Origin: Alphaproteobacteria bacterium
GTDB lineage: Bacteria > Pseudomonadota > Alphaproteobacteria > UBA828
Length of the DNA stretch: 64,000 nucleotides
Direction: 5' to 3'
Assembly (NCBI GenBank): GCA_965221125.1
Contig: CBDCRW010000004.1
Location: 576,001 to 640,000, forward strand
In this document: positions 1-64,000 of the stretch, one piece after another
Numbering within the stretch: the first letter of the stretch is position 1
Layout of the letters: the number at the start of each line of letters is the position of its first letter
Notes under the pieces: model-generated
Seen by the model: the letters and a program-made list of their open reading frames with translations, nothing else
Told to the model about the DNA's origin: nothing
The model's database searches: none
Position numbers and translations under genes: made by a program

Positions 1-72
1 CAGCGCAACACTCGCAGTTGCCAGAACAACCATTGTAAAGATCACGGAACATAGAATTGCTGTTTTCGTCAT
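1..72 (-). CDS. 5' end of a putative secreted protein running off the window edge (partial)
   Basis: The minus strand reads MTKTAILCSVIFTMVVLATASVAL from an ATG at 72, with a GAAGGGG SD-like motif upstream. The sequence resembles a signal peptide. Confidence 0.5.
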   Translation of the reverse strand, partial: MTKTAILCSVIFTMVVLATASVAL

Positions 73-336
73 CGATCAGCACCCCTTCGGCAGCTCTCCG
101 AATTTCCCAGCGACGCAAGGCTCTCTGCGTGTGCGTCTCTAGAGCCAAGCGTTGGTCGCACGCTGCTCGTTATAGCCACCACACGCTTCAGAGTGAAGCT
201 CCAGAGGAGCAGCACCCGATTGTGCGGCGAGGCGCGCCGGCTGCGGATCCCGTCTTCCCCAAATGCGAAGCCGGCCGCGGCGGGAAACGGCGATCGCTGC
301 GGTACGACAACAATCTTGTCTTCCTCGGTTGCTCTC

Positions 337-1143
337 CTATTGGGAAAGAAGTCTGTCCGGGAATCCAACTGCTTCGAGATCTTGATCATCGCAAACCGGT
401 AATCTTGCATGTTCAGAAAATTGTCTCATCGGAACATCTAAATTTAGGTTGGGCATACAGTAAGCAAACGCTTTGTTGAGATTATGGGTTCTCTCTAACA
501 TACCCGAGTTTGGATTCTTCCAAAAATTCGAAATACATACCTTGGAGTTAAATCCCATTTTCACTTTGAACGATGTCACCCCATTCGATGGACCATTGTT
601 ATCCACTACCCTATGATATACAAAGCAGTCACTGTATTTGAAATCCAAATCTTGAAGATGTTCAACGGCCTTTCGTTTTGGCCAAACGATATCATCACAA
701 AGATATGTTCTATCTCTCAGAGAAATGCTTATATCATCTCGACTTCCAGATGCTAGATCGCCGTCACCAATCGCTTGAGCGACTAATACTCCAACACTTC
801 CTATGCTACATTGTGCCTCATCATATGCTTTAAATGCTAGATGGGTTCTGCACCAAGGTGAAATTGGACAAAGGTACTGATCGCTCCACAGTTTTATTTC
901 TTCAAGTATGGGGATTAGGAACACAGAAAGTATTAAACTCGCAACGCTTCCTCCTAAAAATAGAGAAAACCTTGTTAGCATACTTCTCACTAGAGATCTA
1001 TTTTCAATGTTCTGGCAACTTACCACTTTGGTGGATTGATAGCTTTGCTTTCTCGGTTGTTTCTTTCTGACAGTCGATGGCCACATGGATACGCAAACCT
1101 CTATTTGGCTATCGTTTAGGAGGCGCGAACTGGTATGAAACAC
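337..1143 (-). CDS. Hypothetical Cys-rich membrane-anchored protein in a low-GC segment
   Basis: 268-aa ORF in AT-rich DNA, with a hydrophobic segment (FSLFLGGSVASLILSVFLIPIL) and several Cys. The true start may lie further downstream. Confidence 0.55.
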   Translation of the reverse strand: MFHTSSRLLNDSQIEVCVSMWPSTVRKKQPRKQSYQSTKVVSCQNIENRSLVRSMLTRFSLFLGGSVASLILSVFLIPILEEIKLWSDQYLCPISPWCRTHLAFKAYDEAQCSIGSVGVLVAQAIGDGDLASGSRDDISISLRDRTYLCDDIVWPKRKAVEHLQDLDFKYSDCFVYHRVVDNNGPSNGVTSFKVKMGFNSKVCISNFWKNPNSGMLERTHNLNKAFAYCMPNLNLDVPMRQFSEHARLPVCDDQDLEAVGFPDRLLSQ

Positions 1144-1813
1144 GTATGATTGGGTCGTAAATTAAATTGCCGCTGGAGGGTGAAATTACGATATGTAACC
1201 ATCCAGATGTCGTATATATGCATGAAATTCCTTCTTGCTCGTTCCTCCAAGAATCAAACCTACGGTCGACAGGTTCAATGGAGTCCTGGTGCGTAAATCC
1301 TGCCAAGCAGTCGGAAATGTCTGGCCATACCGTTCCAGAAAGCGTAGAGTTATAAACTGCTCCTAGGGCATAGACTAGGTCCGGCTTGGACTCGAAAGTG
1401 GACTTAGTGATGGAGTCTAACGCCGACCTCAGTTCCATTAGAGTCCAATTGGACTGTGCGAGAGACCCACAATTTGGGCCGGTACCATCCTGTAGACAAC
1501 GAACCTCGATTCTACAAATGGGAGTCCGTGATTCCGCATTCACGCACAAACTCGCATTTGTGATCGTGGAATATTTGGCATTTTCGGCTTCGGGATTGTC
1601 GGTAACTGGACAACTGCACTGTCCCCAGGTCGGAGGTTGGGCAGTAGCGAGCTGGACGCAACCAAGCAGGATAAGTGCTGTGATTGCAAGAGATAAGGTG
1701 GCTCGTGGAATGACGCTCGTATTGGACAATGCGGCTGATGGGATCGGTGCATATCTGCCCGGTGATCGGGACATGGCATTCGAGAGTCCTAAAAGGTGGT
1801 GGTTGTCGTTCAT
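1109..1813 (-). CDS. Hypothetical Cys-rich secreted protein
   Basis: 234-aa ORF with a signal-like stretch (LSLAITALILLGCVQLATA) followed by a Cys-rich domain (CSCP...C...C...C). A GGAACAGG SD-like motif lies upstream. Confidence 0.65.
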   Translation of the reverse strand: MNDNHHLLGLSNAMSRSPGRYAPIPSAALSNTSVIPRATLSLAITALILLGCVQLATAQPPTWGQCSCPVTDNPEAENAKYSTITNASLCVNAESRTPICRIEVRCLQDGTGPNCGSLAQSNWTLMELRSALDSITKSTFESKPDLVYALGAVYNSTLSGTVWPDISDCLAGFTHQDSIEPVDRRFDSWRNEQEGISCIYTTSGWLHIVISPSSGNLIYDPIIRVSYQFAPPKR

Positions 1814-1932
1814 GCTCGCCTGTTCCTTGGCTCGTTTACGGACGCATCACCCAATCTTTGCTGCCCGCCTTTCGCCGTTTACGCAACACAGCGAGCGAAA
1901 GCCTTCAAGCGCCTGTGCTTTTCGGACAGGCG

Positions 1933-2259
1933 TCAATCGCGGGCGTCGTGTTCGGCGATACCGGCAAGCTCGACCGGAGGGCGGTCGGGGAAACGGGCAA
2001 TCAGCGACAGGCTGCCGCCCATCGCCTCCACCGTTCTGCGCAACGTGGATAGTAGCAGGTCGCTCCGCTGCTCCAGTCGGGAGATAGCGTCCTGACTAAT
2101 GCCGAGTTCGCGCGCGATGCTCGCTTGGGTGAGTTCGCGGGCCTTGCGCAACTCGCGCAGCGTCATTTCCTCCGCGATCAGTTCGGCGGCCATTTTTTCC
2201 ACCTTGCGGCGTTCGGCAGGGTCGAGCCCCGCGATCACATCTTCCACATCCAGTGCCAT
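1933..2259 (-). CDS. XRE-family HTH antitoxin (HigA-like)
   Basis: LRELRKARELTQASIARELGISQDAISRLEQRSDLLLSTLRRTVEAMGG is a typical XRE HTH. It lies directly downstream of the toxin and has an AGAAGGAG SD. Confidence 0.9.
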   Translation of the reverse strand: MALDVEDVIAGLDPAERRKVEKMAAELIAEEMTLRELRKARELTQASIARELGISQDAISRLEQRSDLLLSTLRRTVEAMGGSLSLIARFPDRPPVELAGIAEHDARD

Positions 2260-2274
2260 GACGATTCTCCTTCT

Positions 2275-2631
2275 CTATTGGTCGGTGAGCCGGGCAAGAT
2301 GCCGGTCGAACCGCTCGTCGGCCTTGCGGATCAACTCGCGGTAGAACCGCCGTTCGCCGCCACCCGACTTGTCGCCCGCCACCAGCAGCAAGGCACGACA
2401 CACGGGATCGAACGCAAAGGCAACCCGCCACTCCCCGCCTGCCGCGTTGAATCGCATCTCCTTCATGTTCGCATGTCGCGAGCCGTTTAGCGTATCCACG
2501 CGTGGGCGACCAAGCTGCGGGCCGTATTCCCGAAGAAGCCGCGAATGCGCAAGGATCGCCCTGCGCACTTCCAAGGGCAACACCGACATCTCGGGCTCGA
2601 ACTCCTCGGCAATCTGAACCCGCCATGTCAT
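2275..2631 (-). CDS. RelE/ParE-superfamily type II toxin (HigB/Gp49-like)
   Basis: Signature GPQLGRPRVDTLNGSRHANMKEMRF...WRVAFAFDP.R.ALLLVAGDKSG; toxin-before-antitoxin order. Confidence 0.9.
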   Translation of the reverse strand: MTWRVQIAEEFEPEMSVLPLEVRRAILAHSRLLREYGPQLGRPRVDTLNGSRHANMKEMRFNAAGGEWRVAFAFDPVCRALLLVAGDKSGGGERRFYRELIRKADERFDRHLARLTDQ

Positions 2632-3211
2632 GGCGGCAGGATGGGATCGCCGGAATATGAAGTCAAGGACATGTCCGTGTTTTTCGACGCGGTTGAACTT
2701 ATGGTGGGGTAAGCCCGTGTGTCCTTCTTATTGAAAGCGATGCTGGGCTCTCCATGTCTTCACTGTCGTGCGTAGGACCCTCAGGCCCGAAACCCGAGCG
2801 TCGCCGTCGCCCTCTGGCTCCCCGCCACGGGGGGAAACTTCCGAGGTCCACGGCATTTGCGGACAGGCGGCGCTTCGGCAAGATGGGTTGCCGGGAAGCA
2901 TATGGGAATCGTCGGGTCTCAAAGGGCGGACGCTCGCGGTCGGTCTCTGTCGTCGCCGACGATGGCCAGGCATGGGGGTGCGGGTTTCGAGGCGGTCGGG
3001 CGGCCGATGGCAGCAACCGCGCGGATCGCCGCGACGACGGATCGCCCGGCCGTGCGTTCACCCCTGTCCGTACCCCGGTCAGAAAAATCGCGCGGGGCTT
3101 TTATTGCCAACGGAATTGCGCTAATGATCGCAGCAGGTTGACGGGCGACGTTCGGCGGGCGGATGTGTTTGTACGCCCCGCGCTGCGGCCGGGAGCCTCG
3201 GGGGCAATGCG

Positions 3212-3538
3212 ATGCACAAGGTGGAGGACAGGCAGGTTCCGGCCCGCGCCGCGGCGTCCGCGCTGTCGTTCGACCCGCGCGCCCGAGGCGGCCGAATTTT
3301 TTCGGCCGGGGGCTTGACAAGGGGCGGTGACGCTCCCGGTATAATCAGCCGGTCAGCCGGTCAGCCGGTCAGCCGGTCAGCCGGTCAGCCGGTCAGCCGG
3401 TCAGCCGGTCAGCCGGTCAGCCGGTCAGCCGGTCAGCCGGTCAGCCGGTCAGCCGGTCAGCCCCACCTGGGTCTGCGCTCCGGCCATGATCGCAGCGGCA
3501 TGGCCGCGCTGCCGGAAGGGGCCACCATCCCGGCCTGA
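3212..3538 (+). CDS. Leader ORF of cassette 1, reading through the tandem repeat; out of frame with the 3486 gene
   Basis: Same GLT.......IIS-repeat-PHL...GHD..MAA...PA* architecture as the leaders at 38923 and 45723. The distance 3212 to 3486 is 274 nt (mod 3 = 1). This start is less well supported than in the other cassettes. Confidence 0.4.
   Translation: MHKVEDRQVPARAAASALSFDPRARGGRIFSAGGLTRGGDAPGIISRSAGQPVSRSAGQPVSRSAGQPVSRSAGQPVSRSAGQPHLGLRSGHDRSGMAALPEGATIPA
3314..3345 (+). promoter_or_regulatory. TTGACA-N20-TATAAT element abutting the tandem repeat
   Basis: TTGACA at 3314-3319 and TATAAT at 3340-3345. The same 20-bp spacing occurs at three other loci. Confidence 0.6.
3346..3462 (+). 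repeat. Simple sequence repeat (CAGCCGGT)x14 plus a partial unit
   Basis: Counted directly: 14 perfect units at 3346-3457, then CAGCC. Confidence 0.98.
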
Positions 3539-6194
3539 CGCCTCCCCCTCCGCCGGCAGGGGAAACGCTCGCCGGCTACCTTCTTCTCCCCGAACAGTCT
3601 TCTCCGGCGCGGGCCGCGCGGCGGCGGCGCTGCTGCTGTTGGCGCTGCCCTGCGCGCCGGGCCTGGCCGCCGACGGCCCTGAGGCCGCCCGGGAAACCGC
3701 CTACCCCGAAGGCGCGGTCGCCCGCGTCTTGAGCCTGCCGGCCGATACACATTCGGGCACGCCTTCGGACGCCTGGCGTCTGTCGGGACCGGACGCGGCC
3801 CGGTTCCGGGTCGAGGCGGGGGCGCTCCGCTTCGCCGCCCCGCCGGATTTCGAGAAGCCGGAGGATGCGGACGGCGACAACCGCTACGCGGTGACGCTGC
3901 GGCGCGCCGGTGCGGACGGCACGACGATTGCCGTCACCGTTCGGGTGCAGGACCGCGACGAGCCCGGCCGGGCCGTGTTGCGGCCCTGGCGCCCCGTCGT
4001 CGGCGAGCCGGTGACGGTGAGCCTGACCGACCCTGACCGCGCCGACACCGCCCCGGCTCCGACGGTGCAATGGGAACGCTGGCGGGCTCCCGGAGAGTGG
4101 CAGGCGATCCCGCGGGCGACCGGGCTGCACTACACCCCGGCGGCCGCGGACGCGGGCCGTCCGCTCCGCGCGGTGGTCTCATATGCCGACCGCCACGGGC
4201 CGGACCGGCAGGCGGTGGCCGAGCTGCCCAACCCCGTCGTCGGCCCGATGCTGTCCGCGCTCACGGCCCGCACCGACAGCGCCCGCTCGCGCCCGGCCTC
4301 CGAAGACCCCGCCCCGCGCCCGGCCTTCGATCCCCGCATCCTGCATTACGGGGTGCGGTGCGACGAGCGCGACGTGATGACGGTCTCGTTCTCTGCCCCT
4401 CCGGGCGTCCGGGTCTCGGTCAATGGCATCCAGCCCCGGCCGGGACAGGAGGGCTCGGCGGCGGTCCCGGTCACGCCGACAAGCGACGTGGCGGTGACGG
4501 TCGCGGCACCGGACGGGGCCTGGACGACCTACACGCTCCACTGCATGCTGGCCAAACTGTGGACGATCCGCACCGGGCCCGATCCCGCCCGGCCGCTGGG
4601 GGCGCTGCTCGCACTGACCGGGGGTCCCTGGGCGGCGGTCCTCGACGGGCACGGCGTCTCGCGCGCCCATGTCCGGGCCGAGGGCGGCGGGGCGGGCTTC
4701 TTCCTGCGTCCCTTCGGCTCCGGTCCCGATCTCCGCTGGGCGCATTTCGAGCAGATGCCGGAAGCGGAGCGGAAGACGCCAGGCGAGCCACTGCTCCGCT
4801 GGCGGGTGCTCGACCGGGACCTCACGCCGTTGCGCACCGTCGCCACGGCTCTGCCGCTGACCACGACGGGGCGGCACGACTTCCGGCTGCTGGCGGACGG
4901 CTCGACGCTGCTGATGACCTACGAGCCTTCGGTGCGGGACCTGCGGGGGCTGGGGTTCCCGGACCGCGACGGCAAGCCGTACGGCGCAGGCGTCGAGATG
5001 CAGGATTCTGCGATCCAGCTGCGGGGCCCGGACGGCCGGGTGCGCTGGACCTGGAACTCCTGGGGCCGGCTGCCGCTGGAGGACTGCGCCCAGCACCGGT
5101 TCCCCGGCGACTGGGCCCATGTCAACTCCGTCGAATGGACGGAACAAGGCGTGCTGGCGTCCTTCCGGGGCTGCTCGACGGTGGTCATGATCGACCCCGC
5201 CGCGCCGCCCGGCGAGGAGATCGTCTGGCGGATCGGCGCGAGCAACCTTTCTCGCGACGACTGGCAACGCCGCGGCCTCGGGCCGCCGCCGCTCCGCATC
5301 GTCGGCGACCCCGAGGGTGAGTTCTGCGGCCAGCATGCGGCGCAATTGCTGCCTCCCCCTCCGGGCCTGCGCCTGCCGCGCCTGCTGCTGTTCGACAACG
5401 GCGTGGCCTGCGTCATCGATCCCTGGACCGGCGAACCGCTCGGGCGGACCTCCGGCATCTACAGCCGGGCGGTGGAATACGCGCTCGACCTCGAACACGG
5501 CGAGGCGGTCTTCGTGCGCGACCACGCGCTCGGGGGCGCGCGCGACATGCTCGGCCATGCCGGCGGGCATGTCGAACCCCTGCCGGACGGCGGCTGGCTG
5601 GTGAGCTGGGGCGGCCTCGGCCGCGCGTCGCCGGACCGGGTCGGCGGAAAGCGGCCCTCGGACCTGGTGACGCGGGTCGATCCCGCAACCGGCATGGAGA
5701 GTTTCCGGATTGTGGAGGCAGAAAGTGACGGAGCCCACCTGCGTCCCCTGCCGGTGAGCCCGCTCGCGACGATGCGCGCGCCGGGCCGGCTCGCCGCCGT
5801 GCTGCCCGACGTGCCGCCGGCGGGGCATGGCGGCGCGGGAGAGACTGTCGAGGTCGCGGTGGCCTTCTCGCGCCCGGTGGCGGCGTTCGGGCCCGAGACC
5901 GGCTCCGTCGCGGTCGCCGGCGGCGCGCTGGCGGAGGCCGCACCGCTCGACGGCTTCGGCCGCCCGGCTCATGCCTGGCGGCTGGTGCTGGCGCCCTCGG
6001 GCGACGGGCCGATGGAGCTGCGGTTCCGGGCCGGCGTCGCCTGCGCGGGGTCGGCGCCCGGCATCTGCACGGCGGACGGAGAGCGCCTGCGCGGCGTTCC
6101 GGATGCGTTCGCGATCCCACGAAACATCGACGAAGGCGCCGCCCGGGACCGGGCGGCGGACGCGGGACAGGCAACCCGCAGCAGACAGAATTGA
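3486..6194 (+). CDS. Secreted arylsulfotransferase (ASST)-like protein with an N-terminal cadherin-like domain
   Basis: Signal peptide (AAALLLLALPCAPGLA) and cadherin-like motif PDFEKPEDADGDNRYAVT..DRDEPG. ASST-type motifs: HDFRLL, DWAHVNSVE, LASFR, FCGQHAA, LLFDNG, YSRAVEYALD. Confidence 0.75.
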   Translation: MIAAAWPRCRKGPPSRPDASPSAGRGNARRLPSSPRTVFSGAGRAAAALLLLALPCAPGLAADGPEAARETAYPEGAVARVLSLPADTHSGTPSDAWRLSGPDAARFRVEAGALRFAAPPDFEKPEDADGDNRYAVTLRRAGADGTTIAVTVRVQDRDEPGRAVLRPWRPVVGEPVTVSLTDPDRADTAPAPTVQWERWRAPGEWQAIPRATGLHYTPAAADAGRPLRAVVSYADRHGPDRQAVAELPNPVVGPMLSALTARTDSARSRPASEDPAPRPAFDPRILHYGVRCDERDVMTVSFSAPPGVRVSVNGIQPRPGQEGSAAVPVTPTSDVAVTVAAPDGAWTTYTLHCMLAKLWTIRTGPDPARPLGALLALTGGPWAAVLDGHGVSRAHVRAEGGGAGFFLRPFGSGPDLRWAHFEQMPEAERKTPGEPLLRWRVLDRDLTPLRTVATALPLTTTGRHDFRLLADGSTLLMTYEPSVRDLRGLGFPDRDGKPYGAGVEMQDSAIQLRGPDGRVRWTWNSWGRLPLEDCAQHRFPGDWAHVNSVEWTEQGVLASFRGCSTVVMIDPAAPPGEEIVWRIGASNLSRDDWQRRGLGPPPLRIVGDPEGEFCGQHAAQLLPPPPGLRLPRLLLFDNGVACVIDPWTGEPLGRTSGIYSRAVEYALDLEHGEAVFVRDHALGGARDMLGHAGGHVEPLPDGGWLVSWGGLGRASPDRVGGKRPSDLVTRVDPATGMESFRIVEAESDGAHLRPLPVSPLATMRAPGRLAAVLPDVPPAGHGGAGETVEVAVAFSRPVAAFGPETGSVAVAGGALAEAAPLDGFGRPAHAWRLVLAPSGDGPMELRFRAGVACAGSAPGICTADGERLRGVPDAFAIPRNIDEGAARDRAADAGQATRSRQN

Positions 6195-6207
6195 CTGGAG
6201 TGATGCG

Positions 6208-9200
6208 ATGATGACCGATGGTAACCGGAACGCAGGAACGCCCGTATCGCACGCCGCCGCGGATGGTCAGCGGCATTGCTCCCTTGGCGGCCGGAAATGG
6301 TTCCGGTCGTGGCTTGCCCCACTGGCCGGCGCCCGATCCGGTCTGCGAGCCCTGCTGCCGGTCTTGTTCGCATTCCTGCTGCTGGCCGGATGGACGTCCG
6401 GGGCCGGGGCAGTGACGCTCACCGCAAATCCCAGCTTTGTCTGCCAGGGCCAGACGGTGGACATAACCGTTTCCGGTCTGTCCGCCGGTGCATCGGATGT
6501 CTTTTATCTCGCTGGATCCAGCGGGACCGCGACTTCAGGAACCCACTACAGGATCCTGAACTCGGACGGCACTGAAATCAGTGACTACCAGGACGTAGCG
6601 GTCACCGCGGACGAAAACGGCAGATTTACCCTGCGGGTTCAAAACATCAGTGCAGATGGGAGCGCGGATTTTGAATCAGCCAACTACAATGACTTTGAAA
6701 TCATTTTTCATCCCTCCACACATGCCGACTGCGCCACCACCTCCGACGGCGTCACGGTCTCCCCGACTTCCCTTGCCCTGACCGAGCTCGGCTCGTCCAG
6801 CACCATCGAGAAGACCTACACGGTGGTCCTCGACACCGACCCGGGCGTCGACGTCACGATCACGGCGACCAACGGCGACGCCACCGCGGTCGAGGTGGAC
6901 ACCGACGCGGGCACGTCCGGCAACCAGAACACCCTGACCTTCACCCACGGCAACAGCGGCAACTGGAACACGGCGCAGACGGTGACGGTGCGGGCGCTGA
7001 ACGACCTCGACAGTGCGAACGAGTCCTTCAGCATCACGCACGCGGCGACCGCGGCGAGCGGCCCCTACAACGGCATCACCGTCGCCCCGGTGGCGGTGAC
7101 GACGGCCGACGCCGGCCACGGGGTGGTGGTGTCGAAGTCGAGCCTGTCGGTGGCGGCGAACGACGAGACGGACACCTACACGGTGGTTCTGAAGAGCGCA
7201 CCCGGCGGCACGGTGACGATTACGCCGACCTCGGGCGCGACGACGCGGGCGACGGTCTCGCCGGCCTCGCTCAGCTTCACCAACTCGGACTGGAACACGC
7301 CGAAGACCTTCACGGTGACCGGCAAGGGCCAGGGCTCGACCTCGATCAGCCATGCGGTGAGCACGGGCACGACGGCCTATCCGACGTCCCTGACGATTCC
7401 CGCCGTGTCGGTCACGGTGACGGCGGATTCGCGGCAGGTGCTGGACCTTTCGTTCAGTTCGAACAGCAATAACGAGGGTGTCTCCGCCATCCTGACCGTC
7501 ACCGCCACCGGCGGCTCCGGCAACGTGACGGTTACGGGCGGCACGGCGCTGCTGACCTTTTCGGGCGACGGCATCGCGTCTTCGGACTATTCAGTCACTA
7601 CGGCCTCCATCCTCGTCCTGTTTGGAGGCCCGCCCCCCTCCGCCCCTGTCGGCATCGACCTCGCCAGCGACAGCGTCGACGAGCCGAACGAGACGCTGGT
7701 TGTCGGCCTGCAGAACCTGCCGGCCGGCTACCGGGCCGGCACGACCGCCTCGGTCACGATCATCGACCGGAACCCCACCACGGTGACGCTGGCGGGCGGC
7801 GGCACGGTGACGGAGGACGGCGCGAACTCCGCGGACGTCACGGTGACGCTGAGCCGCAACCTGGTGGCCGGGGAGACGGTGACCGTGCCGCTGGCGATCA
7901 CGGGCGCCGGCATCGCGGCGGGCGACTACACGATCGCGCCGGCGCCGGGATCGAGCCTCAACAGGGGCGTGACGCTGAACACCTCGAACCCGCACAGCGC
8001 GGCGCAGCCGGCGGTGGTGTTCACGGGCCACGGCACGAACACGGTGCAGGTGGCGACGCTCCGGGTGACGGCGGTGCAGGACTCCACGGACGAGGGTGCG
8101 TCGGAGGCGCTCGCCGTGGGCTTCGGCAGCGGCAACCGGGCGGTCATGAGCAATCTCGACCGGGCGTCGGGCACCGGCACGACCGGCACCACGACGGCGG
8201 GCACGGCGACGGTGACGATCACCGACGACGACACGTCGGCGGTTCCGGAGGTCTCGATGGAGCTTCAGACCGGGGAGACCTCGAATCGCAACACCGCCGG
8301 GCAGCTGGAGCTTGTCGAGAGCGGGGGCGTGGACGGGGCGGTGTTCAACCTCAGCGCCGACAGCGTGCTGGTCTCGACCCTGACGGTGTGCCTGCGCCTG
8401 ACCGAGACCGGCGGCGACCTTGTGGCCGCGGCCGCGGAGGGCATCAGGACGGCCACGCTGACCAGCAGCGGCAACACCAACGGCGCCGGCATTTACACGC
8501 TCACCTGGGCGGGCGACACGGATGACGAGCGGAACAGCGTGGTGACGGCGACGCTGTTGGCGCCGGAGACGGCGGGCTGTTCGGCCGCGAACGGGACCTA
8601 CACGGTGGCGTCGGCGATGGCGTCGGACGCGGTGTTCATCGAGGACGACGACGCCACGACGGTCGAGCTCACGAGTTCCGACACGAGCATGGCGGAGGGC
8701 GACGCCTCGCAGACGGCGACGCTGACGTTCACGCTCGGGCGCCGGCTCCATGCGGGCGAGGTCCTGGTCGTGCCGTTCACGCTGGCGACGACGACGGGCG
8801 CGAGATTGCCCGGCCATTCGACGCCGGACTTCGCGGTGACGGCGGCGGGCACGGGGGTGACGATCGCGAGGCCCAACACGGCGACCCCGTCGGTGACCTT
8901 CACCGGCCACGGCACCGACACGGTGCGGACCGCGACGGTGACGCTGACGCCGGTGGCGAACCGGGACGACGGCGACACGGCGCGCGAGGAGATCGCGGCG
9001 ACGCTGGCGACCGACAGCGTGCTGGGTTCGACCGCGGGCACCGACACGACGGTCGGCGGCGGCGCCATGCGCCACGCGACGAACTTCGCGGTCGACCTGA
9101 CGCTGGAGGACGACGACGCGCCGGCCGGCGCCACCGAGCTGACGCTCACCCTGTCCTCGGCCTCGGCCCCGGAGGGGAGCGGCGGCACGCGCGACGTCAC

Positions 9201-12200
9201 CGTGACGGTCGCCAAGCCGGCGGGGTCGGCGCGGGTCAGCTACCGGCTGTGCTTCTCCGGCACCGCGACCCTGGACGAGGACGGCGAGCGGGCGCCGGGG
9301 GAGGACTACCGGGTCATCAAGTTCAACGGCGGTCAACAGACGGTGTTCCACGGCGGTCACATGGCGCTGTTCCACACGACGGGGGGCGCGCGCTGCGTCG
9401 GCGGCGGTTCCGTCACCTTCCTTGCGGGCGTGGACAGCCACGCCTGGCGGGTCCGGGTGTTCGGCGACGCCGTCAAGGAGAACGACGAGACGGTGGTGGT
9501 GACGCTCTCCGAGAGCGGGACCCCGCTGCCGGACGGCTGGTCGATATCCTCCGCGGGCAACCCCGCGACCCACACGATCGCCAACGACGACGCGCCGCAC
9601 GTCACGCTGCACGCCGTGGACCCGGTCGCGGTGGAGGGCAGCAGCACCGACACCGCCGCCATCGAGGTGCGCCTGAGCCACGCGCTCGAGGCCGGCGAGA
9701 CCCTGACGGTCAATCTGGACACGAACACCTTTATCTGGGGGAACTCCAGCCTGGACGGATCGCCGGCGGGCGTCGCCTACTCCAGACCGTCGGGCAGAGA
9801 GCACCGGCTGGTGTTCACCGGGCCGAGCGCCCCCGACCGGGCCCGGATCGTCCTTGAAGCGAGCGCGAACAGCGTGAGCGGCGACGGCCTCCAGAGCCGC
9901 GACCACTATGCGGAACTGACCAGCGTGACGGGTTACTCCGGCGCCACCCTGGACAGCCGGCAGGCGAGCCGGCAGTTCCTGCAGGTCATCGACAGCGCGT
10001 CCGCCGCGGGCCACGGCGTGACCCTGTCGGTGCATTCGTGGCCCGACGGCTCGATACGCGAGATCGGGGAGGGCGGCAAGGCGGTGCTCAAGGTCTCCGC
10101 CGCCGGCGGCAGGCCGGTATCGGTGACCGTCGCCGTGCAGCCGGTCACCGCGGACTTCGCCGACCTCGGCCGCGCGAGCGCGGGCGGCCACGGCCCCGGC
10201 GGCCCGGCGAACGCGACGGGCTGGGTCGCCTACAAGGAACGCGACGGGCACCAGGGCCTCGACCTCTACACGGTGAGCATCTTCGAGCAGCCCGCGCCCT
10301 CCGTGTACATGCAGATCCCCATCGTCGACGACGGCCAGGCCGAAGGGCCGGAGACCTTCCGTGCGTTCATCTACCGGACGCCGCCCGGCTACAAGGCGGG
10401 CGGCGGCCTCGCGGGCACGCGGGTGTCGACCGTCGAGTTCACCATCCCGGCAAGCGACGGCGGCCTGCCCCGGAACGCGGCCGCGGTCGAGGTCCCCGAC
10501 ACGCAGGTGGCGAACCTGAAGGTGACGAGGGTCGATGCGAGCACCGCCTCGGCGCGCTGGGACGCGGTCGCGCACGCCACCGGCTACGAGGTGGAGTGGG
10601 ACGCGCTCGACGGCAACGGGCGGTCGATCGCCGCCGGCCTCCACGCCGGCGTGACCGCCACGACGCAGACGATCGAACACCAGGCGCCGGGGGCGGCGTC
10701 GCTCAGGGTGACGGTGGCGCCGGAACATGTCGACGGCAACGGCGACACGCAGGTGCTGTCCGGCCTCGCGGCCACGGCGGTGCTCGACCTGTCGACGCCG
10801 CAGTCCGCGCAGGCGGATTCGATCCAGGCGGGCGCGGCGTCCTGCGACCTGGCGTCGGTGAAGGCGGACGTGAACCGCTATATCGGGGAGACGCAGTACG
10901 GCACGGCGCATGTGGCGCGCTGGAAGAAGGCGCTGGCCGGTCTGAACCGCGAGACCGGCGGCATGACCGCGGCCGGGGCGCGGCAGATGAAGGCGAAGTA
11001 TTCGCCGGGCCGCTGGCAGCCGGTGGTGGACGGCCTCGACTGCCTGGAGAAGGCCGCAACGCCGCAGGCGGAGACGCCGGCGGCGGTCCCCGAACTGAGC
11101 CTCGCGGCCGGTCCCGCCGTGGACGAGGGCGGCAACGCGGCGTTCACCGTCCATGCCGACCCGGCGCCGGCGGCGGAGCTGACCGTGGCCTTCACCGTCG
11201 CCCAGAGCGGCGAGTATCTGGACGCGCCCGGCGCGGGCAGCCGTCAGGTGACCCTGGCGGCGGGCGCCGCGAGCGCCACGCTCGCCATCGCCACGGCGGA
11301 CGACGGCGTGGACGAGCCCGACGGCTCGGTCGGCGTCACCCTCGATGCCGGCGCGGGCTACACCCTGGCGGCCGGCAAGGCGGGCGGCACGGTCGCGGTG
11401 CGCGACAACGACACGCCGGCGGTCAGCATCGCCGCCGGGAGCGGGGTGACGGAGGGAGCCCCGGCCGCGTTCACCCTCACGGCGAACCCGGCGCCGCATG
11501 CCGACCTGACGGTGACGCTGGCGGTGACCCAGAGCGGGGACTTCGCGGCTTCCGGCCAGACCGGCGCGCGGGAGGTCACGATCCCGACCGGGGGCAGCGC
11601 GTCCTTCGAGGTCGCGACGGTGAACGACAGCGCGGACGAGCCGGACGGCTCGGTCACGGCAACCGTCGCCGCCGGAACCGGCTACGCGGTGGCGGCCTCG
11701 CCGGACGACACGGCCTCGGTGGCGGTGGCGGACGACGACGCGGCGCCGGGGGCGCCCGCACTCGCCATCGGCGATGTGAGGGCCAATGAGGGCGACGGGT
11801 TCATGTGGTTCACGGTCACGCTGAGCCCGGCCTCGGACCGTCCGGTATCGGTCGATTACCATACCCGGGAGTCGAACCCGGTGTCGGCGCGCAAGGACAG
11901 CGACTTTCTCCAGGTCGATTTCGGGGGGGTCACGTTCAGTCCGGGCGAGACGAGCAAGCGGTTCTGGGTCTACCTGTTCGACGACAACCACGACGAGGAT
12001 CCGGAGACCTTCGAGGTCGCGCTGTCGCGCCCGACGGGTGGGGCGGTCATCGCCGACGGGGTGGCGGTGGGCACCATCGTCAACGACGACCCGATGCCGG
12101 CGGCGTGGCTGGCGCGCTTCGGGCGCACGGTGGCCGAGCAGGCGCTCGACGGCATCGCAAACCGCATCGCGGCGCCGCGCGAGGCCGGCGCCCGGGGCAC

Positions 12201-13671
12201 GCTCGCCGGGCAGGCGCTGAACCTCGGATCAAGTCCGAGGGCAGGGCCTGGGACGGGTTCGGGGTCTGACGGCGCGGCCGGTGGGCCAGGCGCGGCCAAC
12301 GATAACGCCGCAATGGGCAGCTTTTCCGCCGCCGGCGGCTTCGGAACGCCGGCCGGCCGCTTCGGCACGGTCGGCTTCGGCCACGACGACCATGGCTTCG
12401 GCCAGGGCTTCGCGCAATCCCGCACCATGACGGGGCTGGAGGCGCTGCTGGGATCGAGCTTCACGGCGACGGGGGAGACCGACGCCACCGGCGGCAGCCT
12501 CGCCTTCTGGGGCCGGGCGGCGCAGTCGAGCTTCGACGGCAGGGAAGGCGCCTTCTCGCTCGACGGCGAGGCGACCACCGCCATGCTGGGCGCGGACTAT
12601 GCGCGCGGCAGGTGGCTGGTCGGGCTCGCGCTGATGCAGAGTTCCGGCGAGGGCGGCTATGCCGATACCGGCGCCGATGCGCAGCCCTGTCCCGACGACG
12701 CGGAGGAGGATCTCTGCGACGGCGCGGTGCACGCGGGCGACGGCAAGGTGGAGGCGTCGCTGACGGCCGCCGTCCCCTACGCGGCCATCCAGGCGTCCGA
12801 ACGGCTCAGGCTCTGGGGCGCGGCGGGCCATGGCACGGGCGAGGTGACGCTCAAGCCGGAGACGGACGGATCGCTCAGCTCCGACATCTCCTGGACCATG
12901 GCGGCGGCCGGCGCGCGCGGCGACCTGCTGGCGCCGCCGGGTAGCAGCGGTCCGGCGCTGGCGTTGACCGCGGACGGCCTCTGGGCGCGGACCTCGTCCG
13001 AGAAGACGCACGAGCTTGCGGCGTCGGACTCCGACGTGACCCGGCTCAGGCTCGGTCTGGAGGGCAGCTACCGCATCGCCCTGGAGGAAGGCGGCCACAT
13101 CACGCCCAAGGCGGAGGTGGGCGCGCGCCATGACGGCGGCGACGCCGAGACCGGCTTCGGGGTGGAAGTCGGCGGCGGGCTGGTCTGGAGCGATCCGGGC
13201 CTGGGGCTCAGCCTCGACCTCTCGGGCCGCACGCTGGTCTCCCACAGCTCGGACGACCTGGAGGACCGGGGCTTCGCGGTCTCGCTCGCCTTCGATCCGA
13301 ACCCGGCGACGAAGCGGGGGCCGTCCTTCAGCCTGCGCCAGGACTGGGGCGGCTCGGCCGAGGGCGGGCTCGATGCGCTGTTCCGCGCCGACCCGCTCGC
13401 CGACCGCGCGGGGAGCGCCGAGCCGGAGAGCCGCTGGCAGGCCGAAGCGGCATACGGCTTCCCGGCCTTCTCCGGACGCTTCACCGGCAGCCCGCATGTG
13501 GGGCTGGGGCTCGCCACGGGCGCGCGCGACTACACGCTCGGCTGGCGGCTCTCGCCGGCGGCCAATGCCAACGCGCCCGAGGTGTCCTTCGGCGTGAAGG
13601 CGACGCGCCGGGAGAACGAGGGGGTCGAGCCGGAGCATACGGTCGGGTTCGAGGTCAACGCGCGCTGGTGA
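6208..13671 (+). CDS. Giant Calx-beta/Ig-like repeat surface protein with a C-terminal autotransporter-like beta-barrel (adhesin 1, about 2487 aa)
   Basis: GGAG SD at 6197-6200, then ATG at 6208 and a signal peptide. Many V.EG...DD..DE..ET...TI.DDD repeats and an FN3-like segment. The C-terminal MPAAWLARFGRTVAEQ...barrel ends in NARW. Confidence 0.85.
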   Translation: MMTDGNRNAGTPVSHAAADGQRHCSLGGRKWFRSWLAPLAGARSGLRALLPVLFAFLLLAGWTSGAGAVTLTANPSFVCQGQTVDITVSGLSAGASDVFYLAGSSGTATSGTHYRILNSDGTEISDYQDVAVTADENGRFTLRVQNISADGSADFESANYNDFEIIFHPSTHADCATTSDGVTVSPTSLALTELGSSSTIEKTYTVVLDTDPGVDVTITATNGDATAVEVDTDAGTSGNQNTLTFTHGNSGNWNTAQTVTVRALNDLDSANESFSITHAATAASGPYNGITVAPVAVTTADAGHGVVVSKSSLSVAANDETDTYTVVLKSAPGGTVTITPTSGATTRATVSPASLSFTNSDWNTPKTFTVTGKGQGSTSISHAVSTGTTAYPTSLTIPAVSVTVTADSRQVLDLSFSSNSNNEGVSAILTVTATGGSGNVTVTGGTALLTFSGDGIASSDYSVTTASILVLFGGPPPSAPVGIDLASDSVDEPNETLVVGLQNLPAGYRAGTTASVTIIDRNPTTVTLAGGGTVTEDGANSADVTVTLSRNLVAGETVTVPLAITGAGIAAGDYTIAPAPGSSLNRGVTLNTSNPHSAAQPAVVFTGHGTNTVQVATLRVTAVQDSTDEGASEALAVGFGSGNRAVMSNLDRASGTGTTGTTTAGTATVTITDDDTSAVPEVSMELQTGETSNRNTAGQLELVESGGVDGAVFNLSADSVLVSTLTVCLRLTETGGDLVAAAAEGIRTATLTSSGNTNGAGIYTLTWAGDTDDERNSVVTATLLAPETAGCSAANGTYTVASAMASDAVFIEDDDATTVELTSSDTSMAEGDASQTATLTFTLGRRLHAGEVLVVPFTLATTTGARLPGHSTPDFAVTAAGTGVTIARPNTATPSVTFTGHGTDTVRTATVTLTPVANRDDGDTAREEIAATLATDSVLGSTAGTDTTVGGGAMRHATNFAVDLTLEDDDAPAGATELTLTLSSASAPEGSGGTRDVTVTVAKPAGSARVSYRLCFSGTATLDEDGERAPGEDYRVIKFNGGQQTVFHGGHMALFHTTGGARCVGGGSVTFLAGVDSHAWRVRVFGDAVKENDETVVVTLSESGTPLPDGWSISSAGNPATHTIANDDAPHVTLHAVDPVAVEGSSTDTAAIEVRLSHALEAGETLTVNLDTNTFIWGNSSLDGSPAGVAYSRPSGREHRLVFTGPSAPDRARIVLEASANSVSGDGLQSRDHYAELTSVTGYSGATLDSRQASRQFLQVIDSASAAGHGVTLSVHSWPDGSIREIGEGGKAVLKVSAAGGRPVSVTVAVQPVTADFADLGRASAGGHGPGGPANATGWVAYKERDGHQGLDLYTVSIFEQPAPSVYMQIPIVDDGQAEGPETFRAFIYRTPPGYKAGGGLAGTRVSTVEFTIPASDGGLPRNAAAVEVPDTQVANLKVTRVDASTASARWDAVAHATGYEVEWDALDGNGRSIAAGLHAGVTATTQTIEHQAPGAASLRVTVAPEHVDGNGDTQVLSGLAATAVLDLSTPQSAQADSIQAGAASCDLASVKADVNRYIGETQYGTAHVARWKKALAGLNRETGGMTAAGARQMKAKYSPGRWQPVVDGLDCLEKAATPQAETPAAVPELSLAAGPAVDEGGNAAFTVHADPAPAAELTVAFTVAQSGEYLDAPGAGSRQVTLAAGAASATLAIATADDGVDEPDGSVGVTLDAGAGYTLAAGKAGGTVAVRDNDTPAVSIAAGSGVTEGAPAAFTLTANPAPHADLTVTLAVTQSGDFAASGQTGAREVTIPTGGSASFEVATVNDSADEPDGSVTATVAAGTGYAVAASPDDTASVAVADDDAAPGAPALAIGDVRANEGDGFMWFTVTLSPASDRPVSVDYHTRESNPVSARKDSDFLQVDFGGVTFSPGETSKRFWVYLFDDNHDEDPETFEVALSRPTGGAVIADGVAVGTIVNDDPMPAAWLARFGRTVAEQALDGIANRIAAPREAGARGTLAGQALNLGSSPRAGPGTGSGSDGAAGGPGAANDNAAMGSFSAAGGFGTPAGRFGTVGFGHDDHGFGQGFAQSRTMTGLEALLGSSFTATGETDATGGSLAFWGRAAQSSFDGREGAFSLDGEATTAMLGADYARGRWLVGLALMQSSGEGGYADTGADAQPCPDDAEEDLCDGAVHAGDGKVEASLTAAVPYAAIQASERLRLWGAAGHGTGEVTLKPETDGSLSSDISWTMAAAGARGDLLAPPGSSGPALALTADGLWARTSSEKTHELAASDSDVTRLRLGLEGSYRIALEEGGHITPKAEVGARHDGGDAETGFGVEVGGGLVWSDPGLGLSLDLSGRTLVSHSSDDLEDRGFAVSLAFDPNPATKRGPSFSLRQDWGGSAEGGLDALFRADPLADRAGSAEPESRWQAEAAYGFPAFSGRFTGSPHVGLGLATGARDYTLGWRLSPAANANAPEVSFGVKATRRENEGVEPEHTVGFEVNARW

Positions 13672-13764
13672 GGCATGGCATGGGCCGATGACCGCGCCCG
13701 GGAGCGGAGACCGTCCGATGCGGCCTCCGCTCCGGCGGCGACGCCCGATCCCGGCGGCTGAGCC

Positions 13765-14471
13765 GTGGCGCGTCGGGTCGGCGGATGGGACGCGGTGCGG
13801 GCCTGGCGCTTCATCCGCGCGAGCAAGGCGTACCGCGCGGCCTGGGCGAAGCGTCTCCCGATGCCCGGTCTGCCCGAGCGGGCGCCGTTCCCGGTGCGGC
13901 TCCAGACGTCGGTCGATCTCGCCGCCATGGCCTGGGGCATGGCGGCCTTTGAAGATCCTTATGCGGAACGGCCGCTGGCGCCCTTCTGGACGCATGCCGG
14001 GGTGATCGACGGCCGGGTGACGCGCGATGCGCCGCCGCTGGTCCGGCTCGCGGCCGAGGGCGGGGCGACGCTTGACGGGCTCCGCCTCGCCGACGGCGCG
14101 CTGATGCTCCGGATCGAGCGGCCGGGCGTGTCGGTTTCGGTCCGCCTGCCGCGGGGCGCGGCGTTTCCCGACGATGGCGGGCTGCGCCTCGTCCTGGAAC
14201 GGGAGGTGGCCGCCATCGAGGACATCTGGGCGGGGTTCCCGGCCCCTCGATCGGGGCGGGCACGGGGGACGGGGACGGTGAGCTTCTGCTGGCGCTGGAA
14301 AGCGAGGCGGAGGGGCTCACGCAGAAGGACTATGCGCTGCGGCTCTGGACGCCGGAGCGGGTCGCGGAGGAATACTACACCGGCAGCTGGATGCATGAGC
14401 GCGTCAAGCGGCGCTTCGCCAGGGCAAGGGCGGTCCTGAAGCGGTATCGGGACATGGCGACGGGCAAGTAG
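13765..14471 (+). CDS. FseA-like (DUF6499 plus DUF2285-type) transcriptional activator; C-terminal domain in the -1 frame
   Basis: The N-terminal part carries AWRFIRAS.AYRAAW and AWGMAAFEDP motifs. The -1 frame after 14268 encodes ELLLALESEAEGLTQKDYALRLW...GSWMHERVKRR...YRDMATGK*. The gene lies upstream of an RDF-like HTH gene. Confidence 0.7.
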
Positions 14472-14912
14472 TCCGCAGGACTCGGCGCGCCGGCTGCCGG
14501 TAAGCGCCGCGTTTTCGTTTCCGATTGAAATCGACGCGGAATCCCCGGTTCGGATCGACGAGACCGCCGGTGACGGTCACGCCGGGTGCATTTCATCCTT
14601 GTTTGTCCGAACCCGTCGAACGTCACCGTCGCGCTCGCCCGGCCGCCGCGGACGGTCGCGACGGGCGCTGGGCATCCACCGCCGATTCTCACTGTAGCCA
14701 CCGCTTCCCGCGCGGTCGCCGGCCTGGCCGAGTAACGGAGCCGTGCGGGCCGAACCGCGCCTGCCGATATCCCCCGCGCCGGACCGCCATGCGTCTCCAT
14801 GGAGGGGCAATCCGGTCCCGGCCCGGCCGGGGACCCGCCGCGAGCACATGGACGCGAATTCGCAGTCCCGGCGCCGATCGGCGGCGATCGGCGCCCGCTG
14901 GCGGTCAAACTG

Positions 14913-14945
14913 AGGGGCGTTTTTCTGCACCCGAAAATCGCCCCT
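14913..14945. promoter_or_regulatory. 13-bp imperfect inverted repeat upstream of the RDF-like/tra operon; candidate activator-binding site
   Basis: AGGGGCGTTTTTC-tgcaccc-GAAAATCGCCCCT (12/13 match), about 90 bp upstream of the 15034 ATG. Confidence 0.45.
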
Positions 14946-15033
14946 ACCCCTCCCCGCCCTTCTTCGCTCCGATGCCCGCACATGCGCCCCGAGCCCCGGG
15001 GCCGGTCGGGACAGGCAGCAACGGGAGACGGCA

Positions 15034-15261
15034 ATGACGGACGGGGAGACGATCTATCTGAACACGCGACAGGCGGCGGCGCATCTGGGGCTGTCGACGC
15101 GCACGCTGGACCGCTACCGGGTGTCGGGCGAAGGGCCGGTGTTCCTGCGCTTCGGCGGCCGGGTGCGCTATCTGCGCGAGGACCTCGACGCCTGGGCGAA
15201 GACGCGCCGGCGCAAGTCCACCTCCGACGACGGCACCGCGCTCGCCGGAGCGGGCCGGTGA
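15034..15261 (+). CDS. AlpA/excisionase-like (RdfS-like) HTH DNA-binding protein
   Basis: YLNTRQAAAHLGLSTRTLDRYRVSGEGPVFLRFGGRVRYLREDLDAW; GGGAG SD. Confidence 0.88.
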   Translation: MTDGETIYLNTRQAAAHLGLSTRTLDRYRVSGEGPVFLRFGGRVRYLREDLDAWAKTRRRKSTSDDGTALAGAGR

Positions 15262-15299
15262 GGGGCGCCGCCGAACGGGCGGTTGCGGCGGCAGCCGGG

Positions 15300-15608
15300 A
15301 TGAACCGCACGGTCATCGCGCTGCGCGGTATCGGAACCATCGCGCTGGTGGCGACGGTCATGACGACCGGGTCCGATCTCGCGCTGGCGACCACGGACAC
15401 GACCTTCGACGCGCCGCTCGACACGGTGCAGGACATCGTGGGCGGCACGGGCGGCCAGCTGGCGGCGGCCTTGGCCGTCGGCGCGGCGCTGGTCGGCTCC
15501 GTGCTGCGCTTCAACGCCATGCAGCTGATGGGCGCGGTCGGGGTCGGCATCGCCGCGGGCGCAGGCACCGGCATCGTCACCGGCCTCGTCGGCACGGCGA
15601 TCGTCTGA
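15300..15608 (+). CDS. traA: Conjugative pilin (TraA-like)
   Basis: Small protein with a signal peptide and two hydrophobic segments, immediately before traL. An alternative GTG start exists at 15258. Confidence 0.7.
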   Translation: MNRTVIALRGIGTIALVATVMTTGSDLALATTDTTFDAPLDTVQDIVGGTGGQLAAALAVGAALVGSVLRFNAMQLMGAVGVGIAAGAGTGIVTGLVGTAIV

Positions 15609-15619
15609 CGGGGCGTGCG

Positions 15620-15913
15620 ATGAACGAGAGCGCCCGCCATGCCATCCCGCGCCGGCTCGACGATCCGGAGCGCTGGCTGTTCTGGACCGTGGACGAGGCG
15701 GCGGTGCTGATGGGCCCGGCCCTGCTCGGGCTCGCGGCCAACCAGTTCGTCACCGGGCTGGTCGCCGGCGTCGGCGGCTGGCTCGCGCTGCGCCGGGTCA
15801 AGCGCGGCGGCGGGGCGAACATCGCGCGCTACGCCCTCTACTGGTTCCTGCCGGACTTCGTGCTGCGCCTCAGGGCGACGCCGCCGAGCCACCTCCGGCG
15901 CTTCACCGGCTGA
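15620..15913 (+). CDS. traL: Conjugal transfer protein TraL
   Basis: IPRRLDDPERWLFWTVDE...YWFLP...TPPSHLRRFTG motif. Confidence 0.9.
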   Translation: MNESARHAIPRRLDDPERWLFWTVDEAAVLMGPALLGLAANQFVTGLVAGVGGWLALRRVKRGGGANIARYALYWFLPDFVLRLRATPPSHLRRFTG

Positions 15914-15922
15914 GGCGGGGTC

Positions 15923-16489
15923 ATGCGGCGTCTCGATCTCGACAATGCCGTGCGCCGGGTGCGGGACATCCGCCTGGCGCTCAGCCTTCTGCTGGTGCTC
16001 TCGATGACGGCCAACCTGGCGCTCACCGTGGGGCTGGCGAACCGCGAGGCGGCGACCGTGCTGCTGCCGGCGGCGGCCGGGCCGGAATGGGCGGTCGGCG
16101 GCAGCCGGATGGAGCCCGGTCCCGCGGGAACCCGCTATCTGGAGGATATGGCGCGCACGGTGGCGGTGACGCTGCTGACGCTGACGCCGGAAAACGCCGC
16201 CCATGTGCGCCTCGCGGCGGCGCGGATGAGCCACCCCTCGGCAAGGGGCGCGATCGGCGCCTGGGTCGAGGCAGAGGCGGCGCGCATGGCCGGGCGCGAC
16301 CTCGCCAGCGCCTTCTACCCCGACAGCATCGAGGCCGACCCGGAGCGTCTCACGGTGGAGATCGCGGGCGAGCTGGTGAGCTGGATCGGGCGCGAGGAGG
16401 CGGCGCGGGAGGACCGGCGCTACCGGCTCGCCTTCCGCCTCGACGCCGGCCGCATCGGCCTGCTGCGCTTCGAACAGATGGAGGATTGA
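15923..16489 (+). CDS. traE: Conjugal transfer protein TraE
   Basis: 188 aa with an N-terminal TM segment and YLEDMARTVAVTLLTLTPEN; synteny. Confidence 0.88.
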   Translation: MRRLDLDNAVRRVRDIRLALSLLLVLSMTANLALTVGLANREAATVLLPAAAGPEWAVGGSRMEPGPAGTRYLEDMARTVAVTLLTLTPENAAHVRLAAARMSHPSARGAIGAWVEAEAARMAGRDLASAFYPDSIEADPERLTVEIAGELVSWIGREEAAREDRRYRLAFRLDAGRIGLLRFEQMED

Positions 16490-16491
16490 GA

Positions 16492-17283
16492 ATGGCACGG
16501 ATTTATCGGCAGGTCGTCGCTGCGGCATCCCTCATGCTCGCGGGCGCGCTCGCCCAGCCCATGCCGGCCACCGCGATGCAGCTTCTGGAGGCGGTCGACC
16601 ATGCCGAGCTGTCGGCGGAGGTTTCCGCGACGGAGGTCAACCGCATCGCGCTCCTGGGCGACCGGGCGGTCCGGGTGGTGCGCGCGCCGGGCGGGTTTGC
16701 GGTCGAGCACGACGCCGCCACCGGCGATCTCTACCTGCGGTTGGTCGAGACGGGCCTCGGGACGGGCGGCCGATACGCGGAGGCGAGCCTCTTCGTCGGC
16801 ACGGAGAAGGGCTTCACCTACCGGCTGACGCTCACGCCTTCCGACCGGGACGCGGCGCAGATCCTGATCCGCAATGCCGACGCCATGCCGGGAGCGTCGG
16901 TCGCCGATGACGCCGGCGCGGCATCGACGAGCGATCCGCACATTGCCGGGCTGGTCCGGCTGGTGCGCGCGGTCGCAAGGCGGGAAGCACTGCCGGGCTA
17001 TTCCATCGAGGCTGCCGCGACCGGCGTCGGCGATCCGCTCGCTGTCGGCATGCGGCTGATCGAGACCTGGCGGGGTCCGCGCTTCCGGGCGCTCGTGTTC
17101 GAGGCTGGCCGTTCCGCGCTCTCGGGCGGGGACGGCGCCGCGGGCCTCGCCGGGACCATCGCCCGGAACATCGGAGCGGGCCGCGTTGCGGCGCTCTGGC
17201 TGGCCGGGCCCGGCAGCGGCCCGAAGGGCGGGCGGCTCGCCGTGGCGGTCATGGACACCGCCGCTTCCGGAGCGCCGCGATGA
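16492..17283 (+). CDS. traK: Conjugal transfer secretin-like protein TraK
   Basis: Signal peptide; SATEVNRIAL.GDR...GDLYL...FVGTEKGFTYRL; located between traE and traB. Confidence 0.85.
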   Translation: MARIYRQVVAAASLMLAGALAQPMPATAMQLLEAVDHAELSAEVSATEVNRIALLGDRAVRVVRAPGGFAVEHDAATGDLYLRLVETGLGTGGRYAEASLFVGTEKGFTYRLTLTPSDRDAAQILIRNADAMPGASVADDAGAASTSDPHIAGLVRLVRAVARREALPGYSIEAAATGVGDPLAVGMRLIETWRGPRFRALVFEAGRSALSGGDGAAGLAGTIARNIGAGRVAALWLAGPGSGPKGGRLAVAVMDTAASGAPR

Positions 17284-18575
17284 GCGCGCGGCAGGACAAT
17301 GCCGCCGCTGCCGACTCCGGCGCGGTGCGTCGGCGCCAGCTGCTGCTGTTCTCGGTCATCGCGGCGGCGGGGCTGTTCGCGGTGGCGCTCTGGATGGGCG
17401 CGGGCGGCGGCACGGCTCCCGCACCCCGGAGCGGCATCGAGGCCGGCATCGTCGAGCCCGACATGGCCGAGAAGGTCTGGACCCGACGCTCCGAGGCCCG
17501 GCTCGGCGGCATCGAGCGCCGGCTCAACGACATGGAGCGGGAGGCGAAGGAACTCGAAGGCGAGAACGCCGAGCTCCGGGCGAGGCTGGAGCAGGACGCC
17601 GACAATGCCCGCGCGGTGATCGACAGGCAGGCCGCCACCATCGCCGATCTCGAACGGCGGTTGCAGGGCGGCGGCTCCCAAGCGGGGGCAGTTCCAGGCG
17701 ATGGCACTGCGGCGGGTGGGTATTTCAGCGTGCCGGCGGCAACGCCGTCGGCCGGCCGGAACGGACAGGCGCAATCGCCCGCGCCGGCCCTCACGATCGA
17801 GACCTTCGAGCTCGAAGGCGAACCGCACTCCTCGGCGGCAGGATCGCGCAGCGGCCCCGAACTGGTGGCCGATTCGGTGGCGAAGCCGGTCGGGGCCTGG
17901 CTGCCGGCGGGCACCCATGCCGAGGCGGTGGTGCTGGCCGGCGTCGACGCCTCGGCCGGCATCTCGTCGCAGGGCGATCCCCGCCCGGTGCTGATGCGCA
18001 TCACCGGCCCCGCATGGACGGCAGCCGAGGACGGCATGGCGCTCAAGGTCGATGTCGACGGCTGCACGGTGACGGGCGCCGCCCATGGCGACCTCTCCTC
18101 GGAGAAGGTCTATGTGCGCTTCCGGACCATGACCTGCGCCGGGCCGCGTCCGGGCACGGTGGTCGAGACGCCGGTGGCGGGGTTCGTCGCCGGTTCCGGC
18201 AAGACCGGGGTGCGCGGGCCGGTGGTGAGCCGCGAGGGCGCGCTGGTCGAGAAGGCCTTCCTCGCCGGCATGGTCTCCGGCGTCGGCCAGGGCGTCTCCC
18301 AGGCGTTCCAGCCCCAGGCGGTGGCGACGGGCGCGGGCGGCGCCGCGGTCGCCAACACCGCGCTCGGCGATATCGGCCGCGCCGGCCTCGGGGCGGGCGC
18401 GTCGTCGGCCGGGCAGAAGGTTGCCGACTACATGATCCGCCGCGCCGAGCAGTACCAGCCGGTGATCCAGCTCCAGGCCGGCACGAAGGTGACGCTGGTG
18501 TTCCTCGAAGGCGCCCGCATCGACGGCCGCGCCTTGCAGCCCCGGAAGACGCAATCCGACAACGGAGGAAAATGA
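17280..18575 (+). CDS. traB: TraB (VirB10-like) pilus assembly protein
   Basis: TM segment plus coiled coil; LPAGTHAEAVVLAGVDA, GDLSSEKVYVR, GVRGPVVSREG and AEQYQPVIQL motifs. Confidence 0.92.
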   Translation: MSARQDNAAAADSGAVRRRQLLLFSVIAAAGLFAVALWMGAGGGTAPAPRSGIEAGIVEPDMAEKVWTRRSEARLGGIERRLNDMEREAKELEGENAELRARLEQDADNARAVIDRQAATIADLERRLQGGGSQAGAVPGDGTAAGGYFSVPAATPSAGRNGQAQSPAPALTIETFELEGEPHSSAAGSRSGPELVADSVAKPVGAWLPAGTHAEAVVLAGVDASAGISSQGDPRPVLMRITGPAWTAAEDGMALKVDVDGCTVTGAAHGDLSSEKVYVRFRTMTCAGPRPGTVVETPVAGFVAGSGKTGVRGPVVSREGALVEKAFLAGMVSGVGQGVSQAFQPQAVATGAGGAAVANTALGDIGRAGLGAGASSAGQKVADYMIRRAEQYQPVIQLQAGTKVTLVFLEGARIDGRALQPRKTQSDNGGK

Positions 18576-18576
18576 G

Positions 18577-19173
18577 ATGAGCAAGGGGAAGAATTGCGCG
18601 CCGCGCATGATGTCACTGCCGGCTGCCGCGATCGCAACGCTGCTGCTGGCGGGCTGCTCGTCGGGCCATGTGGGCGACGACTGGCAGTGCCCGCTGGCGG
18701 CGGGCGGGTCCTGCGCCAGCGTCGCCGCCGCCGATCCGGCGGTGCCGAAGACGGATGCCGCGCCGGCAGGGGCGCCCGGACAGCCGATCCAGCTGCTGCC
18801 GCGCGAATGGAACGCGGACGGAGTCGATACGCGACCGCCGGCGCCCCGATCCTGCCAGGCCGACTGCGGCTTCGATCCCTTCGGATGGCTCGCCCGGCTG
18901 TTCGGAGCGGAGACCGGCGGGGATCGCCCTGAAGCGAAAGACGCCGGGCCGACAGCGACGGAGGCCGCCCCTGACATTGCGGCCGCGTCCACGTCTGGTT
19001 CCCCCGTGATCGAGGAGACGCCAGCAGAGAACGACCCCGGTGCCGACGATCTGCGCACCGGGGAGACGGTGGCGCGCATCTGGATCGCGCCCTTCGTCGA
19101 TGCCGAGGGCGTCTACCGCGAGGCCTCCCATGTCCGGGTGGTGCTGGAGCCGGCCGGCTGGAGGCTGAAGTGA
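18577..19173 (+). CDS. traV: TraV lipoprotein
   Basis: Lipobox LLAGC, WQCP....CASV, and a C-terminal RIWIAPFVDAEG motif. Confidence 0.88.
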   Translation: MSKGKNCAPRMMSLPAAAIATLLLAGCSSGHVGDDWQCPLAAGGSCASVAAADPAVPKTDAAPAGAPGQPIQLLPREWNADGVDTRPPAPRSCQADCGFDPFGWLARLFGAETGGDRPEAKDAGPTATEAAPDIAAASTSGSPVIEETPAENDPGADDLRTGETVARIWIAPFVDAEGVYREASHVRVVLEPAGWRLK

Positions 19174-21740
19174 GCCCGTCCCCCGGCACGGCGCCCGGAC
19201 GCTTGCTCGAACTGTTCGAGGGCCCGGAAGCGCCGGGGCCGTGGACGCCGCCGGCGATGCCGGCCGCGCTCCATGCGCTGCTGCCCTGGCGCGCCTTCGA
19301 CGAGTCGACCGAGCTCTACATCAATGCGGACTCGGTGGGCTTCGTGCTGGAACTGCCGCCCTTCGCCGGCATCGACGCCGAGACCCTGGGCGCGCTCGCC
19401 GGCACGCTTGCCGACGCCGCGCCCGAGCGCTGCACCATCCAGGTCCTTCACTGGGCAAGCCCAAGGTTCGGCGCCGCCTTCCGCGCCTGGGCCGAACCGC
19501 GCGTCGGAACGGAAGGCGCACTCGCCCGGATGGGCCGGGGGCGCGCCGACCTGCTGGCGCCGGGCGGCTGGCGCCGGCTGCACGAAGGCGGCCCGCCCTT
19601 CACCCTCTCCGACTACCGGGTGTTCGTCACCGCCTGCCTCGCCGGCGGGCCGGGCCCGGCCGCGGAGACCGCGCTCGGCGCCTTCCGCCGCGCGCTGGAG
19701 GGGACGCTCGCCTCCGCCGGCGCAGCGGCAAGGCGGCTGGAGCCGGATGTGCTGCTGTCATTGGCGGCGGAACTCACCGCGCCCGACATTGCCGGGCGGC
19801 ACGACGGCGGCACCGAACGCCCGGCCCGGCGCTGGTCGCCCCGGGATCCCCTGCACGAACAGTGCATCGCGCCCGGCCGGGCGCTGACCGTGACCCCGCG
19901 CGGCCTCGCCTTCCACGATGCGGAAGGCGAAGACGTGGCGGTGCGGGTGCTCTCGGCGCTCGCCTTCCCCGAAGTCTGGCCGGGCTGGCGCGGCAATGCG
20001 CTGATTGGCGATTTCCACCGCGACTTCCTCCAGCCCGGCTGTCCGGTGCTGACCTGCCTCACCGTCGCCACCGGCGACGCCGCCTCGGGCGAGCGGGCCT
20101 TCCTCAAGGCGGCCAGGGCGACCCAGCAGGCCGGCACCGGCATCGCCCGCTATCTCCCCGGCCTGCCCGAGAAGGCGCGCGACTGGCAGACGGTCACCGA
20201 GCGCCTCAAGGACGGCGAGCGGCTGGTCCGCGCCTGCTACATGGCGGCGGTCTATGCGCCCCTCGATGCCCTCGACGAGGCCGAGCAGGCGGTCCGCGCG
20301 ATCTATCACGGCCAGGGCTGGCGCGTCGGGGCCGAGCGCTACATGCAGCTGCCCTCCTGGCTCGCCTGCCTGCCCATGGCGTCCGCCGGCGGCCTCGACG
20401 CCGATCTCGAACGCATGGGCCGCATGAAGACCCTGCTCACCTCCTCGGCGGTCAACCTCGCGCCGCTGCACGGCGAGTGGCGCGGACAGCCGCAGAGCCC
20501 CGACAATCCGCCCGCCCTCTTCCTGATCGGCCGCCGCGGCCAGCCCGCCGGCTGGTCGCCGTTTGCCAACGAGGCCGGCAACTACAACGTCGCGGTGACG
20601 GGCAAGTCAGGCTCGGGCAAGTCGGTCCTGATGCAGGAGCTGGTGACGGGCCTGGTCGGCGCCGGCGGCGAGGCCGTGGTGATCGACGACGGGCGCTCGT
20701 TCCAGCACACCGCCGAAGCCCTGGACGGCGCGTTCATCGCCTTCGGCAAGGACCCGGCCTGCCTCAACCCCTTCGCCATGATCGACTCAGGCACCGCCGC
20801 CCATGACGGCGACTACCGCGAGGAGTGCTTCGCCATGCTGGCCGGCGTCATCGGCCGCATGGCGCGGCGAAGGGGCTCGATCGACGATATCGAAGCCGCG
20901 CTCATTGCCGAGGCCATCGCGCAGGCCTGGGACGAGGGCGGCAACGAAGCCGATCTCGGCAGTGTCAGAAAGAACCTCCACGCCCGCGACGACCGCCGCG
21001 CCGCCGACATGGCCACCGCGCTCGGTCCCTGGTGTCCGGGCGGAGCGATGGGGCGGCTCTTCGCCGGCTCGCATACCCCGGCGCTCGACCGGGCGCTCAC
21101 CGTGTTCGAGCTGGCCGAGCTCAAGGGTCGTGGCGACCTGCAGGCGGTGGTCCTCATGCTGGTGGTCTTCCTCGCCACCCAGCGCATGTATCACGGAGAG
21201 CGCACGCGGGCGAAAGCCATCGTCATCGACGAGGCCTGGGACCTGCTCTCGGGCGAGGACAGCCGTGCCTTCCTCGAAGGCGCCGCCAGACGCGCCCGCA
21301 AATACCGCGGCGCGCTGATTACCGGCACGCAGTCGGTCAACGACTACTACGCCAACCCCGCGGCGCGCGCCGCGTGGGAGAACTCGGACTGGGTGATCTT
21401 TCTCGCCCAGAAGGACGAGTCGGTCGAGCTCCTGAAGCAGGAAAAGCGCATCCATTGCGATCCCGGCATGGAGCGGGCGCTCAAGAGCCTGACCACGGCC
21501 GACGGGCGTTATGCCGAGCTGGTGCTGCACGGCCCCGACGGCTGGCGCGTCGCGCGGCTGGTGCTCGACACCTGGTCGGTGGCGCTGTTCTCCTCGCGCG
21601 GGCCCGCCTTCGCCGCTGTCGAGCGGCTCAAGGCCAAGGGCCTTTCCACCGTCGAGGCCATCGACCGGCTTGCCGGGGACGGTACGCCTGCCCCTGCCGG
21701 CCATTCCGCAACCACCGAACGAAAGGGAGAGAACGCATGA
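19170..21740 (+). CDS. traC: TraC (VirB4-like) ATPase
   Basis: NYNVAVTGKSGSGKS Walker A, IDEAWDLL Walker B, and RRARKY.GA..TGTQS. Confidence 0.95.
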   Translation: MSPSPGTAPGRLLELFEGPEAPGPWTPPAMPAALHALLPWRAFDESTELYINADSVGFVLELPPFAGIDAETLGALAGTLADAAPERCTIQVLHWASPRFGAAFRAWAEPRVGTEGALARMGRGRADLLAPGGWRRLHEGGPPFTLSDYRVFVTACLAGGPGPAAETALGAFRRALEGTLASAGAAARRLEPDVLLSLAAELTAPDIAGRHDGGTERPARRWSPRDPLHEQCIAPGRALTVTPRGLAFHDAEGEDVAVRVLSALAFPEVWPGWRGNALIGDFHRDFLQPGCPVLTCLTVATGDAASGERAFLKAARATQQAGTGIARYLPGLPEKARDWQTVTERLKDGERLVRACYMAAVYAPLDALDEAEQAVRAIYHGQGWRVGAERYMQLPSWLACLPMASAGGLDADLERMGRMKTLLTSSAVNLAPLHGEWRGQPQSPDNPPALFLIGRRGQPAGWSPFANEAGNYNVAVTGKSGSGKSVLMQELVTGLVGAGGEAVVIDDGRSFQHTAEALDGAFIAFGKDPACLNPFAMIDSGTAAHDGDYREECFAMLAGVIGRMARRRGSIDDIEAALIAEAIAQAWDEGGNEADLGSVRKNLHARDDRRAADMATALGPWCPGGAMGRLFAGSHTPALDRALTVFELAELKGRGDLQAVVLMLVVFLATQRMYHGERTRAKAIVIDEAWDLLSGEDSRAFLEGAARRARKYRGALITGTQSVNDYYANPAARAAWENSDWVIFLAQKDESVELLKQEKRIHCDPGMERALKSLTTADGRYAELVLHGPDGWRVARLVLDTWSVALFSSRGPAFAAVERLKAKGLSTVEAIDRLAGDGTPAPAGHSATTERKGENA

Positions 21741-22378
21741 CCGTGAACCCTGCCGGCGCGAAGCCGCGGGCGCCGCTCAACTGGCCGGGCGATCCGGAGG
21801 GCGTGACGGCCGACGACATCGACTTCGAGGCGCTGGCCCATGTGCTGGCCAATACCTGCCGCCGGGGCGGCTGCTGCCGGCAATACCACTCCATCGCCGC
21901 CCATGCGGTGATCGTCTCGGAGGAAATCGCGGCGCTCGACGGGCTCGAAGAGGAGGACCAGCGAACGCTTGCGCTGCACGCGCTGATCGCCGGCGCGGCC
22001 TCGGCCTGGCTTCGGGGGCGTCTGCCGGACTCGCAGCGCGCGGCGGAACGCACCGGGAAACTCGCCACCGGGATCGAGACCGCCGTGCGCAAGGCGGCCG
22101 GGCTCGATGCCGTGCTGGAAGAGGAACAGGCGGAACTGCTCCGGTTCGTCATGCGCATGGCAGCGGCAACCGAAAGTCGCGACCTTCTGGATGAGCCGGC
22201 GGTTGGCGCCGGCGTCGCCTTCCCGCCGCTGAAGCGCCGCATCCGCAGCATCCCGCCCGACAAGGCGGCCGCGGCCTGGCTCGCCCGCTTCCGGGCGCTG
22301 GCCGGGCCGGAGGAGGAGCGGCGCGGACGAATCTCCCGAACGGATGAGCCGGGCGAGGCGGATGCCGCGCAAGCCTGA
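21737..22378 (+). CDS. YfdR/YfbR-like HD-fold protein with a degenerate HD motif
   Basis: DIDFEALAHVLANTCR.GG...YHSIAAHAV matches the family. The expected LLHDA.EAY reads LIAGAASAW. ATGA overlap with traC. Confidence 0.6.
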   Translation: MTVNPAGAKPRAPLNWPGDPEGVTADDIDFEALAHVLANTCRRGGCCRQYHSIAAHAVIVSEEIAALDGLEEEDQRTLALHALIAGAASAWLRGRLPDSQRAAERTGKLATGIETAVRKAAGLDAVLEEEQAELLRFVMRMAAATESRDLLDEPAVGAGVAFPPLKRRIRSIPPDKAAAAWLARFRALAGPEEERRGRISRTDEPGEADAAQA

Positions 22379-22739
22379 CATGGCTGGGCGCGACCCCGGC
22401 TGGCCGGTGCTGCTGTCCGCCGTGCTGCTCTCGGGCGCGGTGGCCGCTGCGGTCGCCGCTGCGACGTTGCGCTATGGCGTGGAGCCTGCGCCGCGCATCG
22501 CAGGCGTCCGCCTCGCGGAGATCACGGCGGATTACACCGCGCGGGCCGCGACGGAAGGGGCGACGGCGGAGGACGTGCGCGTCTGGGGCGTTGCGCTGGA
22601 GACCGCCCTCGATGCTGTGGCGCAGCGTCATGGCGCGGTGCTGCTGCCGGCGCGCGCCGTCGCCGCTGGCGCCCCCGATCTCACACCCGAGGTCGAAGCC
22701 GCAGTGGAGCGGCTGCTGGTTCCGGGAGAGGACCGTTGA
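22344..22739 (+). CDS. trbI: TrbI-like F-type conjugation protein
   Basis: TM segment, then ...AVLLPARAVAAGAPDLTPEV; synteny. The start may be 22380. Confidence 0.75.
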   Translation: MSRARRMPRKPDMAGRDPGWPVLLSAVLLSGAVAAAVAAATLRYGVEPAPRIAGVRLAEITADYTARAATEGATAEDVRVWGVALETALDAVAQRHGAVLLPARAVAAGAPDLTPEVEAAVERLLVPGEDR

Positions 22740-23317
22740 CCGCGGAGCGTCCGATATTCAACCGGCGGGACGACCGGCTGCGCCGCCGCAAGGCCGGTCT
22801 TGTCGTGATGGTCGCGCTGGCGATGCTCTGGCTGGCTGCGGCCTCGCGCGTGCATGTCAATGCGAGCTGGTCCGACGAAGCCTGGGGCTACGCGGCATTC
22901 CCGTTGTTCGGAACGGGACCGAAGATCGGCGACCGGGTGCTGTTTGAGCCACCCGCTTCCGTCGGGTCTCGCGTGCCGTACATGAAGACCGTGCGCGGGC
23001 TTCCCGGCATGGCCGTTACCGTCGATGCGGACAGGACGGTCCATCTCGACGGCGAGCCGGTCGGGCGCGCCAAGACCCATGCGCTGGACGGTCGGCCGCT
23101 CGCGGCGCTCGCGCCGGGCGCCATCCCGGACGGCCACTACTTCCTGTACGCCGATCATCGCGACAGCCACGACAGCCGCTATGCCGAAATCGGCCTCGTG
23201 CCGCGCGCGCGCATTCTCGGCCGCGCCGTCTCGCTGCCCGACCTGCCCTGGCTCGGCCTGAAGGGACCGCTGGTCGGGCCGGAAGATACCGGCAGCGCGC
23301 CGGAGGCAGGGCGATGA
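22736..23317 (+). CDS. S26-family conjugative signal peptidase (TrhF-like, pilin processing)
   Basis: NASWS, YMKTVRGLPG and SHDSRYAEIGLVP motifs. Confidence 0.85.
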   Translation: MTAERPIFNRRDDRLRRRKAGLVVMVALAMLWLAAASRVHVNASWSDEAWGYAAFPLFGTGPKIGDRVLFEPPASVGSRVPYMKTVRGLPGMAVTVDADRTVHLDGEPVGRAKTHALDGRPLAALAPGAIPDGHYFLYADHRDSHDSRYAEIGLVPRARILGRAVSLPDLPWLGLKGPLVGPEDTGSAPEAGR

Positions 23318-23934
23318 TGCGCATCGCCGCCATGGTGTTGGCCGCGGTCTTGGCGGCCCTGCCGGTATCGGCGAAGGACCTCGGCGTGCGCGGCGCGACC
23401 TGGCCGGTGGCCGAGCCCGACCTGCTGGAAGAGATCGAGGCGCGGCTCGTCGGGATGCAGCGTTCCGGCGATCTGGCGCGGATGGAAGACGAAGCCCGCA
23501 GCCGCGCCCGCCGGAAGCTTGAAGAGCCCGAACCGGTGCCGGGCATCGCACCGGCAACCGAGCGACGCAGCCGATTGTTCGATCCAGCCATCGCTGTTGC
23601 AAGGGATATCCGCACGCCCGACGGCGCTCTTATCGCGGCGGCCGGCGCAAGGGTCAACCCGCTGGAGCGCCTGCCGCTGACGCGCGACCTGATCTTCCTC
23701 GACGGAAGGCGCGCGGCCGAGATCGCCTGGGCGCTCGCCCATGAGCGGCCCGTGAAGATCGTGCTGCTCGCCGGGCGGCCTCTCGACCTGATGCGCGCGC
23801 ATCGCCGGCCCTTCTTCTTCGATGCTGGCGGCCGCATTGCGGCCCGTTTCGCCATCGCCGCAACGCCGACGCTGATCCAACAGGACGGACAGGCGCTGCG
23901 CATCACCGAGTTTCCCATCGGGCAGGAGGACTGA
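23314..23934 (+). CDS. traW: Conjugal transfer protein TraW
   Basis: DLGVRGATWPVAEPDLL, FDPAI...DI, VNPLE and FFFDAGGRI motifs. Confidence 0.92.
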   Translation: MMRIAAMVLAAVLAALPVSAKDLGVRGATWPVAEPDLLEEIEARLVGMQRSGDLARMEDEARSRARRKLEEPEPVPGIAPATERRSRLFDPAIAVARDIRTPDGALIAAAGARVNPLERLPLTRDLIFLDGRRAAEIAWALAHERPVKIVLLAGRPLDLMRAHRRPFFFDAGGRIAARFAIAATPTLIQQDGQALRITEFPIGQED

Positions 23935-23937
23935 GCC

Positions 23938-24330
23938 ATGCTGAACATGAACCGCGCAACCCTTGTCGGCCATGCCGGACGCGATCCCGAGATCCGCGAC
24001 CTTGCGAACGGCGAGAAGGCCGCGACCTTCACGCTGGCCACCACGGAGAAATGGAAGGACCGCGAGGGCAACCCCGCCGAGGCGACCGAGTGGCATCGGG
24101 TCGTCGTGTACGGCCCCACGGTCGCGGCGGTGGAGACCATGCTCAGGAAGGGCGATGCGGTGATGGTCGAGGGCCGCATCGCGACCCGGAAATACAGCGA
24201 CCGCGACGGCATCGAGCGCAGCCTCACCGAAATCGTCGTCGCCGGACCGCAGGGCATGGTCAACATCCTCTCCGGGAGACGCACAGCAGAAGGCGAAAAC
24301 CCTGCCTCTGGAGCCGGTGCCGCGGCATGA
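23938..24330 (+). CDS. ssb: Single-stranded DNA-binding protein
   Basis: MNRATLVGHAGRDPEIR, TEWHRVV and LRKGD.V.VEGRIATRKY. Confidence 0.95.
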   Translation: MLNMNRATLVGHAGRDPEIRDLANGEKAATFTLATTEKWKDREGNPAEATEWHRVVVYGPTVAAVETMLRKGDAVMVEGRIATRKYSDRDGIERSLTEIVVAGPQGMVNILSGRRTAEGENPASGAGAAA

Positions 24331-25340
24331 ACCGGCACCGCCTGTCCCTGTCGGCACTGGTCCTGGCGCTGGCGTTTCCGGTCGTCCTTTGGGCCGCTCC
24401 GGCCTCGGCGCAGTCCTGCACCGGGCGGTTCGTCAACCCGATCTCGGACGTCTGCTGGGAGTGCCTGTTCCCGATCTCGATCGGCCCGCTCACCATCGGG
24501 AGTGTCGGCGGTGTGGTCGACACGCCCAACCCGTCCTCGCCGATCTGCTTCTGCGGCTCGCCCATCCCTCGCATCGGCCTCTCCCTCGGGGTGTGGGAGC
24601 CGGCACGGCTGGTCGATGTCACCCGGACCCCCTGGTGCTTCCCCAATCTCGGCGGCCTCACCATCGATCCCGGCCTGCCCGCCGCGCGCGGCCGCACCGG
24701 GTCGTCGGGCGGCGACGGCGCCAAGGGCTCGGTCTGGCACGCGCATTACTACATGTATCCGCTCTTGAGCTGGATCGGGGTGCTGCTCGATCTCGGCTGC
24801 CTGGAGGGCGGCGGGCTCGACATCGCCTGGGTCTCGGAGCTCGACCCGGCCTGGCTCGACGACGAGCTGACCTTCCTGCTGAACCCGGAAGCGGCGCTGT
24901 TCGCGGACCTGCCGGCGCAGGCGGCCTGCGCGGCCGACTGCGCGGCGGCCTCGGCCGGGCTGCCGCAGGACGGTCTGTTCTGGTGCGCGGGCTGCCAGGG
25001 CGGGATGTATCCGCTGACCGGCAACGTGGCGGCCCATGTCGGCGGGGTGCAGGCCTCGCTGCTCGCGGCCCAGCGGCTGGTCTACCGCCTCCACCGCACC
25101 GGGCTCGCCTGGGGCACGTCGGGCTCGGCCGCGCTCTGCGGGCGCTACCCGATGCCGGTGATGAAGAAGAGCCAGTACCGCTGGCAGATGACCCAGCCGG
25201 TGCCGGCGACGACGCCGGCGACCGGCTGCAACCCGACCGGGCGCTCCTCGGTGCTCTGGGAATCCCTCCGCGAGCTGCCGGTCTCCGGCGAGAGCTTCGG
25301 CTACCTGCTGTTCCGGAAACGCCACTGTTGCCTGCTCTGA
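24327..25340 (+). CDS. traU: Conjugal transfer protein TraU
   Basis: CTGRFVNPISDVCWECLFPISIG, WEPARLVDV, SELDPAW and a C-terminal FRKRHCCLL. Confidence 0.95.
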   Translation: MNRHRLSLSALVLALAFPVVLWAAPASAQSCTGRFVNPISDVCWECLFPISIGPLTIGSVGGVVDTPNPSSPICFCGSPIPRIGLSLGVWEPARLVDVTRTPWCFPNLGGLTIDPGLPAARGRTGSSGGDGAKGSVWHAHYYMYPLLSWIGVLLDLGCLEGGGLDIAWVSELDPAWLDDELTFLLNPEAALFADLPAQAACAADCAAASAGLPQDGLFWCAGCQGGMYPLTGNVAAHVGGVQASLLAAQRLVYRLHRTGLAWGTSGSAALCGRYPMPVMKKSQYRWQMTQPVPATTPATGCNPTGRSSVLWESLRELPVSGESFGYLLFRKRHCCLL

Positions 25341-25381
25341 ACCCGATGAAACGAAACAATCATCAAGACACTGACAAGGCC

Positions 25382-26110
25382 ATGACGATCCGCCTCTCCG
25401 CATCCCGAACCGTCCTTCTGCTCACTGCCGCGCTGCTGCTTGGCGCCTGCGCCTGTCCGGTGCGGGCAGATGAGAAACCACAGACGGGGACACCCGAAGC
25501 CGATGCATCCCGCCTGGCCGAAGAGGTTCTGCGCAAGGCCGGCAACGACGATCTTGCGGACTGGACCCGCTCGATCATGGACCGCGCGCTCGAACGCGCC
25601 GGCGAGGCCGCCAGGCGGACGGTCCCCGGACAGTCCCGACCCCTCCCGGCCGAAAGCCATGCGGAAAGCTTCGCGGCCCGACGCCCCGCCTCGGCGGAGG
25701 TGCTGATCTTCACCAGCCTGTCGGTTCCGGCGGCGAGCTGGCGGCAATGGGCGCGCGCTGCGGCAGTGCTGGACGCGCCGCTCGTGATGCGCGGCGTCGG
25801 CGCGGCGGGGCTTCCGACGACCGCCAGAGCAATCCGTGACCGCCTCGGCGACCGCAATGTCGGCATCGCCATCGACCCGCGCCTGTTCCACCTGTTCGAT
25901 ATCGAACGCGTGCCGGCGGTGGTCGTGGTGCCGGGCGGCGTGCCGGCCTGCGAGAGCCGGGGATGTTCGGATGATCCGACGCCGGATCACGATCTCGTCG
26001 CCGGCAATATCGGCCTCGTCTCCGCGCTGGAAGCCATCGCCGCCGAAGGGGAGGCCGGACGCGCGGTTGCGCAAGTCTATCTCGATCGCCTGAGGGGTGA
26101 CGCGCGATGA
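25382..26110 (+). CDS. trbC: F-type pilin assembly protein TrbC
   Basis: FTSLSVP...LVMRG...IAIDPRLFHLFDIERVPAVV...GNI motif. Confidence 0.88.
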   Translation: MTIRLSASRTVLLLTAALLLGACACPVRADEKPQTGTPEADASRLAEEVLRKAGNDDLADWTRSIMDRALERAGEAARRTVPGQSRPLPAESHAESFAARRPASAEVLIFTSLSVPAASWRQWARAAAVLDAPLVMRGVGAAGLPTTARAIRDRLGDRNVGIAIDPRLFHLFDIERVPAVVVVPGGVPACESRGCSDDPTPDHDLVAGNIGLVSALEAIAAEGEAGRAVAQVYLDRLRGDAR

Positions 26111-27207
26111 GGGGGTGGGCACATTGGCGGACCCGCCTGTTCGGCCTGGTCGTGCTGGCGGCGGTGTTCGGCTTCCTGCTCTGGATCGTGTTCGGCGGCG
26201 GCGCCCAAGCCGAGGACCCCAAGGCGGCCGCCCGCGCCATCGGCAATGCGGGGAGCGTAACCGCCGGCGCCATCGCGCGCGACGGCTCGAATGCAGCCAC
26301 CGTGCCGGGTTACGCCGGCACGAACCTGCCGGAACGCAGCATCGGCGCCGACGACCTGGAGGATGAAGGCCGCGCCCGGCTTGCCGATCCCGACGATCCG
26401 GGCGGTCAGGCCGGGCGCAGCGTGATCGAGGGCGTGACGGTCCGGCCCGACGTGCCTGTAACCGACAGCGATCCCGACATCGTGCGCGGCAAGACGGTCG
26501 CCGCCGATCCGCGGGCGCCGTCCCATGGCGCGGGCAACCTCGCCTCGGGCAGCATCTGGGACTGCACGGCGGACCTGGCCGACGCCGACCGCGGCGGCGC
26601 CTGCGGCGCGGTGCGCTGGTGCGTCGGCGCGGACTGCGACAGCACGCAACCGCAGGCCAATACCGGCTTTGCCGAGGCGACGACGCGGCTCAACATGGCG
26701 ATGGAGATGGGCGGCGAGGAGTTCGACCGGGAGTCCCTGCGCATTTTCACCGGCAAGCGGCGCGCCTGCCACATCCATTACGGGGGGCTGGCAAACTGCT
26801 GCAAGAACACAGGGCTGCTGGTCGGGCTCGCCAACTGCTCGGCCTCCGAACGCGAGCTGGCGAAGGAGCGCAACGCCGGCAACACCCACTATCTCGGCAA
26901 ATACTGCTCGAAGCGCATCTTCGGCGTCTGCATCCGCCGCTCGCGGGCCTGGTGCGTGTTCTCATCGAAGCTCGGGCGCATCCTGCACCAGCAGGGGCGG
27001 CCGCAGCTCGGGATCGGCTGGTCGAGCTGCCGGGGCTTCACCGTGGCGGAGATCGAGCGCATCGACTTCGCGGCCCTCGATCTTTCCGAGTTCACCCAGG
27101 ACCTGATGGACGGCTCGCGGGAACCGGCGGTGTCGCTGCCCGACGCCGGCGGCACGCAGGCGATCATGAAGGACCGGGTGCGCGACTTCTACGGGCGGCA
27201 GCCGTGA
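26107..27207 (+). CDS. traN: Mating-pair stabilization protein TraN (short form)
   Basis: Cys-rich NCCK, YCSKRIFGVCI, WCVFSSKLGRILHQQGRPQLG and CRGFTVAEIERIDF..LDLSEF. Confidence 0.88.
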   Translation: MRGWAHWRTRLFGLVVLAAVFGFLLWIVFGGGAQAEDPKAAARAIGNAGSVTAGAIARDGSNAATVPGYAGTNLPERSIGADDLEDEGRARLADPDDPGGQAGRSVIEGVTVRPDVPVTDSDPDIVRGKTVAADPRAPSHGAGNLASGSIWDCTADLADADRGGACGAVRWCVGADCDSTQPQANTGFAEATTRLNMAMEMGGEEFDRESLRIFTGKRRACHIHYGGLANCCKNTGLLVGLANCSASERELAKERNAGNTHYLGKYCSKRIFGVCIRRSRAWCVFSSKLGRILHQQGRPQLGIGWSSCRGFTVAEIERIDFAALDLSEFTQDLMDGSREPAVSLPDAGGTQAIMKDRVRDFYGRQP

Positions 27208-28064
27208 TGGCGGGTGCCGCGAAACCCGCCCTCCTGCGCGGCCTGACACGCCTCCTCGCGGCGATCGGCGTCTGGGCCGCGCTCGGCGCGTCCGCGGCGG
27301 GCGGGGAATGGCGATCCTGGTGTGGGGAGGGTGGATCGGGGGAGTCTGCCTCGGCCTCTGGCGCCTCGCTCGGCTGGCATTTCTACTGCGACCGGGCGGA
27401 GGAGCAGCAAGAAGCGGAGCCGGTGCCGACGCAGCCTCCCCCTGCAGAAAACACGCAATCGGCCACGGCCCGCATCCTCGAATTACGCCGCGCTCTCGAA
27501 GAGGCCCGCGCGGAGGCGATCCTCGATCCGACGCCGGAGAGGGTGACGGCCTATCTGCGCCTCCAGCAGGAAACCTTGCGGAAGGCGGCGGCCTTCTCCG
27601 ATGCTTTCCGGCGCGCGGTCTGGGCGAGCCCCGATCTCGACTACACGCTGAAGCGCCCGGTCGGGGCGCTCGCCAAGCAGGTCTGGTCGAACGAGCGGCG
27701 CCAGGCTCGCGACGCCGCGCTCGCCCGTCTCGGGGAGCGCTACGGGCTGATCTATCTGGGCCATGCCGGCTGCGCGGCGTGCCGGGTGTTCGGGCCCCTG
27801 CTGCGCGCCTTCGCCACCCGTCACGGCCTCGACGTGCTCGCGGTCTCGCTCACCGGCGACGCGCTGGAAGGCTGGCCCGAGGCCGTCGCCGACAACGGCA
27901 GGGCCGCGAGGCTCGGCCTCGGCGACGCCCCGGTGCCGGCGCTCGTGCTGTTCGACACCGTCACCAGGCGCGTGCAGCCGGTCGGCTTCGGCGTCATGGC
28001 CGAGGACGAAATGGCCGAACGGATCTTCGCGCTGACCGCCCTGGAGCCCGGACATGACTATTGA
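27207..28064 (+). CDS. traF: Thioredoxin-like conjugal transfer protein TraF
   Basis: LGWHFYCD, AILDPT.E.V..Y, PDLDY, a C..C motif and GFGVMAEDE. Confidence 0.9.
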   Translation: MAGAAKPALLRGLTRLLAAIGVWAALGASAAGGEWRSWCGEGGSGESASASGASLGWHFYCDRAEEQQEAEPVPTQPPPAENTQSATARILELRRALEEARAEAILDPTPERVTAYLRLQQETLRKAAAFSDAFRRAVWASPDLDYTLKRPVGALAKQVWSNERRQARDAALARLGERYGLIYLGHAGCAACRVFGPLLRAFATRHGLDVLAVSLTGDALEGWPEAVADNGRAARLGLGDAPVPALVLFDTVTRRVQPVGFGVMAEDEMAERIFALTALEPGHDY

Positions 28065-29517
28065 GCGAAATAACGGCGTGACGATCGCCCCGGCGAACAG
28101 GGCGGCGGTCTGGATGCTGTCGTCCGTCATGCTGACCGCGGCCTTGTTGACTGCCCTGCCGGCCAAGGCCGACGTGCTCTCGGAGATGAACCGCTTCTGG
28201 CAGGGCGCGGCGGTGAACGTGACGGGACCGACCGCCTTCAGCGGCCAGGCCTCGGGCCACTGGACGCTGGGCAATCTCTACCTGCGCGCGCCGGTGCGCT
28301 CCGAGCAAATCGCCACCGTCAACCTGCCGAGCTTCCGCGCCGGCTGCGGCGGCATCGACGCCTTTGCGGGCGCGTTCTCGTTCATAAACTCGGACCAGCT
28401 GATCGCCTTTGCCCGCGCGGTCGCCCAGAACGCCGCCGGCTTCGCCTTCGAGCTGGCGCTGGAGACCATCTCGCCGGTGATCGCCGAGACCATGTCCAAG
28501 CTCCGGGCGCTCGCGCAGTGGGTCAACTCCCAGAACCTCAACAGCTGCGAGACCGCCCAGGCGCTGGTCGGCGCGCTCTGGTCGAAGAACGACCGGGCGA
28601 GCGCCTCCATCTGCGCCGCCATCGGGACCAGCCAGGGGATATTCAGCGACTACGCCGCCGCGAAGCATGGCTGCGGGGCGGACGGCAAACGGAACTCGAC
28701 GCTCGCCAGCGCCTCCGGCCCGATGGCCGAGCAGGTGCCGGTGAACGTCAACTATGCCTGGAAGGCGATCCGTGCGTCGTCCTTCCTCTCCGGAGATGCG
28801 CAGCTCGCCGAGTTCGCCATGGCGGTGACCGGCACGTTGATCGTGACCGCGCCCACTTCGGACGGAGACAGCAGCGGACCCCGGGTGCGCATCCTGGAGC
28901 CGCTGGCGCTCGACCGGCGGGTGACCGAAGTGCTGATGGAGGGCGGCGGCGCGCTGCCGGTCTATGGCTGCGACACGCCCGACGCGTGCCTCAATCCCAC
29001 GCTCGGCAGCGTCAACATCCCCGCCGACCGGGGCTTCCGGGCGCGGGTGGCCGAGCTGCTGCGCGACCTGGTCGATGCGGTCAGGAACGATACCGCCCCG
29101 CCGGCCGCCGCGCTCGGGCTGGTCAATCTCACCACGCTCCCGGTCTACCGGGTCGCCAACGCGGCGGCCGCCTATCGCGGCGCGGTGGTGGACCAGGAGA
29201 TGGACGCGCTCGCCGAGGCCGTGGCGCTCGACGTCATGCAGGTCTGGCTCTCCGATCTCCACCGCACGGTCGAGGAACGCGCCGGCACCCTCGACATCGC
29301 CGACGGCGAACAGTTGCAGCGCTGGCGGGAGGGACTGCGCCGGAACCGCATCGCGCTCGCGCGGCACCGAAACGAGGGGCTCGCGCGCTTCAACACCGCG
29401 CTCGCCGTGGTCGAGAAGCTGCGCCTGATCGAGACCGAGCTCGCCGGGGCGCTCTCGGCCGATCTCCGTGCTGCCCTCGCCTTTGCCCGGGGCGGCGCCG
29501 GAGCCGGGTCACGGTGA
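28054..29517 (+). CDS. traH: Conjugal transfer protein TraH
   Basis: GQASGHWTLG, LPSFRAGCGGIDAFAGAFSFIN and NLNSCE motifs. Confidence 0.93.
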   Translation: MTIERNNGVTIAPANRAAVWMLSSVMLTAALLTALPAKADVLSEMNRFWQGAAVNVTGPTAFSGQASGHWTLGNLYLRAPVRSEQIATVNLPSFRAGCGGIDAFAGAFSFINSDQLIAFARAVAQNAAGFAFELALETISPVIAETMSKLRALAQWVNSQNLNSCETAQALVGALWSKNDRASASICAAIGTSQGIFSDYAAAKHGCGADGKRNSTLASASGPMAEQVPVNVNYAWKAIRASSFLSGDAQLAEFAMAVTGTLIVTAPTSDGDSSGPRVRILEPLALDRRVTEVLMEGGGALPVYGCDTPDACLNPTLGSVNIPADRGFRARVAELLRDLVDAVRNDTAPPAAALGLVNLTTLPVYRVANAAAAYRGAVVDQEMDALAEAVALDVMQVWLSDLHRTVEERAGTLDIADGEQLQRWREGLRRNRIALARHRNEGLARFNTALAVVEKLRLIETELAGALSADLRAALAFARGGAGAGSR

Positions 29518-29575
29518 TGGCTGGCAAGGGCAGGCAGCCCATGAGACCCGGGTTCGCAGGGAGCCCCCATATATA

Positions 29576-32515
29576 ATGTACGAACTCTTCACCCTCGGCG
29601 GCGGCGCTTACCTGGTCGACCTGCTCAATGCGGTGGCGGCGATCACCGGCGGCGGGGCCTTTGTCGATCTCGCGCAGCTGGCCGGCATTGCCGGACTCGC
29701 CTGGGTCCTGTTCCGCACCGCCTTCGGCGGCTCGTGGAAGGACAACGCCAAGTGGATCGGCCTGTTCGTCGCCGTCTGGGGCGCGATGATCGTGCCGAAG
29801 GCGACCGTGCGGGTGGTTGACCGGCTCGATCCGGCGCTGGCGCCGGCCGTGGTCGCCAACGTCCCCATCGGCCTCGCGCTCTTCGCCTCGGTCACCAGCC
29901 AGATCGGCGACGGGCTGACAAGGCTCACCGAACAGGCATTCGCACTGCCGAACGATCTGGCCTACCGCCGCCACGGGCTGATCTTCGGCGCGCGCCTGGC
30001 CGGCAAGGCGACCCGGCTCGAAGTGACCGACGCGGTGTTCGCGAGGAACATCCGCAACTACGCCCGCCAGTGCGTCTTCCCGGCCCTGCTGCTGGGCCAC
30101 GTCTCGGCGGACGATCTGCGCGAATCCACCGATATCTGGCGGCTGGTGACGGCCACGGGCACGCCCTCGGCCGGGGCCTCGCCCGCGCGCATGGTCGAGT
30201 TCGCGACCCGGCAGCCCGCCTCGGGCACGGGGGCTACAACGGTCGACCGCCAGATCGTCACCTGCCGCGACGCGGCGGGCCGGCTCAACGCGCTGTGGAA
30301 CGCCGAGATCGCCCGCGCCGGCACGGTGTTCGGACGCCGGATCTTCCCCGACGCCCGGACCGAGGCGCTGGCCAGGGCCGAACTGCTCGCGGCCTTGCCC
30401 GCCGCGCATGACTTCCTGATCGGCGCGTCCCGAAGCGCGGGCGAGATCATGCGCCAGCAGATGGTGCTGAACGCAGTCCACGACGCCGGGGAGCAATGGG
30501 CGGCGGAGGCCGGCAACGCGGCCGCGCTCCGGGCCTACACCGAAGCCCGGGCAGAGGCGCAGACCGTCTCGGCCTACCGCGCGATCGGACGGCAGGCGGA
30601 GACCTGGGTGCCGCTCTTGAGGATCGTGTTCGAGTGCCTCTATGTCGGGGCGTTCCCGATGGCGGTGCTGCTCATGCTGACCCCGGCGGGGGCGACCATC
30701 TTCCGCTCGTATGTCACCGGCCTGGTCTGGCTCCAGTCCTGGGGCCCGCTCTACGCCGTGCTGCACCGCATCTCCATGGGCGAGGCGGCGGAAAGGATGT
30801 CTGCGGCGGCGGCGATGCCGAACGGCGATATCGGCATCTCCCTGGTGGCCCAGGCCGGGATCAGGGCGGTGGCCGCCGATGTCGCGGTGATGTCGGGATA
30901 TCTGTCGATGTCGGTGCCGTTCCTCGCCGCCGCGCTCGCCTACGGCCTCTCCAAGGCGACGGTGCTGGCCACATCGGTGCTTGCCGTGGGCCAGGACGCG
31001 GCAAGCTCGGCGGCGCATGAGGGCACGACCGGCAACCTCTCGCTCGCCAACACCGGCTACGACATCCACCGCTTCGCCACCCTGGAGGGGCGCCAGATCC
31101 GCACCTCCGCCCATGTCGATACCGACCGCTATACGGGCTATGCGCCCATGGGTGTGGCGATGACGGTGACGGGGGACGGGACGGCGGTGGCCGATGCCGG
31201 CGCCGCCACCAGCCGCCTCCCCGCCGCCGCTGTCCACCTCTCGGAGTCGCTGACGACCCGGTTCGAGCAGCGCGCCGACCATTCGCGTTCCCTCTCGCGG
31301 CACTGGTCGGCCGAGGCAGGCACGGCGCGCAATGCCGCTGTCACCGACGCCACCGCGCTGATCGAGCGCTACAGCCACGACGTCTCGACGGGCGAAGCCC
31401 ATGCCAGGGGCGTTACGGAAAGCGAGAGCAGCCAGGCGCAGGAGCTGGACACGCATCTTGAGCGGATGTCGGAGGCGGCGGGCATCTCGAAGAACCAGAT
31501 GGCGACGCTGGTGGGCGAGGCGAGGATCGGCGGCAGCTGGAACCTGATCGCAAAGATCGGCGCCGACGGCTCGGCGTCCTGGCGCGGCCAGACCATCGAG
31601 AAGGAATCCTGGGACCGCATGCGGGAGTATGCCGGAAGCCACCAGGTGCTCGACCTCTGGTCGAAGGTCTCGGAAGCCTCGCAGCGCTGGTCGACGCAGA
31701 CCGGAGACAGCGAGGTGGCGAGCCTCGACGAGAGCCTGAGCGCGAACCTCACGCGCATGCGCTCGTTCCAGGAGCGGGCGTCGCTGGCGCGCCAGGAATC
31801 GGAGAGCTGGTCGGAGCAGGCAGCGCAGACGAGCGCGAACGTCCGGGCGGTTGGCCGCGATCTGAGCCAACCCTTCTTCGCCTGGCTGTCGGAGCAGCCC
31901 GGAATGGACGGACGCCCGATCGGAATGGCTGGCGCCATGCGTATCGGCTCTCCCCAGACGGCGGAGGACGCCGAGCAGCTCCGCGAATACGCCGACGCCT
32001 TCGTTGCCGAACACTACCCCGCGCCGGCGGGCCCCGATCCCGCATCGGTCGCAGGCGCCACCGAATACGCCGCGGCCGCCGGGCCGTTGCGCGAAGCCTA
32101 CGGTCGCGAGACCGCGGCGGCCCATGCCGGCTGGGCGGTGGGTGTGCGGGATCAGGCTGGCGCAGCGGGTGCGCCGCGTCCGGGCGAAACCGGAGCGGCC
32201 GCCCGCTCCGAACGGGCGGAGACGAAGACCGACATGATCGTCAGGGGTGCGGCCCGCGAGGCGCGGGAGAGCGTCACGAAGGACGAAACGTTGGAGGGCC
32301 GGGCCGGCGTTGCAGTACAGACGCAGAAGCCCTTCGAGGAGCATGCGACGGAGAACCTGCCCTTCATCGGCGGCTGGCTCGCAGGCAAGCTCTTCGGCAC
32401 CGCGAAGAACGAGACGCCGGACGGGGCCGCGGACGAAACGACGGGGGCCGGTGGGGAGGAATCACCTCCGCCGGCGTCTCCCGAAGACCGGCGGCGGTGG
32501 CGCCATGGCGAGTGA
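29576..32515 (+). CDS. traG: Conjugal transfer protein TraG (F-type)
   Basis: MYELFTLGGGAYLVDLLNAVA, VANVPIGLA and WLQSWGPLYAVL motifs; multiple TM segments and a long C-terminal region. Confidence 0.92.
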   Translation: MYELFTLGGGAYLVDLLNAVAAITGGGAFVDLAQLAGIAGLAWVLFRTAFGGSWKDNAKWIGLFVAVWGAMIVPKATVRVVDRLDPALAPAVVANVPIGLALFASVTSQIGDGLTRLTEQAFALPNDLAYRRHGLIFGARLAGKATRLEVTDAVFARNIRNYARQCVFPALLLGHVSADDLRESTDIWRLVTATGTPSAGASPARMVEFATRQPASGTGATTVDRQIVTCRDAAGRLNALWNAEIARAGTVFGRRIFPDARTEALARAELLAALPAAHDFLIGASRSAGEIMRQQMVLNAVHDAGEQWAAEAGNAAALRAYTEARAEAQTVSAYRAIGRQAETWVPLLRIVFECLYVGAFPMAVLLMLTPAGATIFRSYVTGLVWLQSWGPLYAVLHRISMGEAAERMSAAAAMPNGDIGISLVAQAGIRAVAADVAVMSGYLSMSVPFLAAALAYGLSKATVLATSVLAVGQDAASSAAHEGTTGNLSLANTGYDIHRFATLEGRQIRTSAHVDTDRYTGYAPMGVAMTVTGDGTAVADAGAATSRLPAAAVHLSESLTTRFEQRADHSRSLSRHWSAEAGTARNAAVTDATALIERYSHDVSTGEAHARGVTESESSQAQELDTHLERMSEAAGISKNQMATLVGEARIGGSWNLIAKIGADGSASWRGQTIEKESWDRMREYAGSHQVLDLWSKVSEASQRWSTQTGDSEVASLDESLSANLTRMRSFQERASLARQESESWSEQAAQTSANVRAVGRDLSQPFFAWLSEQPGMDGRPIGMAGAMRIGSPQTAEDAEQLREYADAFVAEHYPAPAGPDPASVAGATEYAAAAGPLREAYGRETAAAHAGWAVGVRDQAGAAGAPRPGETGAAARSERAETKTDMIVRGAAREARESVTKDETLEGRAGVAVQTQKPFEEHATENLPFIGGWLAGKLFGTAKNETPDGAADETTGAGGEESPPPASPEDRRRWRHGE

Positions 32516-32522
32516 GAGAGCC

Positions 32523-32894
32523 TCAACGATAACGGTCGTCGTCGCGCAGCAGCCGGTCTTCCATGTCGGCAAGATACTGATAGCGGCCGGTGCGCGACGA
32601 CCACTCGTCGAGGTCTCCGTCGTCGCGGGGAAAGTCATGATCCCCGAACGCGGACCAGTCACGGTGGACGAAGCCGCGCCGGAGCGCCAGCGCGAGAGAG
32701 GACGGCACGGTCCAGAGGACGGCAACAAGCCATGCCACGCCGACCGTCTCCATCCCGGCGCCCAGGATGGCTGCCACCGCCGTCCAGAACGCCGCGACCC
32801 CGAAACCGCCGAGTACGATGAGGCGCTCGGCCCGGGTCGTCGGCCGTTTCGCCGGTGTGCCGGCAAGATATCCTTGTGTTCGTGTCATGTTCAT
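32523..32894 (-). CDS. Small membrane protein; candidate entry-exclusion protein
   Basis: 123 aa with two hydrophobic segments and a GGAGG SD, convergent with traG. Function is inferred from position only. Confidence 0.55.
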   Translation of the reverse strand: MNMTRTQGYLAGTPAKRPTTRAERLIVLGGFGVAAFWTAVAAILGAGMETVGVAWLVAVLWTVPSSLALALRRGFVHRDWSAFGDHDFPRDDGDLDEWSSRTGRYQYLADMEDRLLRDDDRYR

Positions 32895-33076
32895 GGCCTC
32901 CGATCATACCGTCCGGGCGGGAAAAGGGAATCCTCCGGCCCCGTCGTCTTCGCCCCGCCCACCGCCGGCCTTTGCCTCCGGGCGGCGCCGTGCCGGGCGT
33001 GCGGCGCCGAAGGCAGGTGCGACGTTCGCCTGTCCGTCTTCGCGCCTGCGGGCGTCGCCCATGAAGGAACGGGACC

Positions 33077-35221
33077 GTGATCCGGGGCATCGGCGGCAGC
33101 ACGCTCAGGGGCGGGCAGACGGTCTTCCACGGCATCCGCATGTGGGGCCAGCTGTTCCGGGCAGCCATGCTGTTCGCCGCCTTCACCACCGTGGCGGTGC
33201 CGGCCTGGACGCTGTGGCACCGCACCACGGGCGCCGAATGGTACGCCGCGGGCATGGTGACCCTCGCCGAGACCAAGCTCGCGCTCGGCTACGCGCCGGA
33301 CTCGGGCCAGGAGATCCGGTTCGCCGACGGCACGGTGCGCATCCTCGCCATCCGCGACATCGCCATGTCCGTGCCGGCGCTGGAGGCGCGCGAGCGCATC
33401 AAGCGGGAGATGTTCGCCAGCGCCTGGATGGGCTTCAAGGCGGGCGGCGGGCTGATCGCGCTCTTCCTCGCCGTCTTCTGGTATCGCGGCGCGCAGCTCG
33501 GCCGCCAGAAGCGCATCAGGGGCGCGGAACTCGTCACCGCCGCCGAACTGCATCGCCGGGTGCGGCCGCCGCATCTGCGGATGCTGGCGAGGCTGCCGGG
33601 CGCGGGACGAATGCGCCCCTACAGCATCGCCGGCATCCCGTATCCCGAGCGCACCGAGACCCAGCACACGATCGTCTCGGGCACCACGGGTTCGGGCAAG
33701 ACGGTGCTGATCTCCGACCTTGTGGCGCAGATCCGCGCGCGCGGCGAGCGCTGCGTGATCTACGACAAGATGGGGAGCTACACCGCGACCTTCTTCGACC
33801 CGGACCGCGACGTGCTGATGAACCCGCTCGACGCAAGGGCGCCGCGCTGGTCGCCCTTCCTGGAGGCACGCAATCCCCGCGACTTCGACATGATGGCCGC
33901 GGCGCTCATTCCCCAGCAGAAGGACACGGTCGATCCCTTCTGGGTGACGGCCGCGCGCCAGCTCTTCGCCAACGGCGCCGGTGTGCTGCGGGAGAAGGGG
34001 GTGCAGGACAACAGGGTCCTGGTCGACCACCTGCTCAAGACCGATCTCACGGCGCTCGCCCAGGCTATGGAAGGCACGGTGGCGCAGTCCATCGTCGATC
34101 CCGAGAACCCGAAGACGGCGCTTTCCGTGCGCGCCATGCTGACCGCCAATCTCGCCGCCTTCGAGTTCCTGCCCGACGAGGGCGCGCCGTTCTCGATCCG
34201 GGAGTGGATCGGGCAGGAGGACCGCGACGGGTTCCTGTTCCTCACCTCGCGCGGCGACCAGCATGCGAGCCTGCGCGGGCTGATCTCGACCTGGCTGGAG
34301 ATCGCGGTCAACGCCATGCTGTCGCTGGCGCAAAGCGACGGGCGGCGCATCTGGGTGATCCTGGACGAACTGCCGACGCTGCACCAGGTGCCGAGCCTCC
34401 AGCCGGGTCTTGCCGAGTCGCGCCAGTTCGGCGGGTGTTTCGTGCTCGGCGTCCAGGTCGCCTCGGCCTTGCGCGACCTCTATGGCAGGAACGGCGCCGA
34501 GACCATCTCGGGCCTCTGCGGCACCCGCGCGGTGCTGGCCGCGCCCGACCGGGACACCGCGCAATGGTCGGCCGACAGCCTCGGGCGCAGCGAGATCGAG
34601 GAGGTGGCGGAAGGGTATTCCTACGGCGCCAACACCATCCGCGACGGGGTGTCGCTCACGCCGCGCCGCGAGCTCCGGTCCCTGGCGCTGCCGTCCGAGA
34701 TCATGCGGCTCGCCAACCTGGAGGGGTATCTCAAGTTCCCCGGCCCGTTTCCGGTCGCCGCCATCCGCCTGAACTACGTCGCCCGGCCGAAGACGGCGGC
34801 GCGGTTCGTGGCGCGCGAGGACAACGGCACGGTGGATGCCGGCGTCGGCGGGGCACCGGAAGACGCGGACGCCGCGCCTTGCGGCGACGACGCCATGACG
34901 ATCCCGGACCCGGCCGAAGCAAGCGAACCCGGCGGTCCGGCGCTGCCGGCGCCCGAGGACGGGCCGGGTCCCGCCCCGCACCAGGGCGAGCTCGACCTTT
35001 CGTTACAGCCGGAAGCGGCCGGGAGCGCGGAAACGGAGGCCAACGGGCAGACGTCCCCGTCCGATCCCGCGCCGGAAGACGGCCCGCCCGAAGACAAGGC
35101 GGAGGAGGCGGCGGCGCCGGAGACCGGCGGCGACCGGCAGGACCCGCCCGCCGGAAGGCCGGCAGCGGGAGACGGGGAGGCCGCAGCCCCCGACGCAGGC
35201 CGCGTCTCCGACTGGGCCTGA
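33077..35221 (+). CDS. traD: Type IV coupling protein TraD/TrwB
   Basis: GTTGSGKT Walker A, IYDKMG, NPLDAR, ILDELPTL and ESRQFGGC; acidic low-complexity tail. Confidence 0.95.
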   Translation: MIRGIGGSTLRGGQTVFHGIRMWGQLFRAAMLFAAFTTVAVPAWTLWHRTTGAEWYAAGMVTLAETKLALGYAPDSGQEIRFADGTVRILAIRDIAMSVPALEARERIKREMFASAWMGFKAGGGLIALFLAVFWYRGAQLGRQKRIRGAELVTAAELHRRVRPPHLRMLARLPGAGRMRPYSIAGIPYPERTETQHTIVSGTTGSGKTVLISDLVAQIRARGERCVIYDKMGSYTATFFDPDRDVLMNPLDARAPRWSPFLEARNPRDFDMMAAALIPQQKDTVDPFWVTAARQLFANGAGVLREKGVQDNRVLVDHLLKTDLTALAQAMEGTVAQSIVDPENPKTALSVRAMLTANLAAFEFLPDEGAPFSIREWIGQEDRDGFLFLTSRGDQHASLRGLISTWLEIAVNAMLSLAQSDGRRIWVILDELPTLHQVPSLQPGLAESRQFGGCFVLGVQVASALRDLYGRNGAETISGLCGTRAVLAAPDRDTAQWSADSLGRSEIEEVAEGYSYGANTIRDGVSLTPRRELRSLALPSEIMRLANLEGYLKFPGPFPVAAIRLNYVARPKTAARFVAREDNGTVDAGVGGAPEDADAAPCGDDAMTIPDPAEASEPGGPALPAPEDGPGPAPHQGELDLSLQPEAAGSAETEANGQTSPSDPAPEDGPPEDKAEEAAAPETGGDRQDPPAGRPAAGDGEAAAPDAGRVSDWA

Positions 35222-35222
35222 C

Positions 35223-38213
35223 ATGCTCTCCATCGGGGCGCTCGCCTCGGCCGCCCAGGGCGCCAGCTACTATGAGCGCGACGGCTATTACGCGAAGGAC
35301 GATCCCGAGCACCGCGAGGCGAGCGCCTGGGCCGGCAGGGGGGCGGAAGAGCTCGGGCTGAAGGGTCCGGTCGATCCCGCTGCCTTCCGCGCCGTGCTCG
35401 AAGGCAAGGTGCCGGACGGCTCCGGCACCGAGCTCGGCCGGCGCGGCAAGGACGGCGAACGCCTCCACCGCCCCGGCCGCGACCTCACCTTCTCGGCGCC
35501 CAAGTCGGTCTCCATCGCAGCCCTGGTCGGCGGCGACGGGCGCATCATCGATGTCCACGACCGGGCCGTCGCGGCATCGCTCGCCTGGGTCGAGAGGAAC
35601 GCCGCCGAGACCCGCATGAAGGATCCGGATACGGGGAGAATGATACGCGCCGGCAACCAGAAGATCGTCGCCGCCACCTTCCGGCACGACACCTCGCGCA
35701 ACCTCGACCCCCAGCTCCACACCCATGCCGTGCTCGCCAACATGGTCCGGGGCGAGGACGGCAAGTGGCGCTCCATGGCCAACGAGAAGCTCTACGGCTC
35801 GAAGATGCTGCTGGGGGCGCTCTACCGGGCGGAGCTCGCCCGGGGTCTCGGGGGTCTCGGTTACGGCATCGAGAAGACCCATGCCGACGGGCGCTTCGAG
35901 ATCGCGGGGGTTCCCCGGGAGGCGATCGCGGCGTTCTCGAGCCGCCGCGCCGAGATCGAGGCGGCGATGGAAGAGCGCGGGCTCGGCGTCTCCGCCGACA
36001 ATCCGCGCATTGCCGAGCGCGCGGCATTGATGACGCGGGCGAAGAAGCGCGACATCGACCGGGGCGAGCTCCGGGGTGTGTGGCAGCGCCAGGCGGCCGA
36101 TCTCGGCTTCGACGCCAGGACTCCGGTCGTCGAGGCCATGGAACGGTCCGCTGCGCCGGAACCGGCCTCCGCGGCGGTCAGGACAGCCGGGATCGGGACA
36201 CAGACGGAACTGCCGTTGGACAGTGCGGCGCAGGCGCCGGGCCGCGATGCAACCGCCGAAGCCGCACCGCCCTCGCCGGCCGCGGGGGCGGTGGCCTGGG
36301 CGCTGGCGCATCTCTCCGAACGCGCGGCGGTGTTCCGGCGCACCGACCTGCTGACCGCCGCGCTGGTCCACGCGCCGGGCGCGGTCATGGTCGGTGACGT
36401 CGAACGGGAAGTCGCGGCGCTGGAGAAGGCGGGCGCGCTGCACGCCGTCGACCTGCCCGGCGCCGAGGACTCGCTGGCGACGGAGAAGACCGCCGGCGAG
36501 GAGCGCGAGGCGGTGGCCCTGATGCAGGCCGGCCGGGACCGCGGCCGAGCCCCGATGCGGGGCTGGCAGGTGCAGGCGCATCTCAACAAGGGCCCGCTCA
36601 CGGCCGGCCAGAAGGCGGCCGTCAAGCTCATTCTCGGCGCGAAGGACCGGACGGTGGGCGTCCAGGGCTATGCCGGCACGGGGAAGACCACCATGCTGAA
36701 CCGGGCGCGGACACTCGCGGAGAAGAAGGGCTGGCGCATGGCGGGCCTGGCGCCCTCGGCTTCGGCCGCGCAGACGCTCGCTTCCGAAGCCGGGATCGGG
36801 AGCGAGACCCTGCAGCGCTTCCTCGCCCGCAATGCCGGCGTCGCCGAAGGCAGGCTCACGAAGAAAGGCGCGAAGGAGATGCGCGCGGCCTTCGCGAAGA
36901 CCATCCTGGTGGTCGACGAGGGCTCGCTCGCCTCCACCGTCCAGGCGAGGGACCTGCTGCGCATTGCGAACGAACTGCGCATTCCCCGCCTGGTGCTGGT
37001 GGGCGACGCCAAGCAGCTCGACGCGGTGGATGCCGGCAAGCCCTTCGCCCAGCTCCAGGCCGCCGGCATGCGGACCGCGGTGATGGACGAGATCATGCGC
37101 CAGCGCGATCCGGCCCTGAAACAGGCCGTCGAGGCGAGTCTCGCGGGCGATATCGAAAAGGCGTTCGCGAAGCTCGGCAGCAACGTCGCCGAGGTGAAGC
37201 CCGACAATATCGCCGGAGCGGTGGCCGCCCGATGGCTTGCTCTCACCGACGAGGCGCGCGCCAACACCGGCGTGATGGCGCCGTCGCACACGCTCCGCCA
37301 GCAGATCAACGGCCATATCCGCGAGCGCCTCGCCCGCGAGGGCCGCATCCACGGGCCCGTCCTCGAGTCCGAACGGCTGGTCTCGAAAGGCTATACCAAT
37401 GCGGAGAAGGTGCTCGCCGGCAACTACGCCATGGGCGATGTGGTGGCGTTCCACCGCCCCTACAAGCGGATCGGCGTCGAGAAGGGCGACGAACGCCGCG
37501 TCACGGGTATCGATTACCGGGCGAACGAGGTGCTGCTCGATGACGGCAGTGGCGGAACGGTTGCCTGGAAGCCGGAGGAGATCGGCGGGCGCCGGGGCGG
37601 CAGCGAGGTCTACCGGGCCGAGGAGATCGAGCTGCGGGCCGGCGACCGCATCCGCTGGACCCGCAACGATGCCGGCCTCGGGCTGGTCAACAGCCGGACG
37701 GCGGAGGTGCTGAAGGTCGCGGACGGGCGGGTGACCTTCCGCCTGGAGGACGGCAAGACGCTGGAGTTGGGGAAGGGAGACCCGCAGCTGCGCCATCTCG
37801 ACCATGCCTGGGCGTCCACCGTGCATGCCTTCCAGGGCCGTACGGTGGACAATGTGATCGCCGCGATGGAGGCGAGGCATCCGCATCTCACCACCCAGAA
37901 GAGCTTCTATGTCGAGATCAGCCGCGCCCGCGAGCGGGCCGAGCTGGTCACTGACGACGCGGCCGACCTCCGCGCCCAGCTCGAAGCGGTCACCGGCGAG
38001 CGCGTCGCGGCGCTCGAAGCCATCGGCGAGATGAAGCGCGAGGCGCCCGACAGGGCTGCGGACGCAGCCTGGAGCGTGGAGCGGCCGGCGGATCGGGGCT
38101 CCGGTTCGGGCACGGCGAAGGACCGCGAGACCGGAAACACGCCGTCCAGGACGCCAGCGAAGGAACCGGAGGTGCCGGTCCGCGAGCGCGGCGGCATGGA
38201 CCTCGAATTGTGA
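35223..38213 (+). CDS. traI: MOBF relaxase-helicase (TrwC/TraI-like)
   Basis: YYERDGYY catalytic tyrosines, DLTFSAPKSVS, HDTSRNLDPQLHTH, and helicase motifs QGYAGTGKTT, VDEGS, VGDAKQL and QGRT. Confidence 0.95.
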   Translation: MLSIGALASAAQGASYYERDGYYAKDDPEHREASAWAGRGAEELGLKGPVDPAAFRAVLEGKVPDGSGTELGRRGKDGERLHRPGRDLTFSAPKSVSIAALVGGDGRIIDVHDRAVAASLAWVERNAAETRMKDPDTGRMIRAGNQKIVAATFRHDTSRNLDPQLHTHAVLANMVRGEDGKWRSMANEKLYGSKMLLGALYRAELARGLGGLGYGIEKTHADGRFEIAGVPREAIAAFSSRRAEIEAAMEERGLGVSADNPRIAERAALMTRAKKRDIDRGELRGVWQRQAADLGFDARTPVVEAMERSAAPEPASAAVRTAGIGTQTELPLDSAAQAPGRDATAEAAPPSPAAGAVAWALAHLSERAAVFRRTDLLTAALVHAPGAVMVGDVEREVAALEKAGALHAVDLPGAEDSLATEKTAGEEREAVALMQAGRDRGRAPMRGWQVQAHLNKGPLTAGQKAAVKLILGAKDRTVGVQGYAGTGKTTMLNRARTLAEKKGWRMAGLAPSASAAQTLASEAGIGSETLQRFLARNAGVAEGRLTKKGAKEMRAAFAKTILVVDEGSLASTVQARDLLRIANELRIPRLVLVGDAKQLDAVDAGKPFAQLQAAGMRTAVMDEIMRQRDPALKQAVEASLAGDIEKAFAKLGSNVAEVKPDNIAGAVAARWLALTDEARANTGVMAPSHTLRQQINGHIRERLAREGRIHGPVLESERLVSKGYTNAEKVLAGNYAMGDVVAFHRPYKRIGVEKGDERRVTGIDYRANEVLLDDGSGGTVAWKPEEIGGRRGGSEVYRAEEIELRAGDRIRWTRNDAGLGLVNSRTAEVLKVADGRVTFRLEDGKTLELGKGDPQLRHLDHAWASTVHAFQGRTVDNVIAAMEARHPHLTTQKSFYVEISRARERAELVTDDAADLRAQLEAVTGERVAALEAIGEMKREAPDRAADAAWSVERPADRGSGSGTAKDRETGNTPSRTPAKEPEVPVRERGGMDLEL

Positions 38214-38297
38214 CGATGCCGCCTTGCGCGCGCCGTATCCGGGGCGGCCGCAAGGCGCGTGGAAAACGCCGATGAGGGGCTGTAGAGGAGCCGGGGG

Positions 38298-38702
38298 ATG
38301 AGCGAAGACGACCGCAACGAGGCCTCCGGCGGCGAGAACGCGGCCGACAAGGCGGGCGATGTCCGCAAGACACGGGGCATCCGCTTCTCGGAATCGGAGT
38401 GGGAAGAGGTCAAACGCGCCGCCCTGGCCCATGACAAGCCGGCCGCCGAGTTCGTCCGCGAGCGCATCCTCGCGCTCGCGCGGAACCCCGAGGAGGCGGA
38501 TCGGGGGCCGGAGAGCGCCGAGCCGGCCCCGGTTGCGGCCTCGATGGCGCCGCTGATCGAGCGGATGTTCCGCTACACCTGGTTCCTGGCGACCGAAAGG
38601 CGCGACGCAATGGCCCGCGAAGGGCGCGGGGACGAGCTCGACAAGCTGGTCGCCGAGGCCCGGGCGTTCCAGGACTCGCTGCGCCGGGGCGCGGCGGACT
38701 GA
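38298..38702 (+). CDS. Small ribbon-helix-helix-like DNA-binding protein (copy 1)
   Basis: KTRGIRFSESEWEEVKRAA...AAEFVRERIL resembles an RHH/MobC-like fold. GAGGAG SD; three further copies occur downstream. Confidence 0.7.
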   Translation: MSEDDRNEASGGENAADKAGDVRKTRGIRFSESEWEEVKRAALAHDKPAAEFVRERILALARNPEEADRGPESAEPAPVAASMAPLIERMFRYTWFLATERRDAMAREGRGDELDKLVAEARAFQDSLRRGAAD

Positions 38703-38817
38703 GCCGGACAGGCGCCGGCCACGATCCGCGCGGTGAGCGCGCGCACGCGCTCGGCGCCGGGGGTCACCATGCGATGCCACGAATGGACTGCGGCGCGCAA
38801 ATGCGCGCAAGCGTCGT

Positions 38818-38846
38818 TTGCTTTCGTGTTCCGTGTTTGGTATCAG
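38818..38846 (+). promoter_or_regulatory. Candidate promoter for the cassette 2 leader (TTGCTT-N17-TATCAG, extended TG)
   Basis: The same geometry occurs at 45615-45643 and 54115-54143, about 80 nt upstream of each leader ATG. Confidence 0.45.
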
Positions 38847-38922
38847 TCGCTTGGAATGGGTCGTGCGCTCTCCTTCGGAGAGTCCGCATCGGGTGTTTTT
38901 TGCAGTCCGGAGGGGGGCGACC

Positions 38923-39246
38923 ATGGGTTTTGTGCGAGAGGCGTGGGCGGCGGTTGCGGCTGCCGCGGGCGAGGTCCGGGATCGGGGCTTGACAAGTGTC
39001 CTTGAGGCTCCCGTTATAATCAGCCGGATCGCCGGATCGCCGGATCGCCGGATCGCCGGATCGCCGGATCGCCGGATCGCCGGATCGCCGGATCGCCGGA
39101 TCGCCGGATCGCCGGATCGCCGGATCGCCGGATCGCCGGATCGCCGGATCGCCGGATCGCCCCACCTGCGTGCGCGTTCCGGCCATGATCGGGGCCGCAT
39201 GGCGGCGGCTCCTCCGTCGGACACCCTCTCCATCCTCCCCGCCTGA
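38923..39246 (+). CDS. Leader ORF of cassette 2 (MGFVREAW...), out of frame with adhesin 2
   Basis: GGAGGGGGG SD; reads through the repeat. The distance 38923 to 39185 is 262 nt (mod 3 = 1). Confidence 0.65.
   Translation: MGFVREAWAAVAAAAGEVRDRGLTSVLEAPVIISRIAGSPDRRIAGSPDRRIAGSPDRRIAGSPDRRIAGSPDRRIAGSPHLRARSGHDRGRMAAAPPSDTLSILPA
38989..39020 (+). promoter_or_regulatory. TTGACA-N20-TATAAT element
   Basis: TTGACA at 38989-38994 and TATAAT at 39015-39020. Confidence 0.6.
39023..39161 (+). repeat. Simple sequence repeat (GCCGGATC)x17
   Basis: 17 perfect units at 39023-39158, plus GCC. Confidence 0.98.
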
Positions 39247-42200
39247 GTCTTCCGGTCTCGCCGCTGCGGGCGGTCTGCGCCGGGCCGCCGCCGCCGGCCT
39301 GCTCGGCCTGCCGCTGGCGTTCGGTCTCGCCGGCGCGGCGCAGGCCTACGAGGGCATCACGATCTCGGCGCCCCCGGACGCGCCAGAGGGACATTCGGGC
39401 CTGACGAACCAGACCTTCGAGGTGCGCCTTACCGGACCGGTCTCGGGCGACGTCAACTACAAGGTCTGCTTTTCCGGCACGGCCACGTACGCGGACGACT
39501 ACAATCCCACGCTCGGTGGGACCCAGCAGTCCTCCAATTGCGTCAACGGCCGCATCGGCAGGGGGCGGACGACTCCTGACAGCGCCATCGGCATCGCCGT
39601 GGTCGGCGACGAGATTTCGGAAAGCGGAAGATGGCGCGGCGAGTACGGCGAGACGGTGACCGCGCACCTGACCCTTGTCGGCGCGCAGCCGTGGGACCTT
39701 GACGGCCGCCGCGCCCACACGGTCACCCACACCATCCTGAACGACGACGTGGCCGTGAGTTTCCGGCAGGCCAACTACGAAGGCCGCGAAGGGAAGCGGC
39801 TCCGCATCCAGGTCGACCTGGTGGAAAGCACCCAAGGATACCCATGGAACGTCACGGTCCCGTTCACGTATACCCGGGGAACGGCGTCGTCCGGCGACTA
39901 CGACGCCTCGCGGACCTCGCTGACCTTCCGGCGCGGCGAGATCACGCAGGACCTGTACGTCGACCTGACCGACGACAGCAGCTTCGACAGTGGCGAGACG
40001 TTCACCATCGATTTGGACACGGCCAGCTTTCCGACCGGCATGTATGACAGCGGCATTGCGCGAGCACGGGTGACCATCAAGGACAACGACTACAGCATCA
40101 GCGCGAGTTCCAGCTCCCATGCAGTCCGGGAGGACGCGGGGGGCGTCAGCATCCCGGTGACCATCAGCCCCGCGCAGGAGCGCACGGTGGGCGTGCGCGT
40201 CAGTTTCAGCGACATTAACGCTTCCGGCGGCCAGGACTACATCGCGAAACACCACAGCTTTCCGGACGACATCCTGACCTTCCATCCCGGGGAGACCGCG
40301 AAGTGGATCTTCGTCCCGGTCGTCAACGACGGCGCCTTCGAGCAAAACGAGCTGTTCAAGGTGACGCTGACACAGACGGTCGGAGCGACGGATCCGGAAA
40401 CCGTGGATATCATCATCAAGGATCATCGGCCAGGCGACGGCGAATACACCAGCAAGCTGATCCTCGAACGGACCAGCCGGGACACCGTCTCGGAGGGGCA
40501 GAGCGCGACGTTCAGGCTCACGATGCATCCGGCTGTGCAGGAAGGCTCCACCGTCGCGGTGCTGCTGTCGCAGTCGGCCGACGACGGCGTGCGGGCGAAC
40601 TGGATCGCCGGTGCGCCGGAGACGCACGCGCACTACAAGACCGTCAGTTTCGCCCGAGGGGAAAGCGTGAAGACCCTGACGGTGCCGATCCGGAGCGACA
40701 GGCGCGACACCAACGGCACGCTCACCGTGGCGGCGATGGCGCCGGGCGACCACCCCGCCAGCACCGGCCCCTACACCGCGCGCGGGCAGAAAGTGGTCGC
40801 GAAGGTGCGCATCCTGGACACCACGGCGGACGGCAACCCCCACAGCAGCCCCCAGCAGACGGCCGCGGTCGAGGTCCCCTCCACGGCGGTGACCAACCTG
40901 CAGGTGACGGCGGTTGACGGGAACACGGCGAAGGCGACGTGGGACGCGGTTCCGCACGCCACCGGCTACGAGGTGGAGTGGGACGCGCTCGACGGCAACG
41001 GGCAGTCGATCGCCGCCGGCCTCCACGCCGGCGTGACCGCCACGACGCAGACGATCGAACACCAGGCGCCGGGGGCGGCGTCGCTCAGGGTGACGGTGGC
41101 GCCGGAACATGTCGACGGCAACGGCGACACGCAGGTGCTCGCCGGCCTCGCGGCCACGGCGGTACTCGACCTGTCGACGCCGCAGTCCGCGCAGGCGGAT
41201 TCTCTCCAGGCGGGCGCGGCGTCCTGCGATCTCGGGACGCTGCGCGCGGACATCGCGGGCTATATCGGCGAGCAGCCGGAGACGAGCGACCATGTGAAGC
41301 GCTGGAAGCGGGTGCTGGCGGCGTTCGACGGCAAGGCCGGGGGCATGACCGCCGCCGAGGCCGGGACGTATGCCGGCAAGGGCTGGACGCGCTGGGACCC
41401 GGTGGTGGTGGCGCTCGACTGCCTGGAGAAGGCCGCGACGCCGCAGGCGGAGACGCCGGCGGCGGTCCCCGAGCTCAGCCTGTCGGCCGGTCCCGCCGTG
41501 GACGAGGGCGGCAGTGCGGTCTTCACCGTCCATGCCGATCCGGCGCCGGCGGCGGAGCTCACGGTCGCCTTCACCGTCGCCCAGAGCGGCGAGTACCTGG
41601 ACGCGCCCGGCGCGGGCAGCCGGACGGTGACGCTTGCGGCGGGCGCCGCGAGCGCCACGCTCGCCATCGCCACGGCCGACGACGGGGCCGATGAGGCCGA
41701 CGGCTCGGTCGGCGTCACCCTCGACGCCGGCGCGGGCTACACCCTGGCGGCCGGCAAGGCGGCCGCGAAGGTCGCGGTGCGCGACAACGACACGCCGGTC
41801 GTGAGCGTGGCGGCGGGCACTGGCGTTACGGAGGGCGATCCGGCGACGTTCACGGTGACGGCGACGCCCGCGCCCGCCGCGCCGCTCACGGTGGCGCTGA
41901 CGGTGGGCCAGAGCGGGGACTTCGCGGCTGCCGGCGAGACCGGCGCCAGGGAGGTGACCGTTCCGACCGGGGGCAGTGCAGCCTTCGAGGTCGCGACGGC
42001 GGACGACAGCGCGGACGAGCCGGACGGATCGGTGGGCGCGGCCCTGCAGTCCGGAACGGGCTATGCGGTGGCGGATCCGCCGGCAGACGCGGCCACGGTC
42101 GCGGTCTCGGACGACGATGTCGCGGCGACGGGCGTGCCGACGCTCTCGGTGAACGACGTCGAGGTGAAGGAGGGTCCGTACCGGCGGGTCGAGTTCACGG

Positions 42201-44071
42201 TGACGCTCAGCAAGGCGTTGGAGAAGGGCGCCTGGTTCTACTACCGGGTGCGGGAGTCGAGCCCGGTGTCGGCGAAGCGGGGCGTGGACTTTTCGGCCTC
42301 TACCGGAAAGAAATTTGCGTCCATAAGGCCGGGCGCGACCGAGCACCGGATCATGGCGGCCCTGGTGATCGACGACAGCCACGACGAGGACCCGGAGACC
42401 TTCGAGATCGTACTCTCGGACGCGAACGGCGTGGCGATCGCGGACGGGGTGGGCGTGGCGACGATCGTCAACGACGACCCGATGCCGGCGGCGTGGCTCG
42501 CGCGGTTCGGTCGCACGGTGGCGGAGCAGGCGCTCGACGGGATTGCCGGGCGCATCGCGGCGCCGCGCGCGGCGGGCATGCAGGGCGCGATTGCCGGGCA
42601 GGCGCTGAGCTTCAATCCTGGATCGGGGTCCCCCGGATCGCAGACCGGCGCGGCGAACGACAACGCGGCCAGTGTCGGCTTCTCCGGCACCGGGCCGCTG
42701 GCGCTGTCCGGCCTCGACGCTCCCGCCGGGCGCTTCGGCCCTGCCGGCCTCGGGGCTGGCTTCGGCCATGGCGTCCACGGTTTCGGCCAGGGCTTCGCGC
42801 AATCCCGTACCATGACGGGGCTGGAGGCGCTGCTGGGCTCGAGCTTCACCGCGACGGGAGAGACCGACGCCACCGGCGGCAGCCTCGCCTTCTGGGGCCT
42901 CGCGGCGCAGTCGAGCTTCGACGGCCGCGAGGGGACGTTCTCGCTCGACGGCGAGACGACGACGGCCATGCTGGGCGCGGACTATGCGCGGGGCAGGTGG
43001 CTGGTCGGGCTCGCGCTGATGCAGAGTTCCGGCGAGGGTGGCTACGCCGACAGGGCTGCCAGCCCCCGCCCCGCTTTGCAGACCTGCCCGGAGGATGCGG
43101 ACGAGAGTCTGTGCAACGGCGCGGTGCGGGAGGGCGACGGCGACGTGGAGGCGTCTCTGACGGCCGCCGTCCCGTACGCGGCCATCCAGTCGTCCGAACG
43201 TCTCAGGCTCTGGGGCGCGGCGGGCTACGGCACCGGCGAGGTGACGCTGAAGCCCGCCATGGGCGGCTCGCTCAAGTCGGACCTCTCCTGGACGATGGCG
43301 GCGGCGGGCGCGCGGAGCGATCTTCTCCAGCCTCCGAAGGAAGGGAGCGGTCCCACGCTCGCGCTGACCGCGGACGCCTTGTGGGCGCGGACCTCGTCGG
43401 AGAAGACGCGAGAGCTGGCGGCGTCGGACTCCGACGTGACCCGGCTGCGGTTGGGTCTGGAAGGCAGCTATCGCATCGCCACCGAGGGCGGCGGCCGGAT
43501 CGTGCCCAGGGTGGAGATCGGCGCGCGCCATGACGGCGGCGACGCGGAGACCGGCTTCGGCGTCGAGCTCGGCGGCGGCATCGCCTGGACCGATCCGGCG
43601 CTCGGGCTCTCGCTCGACCTCTCGGGCCGGACGCTGATCGCGCACGGCAACGACGATCTGGAAGACCGGGGCTTCGCGGCCTCGCTCGCCTTCGATCCGA
43701 ACCCGGGCACCGAGCGCGGCCTGTCGCTGACGCTCCGCCAGCGGATCGGCGGCCGGGCCGAGGGCGGGCTCGACGCGCTGTTCGCGACCGACCCGCTGGC
43801 CGACCGCACCGGTATCGGCGAGGTGGAGAGCCGATGGCAGGCGGAAGCCGCGTACGGCCTCCCGGCCCTCGCGGGGCGCTTCACCGGCAGCCCGCATGTG
43901 GGGCTCGGGCTCGCCACGGGCGCGCGCGACTACACGCTCGGCTGGCGGCTCTCGCCGGCGGCCAACGCCAACGCGCCCGATCTCTCCTTCGGCGTGAGGG
44001 CGACGCGCCGGGAGAGCGATACGGCGGCGCCGGAACACATCGCCGGGTTCGAGCTTCGCGCCCGCTGGTAA
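39185..44071 (+). CDS. Calx-beta repeat autotransporter-like surface protein (adhesin 2, about 1628 aa)
   Basis: Signal peptide ending AAQA, Calx-beta repeats and an FN3-like block shared with adhesin 1. The conserved barrel ends in RARW. Confidence 0.85.
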   Translation: MIGAAWRRLLRRTPSPSSPPESSGLAAAGGLRRAAAAGLLGLPLAFGLAGAAQAYEGITISAPPDAPEGHSGLTNQTFEVRLTGPVSGDVNYKVCFSGTATYADDYNPTLGGTQQSSNCVNGRIGRGRTTPDSAIGIAVVGDEISESGRWRGEYGETVTAHLTLVGAQPWDLDGRRAHTVTHTILNDDVAVSFRQANYEGREGKRLRIQVDLVESTQGYPWNVTVPFTYTRGTASSGDYDASRTSLTFRRGEITQDLYVDLTDDSSFDSGETFTIDLDTASFPTGMYDSGIARARVTIKDNDYSISASSSSHAVREDAGGVSIPVTISPAQERTVGVRVSFSDINASGGQDYIAKHHSFPDDILTFHPGETAKWIFVPVVNDGAFEQNELFKVTLTQTVGATDPETVDIIIKDHRPGDGEYTSKLILERTSRDTVSEGQSATFRLTMHPAVQEGSTVAVLLSQSADDGVRANWIAGAPETHAHYKTVSFARGESVKTLTVPIRSDRRDTNGTLTVAAMAPGDHPASTGPYTARGQKVVAKVRILDTTADGNPHSSPQQTAAVEVPSTAVTNLQVTAVDGNTAKATWDAVPHATGYEVEWDALDGNGQSIAAGLHAGVTATTQTIEHQAPGAASLRVTVAPEHVDGNGDTQVLAGLAATAVLDLSTPQSAQADSLQAGAASCDLGTLRADIAGYIGEQPETSDHVKRWKRVLAAFDGKAGGMTAAEAGTYAGKGWTRWDPVVVALDCLEKAATPQAETPAAVPELSLSAGPAVDEGGSAVFTVHADPAPAAELTVAFTVAQSGEYLDAPGAGSRTVTLAAGAASATLAIATADDGADEADGSVGVTLDAGAGYTLAAGKAAAKVAVRDNDTPVVSVAAGTGVTEGDPATFTVTATPAPAAPLTVALTVGQSGDFAAAGETGAREVTVPTGGSAAFEVATADDSADEPDGSVGAALQSGTGYAVADPPADAATVAVSDDDVAATGVPTLSVNDVEVKEGPYRRVEFTVTLSKALEKGAWFYYRVRESSPVSAKRGVDFSASTGKKFASIRPGATEHRIMAALVIDDSHDEDPETFEIVLSDANGVAIADGVGVATIVNDDPMPAAWLARFGRTVAEQALDGIAGRIAAPRAAGMQGAIAGQALSFNPGSGSPGSQTGAANDNAASVGFSGTGPLALSGLDAPAGRFGPAGLGAGFGHGVHGFGQGFAQSRTMTGLEALLGSSFTATGETDATGGSLAFWGLAAQSSFDGREGTFSLDGETTTAMLGADYARGRWLVGLALMQSSGEGGYADRAASPRPALQTCPEDADESLCNGAVREGDGDVEASLTAAVPYAAIQSSERLRLWGAAGYGTGEVTLKPAMGGSLKSDLSWTMAAAGARSDLLQPPKEGSGPTLALTADALWARTSSEKTRELAASDSDVTRLRLGLEGSYRIATEGGGRIVPRVEIGARHDGGDAETGFGVELGGGIAWTDPALGLSLDLSGRTLIAHGNDDLEDRGFAASLAFDPNPGTERGLSLTLRQRIGGRAEGGLDALFATDPLADRTGIGEVESRWQAEAAYGLPALAGRFTGSPHVGLGLATGARDYTLGWRLSPAANANAPDLSFGVRATRRESDTAAPEHIAGFELRARW

Positions 44072-44086
44072 TCGCGACGCCCGGCG

Positions 44087-44790
44087 ATGGCGCGGCAGGT
44101 CCGCGGATGGGACGCCCTGCGGGCCTGGCGCTTCATCCGGGCCAGCAGGGCGTATCGCGACGCCTGGGCGAAGCGCCGCCATCTCTCCGGCCTGCCGGAG
44201 CGGGCGCCGTTCCCGGTGCGCCTCCAGACCGCCGCCGATCTCGCCGCCGCGGCCTGGGGCATGGCGGCATTTGAAGACCCGCATGCGGAACGGCCGCTCG
44301 CGCCCTTCTGGACCCAGGCCGGCGTGATCGACGGCCGGGTGGCGCCGGACGCGCCGCCGCTGGCCCGGCTTGCCGCTGAGGGCGGGGCAACGCTCTCCGG
44401 GCTGCGGCTGGGCGACGGCGCCTTGATGCTCCGGATCGAACGGGAGGGCCGGTCGGTCCAGGTCCGGCTTCCCCGAGGCGCCGGCTTCCCCGAGGATGGC
44501 GGGCTGTTGCTGGTGCGCGAAGTGGCGAGCATCGAGGATGTCTGGCTCGGCGCCCCGGTCCCTCGGCCGGGGCGGGAACGGGGGATGACGGAGACACCGA
44601 ACTTCTGCTGGCGCTGGAAAGCGAGGCGGAAGGACTCACCCGGCGCGAGGTCGCGGTGCGGCTCTGGGGCCGGGAACGGGTTGCGGAGGAGTACCACGAC
44701 GGCAGCTGGATGCATACCCGCGTCAAGCGCCGCCGGTCCCGCGCGAAGGCGATCCTGAAACAGTATCGCGACATGGCGACAGGCAAGTAA
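44087..44790 (+). CDS. FseA-like activator copy 2; C-terminal domain in the -1 frame
   Basis: Homologous to the 13765 gene, with ACGGGGGA at 44578-44585. The -1 frame ends YRDMATGK* at TAA 44788-44790. Confidence 0.7.
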
Positions 44791-44958
44791 TGCGCGGGCC
44801 GCGCCGCCGCGCGCCGATTGCCGAAATGCCGGGCGTTCGTTTGCCGTCGGCACGGAAACCCGGGCTCGGCCGCCGCGATTCCGCCTCGCGCGCGCCGTAT
44901 CGGGGGCGCCATGCGGCGCGCGGAAGACGCCGATGAGAGGCTGCAGAGGGGCCGAAGG

Positions 44959-45363
44959 ATGAGCGACGACGACCGTGACGACGTCTCCGGCGGCGCGAAT
45001 GCGGCCGAAAAGGCCGGCGAAGTCCGCAAGACACGGGGCATCCCCTTCTCGGGTTCCGAGCGGGAGGAGGTCAAACGCGCCGCCCTGGCCGACGACAAGC
45101 CGGCCGCCGAGTTCGTCCGCGAGCACATCCTCGCGCTCGCGCGGAACCCCGAGGTGGCGGTTCGGGCGCGGACGAGCGTCGAACCGGCCGCGGTTGCGGC
45201 TTCGATGGCGGCGCCGATCGAGCGGGTGTTCCGCTACACCTGGTTCCTGGCGACCGAAAGGCGGGACGCGATGGTCCGCGAAGGACGCGGGGACGAGCTC
45301 GACAGGCTGGTCGCCGAGGCCCGGGCGTTCCAGGACGCGCTCGGCCGGGGCGACGCCGACTGA
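44959..45363 (+). CDS. RHH-like protein copy 2
   Basis: Close paralog of 38298-38702. Confidence 0.7.
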   Translation: MSDDDRDDVSGGANAAEKAGEVRKTRGIPFSGSEREEVKRAALADDKPAAEFVREHILALARNPEVAVRARTSVEPAAVAASMAAPIERVFRYTWFLATERRDAMVREGRGDELDRLVAEARAFQDALGRGDAD

Positions 45364-45389
45364 GCGAAGCCGGCGGTCGCAGGACCGGT

Positions 45390-45605
45390 TCCTCGACGAT
45401 CCGCTTGCCGGCTTCCGTTGAAACACCCTGGCCGAGCGAAAGCAGGTCAGGACCACCAACGCCATCGAACGAAGGTTCTGCGGGGTCCGAAGACGAACCC
45501 GGCCCATGGGAGCCTTCCGGGACAAGACCTCCATCGACCGCATCCTCTGCGCGGTCTTCATCCACGGATACAAGTCCCGGGGAATCGCCAGCCCCGTCTC
45601 CCCGA
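45390..45605 (+). pseudogene. IS256-family transposase C-terminal remnant
   Basis: Translates as RKQVRTTNAIERRFCGVRRRTRPMGAFRDKTSIDRILCAVF, with no N-terminal part. Confidence 0.7.
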
Positions 45606-45722
45606 CCACGGAGTTTGCCTTCGCGTTTCGAGTTTGGTACTAGGCGGCCCGAACTGGGAGATGCGCCCTCTCCGGAGGCGCAGAACCCGGTGTTTTTTTG
45701 TTTGCGGTCCGGGGGGATGACC

Positions 45723-45947
45723 ATGGGTTCAGTGCGGGGAGCGTGGACGGCGATTGCGGTTGCCCTGGACGGGGTTCGAAGTCGGAGGTGTTCGCGCGGG
45801 CACTTGACAAACCCGGACGGTGCAGCTGTTAAAATAAGCCGGGACGCCGGGACGCCGGGACGCCGGGACGCCGGGACGCCTCACCTGCGCTCGCCTGCTG
45901 GTCATGAGGGCGCTCGCATGGCTGTGCCGCACATCTTCTCCGCCTGA
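45723..45947 (+). CDS. Leader ORF of cassette 3 (MGSVRGAW...), out of frame with adhesin 3
   Basis: G-rich SD; homologous to the MGFVREAW leader. The distance 45723 to 45904 is 181 nt (mod 3 = 1). Confidence 0.6.
   Translation: MGSVRGAWTAIAVALDGVRSRRCSRGHLTNPDGAAVKISRDAGTPGRRDAGTPHLRSPAGHEGARMAVPHIFSA
45804..45835 (+). promoter_or_regulatory. TTGACA-N20-TAAAAT element
   Basis: TTGACA at 45804-45809 and TAAAAT at 45830-45835. Confidence 0.55.
45838..45880 (+). repeat. Simple sequence repeat (GCCGGGAC)x5
   Basis: 5 perfect units at 45838-45877, plus GCC. Confidence 0.95.
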
Positions 45948-48900
45948 CCGTTCTGCCGCCAGCCGCGCCGAGCCGCGCCGCATGCGCTCGCCGGGGCGCC
46001 GCCTGCAAGGTGCCCTTTGTTCGTCGGTGCTGTTGCTGCTGACGGCGATTGCCTCCGGCGAGGCCTGGGCGGCACCCTATATCAGTATCGCCGCCTCTCC
46101 CGCCTCGGTGGAGGAAGGCGAGACGATCACGTTCACGATAACCAGAACCGGGTCCACGTCGTCGGCCCTGGAGCAGATCGTGATCCACCTCCCCCAATTT
46201 GGCAGTCCTTTTGTCTGCGACGGCAGCCGGTGCCCGGTCAAGTACGTCCGACCGCTGGATGTCGGCTACGAGTGCGCCATCCTCCCCGGCGTGAGCAATC
46301 ATCGCTGCTTTACCATTCCTGCCGGCAAGAGTTCGATCACCGTCGACGTGCCGACCTACGCCCACACGCTGCATGAGGAGGATGGGCGGGTCGGCTTCTT
46401 CATACGGGGTGGATATCCCGAGTATACCGGGATGAACCATTACTGGATAAAGGGACCCAGCCGCCGCTACGTGACGGTGCGCGACGGGCCGGACGTGACG
46501 CCGGACGTCAAGGCGACGCTGAGCATTCCGGACAACCGCGCGACCGAGGGGGATGCCAGCGATCCGGCAACGGTGGCATTGACGTTGACCGGGTCAGATC
46601 CCACTGCCCTTGTTTCGCCGACAGTGCCTTCAAGCCGGGAATTGATCCGGGGCGAGAGCCTCAAGGTGCCGCTTCAGTTCTCGGGCGGTACGCCCGGAAC
46701 GGACTTCACGCTGTCCCTGTCGGGCAACCCCGCCGGGGTCTCGCTCGATGCGAGCACCGGCACCGTCACCTTCACCGGCCCGTCCAGCGGCAGCAGCGCG
46801 GCCGCCGCGACGCTGATCCTTACTGCCGCGGACGATCCGGATGCGGACGGCGCCACCGTGACCGCGAGTATTGGGCATGTGACCGCCTCGGGCATCCCCG
46901 GGAGCGCCAGCGGCGCACGGAACGGCGACGGACGGATTCTCCTGATCGATCCCGACACCCCGCCGCCGCCGCAAATCAGCATTTCTGGAGGAGCCGATGT
47001 CACCGAAGGCAGCGCGGCCATCTTCACGCTGAACGCCGACCCCGCGCCATCGGATGACATCAGCGTCGAAGTGGAGGTGTCGGACAGCGGCGACTTCGCC
47101 ACCGGCGGACAGGACGGCTCCCGGACGGTCACGATCGGCGCAAGCGGCAGCGCCAGTCTCGAGGTCGCCACCGCGAACGATGGCCGGGACGAGCCCGACG
47201 GCGCGATTACCGCGACGATCGGGAGCGGCGACGGCTACACGGTGGACAGCCGGAGCCACACGGCTTCGGTCGCGGTGGCGGACGATGACGTGCCGGTGGT
47301 GGCCTTTGCCTCGGCCTCGTCGGGCGCGGGGGAAGCCGCGGGCACGCGCAACGTGACGCTCGATCTCGATCCGGCGCCGGGCGCCGGCATCACGCTCGAC
47401 TACAGCGTCGGCGGCACGGCGACCGAGGGCAGCGGCAACGACTTCACCATCGAGAGCTCCGGCACCGTGTCGGTCGCGGCCGGCGCCGCGACGGCGACCA
47501 TCCCGATCGCGATCGTCGACGACGCCAGCAATGAGAGCGCCGAGACCGTGGTGCTGACGCTGACCGACGGCACGGGCTACACGCCGGGCGCCACGAAGGC
47601 CCACACCCTCACCATTACCGACGACGACGCGGCTGTCGTCCCGCCCGGCGTGACGGTCTCGACCGACGCGCTCAGCCTTGCCGAGGGCGGCGCGGCGGGC
47701 AGCTACACGGTGGTGCTGGCGAGCAAGCCGACGGCGGATGTGACGGTGACGGCAACGAGCGGCGATGCGGGCAAGGTGAAGGTCCACGGCCCCGGCGGCA
47801 CGGCGGGCGCGAGCGCCACGCTCACCTTCACCTCGACGACCTGGAACCGGGCGCAGAGCGTGACGGTGACGCCACAGGAGGATGCGGACGCCGACGACGA
47901 GAGCGTCGCCATTACCCATGCCGTCAGCAATACCGGCGGCTATGGCGGGGTGACGGTCGGGTCCGTCACGGTCTCGGTGGACGATGACGAGACGCCGACG
48001 CTTTCGGTCGCGGTCGCGCCGGCGTCCGCGAACGAGGGCGCGGCGGGTGCTAAGGGTTACGCGACGGTGACCTTCGGCCTTGCCCCGACGCGGGCACAGG
48101 CGACGAGCTTCAAGGTGTGCCTGAAGAGCACCGGCACCGCGACCCGGGGCGGCAGCGCGGACTACCTGTTCGTCGGGCCGTCGAGCGACACACCCGTGAG
48201 CCTTTCCAACGACTGCCACAGCTACACGCTGCCCGCGAACGCGGCGAGCGGGCAGGCGCGGCTGCTGATCCGGGGCGACGGCGAGGTCGAGCCCGACGAG
48301 ACGGTGGTGGTGGAACTGCGCGACCCGCCGCAGGGGGTGGCGGTCTCCGGGGCCGCGGGCCTTGCGACCTACACCATCGTCAACGATGACACCGCCCCCA
48401 ATGCCTGCCATGCGGATGTGAAGCCGGACGTGCAGGGCTATGCCGGGGAGACGCACTACGGAACGGCGCACGTGACGCGCTGGATGAAGGTGCTGGCCGC
48501 CTTCGGCGACGACAACGGCCATGCGGCGATGGACGTCGCCGAGGCGAAGCAGATGCGGGACCAGTACTCGCCGGGCCGCTGGAACCCGGTGATAACGGCG
48601 CTCCAGTGCCTGGAGAATGCCGGCACGACCAATACCGGTCCCGAGATCACGGTCACGGGCGGCAGTGGCGTTACCGAGGGCGGCAATGCGGTGTTCACGG
48701 TTGCGGCCGATCCGGCCCCGGCTTTGAGCCTGGCGGTGACGCTCACCGTCGTCGACGACGCGGTGAGCGATTTCCTCGGCGCAGGCGATGAGGGGACGCA
48801 GACGGTCACCATCCAGGCGGGCCAGTCCTCGGCCACGCTCACGCTCGCCACGGTGAATGACAATGCGGACGAGCCCAATGGCAATGTGTCCGCGACAGTC

Positions 48901-51594
48901 GAGGCCGGCGCCGGCTACACGGTCGGCAGCCCGAACGCGGCGACGGTGGCGGTGAGCGACGATGACGATCCGCCGGTCGCGACACCGGTGGTGCGCATCG
49001 CCGGCGGCAGCGGCATCGCCGAGGGCGGCACCGCCAGCTTCACCCTGACCGCCACGCCCGCGCCTGCGGGCGCGATCACGGTCCGGGTGGACGTGACCGA
49101 CAGCGGCAGTTTCGCCGCAGGCGGCCAGACCGGCGCGAGGACGGTGACCGTGGGCACGTCCGGCACGGCAACGCTCGCCGTGGCTACGGCGGACGACGGC
49201 GCGGACGAGGCGAATGGCAGCATCGCGGCCGCGCTCCAGGCTGGCACGGGCTACGCGGTGGCAGCACCGCCCGGAGATACCGCCTCGGTCGCGGTCGCGG
49301 ACAATGACGATCCGGTGGTGAGCATCGCCGCCGGCGCCGGGGTGACGGAAGGAGCCCCGGCCGCGTTCACCCTCACGGCCACGCCTGCGCCGCACGCGGA
49401 CCTGACGGTGAGCCTCGCGGTGACCCAGAGCGGGGACTATGCCGCCCAAGGCCATACCGGCACGAGGAACATCATCATCCCGGCCGGGGGCAGCGCGGCC
49501 TTCGAGGTCGCGACGGTGAACGATACGGCGGACGAGCCCGACGGCTCGGTCACCGCGACCCTTGCCGCCGGCACCGGCTACGCGGTGGCGGCGTCTCCGG
49601 ACGACGCGGCCTCGGTCGCGGTGGCGGACGACGACGTGGCGGCGGCGGGCGTGCCGAGCCTCTCGGTGAACGACGTCGAGGTAAAGGAGGGTCCCTACCG
49701 GCGGGTCGAGTTCACGGTGACGCTCAGCAAGGCGTTGGAGAAGGGCGCCTGGTTCTACTACCGGGTGCGGGAGTCGAGCCCGGTGTCGGCGAAGCGGGGC
49801 GTGGACTTTTCGGCCTCTACCGGAAAGAAGTTTGCGTCCATGAGGCCGGGCGCGACCGAGCACCGGATCATGGCGGCCCTGGTGATCGACGACAGCCACG
49901 ACGAGGACCCGGAGACCTTCGAGATCGTGCTCTCGGACGCGAACGGCGCGGCGATCGCGGATGCCGTGGGCGTGGCGACGATCGTGAACGACGATCCGAT
50001 GCCGGCGGCGTGGCTGGCGCGCTTCGGGCGTACGGTTGCGGAGCAGGCGCTCGACGGCATCGCGGGCCGCATCGCGGCGCCGCGCGAGGCGGGCGCCCGG
50101 GGCACGCTTGCAGGGCAGGCGCTGAGCTTCGGAACGGGCTCGGCGGCTGACGGCGCGGCGAACGATGCCGGATCGTTGTCCGGGGCAGGCAACGCGGCCA
50201 TTGCCGACGCGGGCATCGAAGGCGCCGGGCCGCTGGCGCTGTCCGGCCTCGACGCTCCCGCCGGCCGCTTGGGCACGGTTGGTTTCGGCCATGACGCGGA
50301 CGGCTTCGGCCAGGGATTGGCGCAATCCCGCACCATGACGGGGCTGGAGGCGCTGCTGGGATCGAGCTTCACCGCGACGGGAGAGACCGACGCCACCGGC
50401 GGCAGTCTCGCCTTCTGGGGCCGGGCGGCGCAGTCGAGCTTCGACGGAAGAGAGGGCGCGTTCTCGCTCGACGGCGAGACGACCACCGCCATGCTGGGCG
50501 CGGACTACGCGCGGGGCAGGTGGCTGGTCGGGCTGGCGCTGATGAAGAGTTCCGGCGAGGGCGGCTATGCCGATGCCGGAACGGGGTCCGTGCGCTGTCC
50601 GCAGGACCTGGACGCGGAGACGCGGGAGGTCTTGTGCGCAGGCGCGGTGCGGGAGGGCGACGGCGACGTCGAGGCGTCGCTGACGGCTGCCGTCCCCTAC
50701 GCGGCCATCCAGGCGTCGGAACGGCTCCGGTTCTGGGGCGCGGCGGGCTACGGCACGGGCGAGGTGACGCTGAAGCCGGACGTGGGCGGCTCTCTCAAGT
50801 CGGACATCTCCTGGACGATGGCGGCGGCCGGCGCGCGGAGCGAGCTGCTGCCTCCGCCCAGGGAAGGCTCGGGTCCCACGCTGGCGCTGACGTCGGACGC
50901 GCTGTGGGCGCGGACCTCGTCGGAGAAGACGCACGAGCTTGCGGCGTCGGATTCCGACGTGACGCGGCTCAGGCTCGGTCTGGAGGGCGGCTACGCCATC
51001 GCCACCGAGGGCGGCGGCAGCGTGACGCCCAGGGTGGAAATAGGCGCGCGCCACGACGGCGGCGACGCGGAGACCGGCTTCGGGGTCGAGCTCGGCGGCG
51101 GCATCGCCTGGACCGATCCGGCGATCGGGCTCTCGCTCGACCTGTCGGGCCGGACGCTGATCGCGCACGGCAACGACGACCTGGAGGACCAAGGCTTCGC
51201 GGCCTCGCTGGCCTTCGATCCCGATCCGTCGAGCGAGCGCGGGCTGTCGCTGACGCTGCGCCAGGACTGGGGCGGATCGGCCGAGGGCGGTCTCGACGCG
51301 CTGTTCGCGACCGACCCGCTGGCCGACCGTGCCGGTATCGGCGAGGCGACCAGCCGCTGGCAGGCGGAAGCGGCGTATGGCCTCCCGGCCTTCGGCAACC
51401 GCTTCACCGGGAGCCCGCATGTCGGGCTGGGGCTTGCCACGGGGACGCGCGACTACACGCTCGGCTGGCGGCTCTCGCCTGCGGCCAACGCCAACGCGCC
51501 CGATCTCTCCTTCGGCGTGAAGGCGACAAGGCGGGAGAGCGACACGGCGGCACCGGAGCACACGGTCGGGTTCGAGGCTGTAGCGCGCTGGTGA
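45904..51594 (+). CDS. Calx-beta repeat autotransporter-like surface protein (adhesin 3, 1896 aa)
   Basis: Signal peptide ending EAWA and multiple Calx-beta repeats. The conserved barrel ends in VARW. Confidence 0.87.
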   Translation: MRALAWLCRTSSPPDRSAASRAEPRRMRSPGRRLQGALCSSVLLLLTAIASGEAWAAPYISIAASPASVEEGETITFTITRTGSTSSALEQIVIHLPQFGSPFVCDGSRCPVKYVRPLDVGYECAILPGVSNHRCFTIPAGKSSITVDVPTYAHTLHEEDGRVGFFIRGGYPEYTGMNHYWIKGPSRRYVTVRDGPDVTPDVKATLSIPDNRATEGDASDPATVALTLTGSDPTALVSPTVPSSRELIRGESLKVPLQFSGGTPGTDFTLSLSGNPAGVSLDASTGTVTFTGPSSGSSAAAATLILTAADDPDADGATVTASIGHVTASGIPGSASGARNGDGRILLIDPDTPPPPQISISGGADVTEGSAAIFTLNADPAPSDDISVEVEVSDSGDFATGGQDGSRTVTIGASGSASLEVATANDGRDEPDGAITATIGSGDGYTVDSRSHTASVAVADDDVPVVAFASASSGAGEAAGTRNVTLDLDPAPGAGITLDYSVGGTATEGSGNDFTIESSGTVSVAAGAATATIPIAIVDDASNESAETVVLTLTDGTGYTPGATKAHTLTITDDDAAVVPPGVTVSTDALSLAEGGAAGSYTVVLASKPTADVTVTATSGDAGKVKVHGPGGTAGASATLTFTSTTWNRAQSVTVTPQEDADADDESVAITHAVSNTGGYGGVTVGSVTVSVDDDETPTLSVAVAPASANEGAAGAKGYATVTFGLAPTRAQATSFKVCLKSTGTATRGGSADYLFVGPSSDTPVSLSNDCHSYTLPANAASGQARLLIRGDGEVEPDETVVVELRDPPQGVAVSGAAGLATYTIVNDDTAPNACHADVKPDVQGYAGETHYGTAHVTRWMKVLAAFGDDNGHAAMDVAEAKQMRDQYSPGRWNPVITALQCLENAGTTNTGPEITVTGGSGVTEGGNAVFTVAADPAPALSLAVTLTVVDDAVSDFLGAGDEGTQTVTIQAGQSSATLTLATVNDNADEPNGNVSATVEAGAGYTVGSPNAATVAVSDDDDPPVATPVVRIAGGSGIAEGGTASFTLTATPAPAGAITVRVDVTDSGSFAAGGQTGARTVTVGTSGTATLAVATADDGADEANGSIAAALQAGTGYAVAAPPGDTASVAVADNDDPVVSIAAGAGVTEGAPAAFTLTATPAPHADLTVSLAVTQSGDYAAQGHTGTRNIIIPAGGSAAFEVATVNDTADEPDGSVTATLAAGTGYAVAASPDDAASVAVADDDVAAAGVPSLSVNDVEVKEGPYRRVEFTVTLSKALEKGAWFYYRVRESSPVSAKRGVDFSASTGKKFASMRPGATEHRIMAALVIDDSHDEDPETFEIVLSDANGAAIADAVGVATIVNDDPMPAAWLARFGRTVAEQALDGIAGRIAAPREAGARGTLAGQALSFGTGSAADGAANDAGSLSGAGNAAIADAGIEGAGPLALSGLDAPAGRLGTVGFGHDADGFGQGLAQSRTMTGLEALLGSSFTATGETDATGGSLAFWGRAAQSSFDGREGAFSLDGETTTAMLGADYARGRWLVGLALMKSSGEGGYADAGTGSVRCPQDLDAETREVLCAGAVREGDGDVEASLTAAVPYAAIQASERLRFWGAAGYGTGEVTLKPDVGGSLKSDISWTMAAAGARSELLPPPREGSGPTLALTSDALWARTSSEKTHELAASDSDVTRLRLGLEGGYAIATEGGGSVTPRVEIGARHDGGDAETGFGVELGGGIAWTDPAIGLSLDLSGRTLIAHGNDDLEDQGFAASLAFDPDPSSERGLSLTLRQDWGGSAEGGLDALFATDPLADRAGIGEATSRWQAEAAYGLPAFGNRFTGSPHVGLGLATGTRDYTLGWRLSPAANANAPDLSFGVKATRRESDTAAPEHTVGFEAVARW

Positions 51595-51609
51595 TCGCGC
51601 CGCCCGGCG

Positions 51610-52284
51610 ATGGCGCGACAGGTCCGCGGATGGGACGCCCTGCGGGCCTGGCGCTTCATCCGGGCCAGCAGGGCCTGGCGCGACGCCTGGGCGAAGCGCC
51701 GCCATCTCTCCGGCCTGCCGGAGCGCGCGCCGTTCCCGGTGCGCCTCCAGACCGCCGCCGATCTCGCGGCCATGGCGGTAAGGTCTCGTGGAGACGCAAC
51801 CGGGACGGCAAGGGCCTCGAATCGTGACGATGCCGACTTGCGCCAGCCGTATCCGGGGCGACCGCGAGGCTGGCGGAGGACGCTATGGAGGAGCCGCGGC
51901 ACGAGCGAAAACGACCGCAACGAGACTTCCGGCGGCGGGAACGCGGCCGACAGGGCGGGCGAGGTCCGCAAGACACGGGGCATCCCCTTCTCGGGTTCCG
52001 AGCGGGAGGAGGTCAAACGCGCCGCCCTGGCCCACGACAAGCCGGCCGCCGAGTTCGTCCGCGAGCGCATCCTCGCGCTCGCGCGTGCGCGGGAGGGTGC
52101 CGAACCCGCCCTGGTTGCGGATGCGCTGACGCCGCTGATCGAGCGGATGTTCCGCTACACCTGGTTCCTGGCGACCGAAAGGCGCGACGCGATGGCCCGC
52201 GAAGGGCGCGGGGACGAGCTCGACAGGCTGGTCGCCGAGGCCCGGGCGTTCCAGGACGCGCTCCGCCGGGGCGACGCCGACTGA
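51610..52284 (+). pseudogene. Deletion chimera: truncated FseA-like N-terminus, traI 3'-end remnant and RHH-like gene copy 3
   Basis: Activator homology stops at about 51776. 51815-51870 matches the traI stop region at 38201-38260. The RHH start has mutated to ACG at 51901 but is in frame with 51610. Confidence 0.7.
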
Positions 52285-52411
52285 GCGAAGCGCGCGCCCG
52301 CCCGGACCGGTACCGGGACAGCGATCCCCAGACCTCCATGGACCGCATCCTCTGCGCGGTCTTCGCCTGAGAAAACACATCCCGGGCAATCACCGCCCCC
52401 GTGCCCCTGAC

Positions 52412-53864
52412 GATCGTGTCCCGAGGAGTGGTGTAAGAGCGTCGCGCTTTACGCGGCATCCGGCGGGTAGGGCCGGGTTATTCAGGCTGCCACAGCGGAC
52501 AGCTTGATCGTGGGATTGTCGCTCAGGGGAGCGATCGATTCCAGCGTCATGTACCTCCTTCCGACGGTCCATTCGTCGTTCTGCTCGAGCAGCACGGCGC
52601 CGACGAGGCGGGTGATGGCGTCCTCGTTGGGGAAGATGCCGACGACGTTGGTGCGTCGCTTGATCTCGCCGTTGACGCGTTCGAGCGGGTTGGTCGAGTG
52701 AAGCTTGACCCGGTGCTCCTTGGGGAAGCTCATGTAGGCGAGGACGTCGTGCTGGGCCTCGTCCATGAGGGCCGCCAGCTTGGAGGCCTTGGGCCTGAGC
52801 TGGTCGGCGATCAGGCGCCACTGGGCGGCAGCGGCCTCGGCATCGTCCTGGGCGAAGGCGGTGGCGACGAAGGCGGAGACGACGCGCCGGCCCTGCTTGC
52901 CGGCATGGGCCAGCAGGTTGCGCATGAAGTGGACGCGGCATCTCTGCCAGGTGGCGCCGAGGATCCGGGTGGTGGCGGCCTTCAGGCCCTTGTGGTCGTC
53001 GGAGATCACCAGCTGCACGCCGCGCAGGCCGCGCCTGGTCAGCGAGCGCAGGAACTCGGTCCAGAAGGTCTCGGCCTCGGAGGCGCCGATCGCCATGCCG
53101 AGGATCTCGCGCCGGCCCTGGTCGTTGACCGCGACGGCCACGGTGACCGCGACCGGGACGATGCGCCCGGCCTCGCGCACCTTCACGTAAGTCGCATCCA
53201 GCCAGAGATAGGGCCAGTCGCCTTCGAGCGGGCGGTCGAGGAAGCTGCGGATCTTGTCGTCTATCTCCCCGCAAAGGCGCGAGACCTGGCTCTTCGATAT
53301 CCCGCTCATGCCCATGGCCTGAACCAGTTCGTCGACCGAGCGGGTCGATACCCCCTGGATGTAGGCCTCCTGGATCACCGCCGTGAGCGCCTTCTCCGCC
53401 GTCCGTCGGGGCTCCAGGAAGCCGGGGAAGTAGCTCCCCTTCCTGAGCTTCGGAATCTTCAGGTCGACCGTGCCGGCCCGGGTCTCCCAAGGCCGATCGC
53501 GGTAGCCGTTGCGCTGGTTGATCCGCTCCGGCGTCCGCGCGCCATGCTCGGCGCCGGTCAGGCCCTCGACTTCCAGCTCCATAAGGCGCTGCGCAGAGAA
53601 GGCGATCATCTCACGCAGCAGATCGGCGTCAGAGCTCTTCTCCAACAGCGTCCGCAGGGTAAGCTTGTCATCGGTCATCGTGGTTCTCCTTAGGCTCGGG
53701 TCGATTCGGATTCACCCAAACCCTAAACCGGAACCGCGATGGCCACCCCGCTGTGGATAACCGGCTTGGCGCCACCAGACTCGAGGGCGGTCGCGGCGCC
53801 AAGCCGGTTACCCACAGCTACCGGGGGTAGCGGGAGCTCCTACACCACGTCTGGGGACACAACC
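52412..53864 (-). mobile_element. IS256-family insertion sequence with imperfect 29-bp terminal IRs and an 8-bp TSD (CCCCTGAC)
   Basis: Left end GATCGTGTCCCGAGGAGTGGTGTAAGAGC versus the reverse complement of the right end GGTTGTGTCCCCAGACGTGGTGTAGGAGC. CCCCTGAC occurs at 52404-52411 and 53865-53872. Confidence 0.93.
52482..53678 (-). CDS. IS256-family (Mutator) DDE transposase
   Basis: [48 protein letters not shown] and [16 protein letters not shown]. Confidence 0.97.
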
Positions 53865-54222
53865 CCCCTGACACATGACTCCTGACGTTATCTGCGCTTC
53901 GTCGCCGCCTGCGTGGCCGGCCGCTGTCGCCAATTTGGCCGGGACCTTTCCGTTCTCCGCCGCGCCGTCGCGATCCGCTGGCTGCGGGTGCGGGTGCGCC
54001 CGCGGCGCTGACAGGTCGTGCGGGACCGGCGGTCGCCGGGCGAATGAGCGGCGCCCGGGGCCGTCATGAGTTGCCAGGGACGGACAGCGGCGCGTGAGCG
54101 TGCGCAAACGGGATTTGCTTTCGCGATTTGGATTTGGTACTTGGCGCGTGGATCGGGTCACAGGCCCTCTTCGGAGGTTCTGTGCCCGGCATTTTTTTGT
54201 TGAAGTCCGGAGGGGGGCGACC

Positions 54223-57200
54223 ATGGGTTTTGTGCGAGAGGCGTGGGCGGCGGTTGCGGCTGCCGCGGGCGAGGTCCGGGATCGGGGCTTGACAAGTTGC
54301 CGTGAGGTTCCCGTTATAATCAGCCGGATCGCCGGATCGCCGGATCGCCGGATCGCCGGATCGCCGGATCGCCGGATCGCCGGATCGCCGGATCGCCGGA
54401 TCGCCGGATCGCCGGATCGCCGGATCGCCCCACCTGCGCGCCTGCCGGTCATGATCGGCTCCGCATGGCGGCGGCTCCTCCGGCCTTCATCCCCGCCTGA
54501 GACATCCGCTCCCGCCGGCCGCGGCCTTCGGCGCGGCCTGCTGCCCGCGCTGCTGTGCCTGCCGCTGCTCGCGGGCCTCGCCGCCCCGGCCGCCGCGCAG
54601 ACCACCCCCTCGATCGCTGTGGCCGTCGCGACCTCGCCGACCGAGGGCAACCCTGCTGAATTCGCGCTGAGTGCAACAAGTTCGGGGTCGTGGTCGTCGT
54701 CGCTGACAGTGACCGTGAACGTCGCCCAGACCGGCAATTATGTCGCCGCGAACCATCTGGGCAACAGGGACATCACGATTCCGGCGGGCCAGTTTTACGC
54801 ATCGACGACGTTCTCCATCCCGACGATCGGGGACAATACGGATCAGGCGGAGGGCTCGATCACCGTGACGGTGCAGTCCGGCACCGGCTACACGGTGACT
54901 GGCGGAACGGCCACCGCAAGTGTCGTGGACGACGATCCGGTCGAGGTCTCGCTGACCGGCGGCGGCCGGATCAGGGACGGCAACACGGGCGATTCCGTCA
55001 ACATCGAGATTTCGGTCCCGCGCCCCGTCGACGGCGAACTCATCAGTGTTCCGCTGGTCATGACTTCAGGCACCGGCGCGCAACTGCCCGGGTCGACGAG
55101 CCCGGATTTCAGCTATGCGGTGACGGGAGGAACGGTCACCGCTCAAGCCGGCACGGCCACGCCGGTCCTGCGGTTCGGCACCGGCAGCAGTCGCATGACG
55201 TTGACGCTGACTCCCACGGCGGGCGAGGACAGCGACAGCGCCGATGAAACGATCACCGTCGGCTTTGGGACGTTCACCCAGAGCGTCCAGGGCGTCGGTG
55301 GCGGCGCGAAGGCGCATCCCGCGAACAACAGCGCCACGGTCAGGATCTCCGAGCCCCGGACGATATCGTTCACGGGTGTCGCCACATCGGTGTCCGGGCC
55401 GCTTGATCCCGCCTCGACGGACGGGACCCACTCGGTGAGCGAGAGCGTCGGCGCCTTATGGGTGGAGCTCGCATTGAGCCAGGCCCCGGAGTACACGACC
55501 ACCGTTTATGTCCGGGAGAAGAAGTCCGGCACGACGGCCACGCACCGCCAGGACTACAAACGCAGCGGCACAGGGTTCGGCTGGATCGCGAATTTCGGCG
55601 GCGGCAGTCGCAAGGCGCGGTTCCGGGTCCCGATCGTCGCCGACGGGATCGCCGACGACAAGGAGACGCTGACGCTCGAGATCTACAACGTCAGCAGCAT
55701 CGAACCCAATTTCAGCCTGGGCCACACGATCGACGCGGCCGGAACCTACACGCTCACGATCCGGGACTACACGGCGACCAATGCCAGCGACTATGTCGAC
55801 GTGTGGCTGTCGAAGGACGAATACGAAGTGACCGAGGGCGAGGCGCTCGAGGCGACCGTCCACCTGCAGCATCCGCGGGATGCGGACACCACGATCAACC
55901 TGACCGAGACGCGCGGCACGGCCACGGACGGCACGGACTACACCGCCGGCCCGTACTCCGTCACGGTCCCGGCGGGCAGGACGAGCGCGACCTTCACGGT
56001 CCAGACCACGCAGGACGAGGAGCAGGAACTGGGTGATGAGACATTCCGGGTGCGGATCGACGATTCCAGCCTGCCGGCAGGGTTCGCGACGTCGGACGGG
56101 ACCGGCAGGCCGGAAGAGGCCGTGGTCGAGATCGTCGACGACGAATACACCTTCTGTTTCGGGGCAAACAGCTATTTGGCTCCGGAGGGCGAGGAAGGGG
56201 TCCTGCCGCTCACGTTCTCGCGGCCGTTGCCGCAGGCAGGCTCGTTCCGGTTCCGCTACTTGAACCTGAACGCCAGCGACAGCGACTACACGCGAGTGTT
56301 CGACTTCCCGGTCTTTTTCGATCTCCCCGCGGGGACGGAGGAGTACACGCTCAGGCTCCCAGTCGCCGCGGACCTGCTGTACGAGGACAACGAGCTTCTC
56401 AAGATCACGTCCATTACGCCGACCATTCCGAATGGAATACTCGAATGCTCAACCGACATCATCATCAAGGACCGGAGCCGCGAGGTGGATTTCCAGGCCG
56501 CGGCCTACACGGCCCATGAGGGCCGGGAGGCGGAGGTGGGGATCCGGGTGGTCGAACGGGGAACCGACGATCTCATGACGCTCCGCAAGCCGGTCACGCT
56601 GCACATCGCCGCCACGGGCACGGGCAGCGCCACGGCGGGCACGGACTACGCGGCGGGCCCGTGGACTCTCACCATCCCGGCGGGGGCCTCCAGGGGCGTC
56701 CTGCGGATTCCGGTCCATGCGGACGGGGCCAATGACGACGGGGAGACCATCGATCTGGAGATCAAGCGGGCGACCGGGGGCTCCGGCGTGGCTCCCGGGC
56801 GACAGCTTGGCGACCAGAACGGCAACGTGCTGTCCGCAAACCTCCACGTCCGGGTCAGGGATACCACTGATATGCCCAACGGCGCCGCGACGGTGACGAT
56901 CCAGGGCGCGTCGGGGGCGCCGTCGGGCACGCGGTTGGTATGGATCGAGGCCGGCCCGCAGGTGTCCGAGGGCAGTGACGCCACCTTCACGCTGAAGGCC
57001 GACCCGGCGCCGCTTGCGCCGCTGGATGTCAGCATCCATGTCGGGGATACCGGGACGTCCCAGACACGGCATCTGGCCGAGGAGCACCGGGGCCTGCGGA
57101 CGGCGACCGTCGACACCACGGGGAGCACCGTCTTCACCGTGCCGACGCAGACGAACGGATCGCAGCACACCAGCGCGATCCGGGTGGCGCTGATGGACCC

Positions 57201-60200
57201 GTCCCTGCTGTTCGCCAGCCAGGAGGCCGACTACATGCCGGGCAAGCCGAGCGTGGCCTATGTCGGGGTGGACGCGGCCGTGCCCAAGTTCAAGGCGCAG
57301 CGGGACGCGCTGTCGGCGGTCGCGGAGGCGCCGAGCGCGCCGGTCTCGAACCTCCGGGTGACGGCCGTCGACGCCACGAGCGCGCAGGCGACCTGGGACG
57401 CTGTTCCCCATGCCACGGCCTATCGGCTGGAATGGGAAGGGGGCAGCGAGGGCGACTACATCGGCGGGGGCTCGAACGGCATCACCGGCACCTCGGCGAC
57501 GATCCACCACAATGCCCCGGCGGCGATGACGCTGACGGTCCGGGTGGTCCCGTGGCATGTGGACGACTACGGCCAGGTGCAGATGCACGATGGGCTCGCG
57601 GCCACGGCGACGCTCGCCGTGGGGCCGGCCGATCCGCTGGCCGCCGCGCGGAACGCCTGCGTGCCGGCGAGCGTCCGCTCGGACGTGGAGGGCTATGCGG
57701 GCGAGACGCATTACGGCGCGGCGCATGTGAAACGCTGGAACAGGGCGCTTGCAGCCTTCGGCGTCGACACCGGCGAGACGGCGATGACCGGGGACGAGGC
57801 GCGGGACATGATGGACAAATACACGGCGAAACGCTGGCGGCCGATCGTCGAGGCCATCGAGTGCATCGAGGAGGCGGAGAAGGCCGCCCAGGCGGCGTCC
57901 CTCCCCGAGATCGCGATCTCGGGCGGCGGCGATGTGACGGAGGGGGCGTCGGCGTCCTTCACCGTCACGGCGACGCCTGCGCCGTCTTCGCCGCTCGCGG
58001 TGACGCTGACGGTCGGCCAGAGCGGCGACTTCGCCGCGTCGGGCCAGACCGGCACGAGGCAGGTCACCGTGCCCACGGGGGGCAGCGTGACCGTCCAGGT
58101 CGCGACGGTGGACGATGCGGTGCTGGAGGCCGACGGCTCGGTGAGCGCGACCGTCGCGGCCGGGACCGGCTACAACGTGGCGGCGGCGCCGGCCGATACG
58201 GCTTCGGTCGCGGTCGCCGACGACGACACGCCAGTGGTGAGCATCGCCGCCGGGAACGGGGTGACGGAGGGCAGCCCGGCGTCCTTCACCGTCACGGCCA
58301 GTCCCGCGCCGTCTTCGCCGCTCGCGGTGAAACTGACGGTCGGCCAGAGCGGGGACTATGCCGCCGCCGGCGAGACCGGCGCCAGGGAGGTGACCGTGCC
58401 GACCGGGGGCAGCGCGACCGTGCAGGTGGCGACGGCGGACGACAGCGCGGACGAGCCGGACGGTTCGGTGAGCGTGACCGTCGGGGCCGGAACCGGCTAT
58501 GCGGTGGCGGCCTCGCCGGGCGATACGGCCTCGGTGGCGGTGGCGGACGACGATGCCGCGCCCCCGGTGTCGGAACTCACCATCGGCGATGTGACGGCCA
58601 ATGAGAGCGACCGGCTGATGTGGTTCACGGTCACGCTGAGCCCGGCCTCGGACCGTGCGGTATCGGTCGATTACCGGACCCGGGAGTCGAACCCGGTCTC
58701 GGCGCGCAAGCACGATGACTTTCTGCAGATCGACTTCGGGGATGTCACGTTCAGTCCGGGCGAGACGAGCAAGCGGTTCTGGGTCTACATGTTCGACGAC
58801 GGTCACGACGAGGGATCGGAGACCTTCGAGGTCGCGCTGTCGCATCCGACGGGCGGCGCGAGGATCGCCGACGGGGTGGCGGTCGGCACCATCGTGAACT
58901 CGGACCCGATGCCGGCGGCGTGGCTGGCGCGCTTCGGGCGCACGGCGGCGGAGCAGGCGCTTGACGGCATTGCGGGCCGCATCGCGGCGCCGCGCGAGGC
59001 CGGCGCCCGGGGCACGATTGCCGGGCAGGCGCTGAGCTTCGATCCCGGATCGGGCTCCCCCGGATCGCAGTCCGGGGCGGCGAACGACAACGCGGCCATC
59101 GCCGGCGTCGAAGGCGCCGGGCCGCTGGCGCTGTCCGGCCTCGATACTCCTGCCGCGCGCTTCGGTGCGGGTGGCTTCGGCCATGACGCTCACGGCTTCG
59201 GCCAGGGCTTCGCGCAATCCCGCACCATGACGGGGCTGGAGGCGCTGCTGGGCTCCAGCTTCACCGCGACGGGGGAGACCGACGCCACCGGCGGCAGCCT
59301 CGCCTTCTGGGGCCGCGCGGCGCAGTCGAGCTTCGACGGCCGCGAGGGCACCTTCTCGCTCGACGGCGAGACGACCACGGCGATGCTGGGCGCGGACTAT
59401 GCGCGCGGCAAGTGGCTGGTCGGCCTCGCGCTGATGCAGAGTTCCGGCGAGGGCGGCTATGCCGATGCCGGTACGGGGTCCGTGCGCTGTCCCCAGGACC
59501 TGGATGCGGAGACGCGGGAGGTCCTCTGCGGCGGAGCCGTGCGGGAGGGCGACGGCGACGTTGAGGCGTCGCTGACGGCTGCCGTCCCCTATGCGGCCAT
59601 CCAGGCGTCCGAACGGCTCAGGCTCTGGGGCGTGGCCGGCTACGGCACGGGCGAGGTGACGCTGAAGCCCTCCGTGGGCGGCTCTCTCAGCTCCGACATC
59701 TCCTGGACCATGGCGGCAGCGGGCGCGCGGAGCGACCTGCTGGTCCCGCCGAAGGAAGGCTCCGGTCCCACGCTGGCGCTGACTGCGGACGCCTTGTGGG
59801 CGCGCACGTCCTCGGAGAAGACGCACGAGCTTGCGGCGTCGGACTCCGACGTGACGCGCTTGCGGGTCGGCCTGGAGGGCGGCTACGCCATCGCCACGGA
59901 GGGCGGCGGCCGGATCGTGCCCCGGGTCGAGATCGGCGCGCGCCATGACGGGGGCGACGCGGAGACCGGCTTCGGCGTGGAGCTCGGCGGCGGCATTGCC
60001 TGGACCGATCCGGCGATCGGGCTCTCGCTCGACCTGTCGGGCCGGACGCTGATCGCGCACGGCAACGACGATCTGGAGGACCAGGGCTTCGCGGCCTCGC
60101 TCGCCTTCGATCCGAACCCGGGCACGGAGCGCGGCCTGTCGCTGACGCTCAGCCAGGACTGGGGCGGCTCGGCCAAGGGCGGGCTGGACGCGCTGTTCGC

Positions 60201-60486
60201 GACCGACCCGCTGGCGGACCGTGCGGGTACGGCCGAAGCCACAAGCCGCTGGCAGGCGGAGGCGGCCTACGGCCTCCCGGCCTTCTCGGGACGGTTCACC
60301 GGCAGCCCGCATGTCGGGCTGGGGCTCGCCACGGGCGAACGCGACTACACGCTCGGCTGGCGGCTCTCGCCGGCGGCCAACGCCAACACGCCCGATCTCT
60401 CCTTCGGGGTGAAGGCCACGCGGCGCGAGAGCGAGGGGGTCGAGCCGGAGCACACGGTCGGATTGGAGCTTAGGGCGAACTGGTAA
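54223..60486 (+). CDS. Calx-beta repeat autotransporter-like surface protein (adhesin 4); leader in frame (internal ATG at 54451)
   Basis: GGAGGGGGG SD before the ATG at 54223. The distance 54223 to 54451 is 228 nt (in frame). Signal peptide ending AAPAAA; barrel ending RANW. Confidence 0.85.
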   Translation: MGFVREAWAAVAAAAGEVRDRGLTSCREVPVIISRIAGSPDRRIAGSPDRRIAGSPDRRIAGSPDRRIAPPARLPVMIGSAWRRLLRPSSPPETSAPAGRGLRRGLLPALLCLPLLAGLAAPAAAQTTPSIAVAVATSPTEGNPAEFALSATSSGSWSSSLTVTVNVAQTGNYVAANHLGNRDITIPAGQFYASTTFSIPTIGDNTDQAEGSITVTVQSGTGYTVTGGTATASVVDDDPVEVSLTGGGRIRDGNTGDSVNIEISVPRPVDGELISVPLVMTSGTGAQLPGSTSPDFSYAVTGGTVTAQAGTATPVLRFGTGSSRMTLTLTPTAGEDSDSADETITVGFGTFTQSVQGVGGGAKAHPANNSATVRISEPRTISFTGVATSVSGPLDPASTDGTHSVSESVGALWVELALSQAPEYTTTVYVREKKSGTTATHRQDYKRSGTGFGWIANFGGGSRKARFRVPIVADGIADDKETLTLEIYNVSSIEPNFSLGHTIDAAGTYTLTIRDYTATNASDYVDVWLSKDEYEVTEGEALEATVHLQHPRDADTTINLTETRGTATDGTDYTAGPYSVTVPAGRTSATFTVQTTQDEEQELGDETFRVRIDDSSLPAGFATSDGTGRPEEAVVEIVDDEYTFCFGANSYLAPEGEEGVLPLTFSRPLPQAGSFRFRYLNLNASDSDYTRVFDFPVFFDLPAGTEEYTLRLPVAADLLYEDNELLKITSITPTIPNGILECSTDIIIKDRSREVDFQAAAYTAHEGREAEVGIRVVERGTDDLMTLRKPVTLHIAATGTGSATAGTDYAAGPWTLTIPAGASRGVLRIPVHADGANDDGETIDLEIKRATGGSGVAPGRQLGDQNGNVLSANLHVRVRDTTDMPNGAATVTIQGASGAPSGTRLVWIEAGPQVSEGSDATFTLKADPAPLAPLDVSIHVGDTGTSQTRHLAEEHRGLRTATVDTTGSTVFTVPTQTNGSQHTSAIRVALMDPSLLFASQEADYMPGKPSVAYVGVDAAVPKFKAQRDALSAVAEAPSAPVSNLRVTAVDATSAQATWDAVPHATAYRLEWEGGSEGDYIGGGSNGITGTSATIHHNAPAAMTLTVRVVPWHVDDYGQVQMHDGLAATATLAVGPADPLAAARNACVPASVRSDVEGYAGETHYGAAHVKRWNRALAAFGVDTGETAMTGDEARDMMDKYTAKRWRPIVEAIECIEEAEKAAQAASLPEIAISGGGDVTEGASASFTVTATPAPSSPLAVTLTVGQSGDFAASGQTGTRQVTVPTGGSVTVQVATVDDAVLEADGSVSATVAAGTGYNVAAAPADTASVAVADDDTPVVSIAAGNGVTEGSPASFTVTASPAPSSPLAVKLTVGQSGDYAAAGETGAREVTVPTGGSATVQVATADDSADEPDGSVSVTVGAGTGYAVAASPGDTASVAVADDDAAPPVSELTIGDVTANESDRLMWFTVTLSPASDRAVSVDYRTRESNPVSARKHDDFLQIDFGDVTFSPGETSKRFWVYMFDDGHDEGSETFEVALSHPTGGARIADGVAVGTIVNSDPMPAAWLARFGRTAAEQALDGIAGRIAAPREAGARGTIAGQALSFDPGSGSPGSQSGAANDNAAIAGVEGAGPLALSGLDTPAARFGAGGFGHDAHGFGQGFAQSRTMTGLEALLGSSFTATGETDATGGSLAFWGRAAQSSFDGREGTFSLDGETTTAMLGADYARGKWLVGLALMQSSGEGGYADAGTGSVRCPQDLDAETREVLCGGAVREGDGDVEASLTAAVPYAAIQASERLRLWGVAGYGTGEVTLKPSVGGSLSSDISWTMAAAGARSDLLVPPKEGSGPTLALTADALWARTSSEKTHELAASDSDVTRLRVGLEGGYAIATEGGGRIVPRVEIGARHDGGDAETGFGVELGGGIAWTDPAIGLSLDLSGRTLIAHGNDDLEDQGFAASLAFDPNPGTERGLSLTLSQDWGGSAKGGLDALFATDPLADRAGTAEATSRWQAEAAYGLPAFSGRFTGSPHVGLGLATGERDYTLGWRLSPAANANTPDLSFGVKATRRESEGVEPEHTVGLELRANW
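54289..54320 (+). promoter_or_regulatory. TTGACA-N20-TATAAT element
   Basis: TTGACA at 54289-54294 and TATAAT at 54315-54320. Confidence 0.6.
54323..54429 (+). repeat. Simple sequence repeat (GCCGGATC)x13
   Basis: 13 perfect units at 54323-54426, plus GCC. Confidence 0.98.
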
Positions 60487-60501
60487 TCGCCTCGCCCGGC
60501 G

Positions 60502-61205
60502 ATGGCGCGGCAGGTTCGCGGATGGGACGCCTTGCGGGCCTGGCGCTTCATCCGGGCCAGCAGGGCCTATCGCGACGCCTGGGCGAAGCGCCGCCATCTC
60601 TCCGGCCTGCCGGAACGCGCGCCGTTCCCGGTGCGCCTCCAGACCGCCGCCGATCTCGCGGCCATGGCCTGGGGCATGGCGGCCTTTGAAGACCCCTATG
60701 CGGAGCGGCCGCTCGCGCCGTTCTGGACGCAGGCCGGCGTGATCGACGGCTGGGTGGCGCCGGACGCGCCGCCCCTGGCCCGGCTCGCTGCGGAAGGCGG
60801 GGCGACGCTCACCGGGCTGCGGCTCGGCGACGGCGCGCTGATGCTCCGGATCGAGCGGGAGGGCCGGTCGGTCCAGGTCCGGCTTCCGCGCGGCGCCGCC
60901 TTCCCCGAGGATGGCGGCCTCCTGCTGGTCCGCGAGGTCGCGAGCATCGAGGATGTCTGGCTCGGCGCCCCGGTCCCTCGGCCGGGGCGGGCACGGGGGA
61001 GGAAGGAGACACCGAACTTCTGCTGGCGCTGGAAAGCGAGGCGGACGGGCTCACGCAGCGGCAGGTCGCGGTGCGGCTCTGGGGCTTGGAGCGGGTGGCG
61101 GAGGAGTACCACGACGGCAGCTGGATGCATACCCGCGTCAAGCGCCGCCGGTCCCGCGCGAAGGCGATCCTGAAGCAGTACCGCGACATGGCGCTGGGCA
61201 AGTAG
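60502..61205 (+). CDS. FseA-like activator copy (cassette 4); C-terminal domain in the -1 frame
   Basis: ACGGGGGA at 60993-61000. The -1 frame ends YRDMALGK* at TAG 61203-61205. Confidence 0.7.
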
Positions 61206-61386
61206 CCCGGAGGCCGCGCCGCGGCGCTTTGCGGCGGTGCGCCGATAGCCGAAATGCCGGGCGTTCGTTTGCCATCGGCACGGAAATCCGGGCCCGGCCG
61301 CCGCGCTTCCGCCTCGCGCACGCCGTATCCGGGGCGCCATGCGGCGCGCGGAAGACGCCGATGAGAGGCTGTAGAGGGGCCGAAGG

Positions 61387-61792
61387 ATGAGCGACGACGA
61401 CCGTGACGACGTCTCCGGCGGCACGAATGCGGCCGAAAAGGCGGGCGGCGTCCGCAAGACGGGGGGCATCCGCTTCCCGGAATCGGAGTGGGAAGAGGTC
61501 AGGCGCGCCGCGCTGGCCACGGAAGGCCCGTCACCTGCAGCTCGTCCGCAAGCCCATCCTCGCGCTCCCATGGAGCCCTGACGGCGCGGATCGGACGCCG
61601 AAGAGCGTCGAACCGGCCCCGGTCGAAGGTTCGATGGCGCCGCCGATCGAGCGGATGTTGCGCTACACCTGGTTCCTGGCGACCGCACGGCGCGACGCGA
61701 TGGTCCGCGAAGGGCGCGGGGACGATCTCGACAGGCTGGTCGCGGAAGCCCGCTCCTTCCAGGACGCGCTGCGCCGGGACGCCGCCGACTGA
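61387..61792 (+). pseudogene. Frameshifted RHH-like gene copy 4
   Basis: The N-terminal half (MSDDDR...WEEVRRAAL) and C-terminal half (IERMLRYTWFLAT...DAAD*) are in different frames. Confidence 0.75.
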
Positions 61793-61855
61793 GCGAAATC
61801 GGCGCCCGCCCGGACCGCATCCGGGCGCGGCCCCCCGGAATCCCGCGTATGTCGC

Positions 61856-62033
61856 GCGTGTATCGGTCGCCGACAGCTGACGCGAGCCTCTTGAGCGACG
61901 CCGCGACGCGCGTGTATCGGTGCGTATGCCGGTCCCCGGTCCGCGTGTATCGGTGCGTGTATCGGTCGATGACACGGACCGACAAAGGCATGCCAGACCC
62001 ATGAGAAACCGCGTGTATCGCACCGATACACGC
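61856..62033. repeat. Cluster of GCGTGTATCG motifs (5 direct, 1 inverted)
   Basis: Direct copies at 61856, 61910, 61943, 61955 and 62011; inverted copy at 62024-62033. Confidence 0.85.
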
Positions 62034-62612
62034 TCGATCCTGCAAGAAGCGGACGCCGGAAGGCGGCGGACGTCCTCCGAAGACGAGGCAAGGATGGGCT
62101 CTGCGCGCGCACGCGCCACCAGCATCAACGATGCGTCGGGTGTGAGACCCAAGGCCCGCCCGGGCGGGTCGGAAGCCTGATTCGCGCTGAACGGGGGATC
62201 GGGAAATCGACGCCGGGGAACCCGGCGGAGGGGAGCCGCGCGGCGATTGAGCGGGCGGGCTCGCCGACGCGAGCGAGGGCACTGGTGCGAAGCACCGTGC
62301 CGAGCGGGTCGGCGGGTGCGGCGGCAGTGCCGCCGACAGTCGTGCCGGGGGAAGTGCGCCGGGCCGTGCGCCGGGATCGGGCCAGCCGGCGATGCACTCA
62401 TGCGCAGCATGGTGCAGCGGCGCGTGACGCGACAGCGGAACGGCGCGACGACGGCGCCCAAGGCAGAAGCAGGGAGCGCGATGCCGGCGGCGTCCGCAGC
62501 GGTGCGAGCGTCAGCGAGCCCCCGGATCGCGGTCCGGGGCAGGCTCCGCGAGAGCGCGGCGCGAAGCGCGCGCGAGGTGTCGGCGTTGCGGTGCGACCGG
62601 TGTGCGCATACG

Positions 62613-62652
62613 AAAACGGGCCGCGCCGCCGCCGAAGCGACGACGCGGCCCG
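62613..62652 (-). terminator. Rho-independent terminator of the DUF2493-like gene
   Basis: Minus strand GGGCCGCGTCGTCGC-TTCG-GCGGCGGCGCGGCCC followed by GTTTT, 15 nt after the stop codon. Confidence 0.65.
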
Positions 62653-62666
62653 TCGAGGCGCTGCGG

Positions 62667-63593
62667 TCAGGCCGCGACCTTGTCGACCGGGATGCCGAGC
62701 TCCCTCGCCTTGTCGATGAGGTTCTCGGTGATGCCGGAGCCGGGGAACGCGATGACGCCCTTCGGCAGGAGGTTCAGCAGCTCGTCGTTGCGGCGGAACG
62801 GGGCGGCGCGGCCGTGGCGGTCCCAGTCGGGCTTGCAGACGACCTGGTGGACGCCGTTCTTCTCGGCCCAGCCCGCCGCGATCTTCTCGACGCCGGGGGC
62901 GCCGCCGTGGACGAGCACCATGTCGGCGTATTTCTCGCGGACCTTGTCGAGGCGCTCGATCACCGCCGCCGGGTTGGCGACGTCCTTGCCGCCGGCGATG
63001 GCGACGAGGGTGCCCTGCGGCAGATGGGCCTGGGTCTTGCGGTCCTTCTTCGCGCGGATGTAGTCGCGGGCGTCGATGGCCGCCGAGGTCAGATGGCCGG
63101 TCTGCGAGACGTGGCTGCCGCGCCGGGGCCGCCATGTGTTTCCGGTGACGGTGCGGTAGCTCTCGGCGGTGGCGTCGCGCATGGCCTCGAAGGCGTCGCG
63201 CCGCGCGGTGAGGTTCTGCGCGCGGTCGGTGGTCAGCTCCAGCTCGAACGACTTGATCTCGGAGCCGTCCTGCTCGCGCTGGAGGTCGCGGAGGTCGGGC
63301 ATGAGCCTGTCGGCGGCGCGGTCGAGGCGCTGGGTCTGGGCGTCGAGCATGTTGACGAAGCCCCAGAGCAGGCTCTCGCGCTCGTCGGCAAGCTGGAACC
63401 CGTCCGGTGCGACGGCGTCGGCGAGGAGACCGAAGGCTTCCTGCATGGCGCCGATCGCTTCGTCCTCGTCCCAGACGTCGCGGGTGTCGAACTCGTCGCG
63501 CCCGGGGGTGGCGCCGTAGAGGGCGGCGTTCTCGCAGACGGTCGCGGTGGCGGACTGTCCGCGTTTCTCGATGATGTCGATATCGAAGATCAT
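62667..63593 (-). CDS. DUF2493 (SLOG/YspA-like) domain protein typical of alphaproteobacterial plasmids and ICEs
   Basis: C-terminal DMVLVHGGAPGVEKIAAGWA...KPDW.RHGRAAPFRRND.LL...IAFPGSGITENL; GAAAGGA SD. Confidence 0.8.
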   Translation of the reverse strand: MIFDIDIIEKRGQSATATVCENAALYGATPGRDEFDTRDVWDEDEAIGAMQEAFGLLADAVAPDGFQLADERESLLWGFVNMLDAQTQRLDRAADRLMPDLRDLQREQDGSEIKSFELELTTDRAQNLTARRDAFEAMRDATAESYRTVTGNTWRPRRGSHVSQTGHLTSAAIDARDYIRAKKDRKTQAHLPQGTLVAIAGGKDVANPAAVIERLDKVREKYADMVLVHGGAPGVEKIAAGWAEKNGVHQVVCKPDWDRHGRAAPFRRNDELLNLLPKGVIAFPGSGITENLIDKARELGIPVDKVAA

Positions 63594-64000
63594 GTCGATT
63601 TCCTTTCGGTTTCACGTTCGGGGCCGATCCCCGATGTGATGTCCTGTTGGGTCACGCGCGCGCAGCAGAAGCACCTGGCCTTAGAAGCTCTTGGGCGGGG
63701 TTGGTGCGGAAAGTCGCCGAACTTGGTGCGGAAGATCGCTCTGCGATCTTCACGGTCGGCGACTTTCACGGCCCGCCCTAGAGCTTCTTGGGCCAGGCCG
63801 CAGGGAGCGCAGCGACCGGAGGACCCTTCAGGGTTGCTGGCGCGAGCACGTGTGGCACAATTGGACAGCACAGCGGGGTGGCGTAATTCTCTCCACCTGC
63901 ACGGACCCCATCGGCGGTTCCGCGCGGCACGGCGTCGGAAACGATCCCCGGACCTGTCGACCGCATTGGCAAGCGGAGCGCGCAGTCCGCGCCAGCGAGT

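What the first reader, a model, noticed from the sequence alone, without database searches (positions are those of the whole stretch)
3212..54500. Four-locus octamer-repeat frame switch controlling a repertoire of giant surface proteins on a conjugative element
Seen: each of the four cargo cassettes begins with a leader ORF that runs through a perfect 8-bp repeat. The repeats are GCCGGTCA x14 (3346), GCCGGATC x17 (39023), GCCGGGAC x5 (45838) and GCCGGATC x13 (54323). A leader SD is clear in cassettes 2-4. The units differ but share a GCCGG core, and none has a + strand stop in any frame. Leader ATG to gene ATG distances are 274, 262, 181 and 228 nt, so cassettes 1-3 are out of frame (each becomes in frame with +1 unit) and only cassette 4 is in frame. 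Known: SSR slippage drives phase variation of adhesins in host-adapted bacteria. Inference: this is a mobile, combinatorial ON/OFF array of adhesins plus an arylsulfotransferase, built on a reusable switch module.
Basis: partly seen in the sequence, partly recalled or inferred. Interest (0 to 1): 0.9.

Follow-up and report, generated by a model that had tools for sequence, protein, structure and literature searches.

The report
Portable 8-bp repeat frame switch
Each cargo gene here starts with a reusable leader containing a perfect 8-base repeat whose copy number decides whether the start codon is in frame with a giant outer-membrane protein, which is a classic pathogen-style on/off switch found in sponge-associated environmental bacteria.

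Summary
A fifth module lies 560 kb away in the same genome.

Comparative data support a translational frame switch:
- Public assemblies hold at least 13 long proteins in which leader, array, signal peptide and cargo form one ORF. Seven of them have no Met after the array.
- Two DNA loci have no ATG, GTG or TTG there.
- Clusters at 90% identity contain fused and split alleles with different copy numbers.
- All 16 modules keep a stop in each wrong frame after the array. One is a TGA held in place by a rare CCT codon.

In this genome cassette 4 is in frame. Cassettes 1-3 and the fifth module are each one unit short.

The giants end in an autotransporter-like beta-barrel.

Still open:
- The role of the conserved TTGACA-N20-TATAAT inside the leader.
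- Whether the post-array ATG gives expression in other frames.
- Direct evidence of switching, because the runs were available only as contigs that break at the arrays.

This is a new variant of Opa-type phase variation, packaged as a portable module.

The parts
3212..3538 (+). Cassette 1 switch module. Leader ATG 3212; TTGACA 3314-3319; TATAAT 3340-3345; (GCCGGTCA)14 3348-3459; post-array ATG (as ATGA) 3486; protected wrong-frame TGA 3536-3538. The leader ORF is out of frame with the gene (distance 274 nt, 1 mod 3).
3486..6194 (+). ASST-like gene (902 aa), the first cargo gene of cassette 1.
   Evidence: Pfam PF05935, E 3.6e-14
6208..13671 (+). Giant G1. It is a separate gene with its own SD (GGAG) and start inside the motif ATGCGATGATGACC, and has no array. 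It carries Calx-beta and the conserved C-terminal barrel domain.
13765..14439 (+). Accessory ORF (224 aa) that follows a giant. Paralogues are at 44087-44758 and 60502-61173. No family match.
15923..38213 (+). F-type conjugative transfer region: TraE, TrbI-like, TraV, TraC, TraW, TrbC, TraN, TraH, TraG, the TraD-type coupling protein and a TrwC relaxase.
   Evidence: Pfam hits
38860..38905 (+). Terminator-shaped hairpin plus T-run, 21 nt before the leader ATG of cassette 2. Equivalent hairpins with different stem sequences precede cassettes 3 and 4.
38923..39246 (+). Cassette 2 switch module. Leader ATG 38923 (SD GGAGG); TTGACA 38989-38994; TATAAT 39015-39020; (GCCGGATC)17 39023-39158; ATGA 39185; protected TGA 39244-39246. 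Out of frame (262 nt).
39185..44071 (+). Giant G2 (1628 aa from the post-array ATG). Signal peptide, Calx-beta and LapA-like passenger, and a C-terminal autotransporter-like beta-barrel.
45723..45947 (+). Cassette 3 switch module. Leader ATG 45723; TTGACA 45804-45809; TAAAAT 45830-45835; (GCCGGGAC)5 45838-45877; ATGA 45904; protected TGA 45945-45947. Out of frame (181 nt).
45904..51594 (+). Giant G3 (1896 aa), with Calx-beta and the conserved C-terminal domain.
52404..53864 (-). IS of the Mutator/IS256 type (transposase 52482-53678), inserted between cassettes 3 and 4. It is not part of the switch.
54223..60486 (+). Cassette 4, the in-frame allele. Leader ATG 54223; TTGACA 54289-54294; TATAAT 54315-54320; (GCCGGATC)13 54323-54426; ATGA 54451; wrong-frame TGA 54498-54500. 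It forms one continuous ORF through the array into giant G4.

Best explanation
Each cassette starts with a portable translational phase-variation module.

Layout. A Shine-Dalgarno sequence and ATG, which look like the gene family's ordinary start, open a short and poorly constrained leader. The leader runs through two promoter-like hexamers into a perfect (GCCGGNNN)n array. The array has no stop in any frame. Whatever the phase, it encodes the same Pro/Gly/Arg-rich octapeptide repeat. Next comes a short linker that holds one protected stop codon in each of the two wrong frames. After that come an Arg-rich pre-signal segment (W-RRL...SPPE), a signal peptide and the cargo.

Switch. Slipped-strand gain or loss of one 8-bp unit moves the leader ATG through the three frames. 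In one frame the leader is fused to the cargo, so the protein is made and the repeat-encoded extension would be removed with the signal peptide. In the other two frames the leader ORF ends at the protected stops, and the cargo is off or reduced to whatever the SD-less post-array ATG allows.

State of this genome. Cassette 4 (giant G4) is in frame. Cassettes 1, 2, 3 and the fifth module are each one unit short of in frame.

Shown: the anatomy, the frame arithmetic, the conservation pattern, and natural alleles in all three frames.
Inferred: high-rate reversible slippage, which frame makes protein, and cleavage of the extension.
For: 1. Fused alleles exist. 13 of the 35 proteins from the 'longer' search are 495-1994 aa fusions of leader, array, signal peptide and a Calx-beta, LapA or LRR body. 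7 of those 13 have no Met between array and signal-peptide core.
2. At DNA level, L046 and L049 have no in-frame ATG, GTG or TTG between the array and the signal-peptide core. L046 is in frame with its leader. L049 differs from cassette 4 by an in-frame 18-nt deletion that removes the post-array ATG.
3. Allelic series occur within 90%-identity clusters: fused forms with 4, 8 or 13 octapeptides next to a form called from the post-array ATG; 12 or 13 in another cluster; and fused P0156, P0182 and P0183 against split P0184, P0186 and P0181.
4. The module is grafted onto a 204-aa secreted protein whose relatives have an ordinary signal peptide.
5. 16 of 16 modules keep a +2-frame TGA and at least one +1-frame stop after the array. 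In background coding sequence a +2-frame stop occurs within 90 nt in 10% of windows, and both frames close in 4.6%. The TGA overlaps a Pro codon that is always CCT (4.6% of Pro codons). It survives even where the codon became TCT.
6. Copy number differs among orthologues and paralogues while every array stays 100% pure. One orthologue pair differs by one base in all units: GCCGGGAC x5 against GCCGGGAA x8.
7. The leader start motif (A/G)TGCGATGA recurs at the start of the array-less giant G1.
8. From the post-array ATG onward, 7 of 7 indels are multiples of 3. Between the array and that ATG they are 2, 23, 22 and 21 nt.
9. The array RNA is less structured than all 200 shuffles (z +3.8 and +2.6), which fits a translated stretch.
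10. An RNA-library contig covers 45621-45785, upstream of TTGACA and across the leader ATG of cassette 3. This is a weak hint only.
Against: - TTGACA and TA(T/A)AAT are invariant at a fixed 20-nt spacing while the spacer varies. They use rare codons: TTG 3.3% of Leu, ACA 2.3% of Thr, ATA 1.9% of Ile. This is a DNA-level element that looks like a promoter. If it fires, its transcripts would start inside the array and lack the leader ATG.
- A terminator-shaped hairpin lies 19-24 nt before the leader ATG in three module families. No promoter for the leader was identified.
- 13 of 16 modules have an in-frame ATG after the array, so expression may not be strictly frame dependent.
- All 7 ASST-type modules sit in the same out-of-frame state, with n = 8, 11, 11, 14, 14, 14 and 29. 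A simple model with two equivalent OFF frames does not predict this.
- Codon-position counts show no purifying selection on the leader or linker peptide.
- No within-population length variation or protein data could be obtained.
- Copy numbers come from assemblies and could be off by a unit.
Confidence: 0.65

Rival explanations
1. A three-state switch with two expressing frames. The fused frame is ON. The frame in which the leader ORF stops at the ATGA (or the TAG 2 nt before it) is also ON, through termination-reinitiation at the SD-less post-array ATG. Only the frame that reads across that ATG to the conserved GCCTGA is OFF.
For: The post-array ATG is present in 13 of 16 modules. In every one it is ATGA, which creates a stop overlapping the start, although only 18.7% of codons in this genome begin with A and the second residue varies among I, R, S and T. 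That ATG has no SD. All 7 ASST-type modules sit in the single frame that this model calls OFF, which makes sense if OFF is favoured for that cargo. In L069 one frame ends at a TAA 1 nt before an independent gene's ATG.
Against: Three of 16 modules have no post-array ATG. 7 of 13 long fused proteins have no Met there. At protein level, 3 of the 10 regex-matched N-termini of the post-array-ATG type have Gly second, so they are ATGG rather than ATGA. No data on translation exist.
Confidence: 0.2
2. A promoter with a variable 5'UTR, of the hmw type. TTGACA-N20-TATAAT would be the working promoter, the array would be the first transcribed sequence and would not be translated, and copy number would tune expression through UTR length or structure.
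For: The hexamers and their spacing are invariant, with the array starting 2 nt after the -10. In L069 the same array follows TTGACA-N17-GAAAAT at canonical spacing and precedes a gene with its own start. A terminator-shaped hairpin sits just upstream of the leader. In H. influenzae hmw1 a 7-bp repeat in the 5'UTR controls expression, and deleting the promoter abolished repeat-number changes (PMC12721329, abstract and section 28 read).
Against: This model gives no reason for protected stops in both wrong frames or for a TGA kept through a rare codon. It does not explain genes with no start codon after the array. It does not explain why n mod 3 is constant in the 7 ASST-type modules. A 20-nt spacer is outside the usual sigma-70 range, and the consensus scan (16-18 nt) finds no promoter. 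The array RNA forms no long hairpin and is less stable than all 200 shuffles.
Confidence: 0.1
3. Neutral hypervariable repeats, or assembly artefacts, with no regulatory role.
For: Short-read contigs often end in the arrays (L050, L066, L072). Copy numbers are unverified by reads.
Against: The same architecture, with conserved flanks, wrong-frame stops and a start motif, recurs in many independent assemblies in front of different cargo. Arrays appear at the same place in long-contig genomes.
Confidence: 0.03

Closest known systems
Neisseria Opa proteins: CTCTT coding repeats in the leader-peptide region (PMC3960869, passage read)
   Same: The repeat unit is not a multiple of 3 and lies inside the part of the ORF that encodes the leader or signal region. 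Copy number sets the reading frame. Several paralogous surface-protein loci in one genome each have their own array, which gives a combinatorial repertoire.
   Different: The unit here is 8 bp and GC-rich (GCCGGNNN), against 5 bp. The array sits about 50-70 codons upstream of the signal-peptide core in the giants. The module is a transferable unit found in front of unrelated cargo and on a conjugative element. Promoter-like hexamers lie inside the leader ORF. Conserved stops guard both wrong frames. The hosts are sponge or marine-associated Alphaproteobacteria-type MAGs, not human pathogens.
Haemophilus influenzae hmw1A/hmw2A 7-bp repeats in the 5'UTR (PMC12721329, abstract and section 28 read; PMC8262952, search listing only)
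   Same: A repeat of non-triplet length lies directly downstream of a promoter-like element and upstream of a large adhesin gene. In hmw1, transcription from the adjacent promoter was needed for repeat-number changes. That offers a possible role for the conserved hexamers here.
   Different: The hmw repeats are untranslated and form a long RNA hairpin cut by RNase III. Here the array RNA is less structured than shuffles, and the comparative evidence says it is translated.
H. influenzae lic1 CAAT repeats with several start codons, and phase-variable autotransporters such as Lav
   Same: Several potential start codons around a coding repeat could give more than two expression levels. The cargo is an autotransporter.
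   Different: Those have tetranucleotide units. No portable module, embedded promoter-like hexamers or conserved wrong-frame stops are known to me for them.

Membership tests
Coding-repeat (translational) SSR contingency locus, Opa type | Perfect tandem repeat whose unit is not a multiple of 3 | tested here: met
   Period 8, 100% matches, 0 indels at all four arrays, and at the fifth
Coding-repeat (translational) SSR contingency locus, Opa type | The repeat lies inside the ORF, between the start codon and the mature protein | tested here: met
   Cassette 4 is one ORF from 54223 through the array. 13 long fused proteins exist elsewhere, and 7 have no Met after the array. L046 and L049 have no ATG, GTG or TTG after the array.
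Coding-repeat (translational) SSR contingency locus, Opa type | Copy number varies among alleles, giving in-frame and out-of-frame forms of the same gene | tested here: met
   Modules in states 0, 1 and 2 number 3, 7 and 4 among the 14 distinct DNA modules with usable flanks (L047 duplicates L040, L050 is truncated). Fused and split alleles occur within 90% clusters.
Coding-repeat (translational) SSR contingency locus, Opa type | Out-of-frame alleles terminate early | tested here: met
   16 of 16 modules have stops in both wrong frames within about 105 nt of the array
Coding-repeat (translational) SSR contingency locus, Opa type | High-frequency reversible switching within a clonal population, with a change in protein level | not testable with these tools
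   Read laying refuses arrays of 100 nt or more. All the runs were available only as contigs that break at the arrays.
hmw-type 5'UTR repeat control | The repeat is transcribed but untranslated, lying between promoter and start codon | tested here: inconclusive
   This fits L069. It does not fit L046, L049 or the 7 fused proteins with no start after the array. The transcription start is unknown.
hmw-type 5'UTR repeat control | Repeat RNA forms a long stable hairpin with a downstream partner | tested here: not met
   MFE is weaker than all 200 shuffles, z +3.79 and +2.63
MerR-type promoter (19-20 bp spacer) | Near-consensus hexamers with an overlong spacer that contains a conserved dyad operator | tested here: inconclusive
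   The spacer is 20 nt in all 16 matched modules. The 11 distinct spacers show no shared dyad on inspection, and no formal test was run. No MerR gene was looked for.
Type Va autotransporter | C-terminal outer-membrane beta-barrel translocator | tested here: met
   AlphaFold model with mean pLDDT 65.5, all-beta meander. Best Foldseek hits are BrkA (E 9.7e-6, TM 0.70 on target), Hbp, EstA, EspP and AIDA-I beta-domains. The model is of moderate quality.
Type Va autotransporter | Match to a curated autotransporter family model | tested here: not met
   No Pfam hit other than LapA and Calx-beta at E<=1, and no NCBIfam hit at E<=0.1, for the last 1023 aa of G2. No PDB sequence hit.
Type Va autotransporter | N-terminal signal peptide | tested here: inconclusive
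   A hydrophobic core plus an AxA-Q motif can be read in the sequence. No signal-peptide predictor was available.
F-type conjugative element | F-type mating-pair formation genes, a coupling protein and a relaxase | tested here: met
   TraE, TrbI, TraV, TraC, TraW_N, TrbC_Ftype, TraN, TraH, TraG_N, TrwB/TraD and TrwC. Element ends and integrase were not examined.

The most novel reading that the evidence does not exclude
The module may be a self-contained, horizontally mobile 'phase-variation cassette' that can be grafted onto the 5' end of any exported-protein gene. Its embedded promoter-like hexamers would not be there to express the cargo. They would drive transcription into the array to keep it hypermutable, acting as a built-in mutator promoter like the promoter requirement reported for hmw1 repeat changes. 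The protected stops and the ATGA would give three expression states rather than two. Proteins carrying the module are labelled as coming from Rhodospirillales-type, Rhodobacter and Nitrospira MAGs, so it may move between phyla within sponge microbiomes.
Probability: 0.2. Interest if true: 0.85.

Novelty: new variant of a known kind. Interest (0 to 1): 0.7.

Why it matters
Repeat-driven phase variation is textbook biology for a handful of host-restricted pathogens. Here the same logic appears in high-GC environmental bacteria found in sponge and marine metagenomes.

Four features stand out:
- The repeat unit is unusual at 8 bp.
- The switch is a standardised module reused in front of autotransporter giants, an ASST-like enzyme, a small secreted protein and an NHLP RiPP precursor.
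- The module is carried on a conjugative element.
- The sequence itself shows selection on the off-frame stops.

If confirmed, surface variation by contingency loci would be a general strategy of animal-associated symbionts. The module would also be a compact natural part for stochastic gene switching. The promoter-like hexamers inside a translated leader are a well-defined open problem.

Tried and rejected
- Rfam: no family at gathering score anywhere in the window.
- JGI metagenome contigs: 0 matches to the module pattern.
- Consensus promoter scan: nothing found, because it only allows 16-18 nt spacers.
- Read laying. The stretch between arrays was then laid, but all four runs were available only as contigs that break at the arrays, so there is no copy-number information. 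Parts without RNA cover are not interpreted.
- Small uORF from the second ATG (GCATGGC) as the regulatory element: rejected. That ATG is ATC in the GCCGGGTC family and absent in L049, while the TGA stays. It is a by-product of an Ala-Trp pair in the gene frame.
- Codon-position (synonymous versus non-synonymous) counts in leader and linker: no signal in any frame.
- hmw-like RNA hairpin: not supported.
- MerR-type operator in the 20-nt spacer: no shared dyad seen by eye.
- N20 as this genome's normal promoter geometry: rejected. Near-consensus hexamer pairs are rare at every spacing, and 5 of the 7 N20 cases are the modules themselves.
- 10-mer arrays elsewhere in the genome: imperfect intergenic iteron-like repeats, unrelated.
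- Frameshift between the ASST-like gene and G1: rejected. G1 has its own SD and start at 6208.
- Plasmid collection: only Calx-beta domain-level hits.
- PDB sequence search for the C-terminal domain: nothing.
- One fold_alignment used wrong coordinates for a minus-strand locus and is disregarded. The hairpins were refolded one by one.
- Literature searches for the doubled units, for sponge + symbiont + contingency loci, and for phase variation + signal peptide + 8-bp repeat found nothing relevant. Octanucleotide repeat + phase variation gave 2 papers on other systems, seen as listing only.
Full report
OBSERVATION

The four arrays are exactly as described. Each has period 8, 100% identity and no indels. 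They lie at 3345-3462, 39023-39161, 45838-45880 and 54323-54429. In GCCGG register these are x14 GCCGGTCA, x17 GCCGGATC, x5 GCCGGGAC and x13 GCCGGATC.

A three-unit GCCGGNNN pattern occurs 41 times, all on the + strand, against 0.01 expected in 100 shuffles. The four longest perfect tandem arrays of the whole 4.58-Mb genome are arrays of this kind.

Cassettes 1-3 are therefore 1 mod 3 and cassette 4 is in frame. One added unit brings cassettes 1-3 into frame.

ANATOMY

Aligning the four modules and 12 further copies from elsewhere shows a fixed order:
- a G-rich Shine-Dalgarno sequence plus ATG;
- a leader of 66-102 nt that is poorly conserved;
- TTGACA, exactly 20 variable bases, then TATAAT (TAAAAT in cassette 3);
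- two bases;
- the array;
- GCC(C/T)NNCCTG;
- in most copies, CATGA;
- finally an invariant G(C/T)CTGA that overlaps a conserved S-P-P-(D/E) in the gene frame.

In three module families a hairpin with different, compensating stem sequences plus a T-run lies 19-24 nt before the leader ATG. It looks like the terminator of the preceding operon.

DISTRIBUTION

The same genome has a fifth module 560 kb away (x29 GCCGGTCA). It stands in front of a duplicate of cassette 1, with no transfer genes nearby.

The strict DNA pattern is rare:
- 3 of 61 relatives searched;
- 3 of 44 genomes of the family;
- 2 of 401 in a class-wide sample, including the window's own genome;
- 8 loci among the species-representative genomes, all titled Alphaproteobacteria, Rhodospirillales or Defluviicoccus MAGs;
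- none in JGI metagenome contigs.

Protein searches with the leader ORF products reach much further. 120 proteins carry in-register (I/V)AGSP(D/G)RR repeats. They have several unrelated leader N-termini and come from many assemblies. Two are labelled Nitrospira sp. and Rhodobacter sp. MAGs. MAG binning makes the cross-phylum reading provisional.

Runs holding the window's DNA are labelled sponge and marine metagenomes, 16 rows from 5 studies. Pieces with no differences were laid from X1, X5 and X6.

IS THE ARRAY TRANSLATED?

Several independent lines say yes.

(a) Fused proteins. Of the 35 proteins from the 'longer' search, 13 are 495-1994 aa. In these, leader, array, Arg-rich segment, signal peptide and a Calx-beta, LapA or LRR body form one ORF. 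In 7 of the 13 there is no Met between the array and the signal-peptide core. Val or Leu alternative starts cannot be excluded at protein level. At DNA level, however, L046 and L049 have no ATG, GTG or TTG there. L049 differs from cassette 4 by an in-frame 18-nt deletion that removes the post-array ATG.

(b) Allelic series. Clusters at 90% identity hold fused alleles with 4, 8 and 13 octapeptides beside one called from the post-array ATG. Another cluster holds 12 and 13. A third holds fused (P0156, P0182, P0183) and split (P0184, P0186, P0181) forms of one protein.

(c) Grafting. A 204-aa secreted protein family normally starts MTRHPTVFTAAALGALLL.... Three members instead carry leader plus 9 or 12 octapeptides running straight into the hydrophobic core.

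(d) Wrong-frame stops. All 16 modules with a downstream flank keep a TGA in the +2 frame and at least one stop in the +1 frame. In this genome's coding sequence a +2-frame stop appears within 90 nt in only 10% of windows, and both frames close in 4.6%. The TGA is built on a Pro codon that is always CCT (4.6% of Pro codons). It persists in L066 and L072, where that codon became TCT. So the stop, and not only the amino acid, is under selection.

(e) Start motif. The leader start motif (A/G)TGCGATGA is also the start of the array-less giant G1 at 6208. The leader ATG therefore looks like the family's ordinary start.

(f) Indels. From the post-array ATG onward, indels are all multiples of 3 (7 of 7). 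Between the array and that ATG they are 2, 23, 22 and 21 nt. That is what one expects if the array can compensate for them.

(g) RNA structure. The array RNA is less structured than every one of 200 shuffles.

(h) Turnover. Arrays are pure, but units differ between families. One orthologue pair differs by one base in every unit. This is the signature of rapid expansion and contraction.

FRAME STATES

Define the state as (gene frame minus leader frame) mod 3. Among the 14 distinct DNA modules with usable flanks, 7 are in state 1, 3 in state 0 (fused) and 4 in state 2. L047 duplicates L040, and the truncated L050 was dropped.

Among 48 proteins passing a strict module filter, 14 are fused, 20 end at the GCCTGA-type stop and 14 end at the short-tail stop. 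The length windows of the searches bias these proportions.

All three frames are populated in nature. In this genome cassette 4 is fused (product). Cassettes 1, 2, 3 and the fifth module are in state 1.

TWO LOOSE ENDS

First, all ASST-type modules are in state 1. That is 5 of 5 DNA copies (n = 14, 29, 11, 14, 11) plus 2 of 2 further leader ORFs, whose lengths imply n of about 14 and 8.

Second, the post-array ATG is ATGA in 13 of 13 DNA copies, although only 18.7% of codons start with A. However, 3 of the 10 regex-matched N-termini of that type have Gly second.

A three-state model fits both facts but is untested. In that model the ATGA frame is also ON through termination-reinitiation, and state 1 is the only OFF frame.

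THE HEXAMERS

TTGACA and TATAAT are conserved at the DNA level, through rare codons: TTG 3.3% of Leu, ACA 2.3% of Thr, ATA 1.9% of Ile. They are retained even where no start codon follows the array (L046, L049).

N20 is not a general promoter geometry in this genome. 5 of the 7 near-consensus N20 pairs are the modules themselves.

In a distant genome (L069) the same array follows TTGACA-N17-GAAAAT at canonical spacing. A 30-codon leader ORF starts 8 nt before the -35. The downstream gene is an independent NHLP RiPP precursor (TIGR03793, 61.2 bits against a cutoff of 50.9). There, one frame stops right after the array, one stops 1 nt before the gene's ATG, and one reads across it.

The hexamer-plus-array unit is therefore the conserved core. 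I could not determine what the hexamers do. In H. influenzae hmw1, deleting the adjacent promoter abolished repeat-number changes (PMC12721329, section 28). That makes 'transcription into the array keeps it mutable' a testable idea.

CARGO AND CONTEXT

The backbone at 15.9-38.2 kb is an F-type transfer system with a coupling protein and a TrwC relaxase.

The giants share a C-terminal domain of about 430 aa. It defines a very large family: 6844 representative clusters at E<=0.001, always at the C-terminal end of the protein. It folds as an all-beta meander (mean pLDDT 65.5). Its best structural matches are autotransporter beta-domains: BrkA with E 9.7e-6 and TM 0.70 on the target, then Hbp, EstA, EspP and AIDA-I. 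No curated family model matches it. The passengers carry Calx-beta and LapA-like domains.

Array-less relatives begin directly at the signal peptide. P0225 starts MRRGLLPALLAL.... Cassette 4 reads ...GLRRGLLPALLCL... at the same place.

Of the 150 best representatives of the family, 2 are called as array fusions and about 10 start at the post-array-ATG signature.

Each giant is followed by an ORF of about 223 aa and an ORF of about 130-180 aa. Neither has a family match.

EXPRESSION AND HETEROGENEITY

The runs were available only as contigs that break at the arrays, so copy-number heterogeneity could not be read.

One RNA-library contig (166 nt) covers 45621-45785, across the hairpin, the T-run and the leader ATG of cassette 3. 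Another covers 46006-46718 inside G3. This is compatible with transcripts that include the leader, but contigs prove neither a start nor a strand.

COMPARISON AND NOVELTY

The closest known system is Opa-type phase variation, with coding repeats in the leader-peptide region of a multi-copy surface-protein family (PMC3960869). The hmw 5'UTR repeats are the closest rival analogue.

What is new here:
- the 8-bp GC-rich unit;
- the packaging as a portable module reused before unrelated cargo and on a conjugative element;
- the visibly protected wrong-frame stops;
- the promoter-like hexamers inside the translated leader;
- the setting in sponge or marine-associated bacteria.

Searches of the held literature found no description. 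Subscription journals are not covered.

I rate it a new variant of a known kind. Confidence in the frame-switch reading is 0.65.

Noticed in passing
window 52404-53864: The IS (Mutator/IS256-type transposase) between cassettes 3 and 4 is polymorphic. A precise IS-less joint, 52403 to 53865 with 8 shared letters, is present in runs X1 and X5. tblastn lists 10 places in the genome, including this one, that encode an identical transposase.
   Followed up: partly
window 61850-62030: A cluster of GCGTGTATCGGT direct repeats with one inverted copy (GTGTATCGCACCGATACAC), just downstream of cassette 4. It looks like iterons or a protein-binding array, possibly an origin, a partition site or the element's end.
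   Followed up: no
window 57934-58553: A 327-bp tandem duplication (1.9 copies, 83% identity) inside giant G4, that is, a duplicated passenger domain.
   Followed up: no
window 38298-38702, 44818-45363, 51610-52284, 61403-61792: A conserved small ORF family (about 125-aa core, with only a weak NikA-like hint at E 0.12) precedes each module of cassettes 2-4 and follows cassette 4. The ORF at 51610-52284 is a hybrid of the accessory-ORF N-terminus (52 aa) and this family's C-terminal part.
   Followed up: partly
L069 (G414:C87) 1464-1819: The same GCCGGATC array, preceded by TTGACA-N17-GAAAAT and a 30-codon leader ORF, lies in front of an NHLP-family RiPP precursor gene in a genome of another family.
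   Followed up: yes
L072 (G414:C161) 3-95; proteins P0146, P0168: Compound arrays. In L072, seven 8-mers (GCCGGGTC) are followed by about four 7-mers (GCCGGTC). In two proteins a run of GSPGRRVA repeats is followed by GSPDRRIA repeats, so two different 8-mers stand in tandem.
   Followed up: no
G000:C4:376250-376336, C6:524221-524265, C6:145246-145294: Imperfect 10-mer intergenic arrays (GGCACAAAGT and its near reverse complement; AAGCCGAGAT) elsewhere in the genome. They look iteron-like and are unrelated to the 8-mer modules.
   Followed up: partly
window 62667-63593 (-) and G000:C4:30515-31438: A YAcAr/SLOG-family gene flanks both the window's cassette block and the fifth cassette. The genome has at least 8 paralogues (66-82% identity).
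   Followed up: no
window 3290-3313: In ASST-type modules a perfect palindrome with an A/T-rich centre (CGGCCGAATTTTTTCGGCCG) lies directly upstream of TTGACA, inside the leader ORF. It could be an UP-like element or an operator.
   Followed up: no

Follow-up and report, generated by a model that had tools for sequence, protein, structure and literature searches.

We analysed a window of 64,000 nucleotides of alphaproteobacterial DNA, which contains three copies of one gene on the + strand: copy A at 13765-14471, copy B at 44087-44790 and copy C at 60502-61205. Open reading frames and their translation showed that each copy is read in frame 0 for approximately 161-168 codons and then continues in the -1 frame, which encodes a DUF2285-type helix-turn-helix. 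The frame-0 part of copy A (13765-14247, + strand) encodes a DUF6499-like N domain with the motif RAWRFIRAS, a middle domain and the start of a linker; AWGMAAFEDP is in frame, and frame 0 stays open until the TGA at 14437-14439. The -1-frame part (14247-14471, + strand) encodes an acidic linker and a DUF2285/RovC-type DNA-binding domain and ends with the TAG at 14469-14471, so that the conceptual fusion is 235 aa long. Between the two parts lie the slip site that we favour, C.CCU (14244-14247, + strand; CCU is the frame-0 codon 14245-14247), and a G-rich tract (14253-14274, + strand) containing ACGGGGGA at 14262-14269, the alternative slip site CGG.GGG.A. The corresponding features are C.CCU at 44560-44563, ACGGGGGA at 44578-44585 and a -1 frame running to the TAA at 44788-44790 in copy B, and C.CCU at 60975-60978, ACGGGGGA at 60993-61000 and a -1 frame running to the TAG at 61203-61205 in copy C. 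The three copies are approximately 80% identical, and their only indels are of 6 nt and 3 nt; thus, the two-frame layout is intact in each. No ATG, GTG or TTG precedes the -1-frame domain in copies A, B and C. The original prediction had placed the genes (starting at 13765, 44087 and 60502) and ACGGGGGA (at 14262, 44578 and 60993) correctly, and it had rightly described AWGMAAFEDP, the region of the canonical +1 site, as already in frame and the -1-frame domain as lacking a canonical start. In addition, a fourth full copy with the same layout (L002) is present elsewhere in the genome, and a truncated copy lies at 51610 in the window.

Directly downstream of copy A is an excisionase/RdfS-like HTH_17 gene (15034-15261, + strand), followed by a complete transfer operon of F-type conjugation genes (15620-38213, + strand) that encodes TraL, TraE, a TrbI/TraB-like protein, TraV, TraC, TraU, TraN, TraH, TraG, a TrwB-type coupling protein and a TrwC relaxase. 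An inverted repeat with 13-nt arms and a 7-nt spacer (14913-14945) is located approximately 90 nt upstream of the excisionase-like gene. Its arms vary between related loci yet remain complementary (14 aligned loci), and we regard it as a candidate binding box for the activator. An excisionase-like gene was found within 1.3 kb in 29 of 69 related loci, while none was found within 1.3 kb of copies B and C.

To identify the two parts, we searched them with Pfam models. PF10074 (DUF2285/RovC_DNA-bd) scored 16.2, 23.8 and 22.1 bits against the -1 products, below the 26.4-bit cut-off; Pfam gave no match to the frame-0 ORFs of the copies, and PF20109 (DUF6499) matched neither the window copies at E ≤ 1 nor any other part of the genome. 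The original prediction would have been refuted by the lack of any DUF2285 match in the -1 frame; a match is present, though below the cut-off. Whole-genome scanning with PF10074 returned sub-threshold matches only, and the blank whole-genome scans with PF10074 and PF20109 are uninformative because the controls gave no match either. Two in-frame relatives, L054 and L060, passed PF10074 with 53 and 50 bits, and L060 and L054 scored 23.8 and 18.8 bits against PF20109 (cut-off 23.8 bits); an N-part HMM built from window-like copies matched L060 and L054 at approximately 1e-43. Furthermore, we examined a natural in-frame relative, P0032, with identities of 72% (N part) and 68% (C part). Its high-confidence AlphaFold model (pLDDT 86.9, pTM 0.79, with a low-confidence linker) had RovC (6xz5), a relative of FseA with a solved structure, as its only significant PDB match (E = 9.3e-10, TM 0.63/0.68 over 229 columns) at 19% sequence identity, and in this model of a 68-72% identical relative the DUF6499 helix packs on DUF2285 within one polypeptide. 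The modelled fold, together with the synteny with the excisionase-like gene, supports the identification of these genes as probable FseA/RovC-like activators, as originally predicted.

We then asked in which frame each part has been maintained. Among 12 close copies from five genomes, divergence peaked at the third codon position of frame 0 until approximately nt 480 of the gene and, from approximately nt 500, at the third position of the -1 frame. Fitch counts on 36 sequences gave synonymous to non-synonymous changes of 53:90 in frame 0 versus 17:113 in the -1 frame upstream of the junction, and 136:312 in the -1 frame versus 88:383 in frame 0 in the DUF2285 part. The switch of synonymous changes from frame 0 to the -1 frame, first proposed from the three window copies, thus extends to both sets of sequences. 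In the stretch from C.CCU to ACGGGGGA, the substitutions also fitted the -1 frame (19:22 versus 10:38; Fisher p = 0.013, which is indicative only because the same changes were counted in both frames). Purifying selection thus acts on both parts of the gene, in frame 0 on the first and in the -1 frame on the second.

Related loci share this arrangement. Among 69 unique loci with both parts, a -1 shift is needed in 60 and a +1 shift in four, and the remaining five are in frame. A metagenome scan contributed only 12 loci. A frame-0 tail was present in 97 of the 120 related protein clusters listed, and only 3 of the 120 were cleanly in frame. When an in-frame relative was used as the query, the best 150 representatives comprised 121 with the N part only, 12 with the C part only and four that were continuous and full-length. 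A canonical start (ATG, GTG or TTG) is absent from the C frame in 25 of the 60 -1 loci, including all window copies; where such starts are present, they are by-products of Val-Trp codons, and this position carries C, giving CTG, in 24 of 34 unique junction sequences. L020, L050, L072 and L093 were treated as degenerate owing to extra shifts (L020, L072 and L093 carry additional ones) or truncated N parts, and the tree was built without five of the 69 loci (L020, L050, L070, L072 and L075, each with an N-part match of fewer than 100 positions). The -1 layout of the three copies is thus real and conserved across deep branches, and most homologues are not in frame; uniformly in-frame homologues would have spoken against the original prediction. 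The domain is out of frame and the relatives are alike in this respect; therefore, the full protein is probably made only through a rare programmed slip.

The sequence at the junction was checked against Logan contigs, which can hide rare variants. Three independent studies provided contigs that span the junction without gaps (14138-14312, 14101-14312 and 14176-14317), and all have G5 and no indel near 14262. A sixth G, named beforehand as the sign of a sequencing error, did not appear in the contigs of any of the three studies; the G5 run is not a homopolymer or assembly error. The single RNA run yielded one contig over 14361-14472 only, at a depth of 2.7, and is uninformative on expression or slippage.

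To explore where the frame changes, we examined the in-phase slippery quadruplets at the junctions. An in-phase C.CCU lies 18 nt upstream of ACGGGGGA and is invariant in the copies. One of three in-phase quadruplets was present in 58 of the 60 -1 loci (C.CCU in 42, A.AAA in 10 and C.CCC in six); in the remaining two, G.GGG is the only such site of L068, and L070 lacks any. The 42 loci with C.CCU include some without a G5 run and some in which frame 0 terminates ahead of the first G run. Apart from this site, the genes use CCT for only 20 of 832 Pro codons, and the chance of an in-phase C.CCT within 12 codons is 0.015. In L066, L098, L100, L104 and L107, the allowed window holds no in-phase slippery quadruplet other than C.CCU. 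The junction statistics left out 4 of 40 loci with a CCCT match, in which the match is out of phase, and the in-frame variants P0032, P0036, P0072, P0068 and P0117, which may be real alleles or assembly errors, were not used for placing the site. C.CCU looks ancestral, since loci of this type occur on both sides of the midpoint root of the tree. Sister clades carry A6-7 or C5-7 runs in place of C.CCU, and 3 of 6 loci in the C-run clade contain the in-phase heptamer C.CCC.CCG or C.CCC.CCC.

The region from -6 to +26 relative to CCU, which takes in the G-rich tract that starts 6 nt downstream of C.CCU, is more strongly conserved than its coding role would demand. If the G tract is constrained at the nucleotide level, this could bias substitution counts. 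A hairpin that places CCUC in its loop and is 10 bp long in copies B and C can form with 77.3% of cells pairing; its covariation did not exceed that of shuffles (106-117 of 500 were as high), and we do not claim it as a stimulator. Fold z-scores at the junction were ordinary (-2.8 to +1.0). A second, downstream hairpin in the ELLLALESEAEGL codons appeared in single-sequence folds of copies A and B and was set aside, being absent from the consensus fold of 35 sequences. A canonical G-quadruplex motif occurs in only 11 of 33 junctions, and an RNA G-quadruplex as the stimulator is speculation. Rfam over 13700-15100 returned only a chance miRNA match (25.5 bits against a threshold of 92 bits).

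The frame layout and its conservation, the selection on both parts, the fold and the synteny are observed; that ribosomes cause the shift, exactly where and how often they slip, and which promoter the activator targets are inferred. Each copy would encode an FseA/RovC-type transcriptional activator in two frames, with a -1 ribosomal slip most likely at C.CCU, a reading that leads the field and that we nevertheless hold tentatively. Most ribosomes would keep frame 0 and terminate approximately 57 codons on, giving a protein without the DNA-binding domain, while a minority would slip back by one base in the disordered linker and produce the activator of 234-235 aa. The likeliest event would be a shift of tRNA-Pro from the rare CCU to the overlapping CCC at C.CCU, with UCG as the next codon and the conserved G-rich tract downstream as a candidate stimulator. 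For copy A, excision and transfer would be turned on by binding of the full-length protein to the inverted repeat that precedes the excisionase-like gene. The slip would hold this output low, like the +1 frameshift of Mesorhizobium FseA.

The original prediction had placed the slip at ACGGGGGA, and a -1 slip of tRNA-Gly on CGG.GGG.A (14263-14269), with the upstream GGGG approximately 10-13 nt 5' as an SD-like stimulator in a dnaX-like manner, is an unlikely though serious alternative. SD-like elements at a spacing of approximately 10-13 nt stimulate -1 shifts. The phase of the G5 run does not vary among the window copies and most close relatives, in which it begins at codon position 2; in-phase G.GGG also occurs at both G runs of the window copies, and a G run of at least 5 is present in 28 of 33 unique C.CCU-type junctions. 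In P0072, a natural in-frame variant, the junction reads exactly ...GRVRG-DGD..., and the linkers of in-frame relatives (APRSAR, GPRPGA and RPPRHGAR) are closer to frame-0 PRPGR, the reading up to the G5 run, than to -1 PSAGAG, which favours a slip further downstream than C.CCU. However, the other 5 of the 33 junctions lack such a run and retain the -1 layout. L012, L044, L017, L095, L107 and L108 have no G5 run here and keep that layout, and in L098 and L100 a frame-0 TGA precedes any G run; the -1 frame is already favoured by the substitutions that lie between C.CCU and the run, and a CGG codon in the P site is unable to pair again once shifted by -1. The hairpin that begins approximately 6 nt after the next codon in copies A and B is the one missing from the consensus fold. 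Thus, ACGGGGGA is not the best-supported site, and three copies do not fix the exact switch point there; the -1 frame change of the original prediction is borne out by conservation and selection, while its slip site is not. The same in-frame product would also result if RNA polymerase added a base in a homopolymer run (G5, or A6-7 and C5-7 in the sister clades) so that a minority of mRNAs were in frame. Three homopolymer types sharing the same linker in related clades fit such slippage, and a GC-rich hairpin, which just upstream of a run reportedly promotes realignment of the hybrid, can form just upstream of the G5 run. We consider it distinctly improbable: runs of 5-7, of G above all, are short for efficient polymerase slippage, no run of at least 5 exists in L012, L044, L107, L068 and L070, and the phase of the run is constant per class, which polymerase slippage does not require and shared ancestry could also explain.

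A heritable change, in which a few cells acquire a different run length by slipped-strand mispairing and so turn the activator on, would account for rare in-frame alleles of near-identical genes (P0032/P0033, with the junction ...SGRG-TGEDGD, and P0072/P0068) and for the G6 run of in-frame L054. We give such phase variation little chance, as runs of 5-7 are short for it, the three clusters cleanly in frame are within the range of assembly errors, loci without such runs retain the layout, and the contigs of all three studies have G5, though contigs drop rare variants. The genes could alternatively specify two proteins, a frame-0 product with DUF6499 and the middle domain and a stand-alone QseM-like DUF2285 protein initiated at CTG or at ACG, the latter a start for which the original prediction had allowed. 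QseM is a DUF2285-only precedent (PMC10359603), the 12 C-part-only representatives were called as separate ORFs, and the GTG, ATG or TTG starts of these ORFs arise from the Val-Trp codons with GAGGA before them. This arrangement is very improbable, since the spacing of GAGGA is approximately 3 nt, canonical starts are missing from the 25 loci given above, the recurrent NTG position is mostly C, and the fused relative is modelled as one RovC-like fold. The in-frame ACG was rejected as a stand-alone start: only 18 of 34 unique sequences have ACG at this codon, and the others have GCG or TCG. Truncated and IS-interrupted relatives in the same genome (51610 and L006-L009) and the extra shifts in L020, L072 and L093 might point to decaying pseudogenes or a sequencing artefact; against this, three independent data sets give the same sequence, the same shift recurs across deep branches, and both parts are under purifying selection, which makes this explanation scarcely credible.

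A -1 ribosomal slip at C.CCU, the preferred reading, has its closest counterpart in FseA (Msi172-Msi171) of Mesorhizobium ICEMlSymR7A, in which tRNA-Phe slips by +1 on UUU_C by the WGL motif at the end of DUF6499 (PMC10359603). The genes studied here share with FseA (PMC10359603 and PMC4755241) the probable order DUF6499-like domain, middle domain and DUF2285-type domain, for copy A the location in a conjugative element upstream of an excisionase-type gene with an inverted repeat before its promoter, and the probable need for a frame change to make the full-length activator, in which case most translation would give a product without DNA binding. They differ in that FseA shifts by +1 at the end of DUF6499, whereas the shift here is -1 and approximately 100 codons later, in the linker before DUF2285; consequently, the unshifted product keeps the middle domain. 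In addition, the transfer genes downstream of copy A are F-type, and the Pfam scores of the window copies are below threshold. The conserved +1 site (UUU_C after G-rich WGL codons) is not a feature of the copies, all of which are read in one frame through AWGMAAFEDP and the sequence that follows it. UUU_C is present in approximately 61% of 4709 curated FseA homologues (PMC10359603); thus, approximately 39% lack it, and the +1 site is not strictly defining for the family. The case resembles FseA, with the proposed slip at another, new place and in the opposite direction; the switch may, by inference only, have moved from the FseA +1 site. RovC of Yersinia pseudotuberculosis, whose structure 6xz5 is matched by the whole-protein fold of the in-frame relative P0032, differs in being a single in-frame protein; it is an activator of a type VI secretion cluster and has no helix alpha-1 (PMC10359603). 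QseM, a stand-alone DUF2285 antiactivator that has a start of its own and a negatively charged surface (PMC10359603), resembles the -1-frame part in its domain, but that part has no start in 25 of 60 loci. The '1 PRF' passages covered in PMC10359603 are all +1, and the literature searched gave no report of a frameshift in the -1 direction or in the linker for proteins of the FseA, RovC or DUF2285 type; its supplementary tables of 4709 curated homologues might include such cases.

The textbook example of a frameshift restricting how often a mobile element is transferred is FseA. In dnaX (A.AAA.AAG) and the transposases of the IS3 family, a -1 shift joins two functional parts and gives a short and a long product. 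The A6-7 runs and the C.CCC.CCG or C.CCC.CCC heptamers of the sister clades are similar to these sites. C.CCU is not a canonical X.XXY.YYZ heptamer. We found no -1 motif described as C.CCU followed by a G-rich tract in the literature searched; if confirmed, the -1 sites known from bacteria would gain a non-canonical member. It is conceivable, though we are doubtful, that a branch of the FseA/RovC family evolved a second, independent switch, a -1 shift in the linker at an ancestral C.CCU with a G-rich stimulator (possibly an RNA G-quadruplex) that was replaced at least twice by A6-7 or C5-7 and once by a +1 G6, and that the unshifted product, which keeps the DUF6499 and middle domains, could titrate the full-length protein as an antiactivator. 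If true, a second site, the opposite direction and a changing motif would point to selection on low output itself and not on one mechanism, and the linker before the DNA-binding domain would be an alternative place for limiting transfer.

Gene callers report these genes as hypothetical proteins of 211-279 aa with a nonsense tail, and all of the 120 clusters listed lack a precomputed Pfam domain. In these mostly uncultured, sponge-associated Alphaproteobacteria, DUF6499-DUF2285 regulators and regulated conjugative elements are therefore undercounted. The octamer ACGGGGGA is not rare in itself: the window holds 8 matches where 4.58 are expected, and at least 8 were found in 5 of 100 shuffles.

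Three FseA-like activator genes of ~705 nt, copy A (13765-14471), copy B (44087-44790) and copy C (60502-61205), lie in the window, which covers C4:576001-640000 of a 4.58 Mb genome in seven contigs, and they are ~80% identical to each other. In each copy, the frame-0 ORF encodes 223-224 aa, including RAWRFIRAS and AWGMAAFEDP, and from the linker on the -1 frame encodes ~68 residues ending in KRYRDMATGK. The copies differ by indels of 6 nt and 3 nt and no others; therefore, the frame offset is kept in each. A fourth full copy elsewhere on the contig (L002) has the identical layout. A further copy at 51610 is broken off after ~165 nt, past which a different 224-aa ORF without a Pfam match continues (51610-52284); the arrangement resembles a recombination or insertion junction. 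Three shortened, more remote paralogues of the N part (the frame-0 DUF6499-like and middle domains; 38-41% identity) were found on contigs C7, C2 and C3 of the same genome (L007, L008 and L009), and in L007 the sequence past the break is an IS21 IstB-like frame.

Among 12 close copies from five genomes, divergence was maximal at third codon positions of frame 0 until ~nt 480 and of the -1 frame from ~nt 500. In addition, synonymous and non-synonymous changes were counted by parsimony on a tree of 36 sequences. Upstream of the junction, the ratio was 53:90 in frame 0 versus 17:113 in the -1 frame, and in the DUF2285 part (the C part) it was 136:312 in the -1 frame versus 88:383 in frame 0. These counts indicate that both parts are translated, each in its own frame. 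Together with the codon periodicity and the kept frame offset, they bear out the -1 switch that the original prediction had placed in the three copies. Furthermore, Logan contigs from three separate studies, which can hide rare variants, spanned the junction with zero gaps; thus, the G5 run is not a homopolymer error of the present assembly.

The predicted DUF2285 identity of the -1 frame held as a PF10074 (DUF2285/RovC_DNA-bd) match in the three window copies, but the scores (16.2-23.8 bits) were under the 26.4-bit cut-off. Two in-frame relatives exceeded it (L054, 53 bits; L060, 50 bits) and scored 18.8 and 23.8 bits, respectively, with PF20109 (DUF6499); L060 also contains AWAFLRRN. The N and C parts of the natural in-frame relative P0032 (234 aa) are 72% and 68% identical, respectively, to those of copy A. 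The predicted fold of P0032, from a 39-row alignment, had a mean pLDDT of 86.9 and a pTM of 0.79, with low confidence confined to the linker (~residues 141-170). The single significant PDB match was RovC (6xz5; E 9.3e-10; TM 0.63/0.68 over 229 columns), described in a passage of PMC10359603 as a solved distant relative of FseA.

According to PMC4755241 and PMC10359603, Mesorhizobium FseA uses a +1 slip on UUU_C beside its WGL motif with 4-13% efficiency, and this site is conserved in ~61% of 4709 curated homologues. In contrast, the corresponding region (AWGMAAFEDP) is in frame in the window copies, as predicted, and their break is -1 and falls in the linker that joins the middle domain to DUF2285, so the unshifted product keeps two of the three domains. 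No -1 linker frameshift of the FseA type was found in the literature searched, nor in the '1 PRF' passages of the main text of PMC10359603. We class it as a variant of the known FseA-type recoding that we have not found described before.

The arrangement is widespread among relatives. Of 120 N-part-related protein clusters, none of which had a precomputed Pfam domain, 97 end in a frame-0 nonsense tail and 3 have an in-frame C domain, the others being mixed (2) or truncated (18). We collected 108 loci from the same genome family, a public collection (one genome per species) and metagenomes: 69 were unique with both parts, 26 had the N part only, and 13 either repeated a counted junction exactly or lacked an N-part match. 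The two-part loci required -1 in 60 cases, +1 in 4 and no shift in 5, so homologues are not uniformly in frame. When P0032 was searched against 1.84 billion representatives, 320 matches were obtained, the best 150 of which comprised 121 with the N part only, 12 with the C part only and 4 continuous full-length proteins. Most named hosts were MAGs with the label Alphaproteobacteria, Rhodospirillales or Defluviicoccus, a few bore the label Gammaproteobacteria, Acidobacteriota or Binatia, and the window stretch is present in runs labelled sponge metagenome. Two near-identical loci of one genome (G034; L019 and L028) need +1 instead of -1 in the same linker; their G6 run reads GGG.GGG.C, with the frame-0 stop 10 nt inside the DUF2285 region.

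The switch had been predicted within ACGGGGGA, which contains the G5 run, and the comparison favours a position ~18 nt upstream, at the quadruplet C.CCU (14244-14247 in copy A). CCG-GYC-CCT, in which CCT is a codon of frame 0, is common to 36 of the -1 loci, and CCCT is invariant in them. When the 60 -1 loci were scanned without bias for X.XXY quadruplets of any kind, in phase and within the stretch open in both frames, 42 had C.CCU, 10 had A.AAA (A6-7 runs) and 6 had C.CCC (C5-7 runs); L068 had G.GGG only, and L070 had no in-phase quadruplet. Elsewhere in the genes, CCT accounts for 20 of 832 proline codons, and the chance of an in-phase C.CCT in 12 codons is 0.015. A slip at the G5 run would fit the retention of a G run of at least 5 in 28 of 33 C.CCU-type junctions, the in-phase G.GGG sites of the window copies, one natural in-frame variant that joins exactly there, and the linkers of in-frame relatives, which resemble the frame-0 reading PRPGR. 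However, six loci (L012, L044, L017, L095, L107 and L108) keep the layout without a G5 run at the junction, and in L098 and L100 a frame-0 TGA immediately follows CCC-CCU-CCU-CGG, ahead of any G run. Between C.CCU and G5, substitutions agreed better with the -1 frame (synonymous to non-synonymous, 19:22) than with frame 0 (10:38) (Fisher p = 0.013, indicative only, as both frames count the same changes). On balance, these comparisons place C.CCU ahead of the G5 run as the slip site, though not by much. In a 64-locus tree, the C.CCU type occurred on either side of the midpoint root, the A-run and C-run classes each formed one clade (support 99/95 and 100/99), the two in-frame gammaproteobacterial loci formed one clade, and the +1 pair was sister to a C.CCU locus; this placement suggests that the C.CCU arrangement is ancestral and that the other motifs replaced it.

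As to how the C part is reached, a separate start is unlikely: its frame lacks ATG, GTG and TTG in 25 of the 60 -1 loci, all window copies among them, and the NTG that recurs there arises as a side effect of the Val-Trp codons, with C at the NTG position in 24 of 34 unique junction sequences. Three kinds of homopolymer at the same spot would follow from transcriptional slippage or DNA phase variation, but both fail at loci without any run of at least 5. A -1 ribosomal slippage would accord with the in-phase quadruplets and with the C.CCC.CCG/C heptamers that are in phase in three of the six C-run loci. Conservation from -6 to +26 around the CCU exceeds the needs of either frame, which argues that some nucleic-acid element is present; of the stimulator candidates tested there (hairpin, downstream hairpin and G-quadruplex), none was convincing.

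Directly after copy A lies an HTH_17 excisionase-like gene (15034-15261), past which transfer genes extend to 38213 (TraL, TraE, TrbI/TraB, TraV, TraC, TraU, TraN, TraH and TraG, then a TrwB-type coupling protein and a TrwC relaxase). Such an excisionase-like gene occurs at most 1.3 kb downstream in 29 of the 69 loci, regardless of frame type. An inverted repeat (14913-14945) is located ~90 nt before the gene that follows copy A, of the type GGGNCG-TTTTC, 7-nt spacer, GAAAA-CGNCCC, with a conserved TTCTTCGCTTCGATG-like block 3' of it. Across 14 aligned loci, the arms vary yet stay complementary, as would be expected if activators that bind the box co-evolve with it, and the repeat and block may serve as activator box and promoter. 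No excisionase-like gene was present within 1.3 kb of copies B and C, which might regulate the next adhesin gene instead of transfer. Every FseA-like copy, including the truncated one, is directly 3' of a giant ORF (5827-13671, 39170-44071, 45904-51594 and 54094-60486; 1633-2614 aa) that encodes Calx-beta and LapA-type adhesin domains. These ORFs resemble one another at the 3' end, and thus duplication of the activator gene seems to have included the end of the adhesin gene. A similar short block containing GCCGAAATGCCGGGCGTTCGTTTGCC and GGCACGGAAA follows each stop codon (44790-44850, 61205-61270 and 14472-14560), conserved between B and C, whereas A keeps it in part. A 902-aa ORF (3486-6194) that encodes an arylsulfotransferase (ASST) domain precedes the first giant gene.

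Follow-up and report, generated by a model that had tools for sequence, protein, structure and literature searches.

What determines whether a giant surface protein is produced when its gene, like each of its paralogues, is preceded by its own perfect 8-nt repeat array? The question is raised by a 64,000-nt stretch of an alphaproteobacterial genome (contig CBDCRW010000004.1, positions 576,001 to 640,000 of the forward strand), referred to as the window in the following. Uncultured symbionts recovered from sponge and marine samples encode giant Calx-beta surface proteins in families, with a hypermutable array in front of each copy. In the usual picture, phase variation is a two-state ON/OFF switch, and almost all cases known to us are from pathogens. 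The sequence around the arrays described here looks as if it were built for three distinct outcomes.

Octanucleotide arrays upstream of the surface-protein genes

Tandem Repeats Finder detected four period-8 arrays in the window, all with 100% matches (Table 1). Only five 8-nt arrays of at least four copies are present in the 4.58-Mb genome, the four of the window and one located elsewhere. All five have period 8 and 100% identity, comprise 5.4 to 29.75 copies of a unit whose length is no multiple of three, and are located 5′ of Calx-beta giant ORFs or their paralogue. In cassettes 1 to 4, the array is followed by (C/T)CACCTG...GG(C/T)CATGA, in which the internal ATG overlaps a TGA, and then by GCCTGA, whose TGA closes the second off-frame 50, 59, 41, and 47 nt 3′ of the ATG, respectively. 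No GGAG-like motif was seen in the 15 nt 5′ of the four internal ATGs when the letters were read directly. The preliminary description of the window had reported this arrangement (an 8-nt array, an ATG without Shine–Dalgarno site within ATGA, and GCCTGA) for all four cassettes, together with a spacer shortened by 2 nt in cassette 4. Tandem Repeats Finder and a frame walk reproduced every element at the same position, with post-array spacers of 23, 23, 23, and 21 nt. The cassette 2 leader ORF is contained in a 142-aa ORF (38818..39246), and the leader of cassette 4 is in frame with the adhesin ORF (ORF 54094..60486) and forms a fusion with it. Rfam gave no family match anywhere in the window, and NCBIfam gave none for the neighboring ORFs of 223 and 134 aa.

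Table 1. Features of the four array cassettes in the window. State a, leader fused in frame with the adhesin; state c, leader ending at GCCTGA
Feature	Position	Strand	Description
Cassette 1	3212..3538	+	Leader ATG 3212; array 3345-3462, TCAGCCGG, 14.75 copies; ATGA 3486 (overlapping TGA 3487); GCCTGA stop 3536-3538; state c
Cassette 2, terminator-like hairpin and T-run	38882..38905	+	Just 5′ of leader ribosome-binding site; consensus scan
Cassette 2, leader Shine–Dalgarno site GGAGGGGGG and leader ATG 38923	38909..38925	+	Letters read; frame reaches array
Cassette 2, leader ORF	38923..39246	+	Present state c: through array, past ATG out of frame, ends at GCCTGA
Cassette 2, promoter-like TTGACA-N20-TATAAT	38989..39020	+	Inside leader ORF; leader frame GGC TTG ACA ... 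ATA ATC
Cassette 2, 8-nt array GCCGGATC	39023..39161	+	17.4 copies; perfect, 100% matches
Cassette 2, post-array spacer CCACCTGCG...CCGGCC	39162..39184	+	23 nt, without Shine–Dalgarno-like motif; letters and frame walk
Cassette 2, ATGA	39185..39188	+	Adhesin start codon overlapping +1-frame TGA (39186); letters and frame walk
Cassette 2, GCCTGA	39241..39246	+	Conserved −1 (+2) frame stop (TGA 39244), 59 nt after ATG; letters and frame walk
Cassette 2, Calx-beta surface-protein gene	39185..44071	+	1628 aa; signal-peptide core about 30 residues past ATG
Cassette 3	45723..45947	+	Leader ATG 45717/45723; array 45838-45880, GCCGGGAC, 5.4 copies; ATGA 45904 (overlapping TGA 45905); GCCTGA stop 45945-45947; state c
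Cassette 4	54223..54500	+	Leader ATG 54223; array 54323-54429, GCCGGATC, 13.4 copies; 21-nt spacer; ATGA 54451 (overlapping TGA 54452); GCCTGA 54495-54500 (TGA 54498); state a

Leader ORF and promoter-like elements

An ATG or GTG preceded by a Shine–Dalgarno site and followed by an ORF that is open into the array was found in all 14 cassettes tested. Seven other starts with a Shine–Dalgarno site lie in other frames, all of which end before the array, and the leader start of cassette 2 is the only such start within 200 nt 5′ of its array. The two non-leader frames are closed 0 to 54 nt before the array. Divergent leaders share the peptide pattern M-x-G-[FYIV]-x-x-[RK]-h-[WR]-A-A-h ... G-L-T, although the codons encoding it differ. 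The third-position GC content of the leaders is low (0.665 in 313 codons, compared to at least 0.85 in the background genes described below), which marks the leader as an atypical coding sequence.

The terminator-like hairpin with its T-run is located 7 to 30 nt 5′ of the leader Shine–Dalgarno site and has equivalents at cassettes 3 and 4 and at the gammaproteobacterial cassette L153. A consensus promoter 5′ of the leader was not called in any of the four regions scanned. The promoter-like TTGACA...TATAAT, which went unnoticed in the preliminary description, is instead situated 3′ of the leader start and 5′ of the array, with A/T tracts ahead of its −35-like box. The codons that form it are rare in the genome (TTG 3.2%, ACA 2.3%, ATA 1.7%), which argues that selection acts at the DNA level. 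With its 20-nt spacer, the element in the window is missed by the consensus scan, and a version of the promoter pattern with a 17-nt spacer had no match, the window included. In gammaproteobacterial cassettes, the scan called TTGACG-17-CATCAT (L153) and TTGACA-17-GATCAT (L093), which end 6 to 12 nt before the arrays; altogether, a promoter-like motif was called in two of the four regions scanned, and the −35 to −10 spacing ranges from 17 to 27 nt across the types. A transcript starting at this element would exclude the leader start from the mRNA if no other promoter were active. A contig from an RNA library of a related strain spans positions 45621-45785, which cover the terminator-like region and the leader start of cassette 3; the contigs are strand-blind, and the overlap weakly hints at transcription of the leader start. 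Contig pieces from the sequencing runs over 39130-54360 break at the arrays, and the other sequence that follows CCCCACCTGCG at 39171 may stem from chimeric paths or other organisms.

Conservation of ATGA and GCCTGA

Using patterns that described only the array and were blind to the motifs behind it, 23 post-array sequences were gathered from metagenome-assembled genomes of Alphaproteobacteria, Gammaproteobacteria, and Cyanobacteria. ATGA was present in 20 of them and a +2-frame stop 41 to 68 nt after the ATG in 19, counts that, like the P values given below, overstate independence and are not independent trials, because the cassettes are homologous, share ancestry, and fall into roughly nine sequence types. 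The background set consisted of 1656 long ORFs with high GC3 (at least 0.85) from the same genome. Here, an A follows the start ATG in 38% of the ORFs, and a +2 (−1) frame stop occurs within 75 nt of the start in 20% (8% when counted from random positions within genes), the median distance to such a stop being 548 to 734 nt.

In the alignment of 15 homologues, ATGA is identical throughout, ATG included. GCCTG is likewise identical in 15/15 and the final A in 14/15; the exception is L180, in which GCCTGA is changed to GCCTGG and the next stop follows at +260. The second codon after the ATG varies (Ile, Thr, Arg, Ser) but always begins with A. In the conserved TGA, the T doubles as the third position of a proline codon, CCT, which accounts for 4.1% of the proline codons in the genome. 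The cyanobacterial homologue L149 carries TGATG in place of ATGA. Additional stops in the spacer, TAG at −5 (L007) and TGA at −8 (L191, L198), all share the frame of the ATGA stop. In most cassettes, the ATG of ATG(A) is the sole ATG, GTG, or TTG before the signal-peptide core. Both motifs are retained in homologous cassettes of other genomes; their loss there was one of the refuting findings named in the preliminary description.

For a general 8-nt array pattern, at least 115 loci were listed in genome contigs, most of them unrelated arrays from Actinobacteria and others; among the matches listed, only L028, L044, L067, L080, and L093 led to the cassette family. A scan of JGI metagenomes for TAWAAT and three units yielded 11 loci, none of them a true homologue, and no further cassettes were found in an order-level search around genome G053 or a family-level search around G050. 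Two other candidate elements were discarded. The CTG/TTG in the CACCTG box was rejected as an alternative start, as it is not in the same frame in cassette 4 as in cassette 2, and a conserved frame-2 ATG in GCATGG was dropped, as GCATGG is missing from three sequence types.

Array copy number and reading frame

Arrays between near-identical flanks differ in length in three sequence types (238/118/94/94/118 nt, 341/141/221/125 nt, and 219/211/123 nt, as taken from assemblies, several of them metagenome-assembled genomes, in which long arrays may be wrong). All three frames occur in the 30 complete cassettes: the leader ends at GCCTGA in 18 (state c), fuses in frame with the adhesin in 6 (state a), and terminates at the ATG or next to it in 6 (state b). 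Under equal thirds, the excess of state c has a probability of P(≥18) = 0.0025 (n = 30, homologous cassettes). In the subset obtained with the array-only patterns, 12 out of 18 cassettes are in state c (P = 0.0039), and without two arrays that are possibly identical by descent the numbers are 16 out of 28 (P = 0.008). If the frame set by the upstream start were of no consequence, no such skew would be expected; this frame therefore seems to matter, and the excess fits state c as the default OFF state. Exactly one cassette holds the fusion frame and the rest are in state c both in this genome (1/5) and in G049 (1/7). An upstream ORF whose stop overlaps or abuts the start without Shine–Dalgarno site, as coupling needs, is present in the 6 of the 30 cassettes that are now in frame b. 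The fusion and the ATGA-stop state are equally frequent, so state b is not singled out. Of the three-state switch put forward in the preliminary description, the three frames are thus found realized in assembled genomes, whereas the promoter-like element between leader start and array counts against it.

RNA downstream of the array and protein N-termini

Over the 80 nt that follow GCCTGA, C exceeds G with a median ratio of 1.81 (n = 33), whereas coding windows of the genome reach a median C/G of 1.04 (95th percentile, 1.55). For cassettes 2 to 4 of the window, the excess is weak, with ratios of 1.10 to 1.32 and 1.10 in cassette 2. Judged by base composition, this C-rich, G-poor RNA would be rut-like and could offer Rho a place of action. 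RNAalifold detected no conserved structure in 15 post-array sequences (4 pairs at −2.6 kcal/mol), and neither a hairpin with a T-run nor another intrinsic terminator was found 3′ of the array in the four window cassettes. A hairpin in which the CAT of GCATGG, further 3′, pairs with the start ATG, suggestive in cassettes 0 and 1 and in L093, is not kept in cassettes 2 to 4 and was rejected; start-codon pairing was inconsistent among the six cassettes folded.

The product starting at ATG(A), for which a normal signal peptide had been expected in the preliminary description, departs from this expectation, as the ATG is separated from the hydrophobic core by a low-complexity stretch of 20 to 80 residues. 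The fusion would place the signal-peptide core more than 100 residues away from its N-terminus. In two cassette types, another internal ATG immediately precedes the signal peptide, at +78 in C3 and at +189 in L008 and L010; the letters ahead of the latter read as a Shine–Dalgarno-like GGAG. Pfam (E ≤ 10, ESPR included) returned no family for the leader, for the N-terminus of the fusion, or for three N-termini that begin at ATG(A).

Proposed mechanism and alternative explanations

The best explanation of these findings, to which we assign a probability of about 0.5, is a simple-sequence-repeat switch that is read through a translated leader. A putative leader ORF with its own Shine–Dalgarno site and start codon would run into the perfect array of the unit GCCGG+NNN. 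By replication slippage, one unit would be gained or lost and the frame moved by 2 nt; because every unit change has this effect, leader ribosomes would reach the adhesin start in a frame dictated by the copy number. In frame (a), ribosomes would read on and produce a leader–repeat–adhesin precursor, and this frame would be ON since the internal signal peptide of the fusion could still be cleaved. In frame (b), they would terminate at the TGA within ATGA, or 5 to 8 nt earlier at the extra TAG or TGA, and restart at the ATG. By this termination–reinitiation coupling, the gene would be ON as well, probably at a level different from that in frame (a). In frame (c), ribosomes would pass the ATG out of frame and stop at GCCTGA 41 to 68 nt further on; the adhesin would not be translated and the gene would be OFF, and the C-rich, G-poor RNA left bare should let Rho end transcription.

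An array that acts in a different way, as in the 5′-UTR of HMW1A, appears rather unlikely. In this case, the promoter-like element would start transcription at the first unit, the leader ORF would remain untranslated, and the length of the array instead of its frame would tune mRNA stability, processing, or translation, while ATGA and GCCTGA would be kept for other reasons (the A at +4, the N-terminal peptide, or stops for stray initiation). The perfect hexamers TTGACA and TATAAT, composed of rare codons in a genome with 69% GC, argue for this explanation, as do the A/T tracts ahead of the −35-like box, the motifs with 17-nt spacing directly 5′ of the arrays in two gammaproteobacterial cassettes, the terminator-like hairpin 5′ of the leader start, and the low third-position GC of the leader. 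There is also a precedent, as the heptamer repeat of hmw1A is transcribed as 5′-UTR according to PMC12721329. Such an untranslated array does not predict the frame skew (18/30 in one frame, P = 0.0025), a conserved Shine–Dalgarno site and start that always reach the array, the similarity of the leaders at the peptide level, or the rare CCT codon that forms the conserved TGA. In addition, the −35 and −10 boxes are 20 nt apart in the window and 17 to 27 nt apart across types, and RNAalifold did not find a conserved RNA structure after the array.

Two further explanations retain the translated leader and differ in the states that yield the adhesin. The upstream Shine–Dalgarno site and ATG might be the true adhesin start, as in switches of the Opa type, with the repeats encoding an N-terminal extension, state (a) as the only ON state, and ATGA and GCCTGA as early stops that limit wasteful translation. 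The strong Shine–Dalgarno site at the leader start and its absence at the internal ATG fit this explanation, and so do the single fusion-frame cassettes of two genomes and the off-frame ORFs, which otherwise run for hundreds of nucleotides in this GC-rich genome. We nevertheless regard it as unlikely: the ATG itself, beyond the TGA, is identical in 15/15 homologues although a Met codon has no obvious need in a linker, no other start is possible ahead of the signal peptide in most cassettes, the additional stops in frame 1 all lie no more than 8 nt away from this ATG, and two cassette types contain another internal ATG immediately 5′ of the signal peptide. Conversely, a stop at ATGA and re-initiation, state (b), might alone give an exportable adhesin, and the fusion of state (a) would be a dead-end cytoplasmic product. 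An ATGA overlap without Shine–Dalgarno site is the textbook arrangement for coupling, and the distance of more than 100 residues between N-terminus and signal-peptide core in the fusion would agree with such a restriction. Yet the fusion is as frequent as state (b) (6 and 6 of 30), although a costly, non-exportable product of 2000 residues should be selected against, and the ATG(A) product itself has 20 to 80 residues before the core, so that long N-terminal extensions are evidently tolerated. A restriction to state (b) is considered improbable.

The switch read through a translated leader can be extended to a portable three-level cassette that is spread across phyla of sponge-associated bacteria and consists of leader peptide, array, AUGA re-initiation site, and translated rut-like linker. 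It would act as a tri-stable switch by slippage, coupling, and polarity, in which a single slippage event takes the gene from one level to another, the levels being complete read-through, re-initiation by coupling, and silence enforced by Rho. This extension is tentative and we consider it doubtful. To our knowledge, the combination of slippage, translational coupling, and transcription polarity has not been described for any phase-variable locus. If the model holds, symbionts would have a testable route to vary their surface one adhesin at a time, and termination–reinitiation, probably also Rho polarity, would join the read-outs of repeat slippage. The regulatory cassette would move between Alphaproteobacteria, Gammaproteobacteria, and probably Cyanobacteria, and annotated start codons and "frameshifts" of adhesin genes would depend on the state of the array.

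Comparison with known systems

In the literature collection searched, there was no relevant paper that links sponges with contingency loci, no paper that joins termination–reinitiation with phase variation, and no relevant paper on octanucleotide repeats and phase variation; nor did work on sponge symbionts rank among the best 15 matches of a broader search. Among the established systems, the opa genes of Neisseria contain CTCTT repeats in the region coding for the signal peptide. They resemble the window cassettes as a multigene family of surface proteins with a repeat tract in the 5′ coding region of each copy, most copies out of frame, and switching by slippage. In opa, however, the repeats encode part of the signal peptide and the two OFF frames are equivalent, whereas the arrays of the window are located 5′ of a second conserved start codon, and a separate conserved stop closes each off frame. 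Translational coupling through a stop codon that overlaps a start codon (AUGA or UGAUG) is known from operons such as trp, where the stop of the upstream ORF likewise overlaps a downstream start without Shine–Dalgarno site. The overlap in operons is fixed, while in the window cassettes a hypermutable array would decide whether it is used.

In Streptococcus gallolyticus, pil1 is under the control of repeats located in the ORF of a leader peptide (Danne et al., 2014; PMC3894217). In both cases, a repeat that is no multiple of three is located in a short leader ORF 5′ of genes for a surface structure; in the pil1 operon, the copy number moves the leader stop and thereby decides on expression. The pil1 unit is GCAGA, and an intrinsic stem-loop terminator is melted by ribosomes on longer leaders. 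In the cassettes described here, no conserved hairpin or terminator was found after the array; they possess the ATGA overlap, the fusion frame, and C-rich, rut-like RNA past the third stop. In hmw1A and hmw2A of Haemophilus influenzae, the gene for a giant adhesin likewise has an array between its start codon and a promoter-like element. According to PMC12721329, this heptamer array is an untranslated 5′-UTR, and expression decreases gradually with copy number via a hairpin processed by RNase III, whereas the upstream start, the two conserved stops, and the skewed frame states of the window cassettes point to a modulo-3 read-out. Finally, Rho-dependent termination under the control of upstream ORFs (tnaC and others) is established (PMC12360218). 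The likeness comprises a short ORF, C-rich RNA after its stop, and ribosome cover, which in the window cassettes would gate the loading of Rho. In the cases covered there, a metabolite or ribosome stalling provides the signal, while for the window cassettes we propose that the signal is the frame set by the repeats.

Architecture of the cassettes

The host genome (4.58 Mb, 69% GC, 7 contigs) contains exactly five 8-nt arrays with at least four copies. Four of them, all perfect (100% matches), lie in the window (Table). The fifth (29.75 copies) is on the same contig but outside the window, ahead of a cassette 1 paralogue. In each window cassette, a single open frame, the leader ORF, runs into the array, the other two being shut 0-18 nt before it. 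The leader traverses a conserved promoter-like element, CTTGACAA-N19-TA(T/A)AAT, whose hexamers are 20 nt apart and whose 3' end is separated from the array by 2 nt. Immediately 5' of the leader ribosome-binding site lies a hairpin with a T-run that resembles a terminator. The 3' side of the array carries (C/T)CACCTG and a 21-23-nt spacer, in which a Shine-Dalgarno-like motif is absent from all four window cassettes. In the GG(C/T)CATGA that follows, the ATG opens an ORF of 900-2000 codons and the overlapping TGA shuts the +1 frame, while GCCTGA shuts the remaining frame 41-59 nt past the ATG. A three-frame walk through the four cassettes bore out every position assigned to these ATGs and off-frame TGAs in the preliminary description, and also the shorter spacer reported there for cassette 4 (21 nt vs 23 nt in cassettes 1-3). 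The ORFs behind the arrays encode Calx-beta proteins with a signal-peptide hydrophobic core 20-50 residues past the ATG. In the present assembly, GCCTGA terminates the leaders of cassettes 1-3 and of the fifth copy. The cassette 4 leader shares its frame with the adhesin ORF; hence an ORF of 2130 codons from 54094 in the ORF listing.

Positions of cassette features in the window and of 10-nt arrays elsewhere in the host genome (contigs C4 and C6)
Feature	Cassette 1	Cassette 2	Cassette 3	Cassette 4	Outside the window
Conserved block 5' of leader		38816-38880	45613-45650	54108-54150	
Leader ATG (GGAGG-like or G-run motif 5-8 nt before)	3212	38923	45723	54223	
8-nt array	3345-3462	39023-39161	45838-45880	54323-54429	
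ATG after array	3486	39185	45904	54451	
TGA of GCCTGA stop	3536	39244	45945	54498	
Conserved ~223-aa ORF after adhesin gene	13765-14439	44087-44758	51610-52284	60502-61173	
Perfect 10-nt arrays					C4 376250-376336; C6 524221-524265 (reverse complement of the C4 array's unit); C6 145246-145294

The cassette 1 gene appears as two long overlapping ORFs in different frames, 3486-6194 (902 codons) and 5827-13671 (2614 codons), for which a frameshift, an assembly error or a second slippage site may be responsible. A 327-nt tandem duplication is present in the cassette 4 adhesin gene (57934-58553, 1.9 copies, 83% identity). The adhesin cassettes adjoin mobile-element genes: directly 5' of cassette 2 lies a MobF/TrwC-type conjugative relaxase gene (35223-38213; NCBIfam MobF, E=7.6e-88), followed by a 134-aa ORF (38298-38702) whose DNA is 82-88% identical to ORF 44818-45363 and to the 3' part of the ~223-aa ORF downstream of the cassette 3 adhesin gene. 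The ~223-aa ORFs had no Pfam or NCBIfam match. The 10-nt arrays have the units GGCACAAAGT and AAGCCGAGAT; those at C4 376250 and C6 524221 have degenerate copies at their flanks and lie beside a start-like ...GGCTCATGATGG. These arrays might represent either iterons or a second kind of repeat switch.

Conservation of the two stops

Conservation was assessed in 23 post-array sequences found without reference to the ATGA or GCCTGA motifs. ATGA occurs in 20 and a +2-frame stop 41-68 nt past the ATG in 19, so that both stops, on whose conservation in homologous cassettes the preliminary description had relied, recur elsewhere; these counts are not independent trials, because the cassettes are homologous and represent about nine sequence types. 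Among the homologous loci lacking ATGA, L149 has TGATG, the other classical overlap, L152 has ATGG with a +1-frame TGA 7 nt further, and L164 has a long frame without ATG. The same three loci lack the +2-frame stop, as does L180, in which GCCTGA is changed to GCCTGG and the next stop lies at +260. For comparison, of 1656 high-GC3 ORFs in the host genome, 38% have A after the ATG and 20% a +2-frame stop within 75 nt of the start (median distance 548 nt). (C/G)ATGA and GCCTG form invariant blocks in a 15-sequence alignment with a mean column identity of 55%. Two features speak for selection acting on the stop codons and not on the encoded peptide: the base A after the ATG is constant while the residue that follows Met differs (Ile, Thr, Arg or Ser), and the second stop takes its T from the wobble position of a proline codon, CCT, with a share of 4.1% among the Pro codons of this genome.

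Frame states and array lengths

All three proposed frame outcomes are present in the set of 30 complete cassettes: 18 leaders terminate at GCCTGA (state c), six are fused in frame with the adhesin (state a), and six end either at ATGA or at an additional stop codon located 5-8 nt upstream of the ATG (state b). Some of these cassettes were gathered with a pattern built around ATGA and GCCTGA and were used for frame-state counts only, not for conservation. The skew toward state (c) has P=0.0025 against equal thirds, for cassettes of shared ancestry; it persists in the motif-independent subset (12/18, P=0.0039) and without two arrays possibly identical by descent (16/28, P=0.008). Loci with near-identical flanks have arrays of 238, 118, 94, 94 and 118 nt, of 341, 141, 221 and 125 nt, or of 219, 211 and 123 nt; short periods therefore suffice for copy number to change.

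Distribution among relatives

Of 20 further genomes from the genus, two have the architecture (loci L007, L008 and L010). An array-only pattern scan of a genome collection, followed by searches within genomes among the matches listed, revealed it in two alphaproteobacterial MAGs, in a gammaproteobacterial MAG whose isolate name is of sponge style, and in a Pseudomonadales MAG carrying at least seven cassettes; a cyanobacterial MAG has an altered form. Units recurring across genomes are GCCGG plus ATC, TCA, GAC, GTC, GTT or AGA. Sequencing runs containing the window sequence are labelled as sponge or marine metagenomes.

Several loci show further repeats. In L193 (G054:C3) and L197 (G062:C1), units GCCGGGTC and GCCGGATC directly abut in one compound tract. 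L008 and L010 (G041) have a 21-nt duplication between array and ATGA, L202 (G049) a 7-nt duplication of GGCTTGA within the leader, and L183 (G050) a duplicated GGTGGGTGCATGA beside the array. Unrelated high-GC bacteria commonly carry perfect 8-nt arrays of 5-45 copies built on a GCCGG core (L023-L137, among the matches listed; records of Streptomyces, Micromonospora, Nocardia, Achromobacter and Burkholderia), and these arrays have flanks unlike those of the present cassette.

Possible translation of the leader and candidate productive states

A Shine-Dalgarno start in the leader frame runs to the array in all 14 cassettes tested; the seven other such starts are all in non-leader frames and end before the array. 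Leaders that cannot be aligned as DNA have a common peptide pattern, M-x-G-[FYIV]-x-x-[RK]-h-[WR]-A-A-h ... G-L-T, in which the conserved Gly and Arg/Lys are written with differing codons. The frame label is not uniformly distributed, whereas a uniform spread would be expected if the upstream frame were meaningless. A metatranscriptome contig (45621-45785; strand-blind, related strain) spans the cassette 3 leader start at about the depth of a contig within the gene, a weak hint that this start is transcribed. Against translation counts the third-position GC of the leader (0.665 vs at least 0.85 in background genes). The TTGACA and TATAAT boxes use codons rare here (TTG 3.2%, ACA 2.3%, ATA 1.7%), which indicates selection at the DNA level, and in two gammaproteobacterial cassettes a sigma-70-like promoter with proper spacing was called (TTGACG-17-CATCAT and TTGACA-17-GATCAT) that ends 6-12 nt before the array. 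A scan of four regions called no consensus promoter 5' of the leader start. Cassettes 2-4 share a conserved block, TTTGC(T/C)TTCG..GTTTGGTA(T/C), about 70-100 nt 5' of the leader ATG (Table); read as a weak TTGCYT-N17-TAYYWG motif (by eye; the consensus scan makes no call), it is a possible weak promoter for the leader transcript. Either there are two promoters, or read-through transcripts carry the leader, or the element before the array is the working promoter, with the array as untranslated 5' UTR and the leader ORF not translated; we regard this last reading as unlikely.

A switch operating through the leader frame is assigned a probability of about 0.5. The invariant ATG without a Shine-Dalgarno motif, overlapped by a stop and with extra same-frame stops at most 8 nt away, fits termination-reinitiation and favours state (b) as productive. 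The ATG(A) product has 20-80 residues before the signal-peptide core, and fusions are as frequent as state (b), so a long N-terminal extension seems tolerated and state (a) is probably productive too. That only state (b) is ON, as previously suggested, is thus very improbable. An Opa-like switch, with only the fusion ON, would suit the cassettes not in state (c) in the host genome (one of five) and in the Pseudomonadales MAG (one of seven), both fusions, but not the invariant ATG, and is distinctly unlikely. The preponderance of (c) is consistent with OFF as the default.

Rho requires C-rich RNA free of ribosomes. The 80 nt 3' of GCCTGA are C-rich and G-poor (median C/G 1.81 in 33 cassettes; coding windows of the host genome, median 1.04, 95th percentile 1.55), the signal being weak in window cassettes 2-4 (1.10-1.32), and encode an unusual Ser/Pro/Arg/Ala-rich linker between ATG and signal peptide. 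We infer that the conserved early stop of state (c), besides curbing junk translation, might bare this RNA and thereby prevent transcription of the 5-8-kb gene in the OFF frame.

Comparison with known systems

Upstream ORFs are well known to control Rho termination (PMC12360218). Folding of the post-array RNA revealed no conserved hairpin or intrinsic terminator 3' of the array; the attenuation mechanism of S. gallolyticus pil1 (PMC3894217) is therefore not that of these cassettes. Repeat-driven phase variation, specifically with the repeat within a leader-peptide ORF, is of an already known kind. Literature searches, confined to one library, found no published description of such a cassette. 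The modulo-3 design, in which each frame has a dedicated conserved outcome, the stop-start overlap as one read-out, and the spread of the cassette across phyla in sponge-associated bacteria appear to be new.
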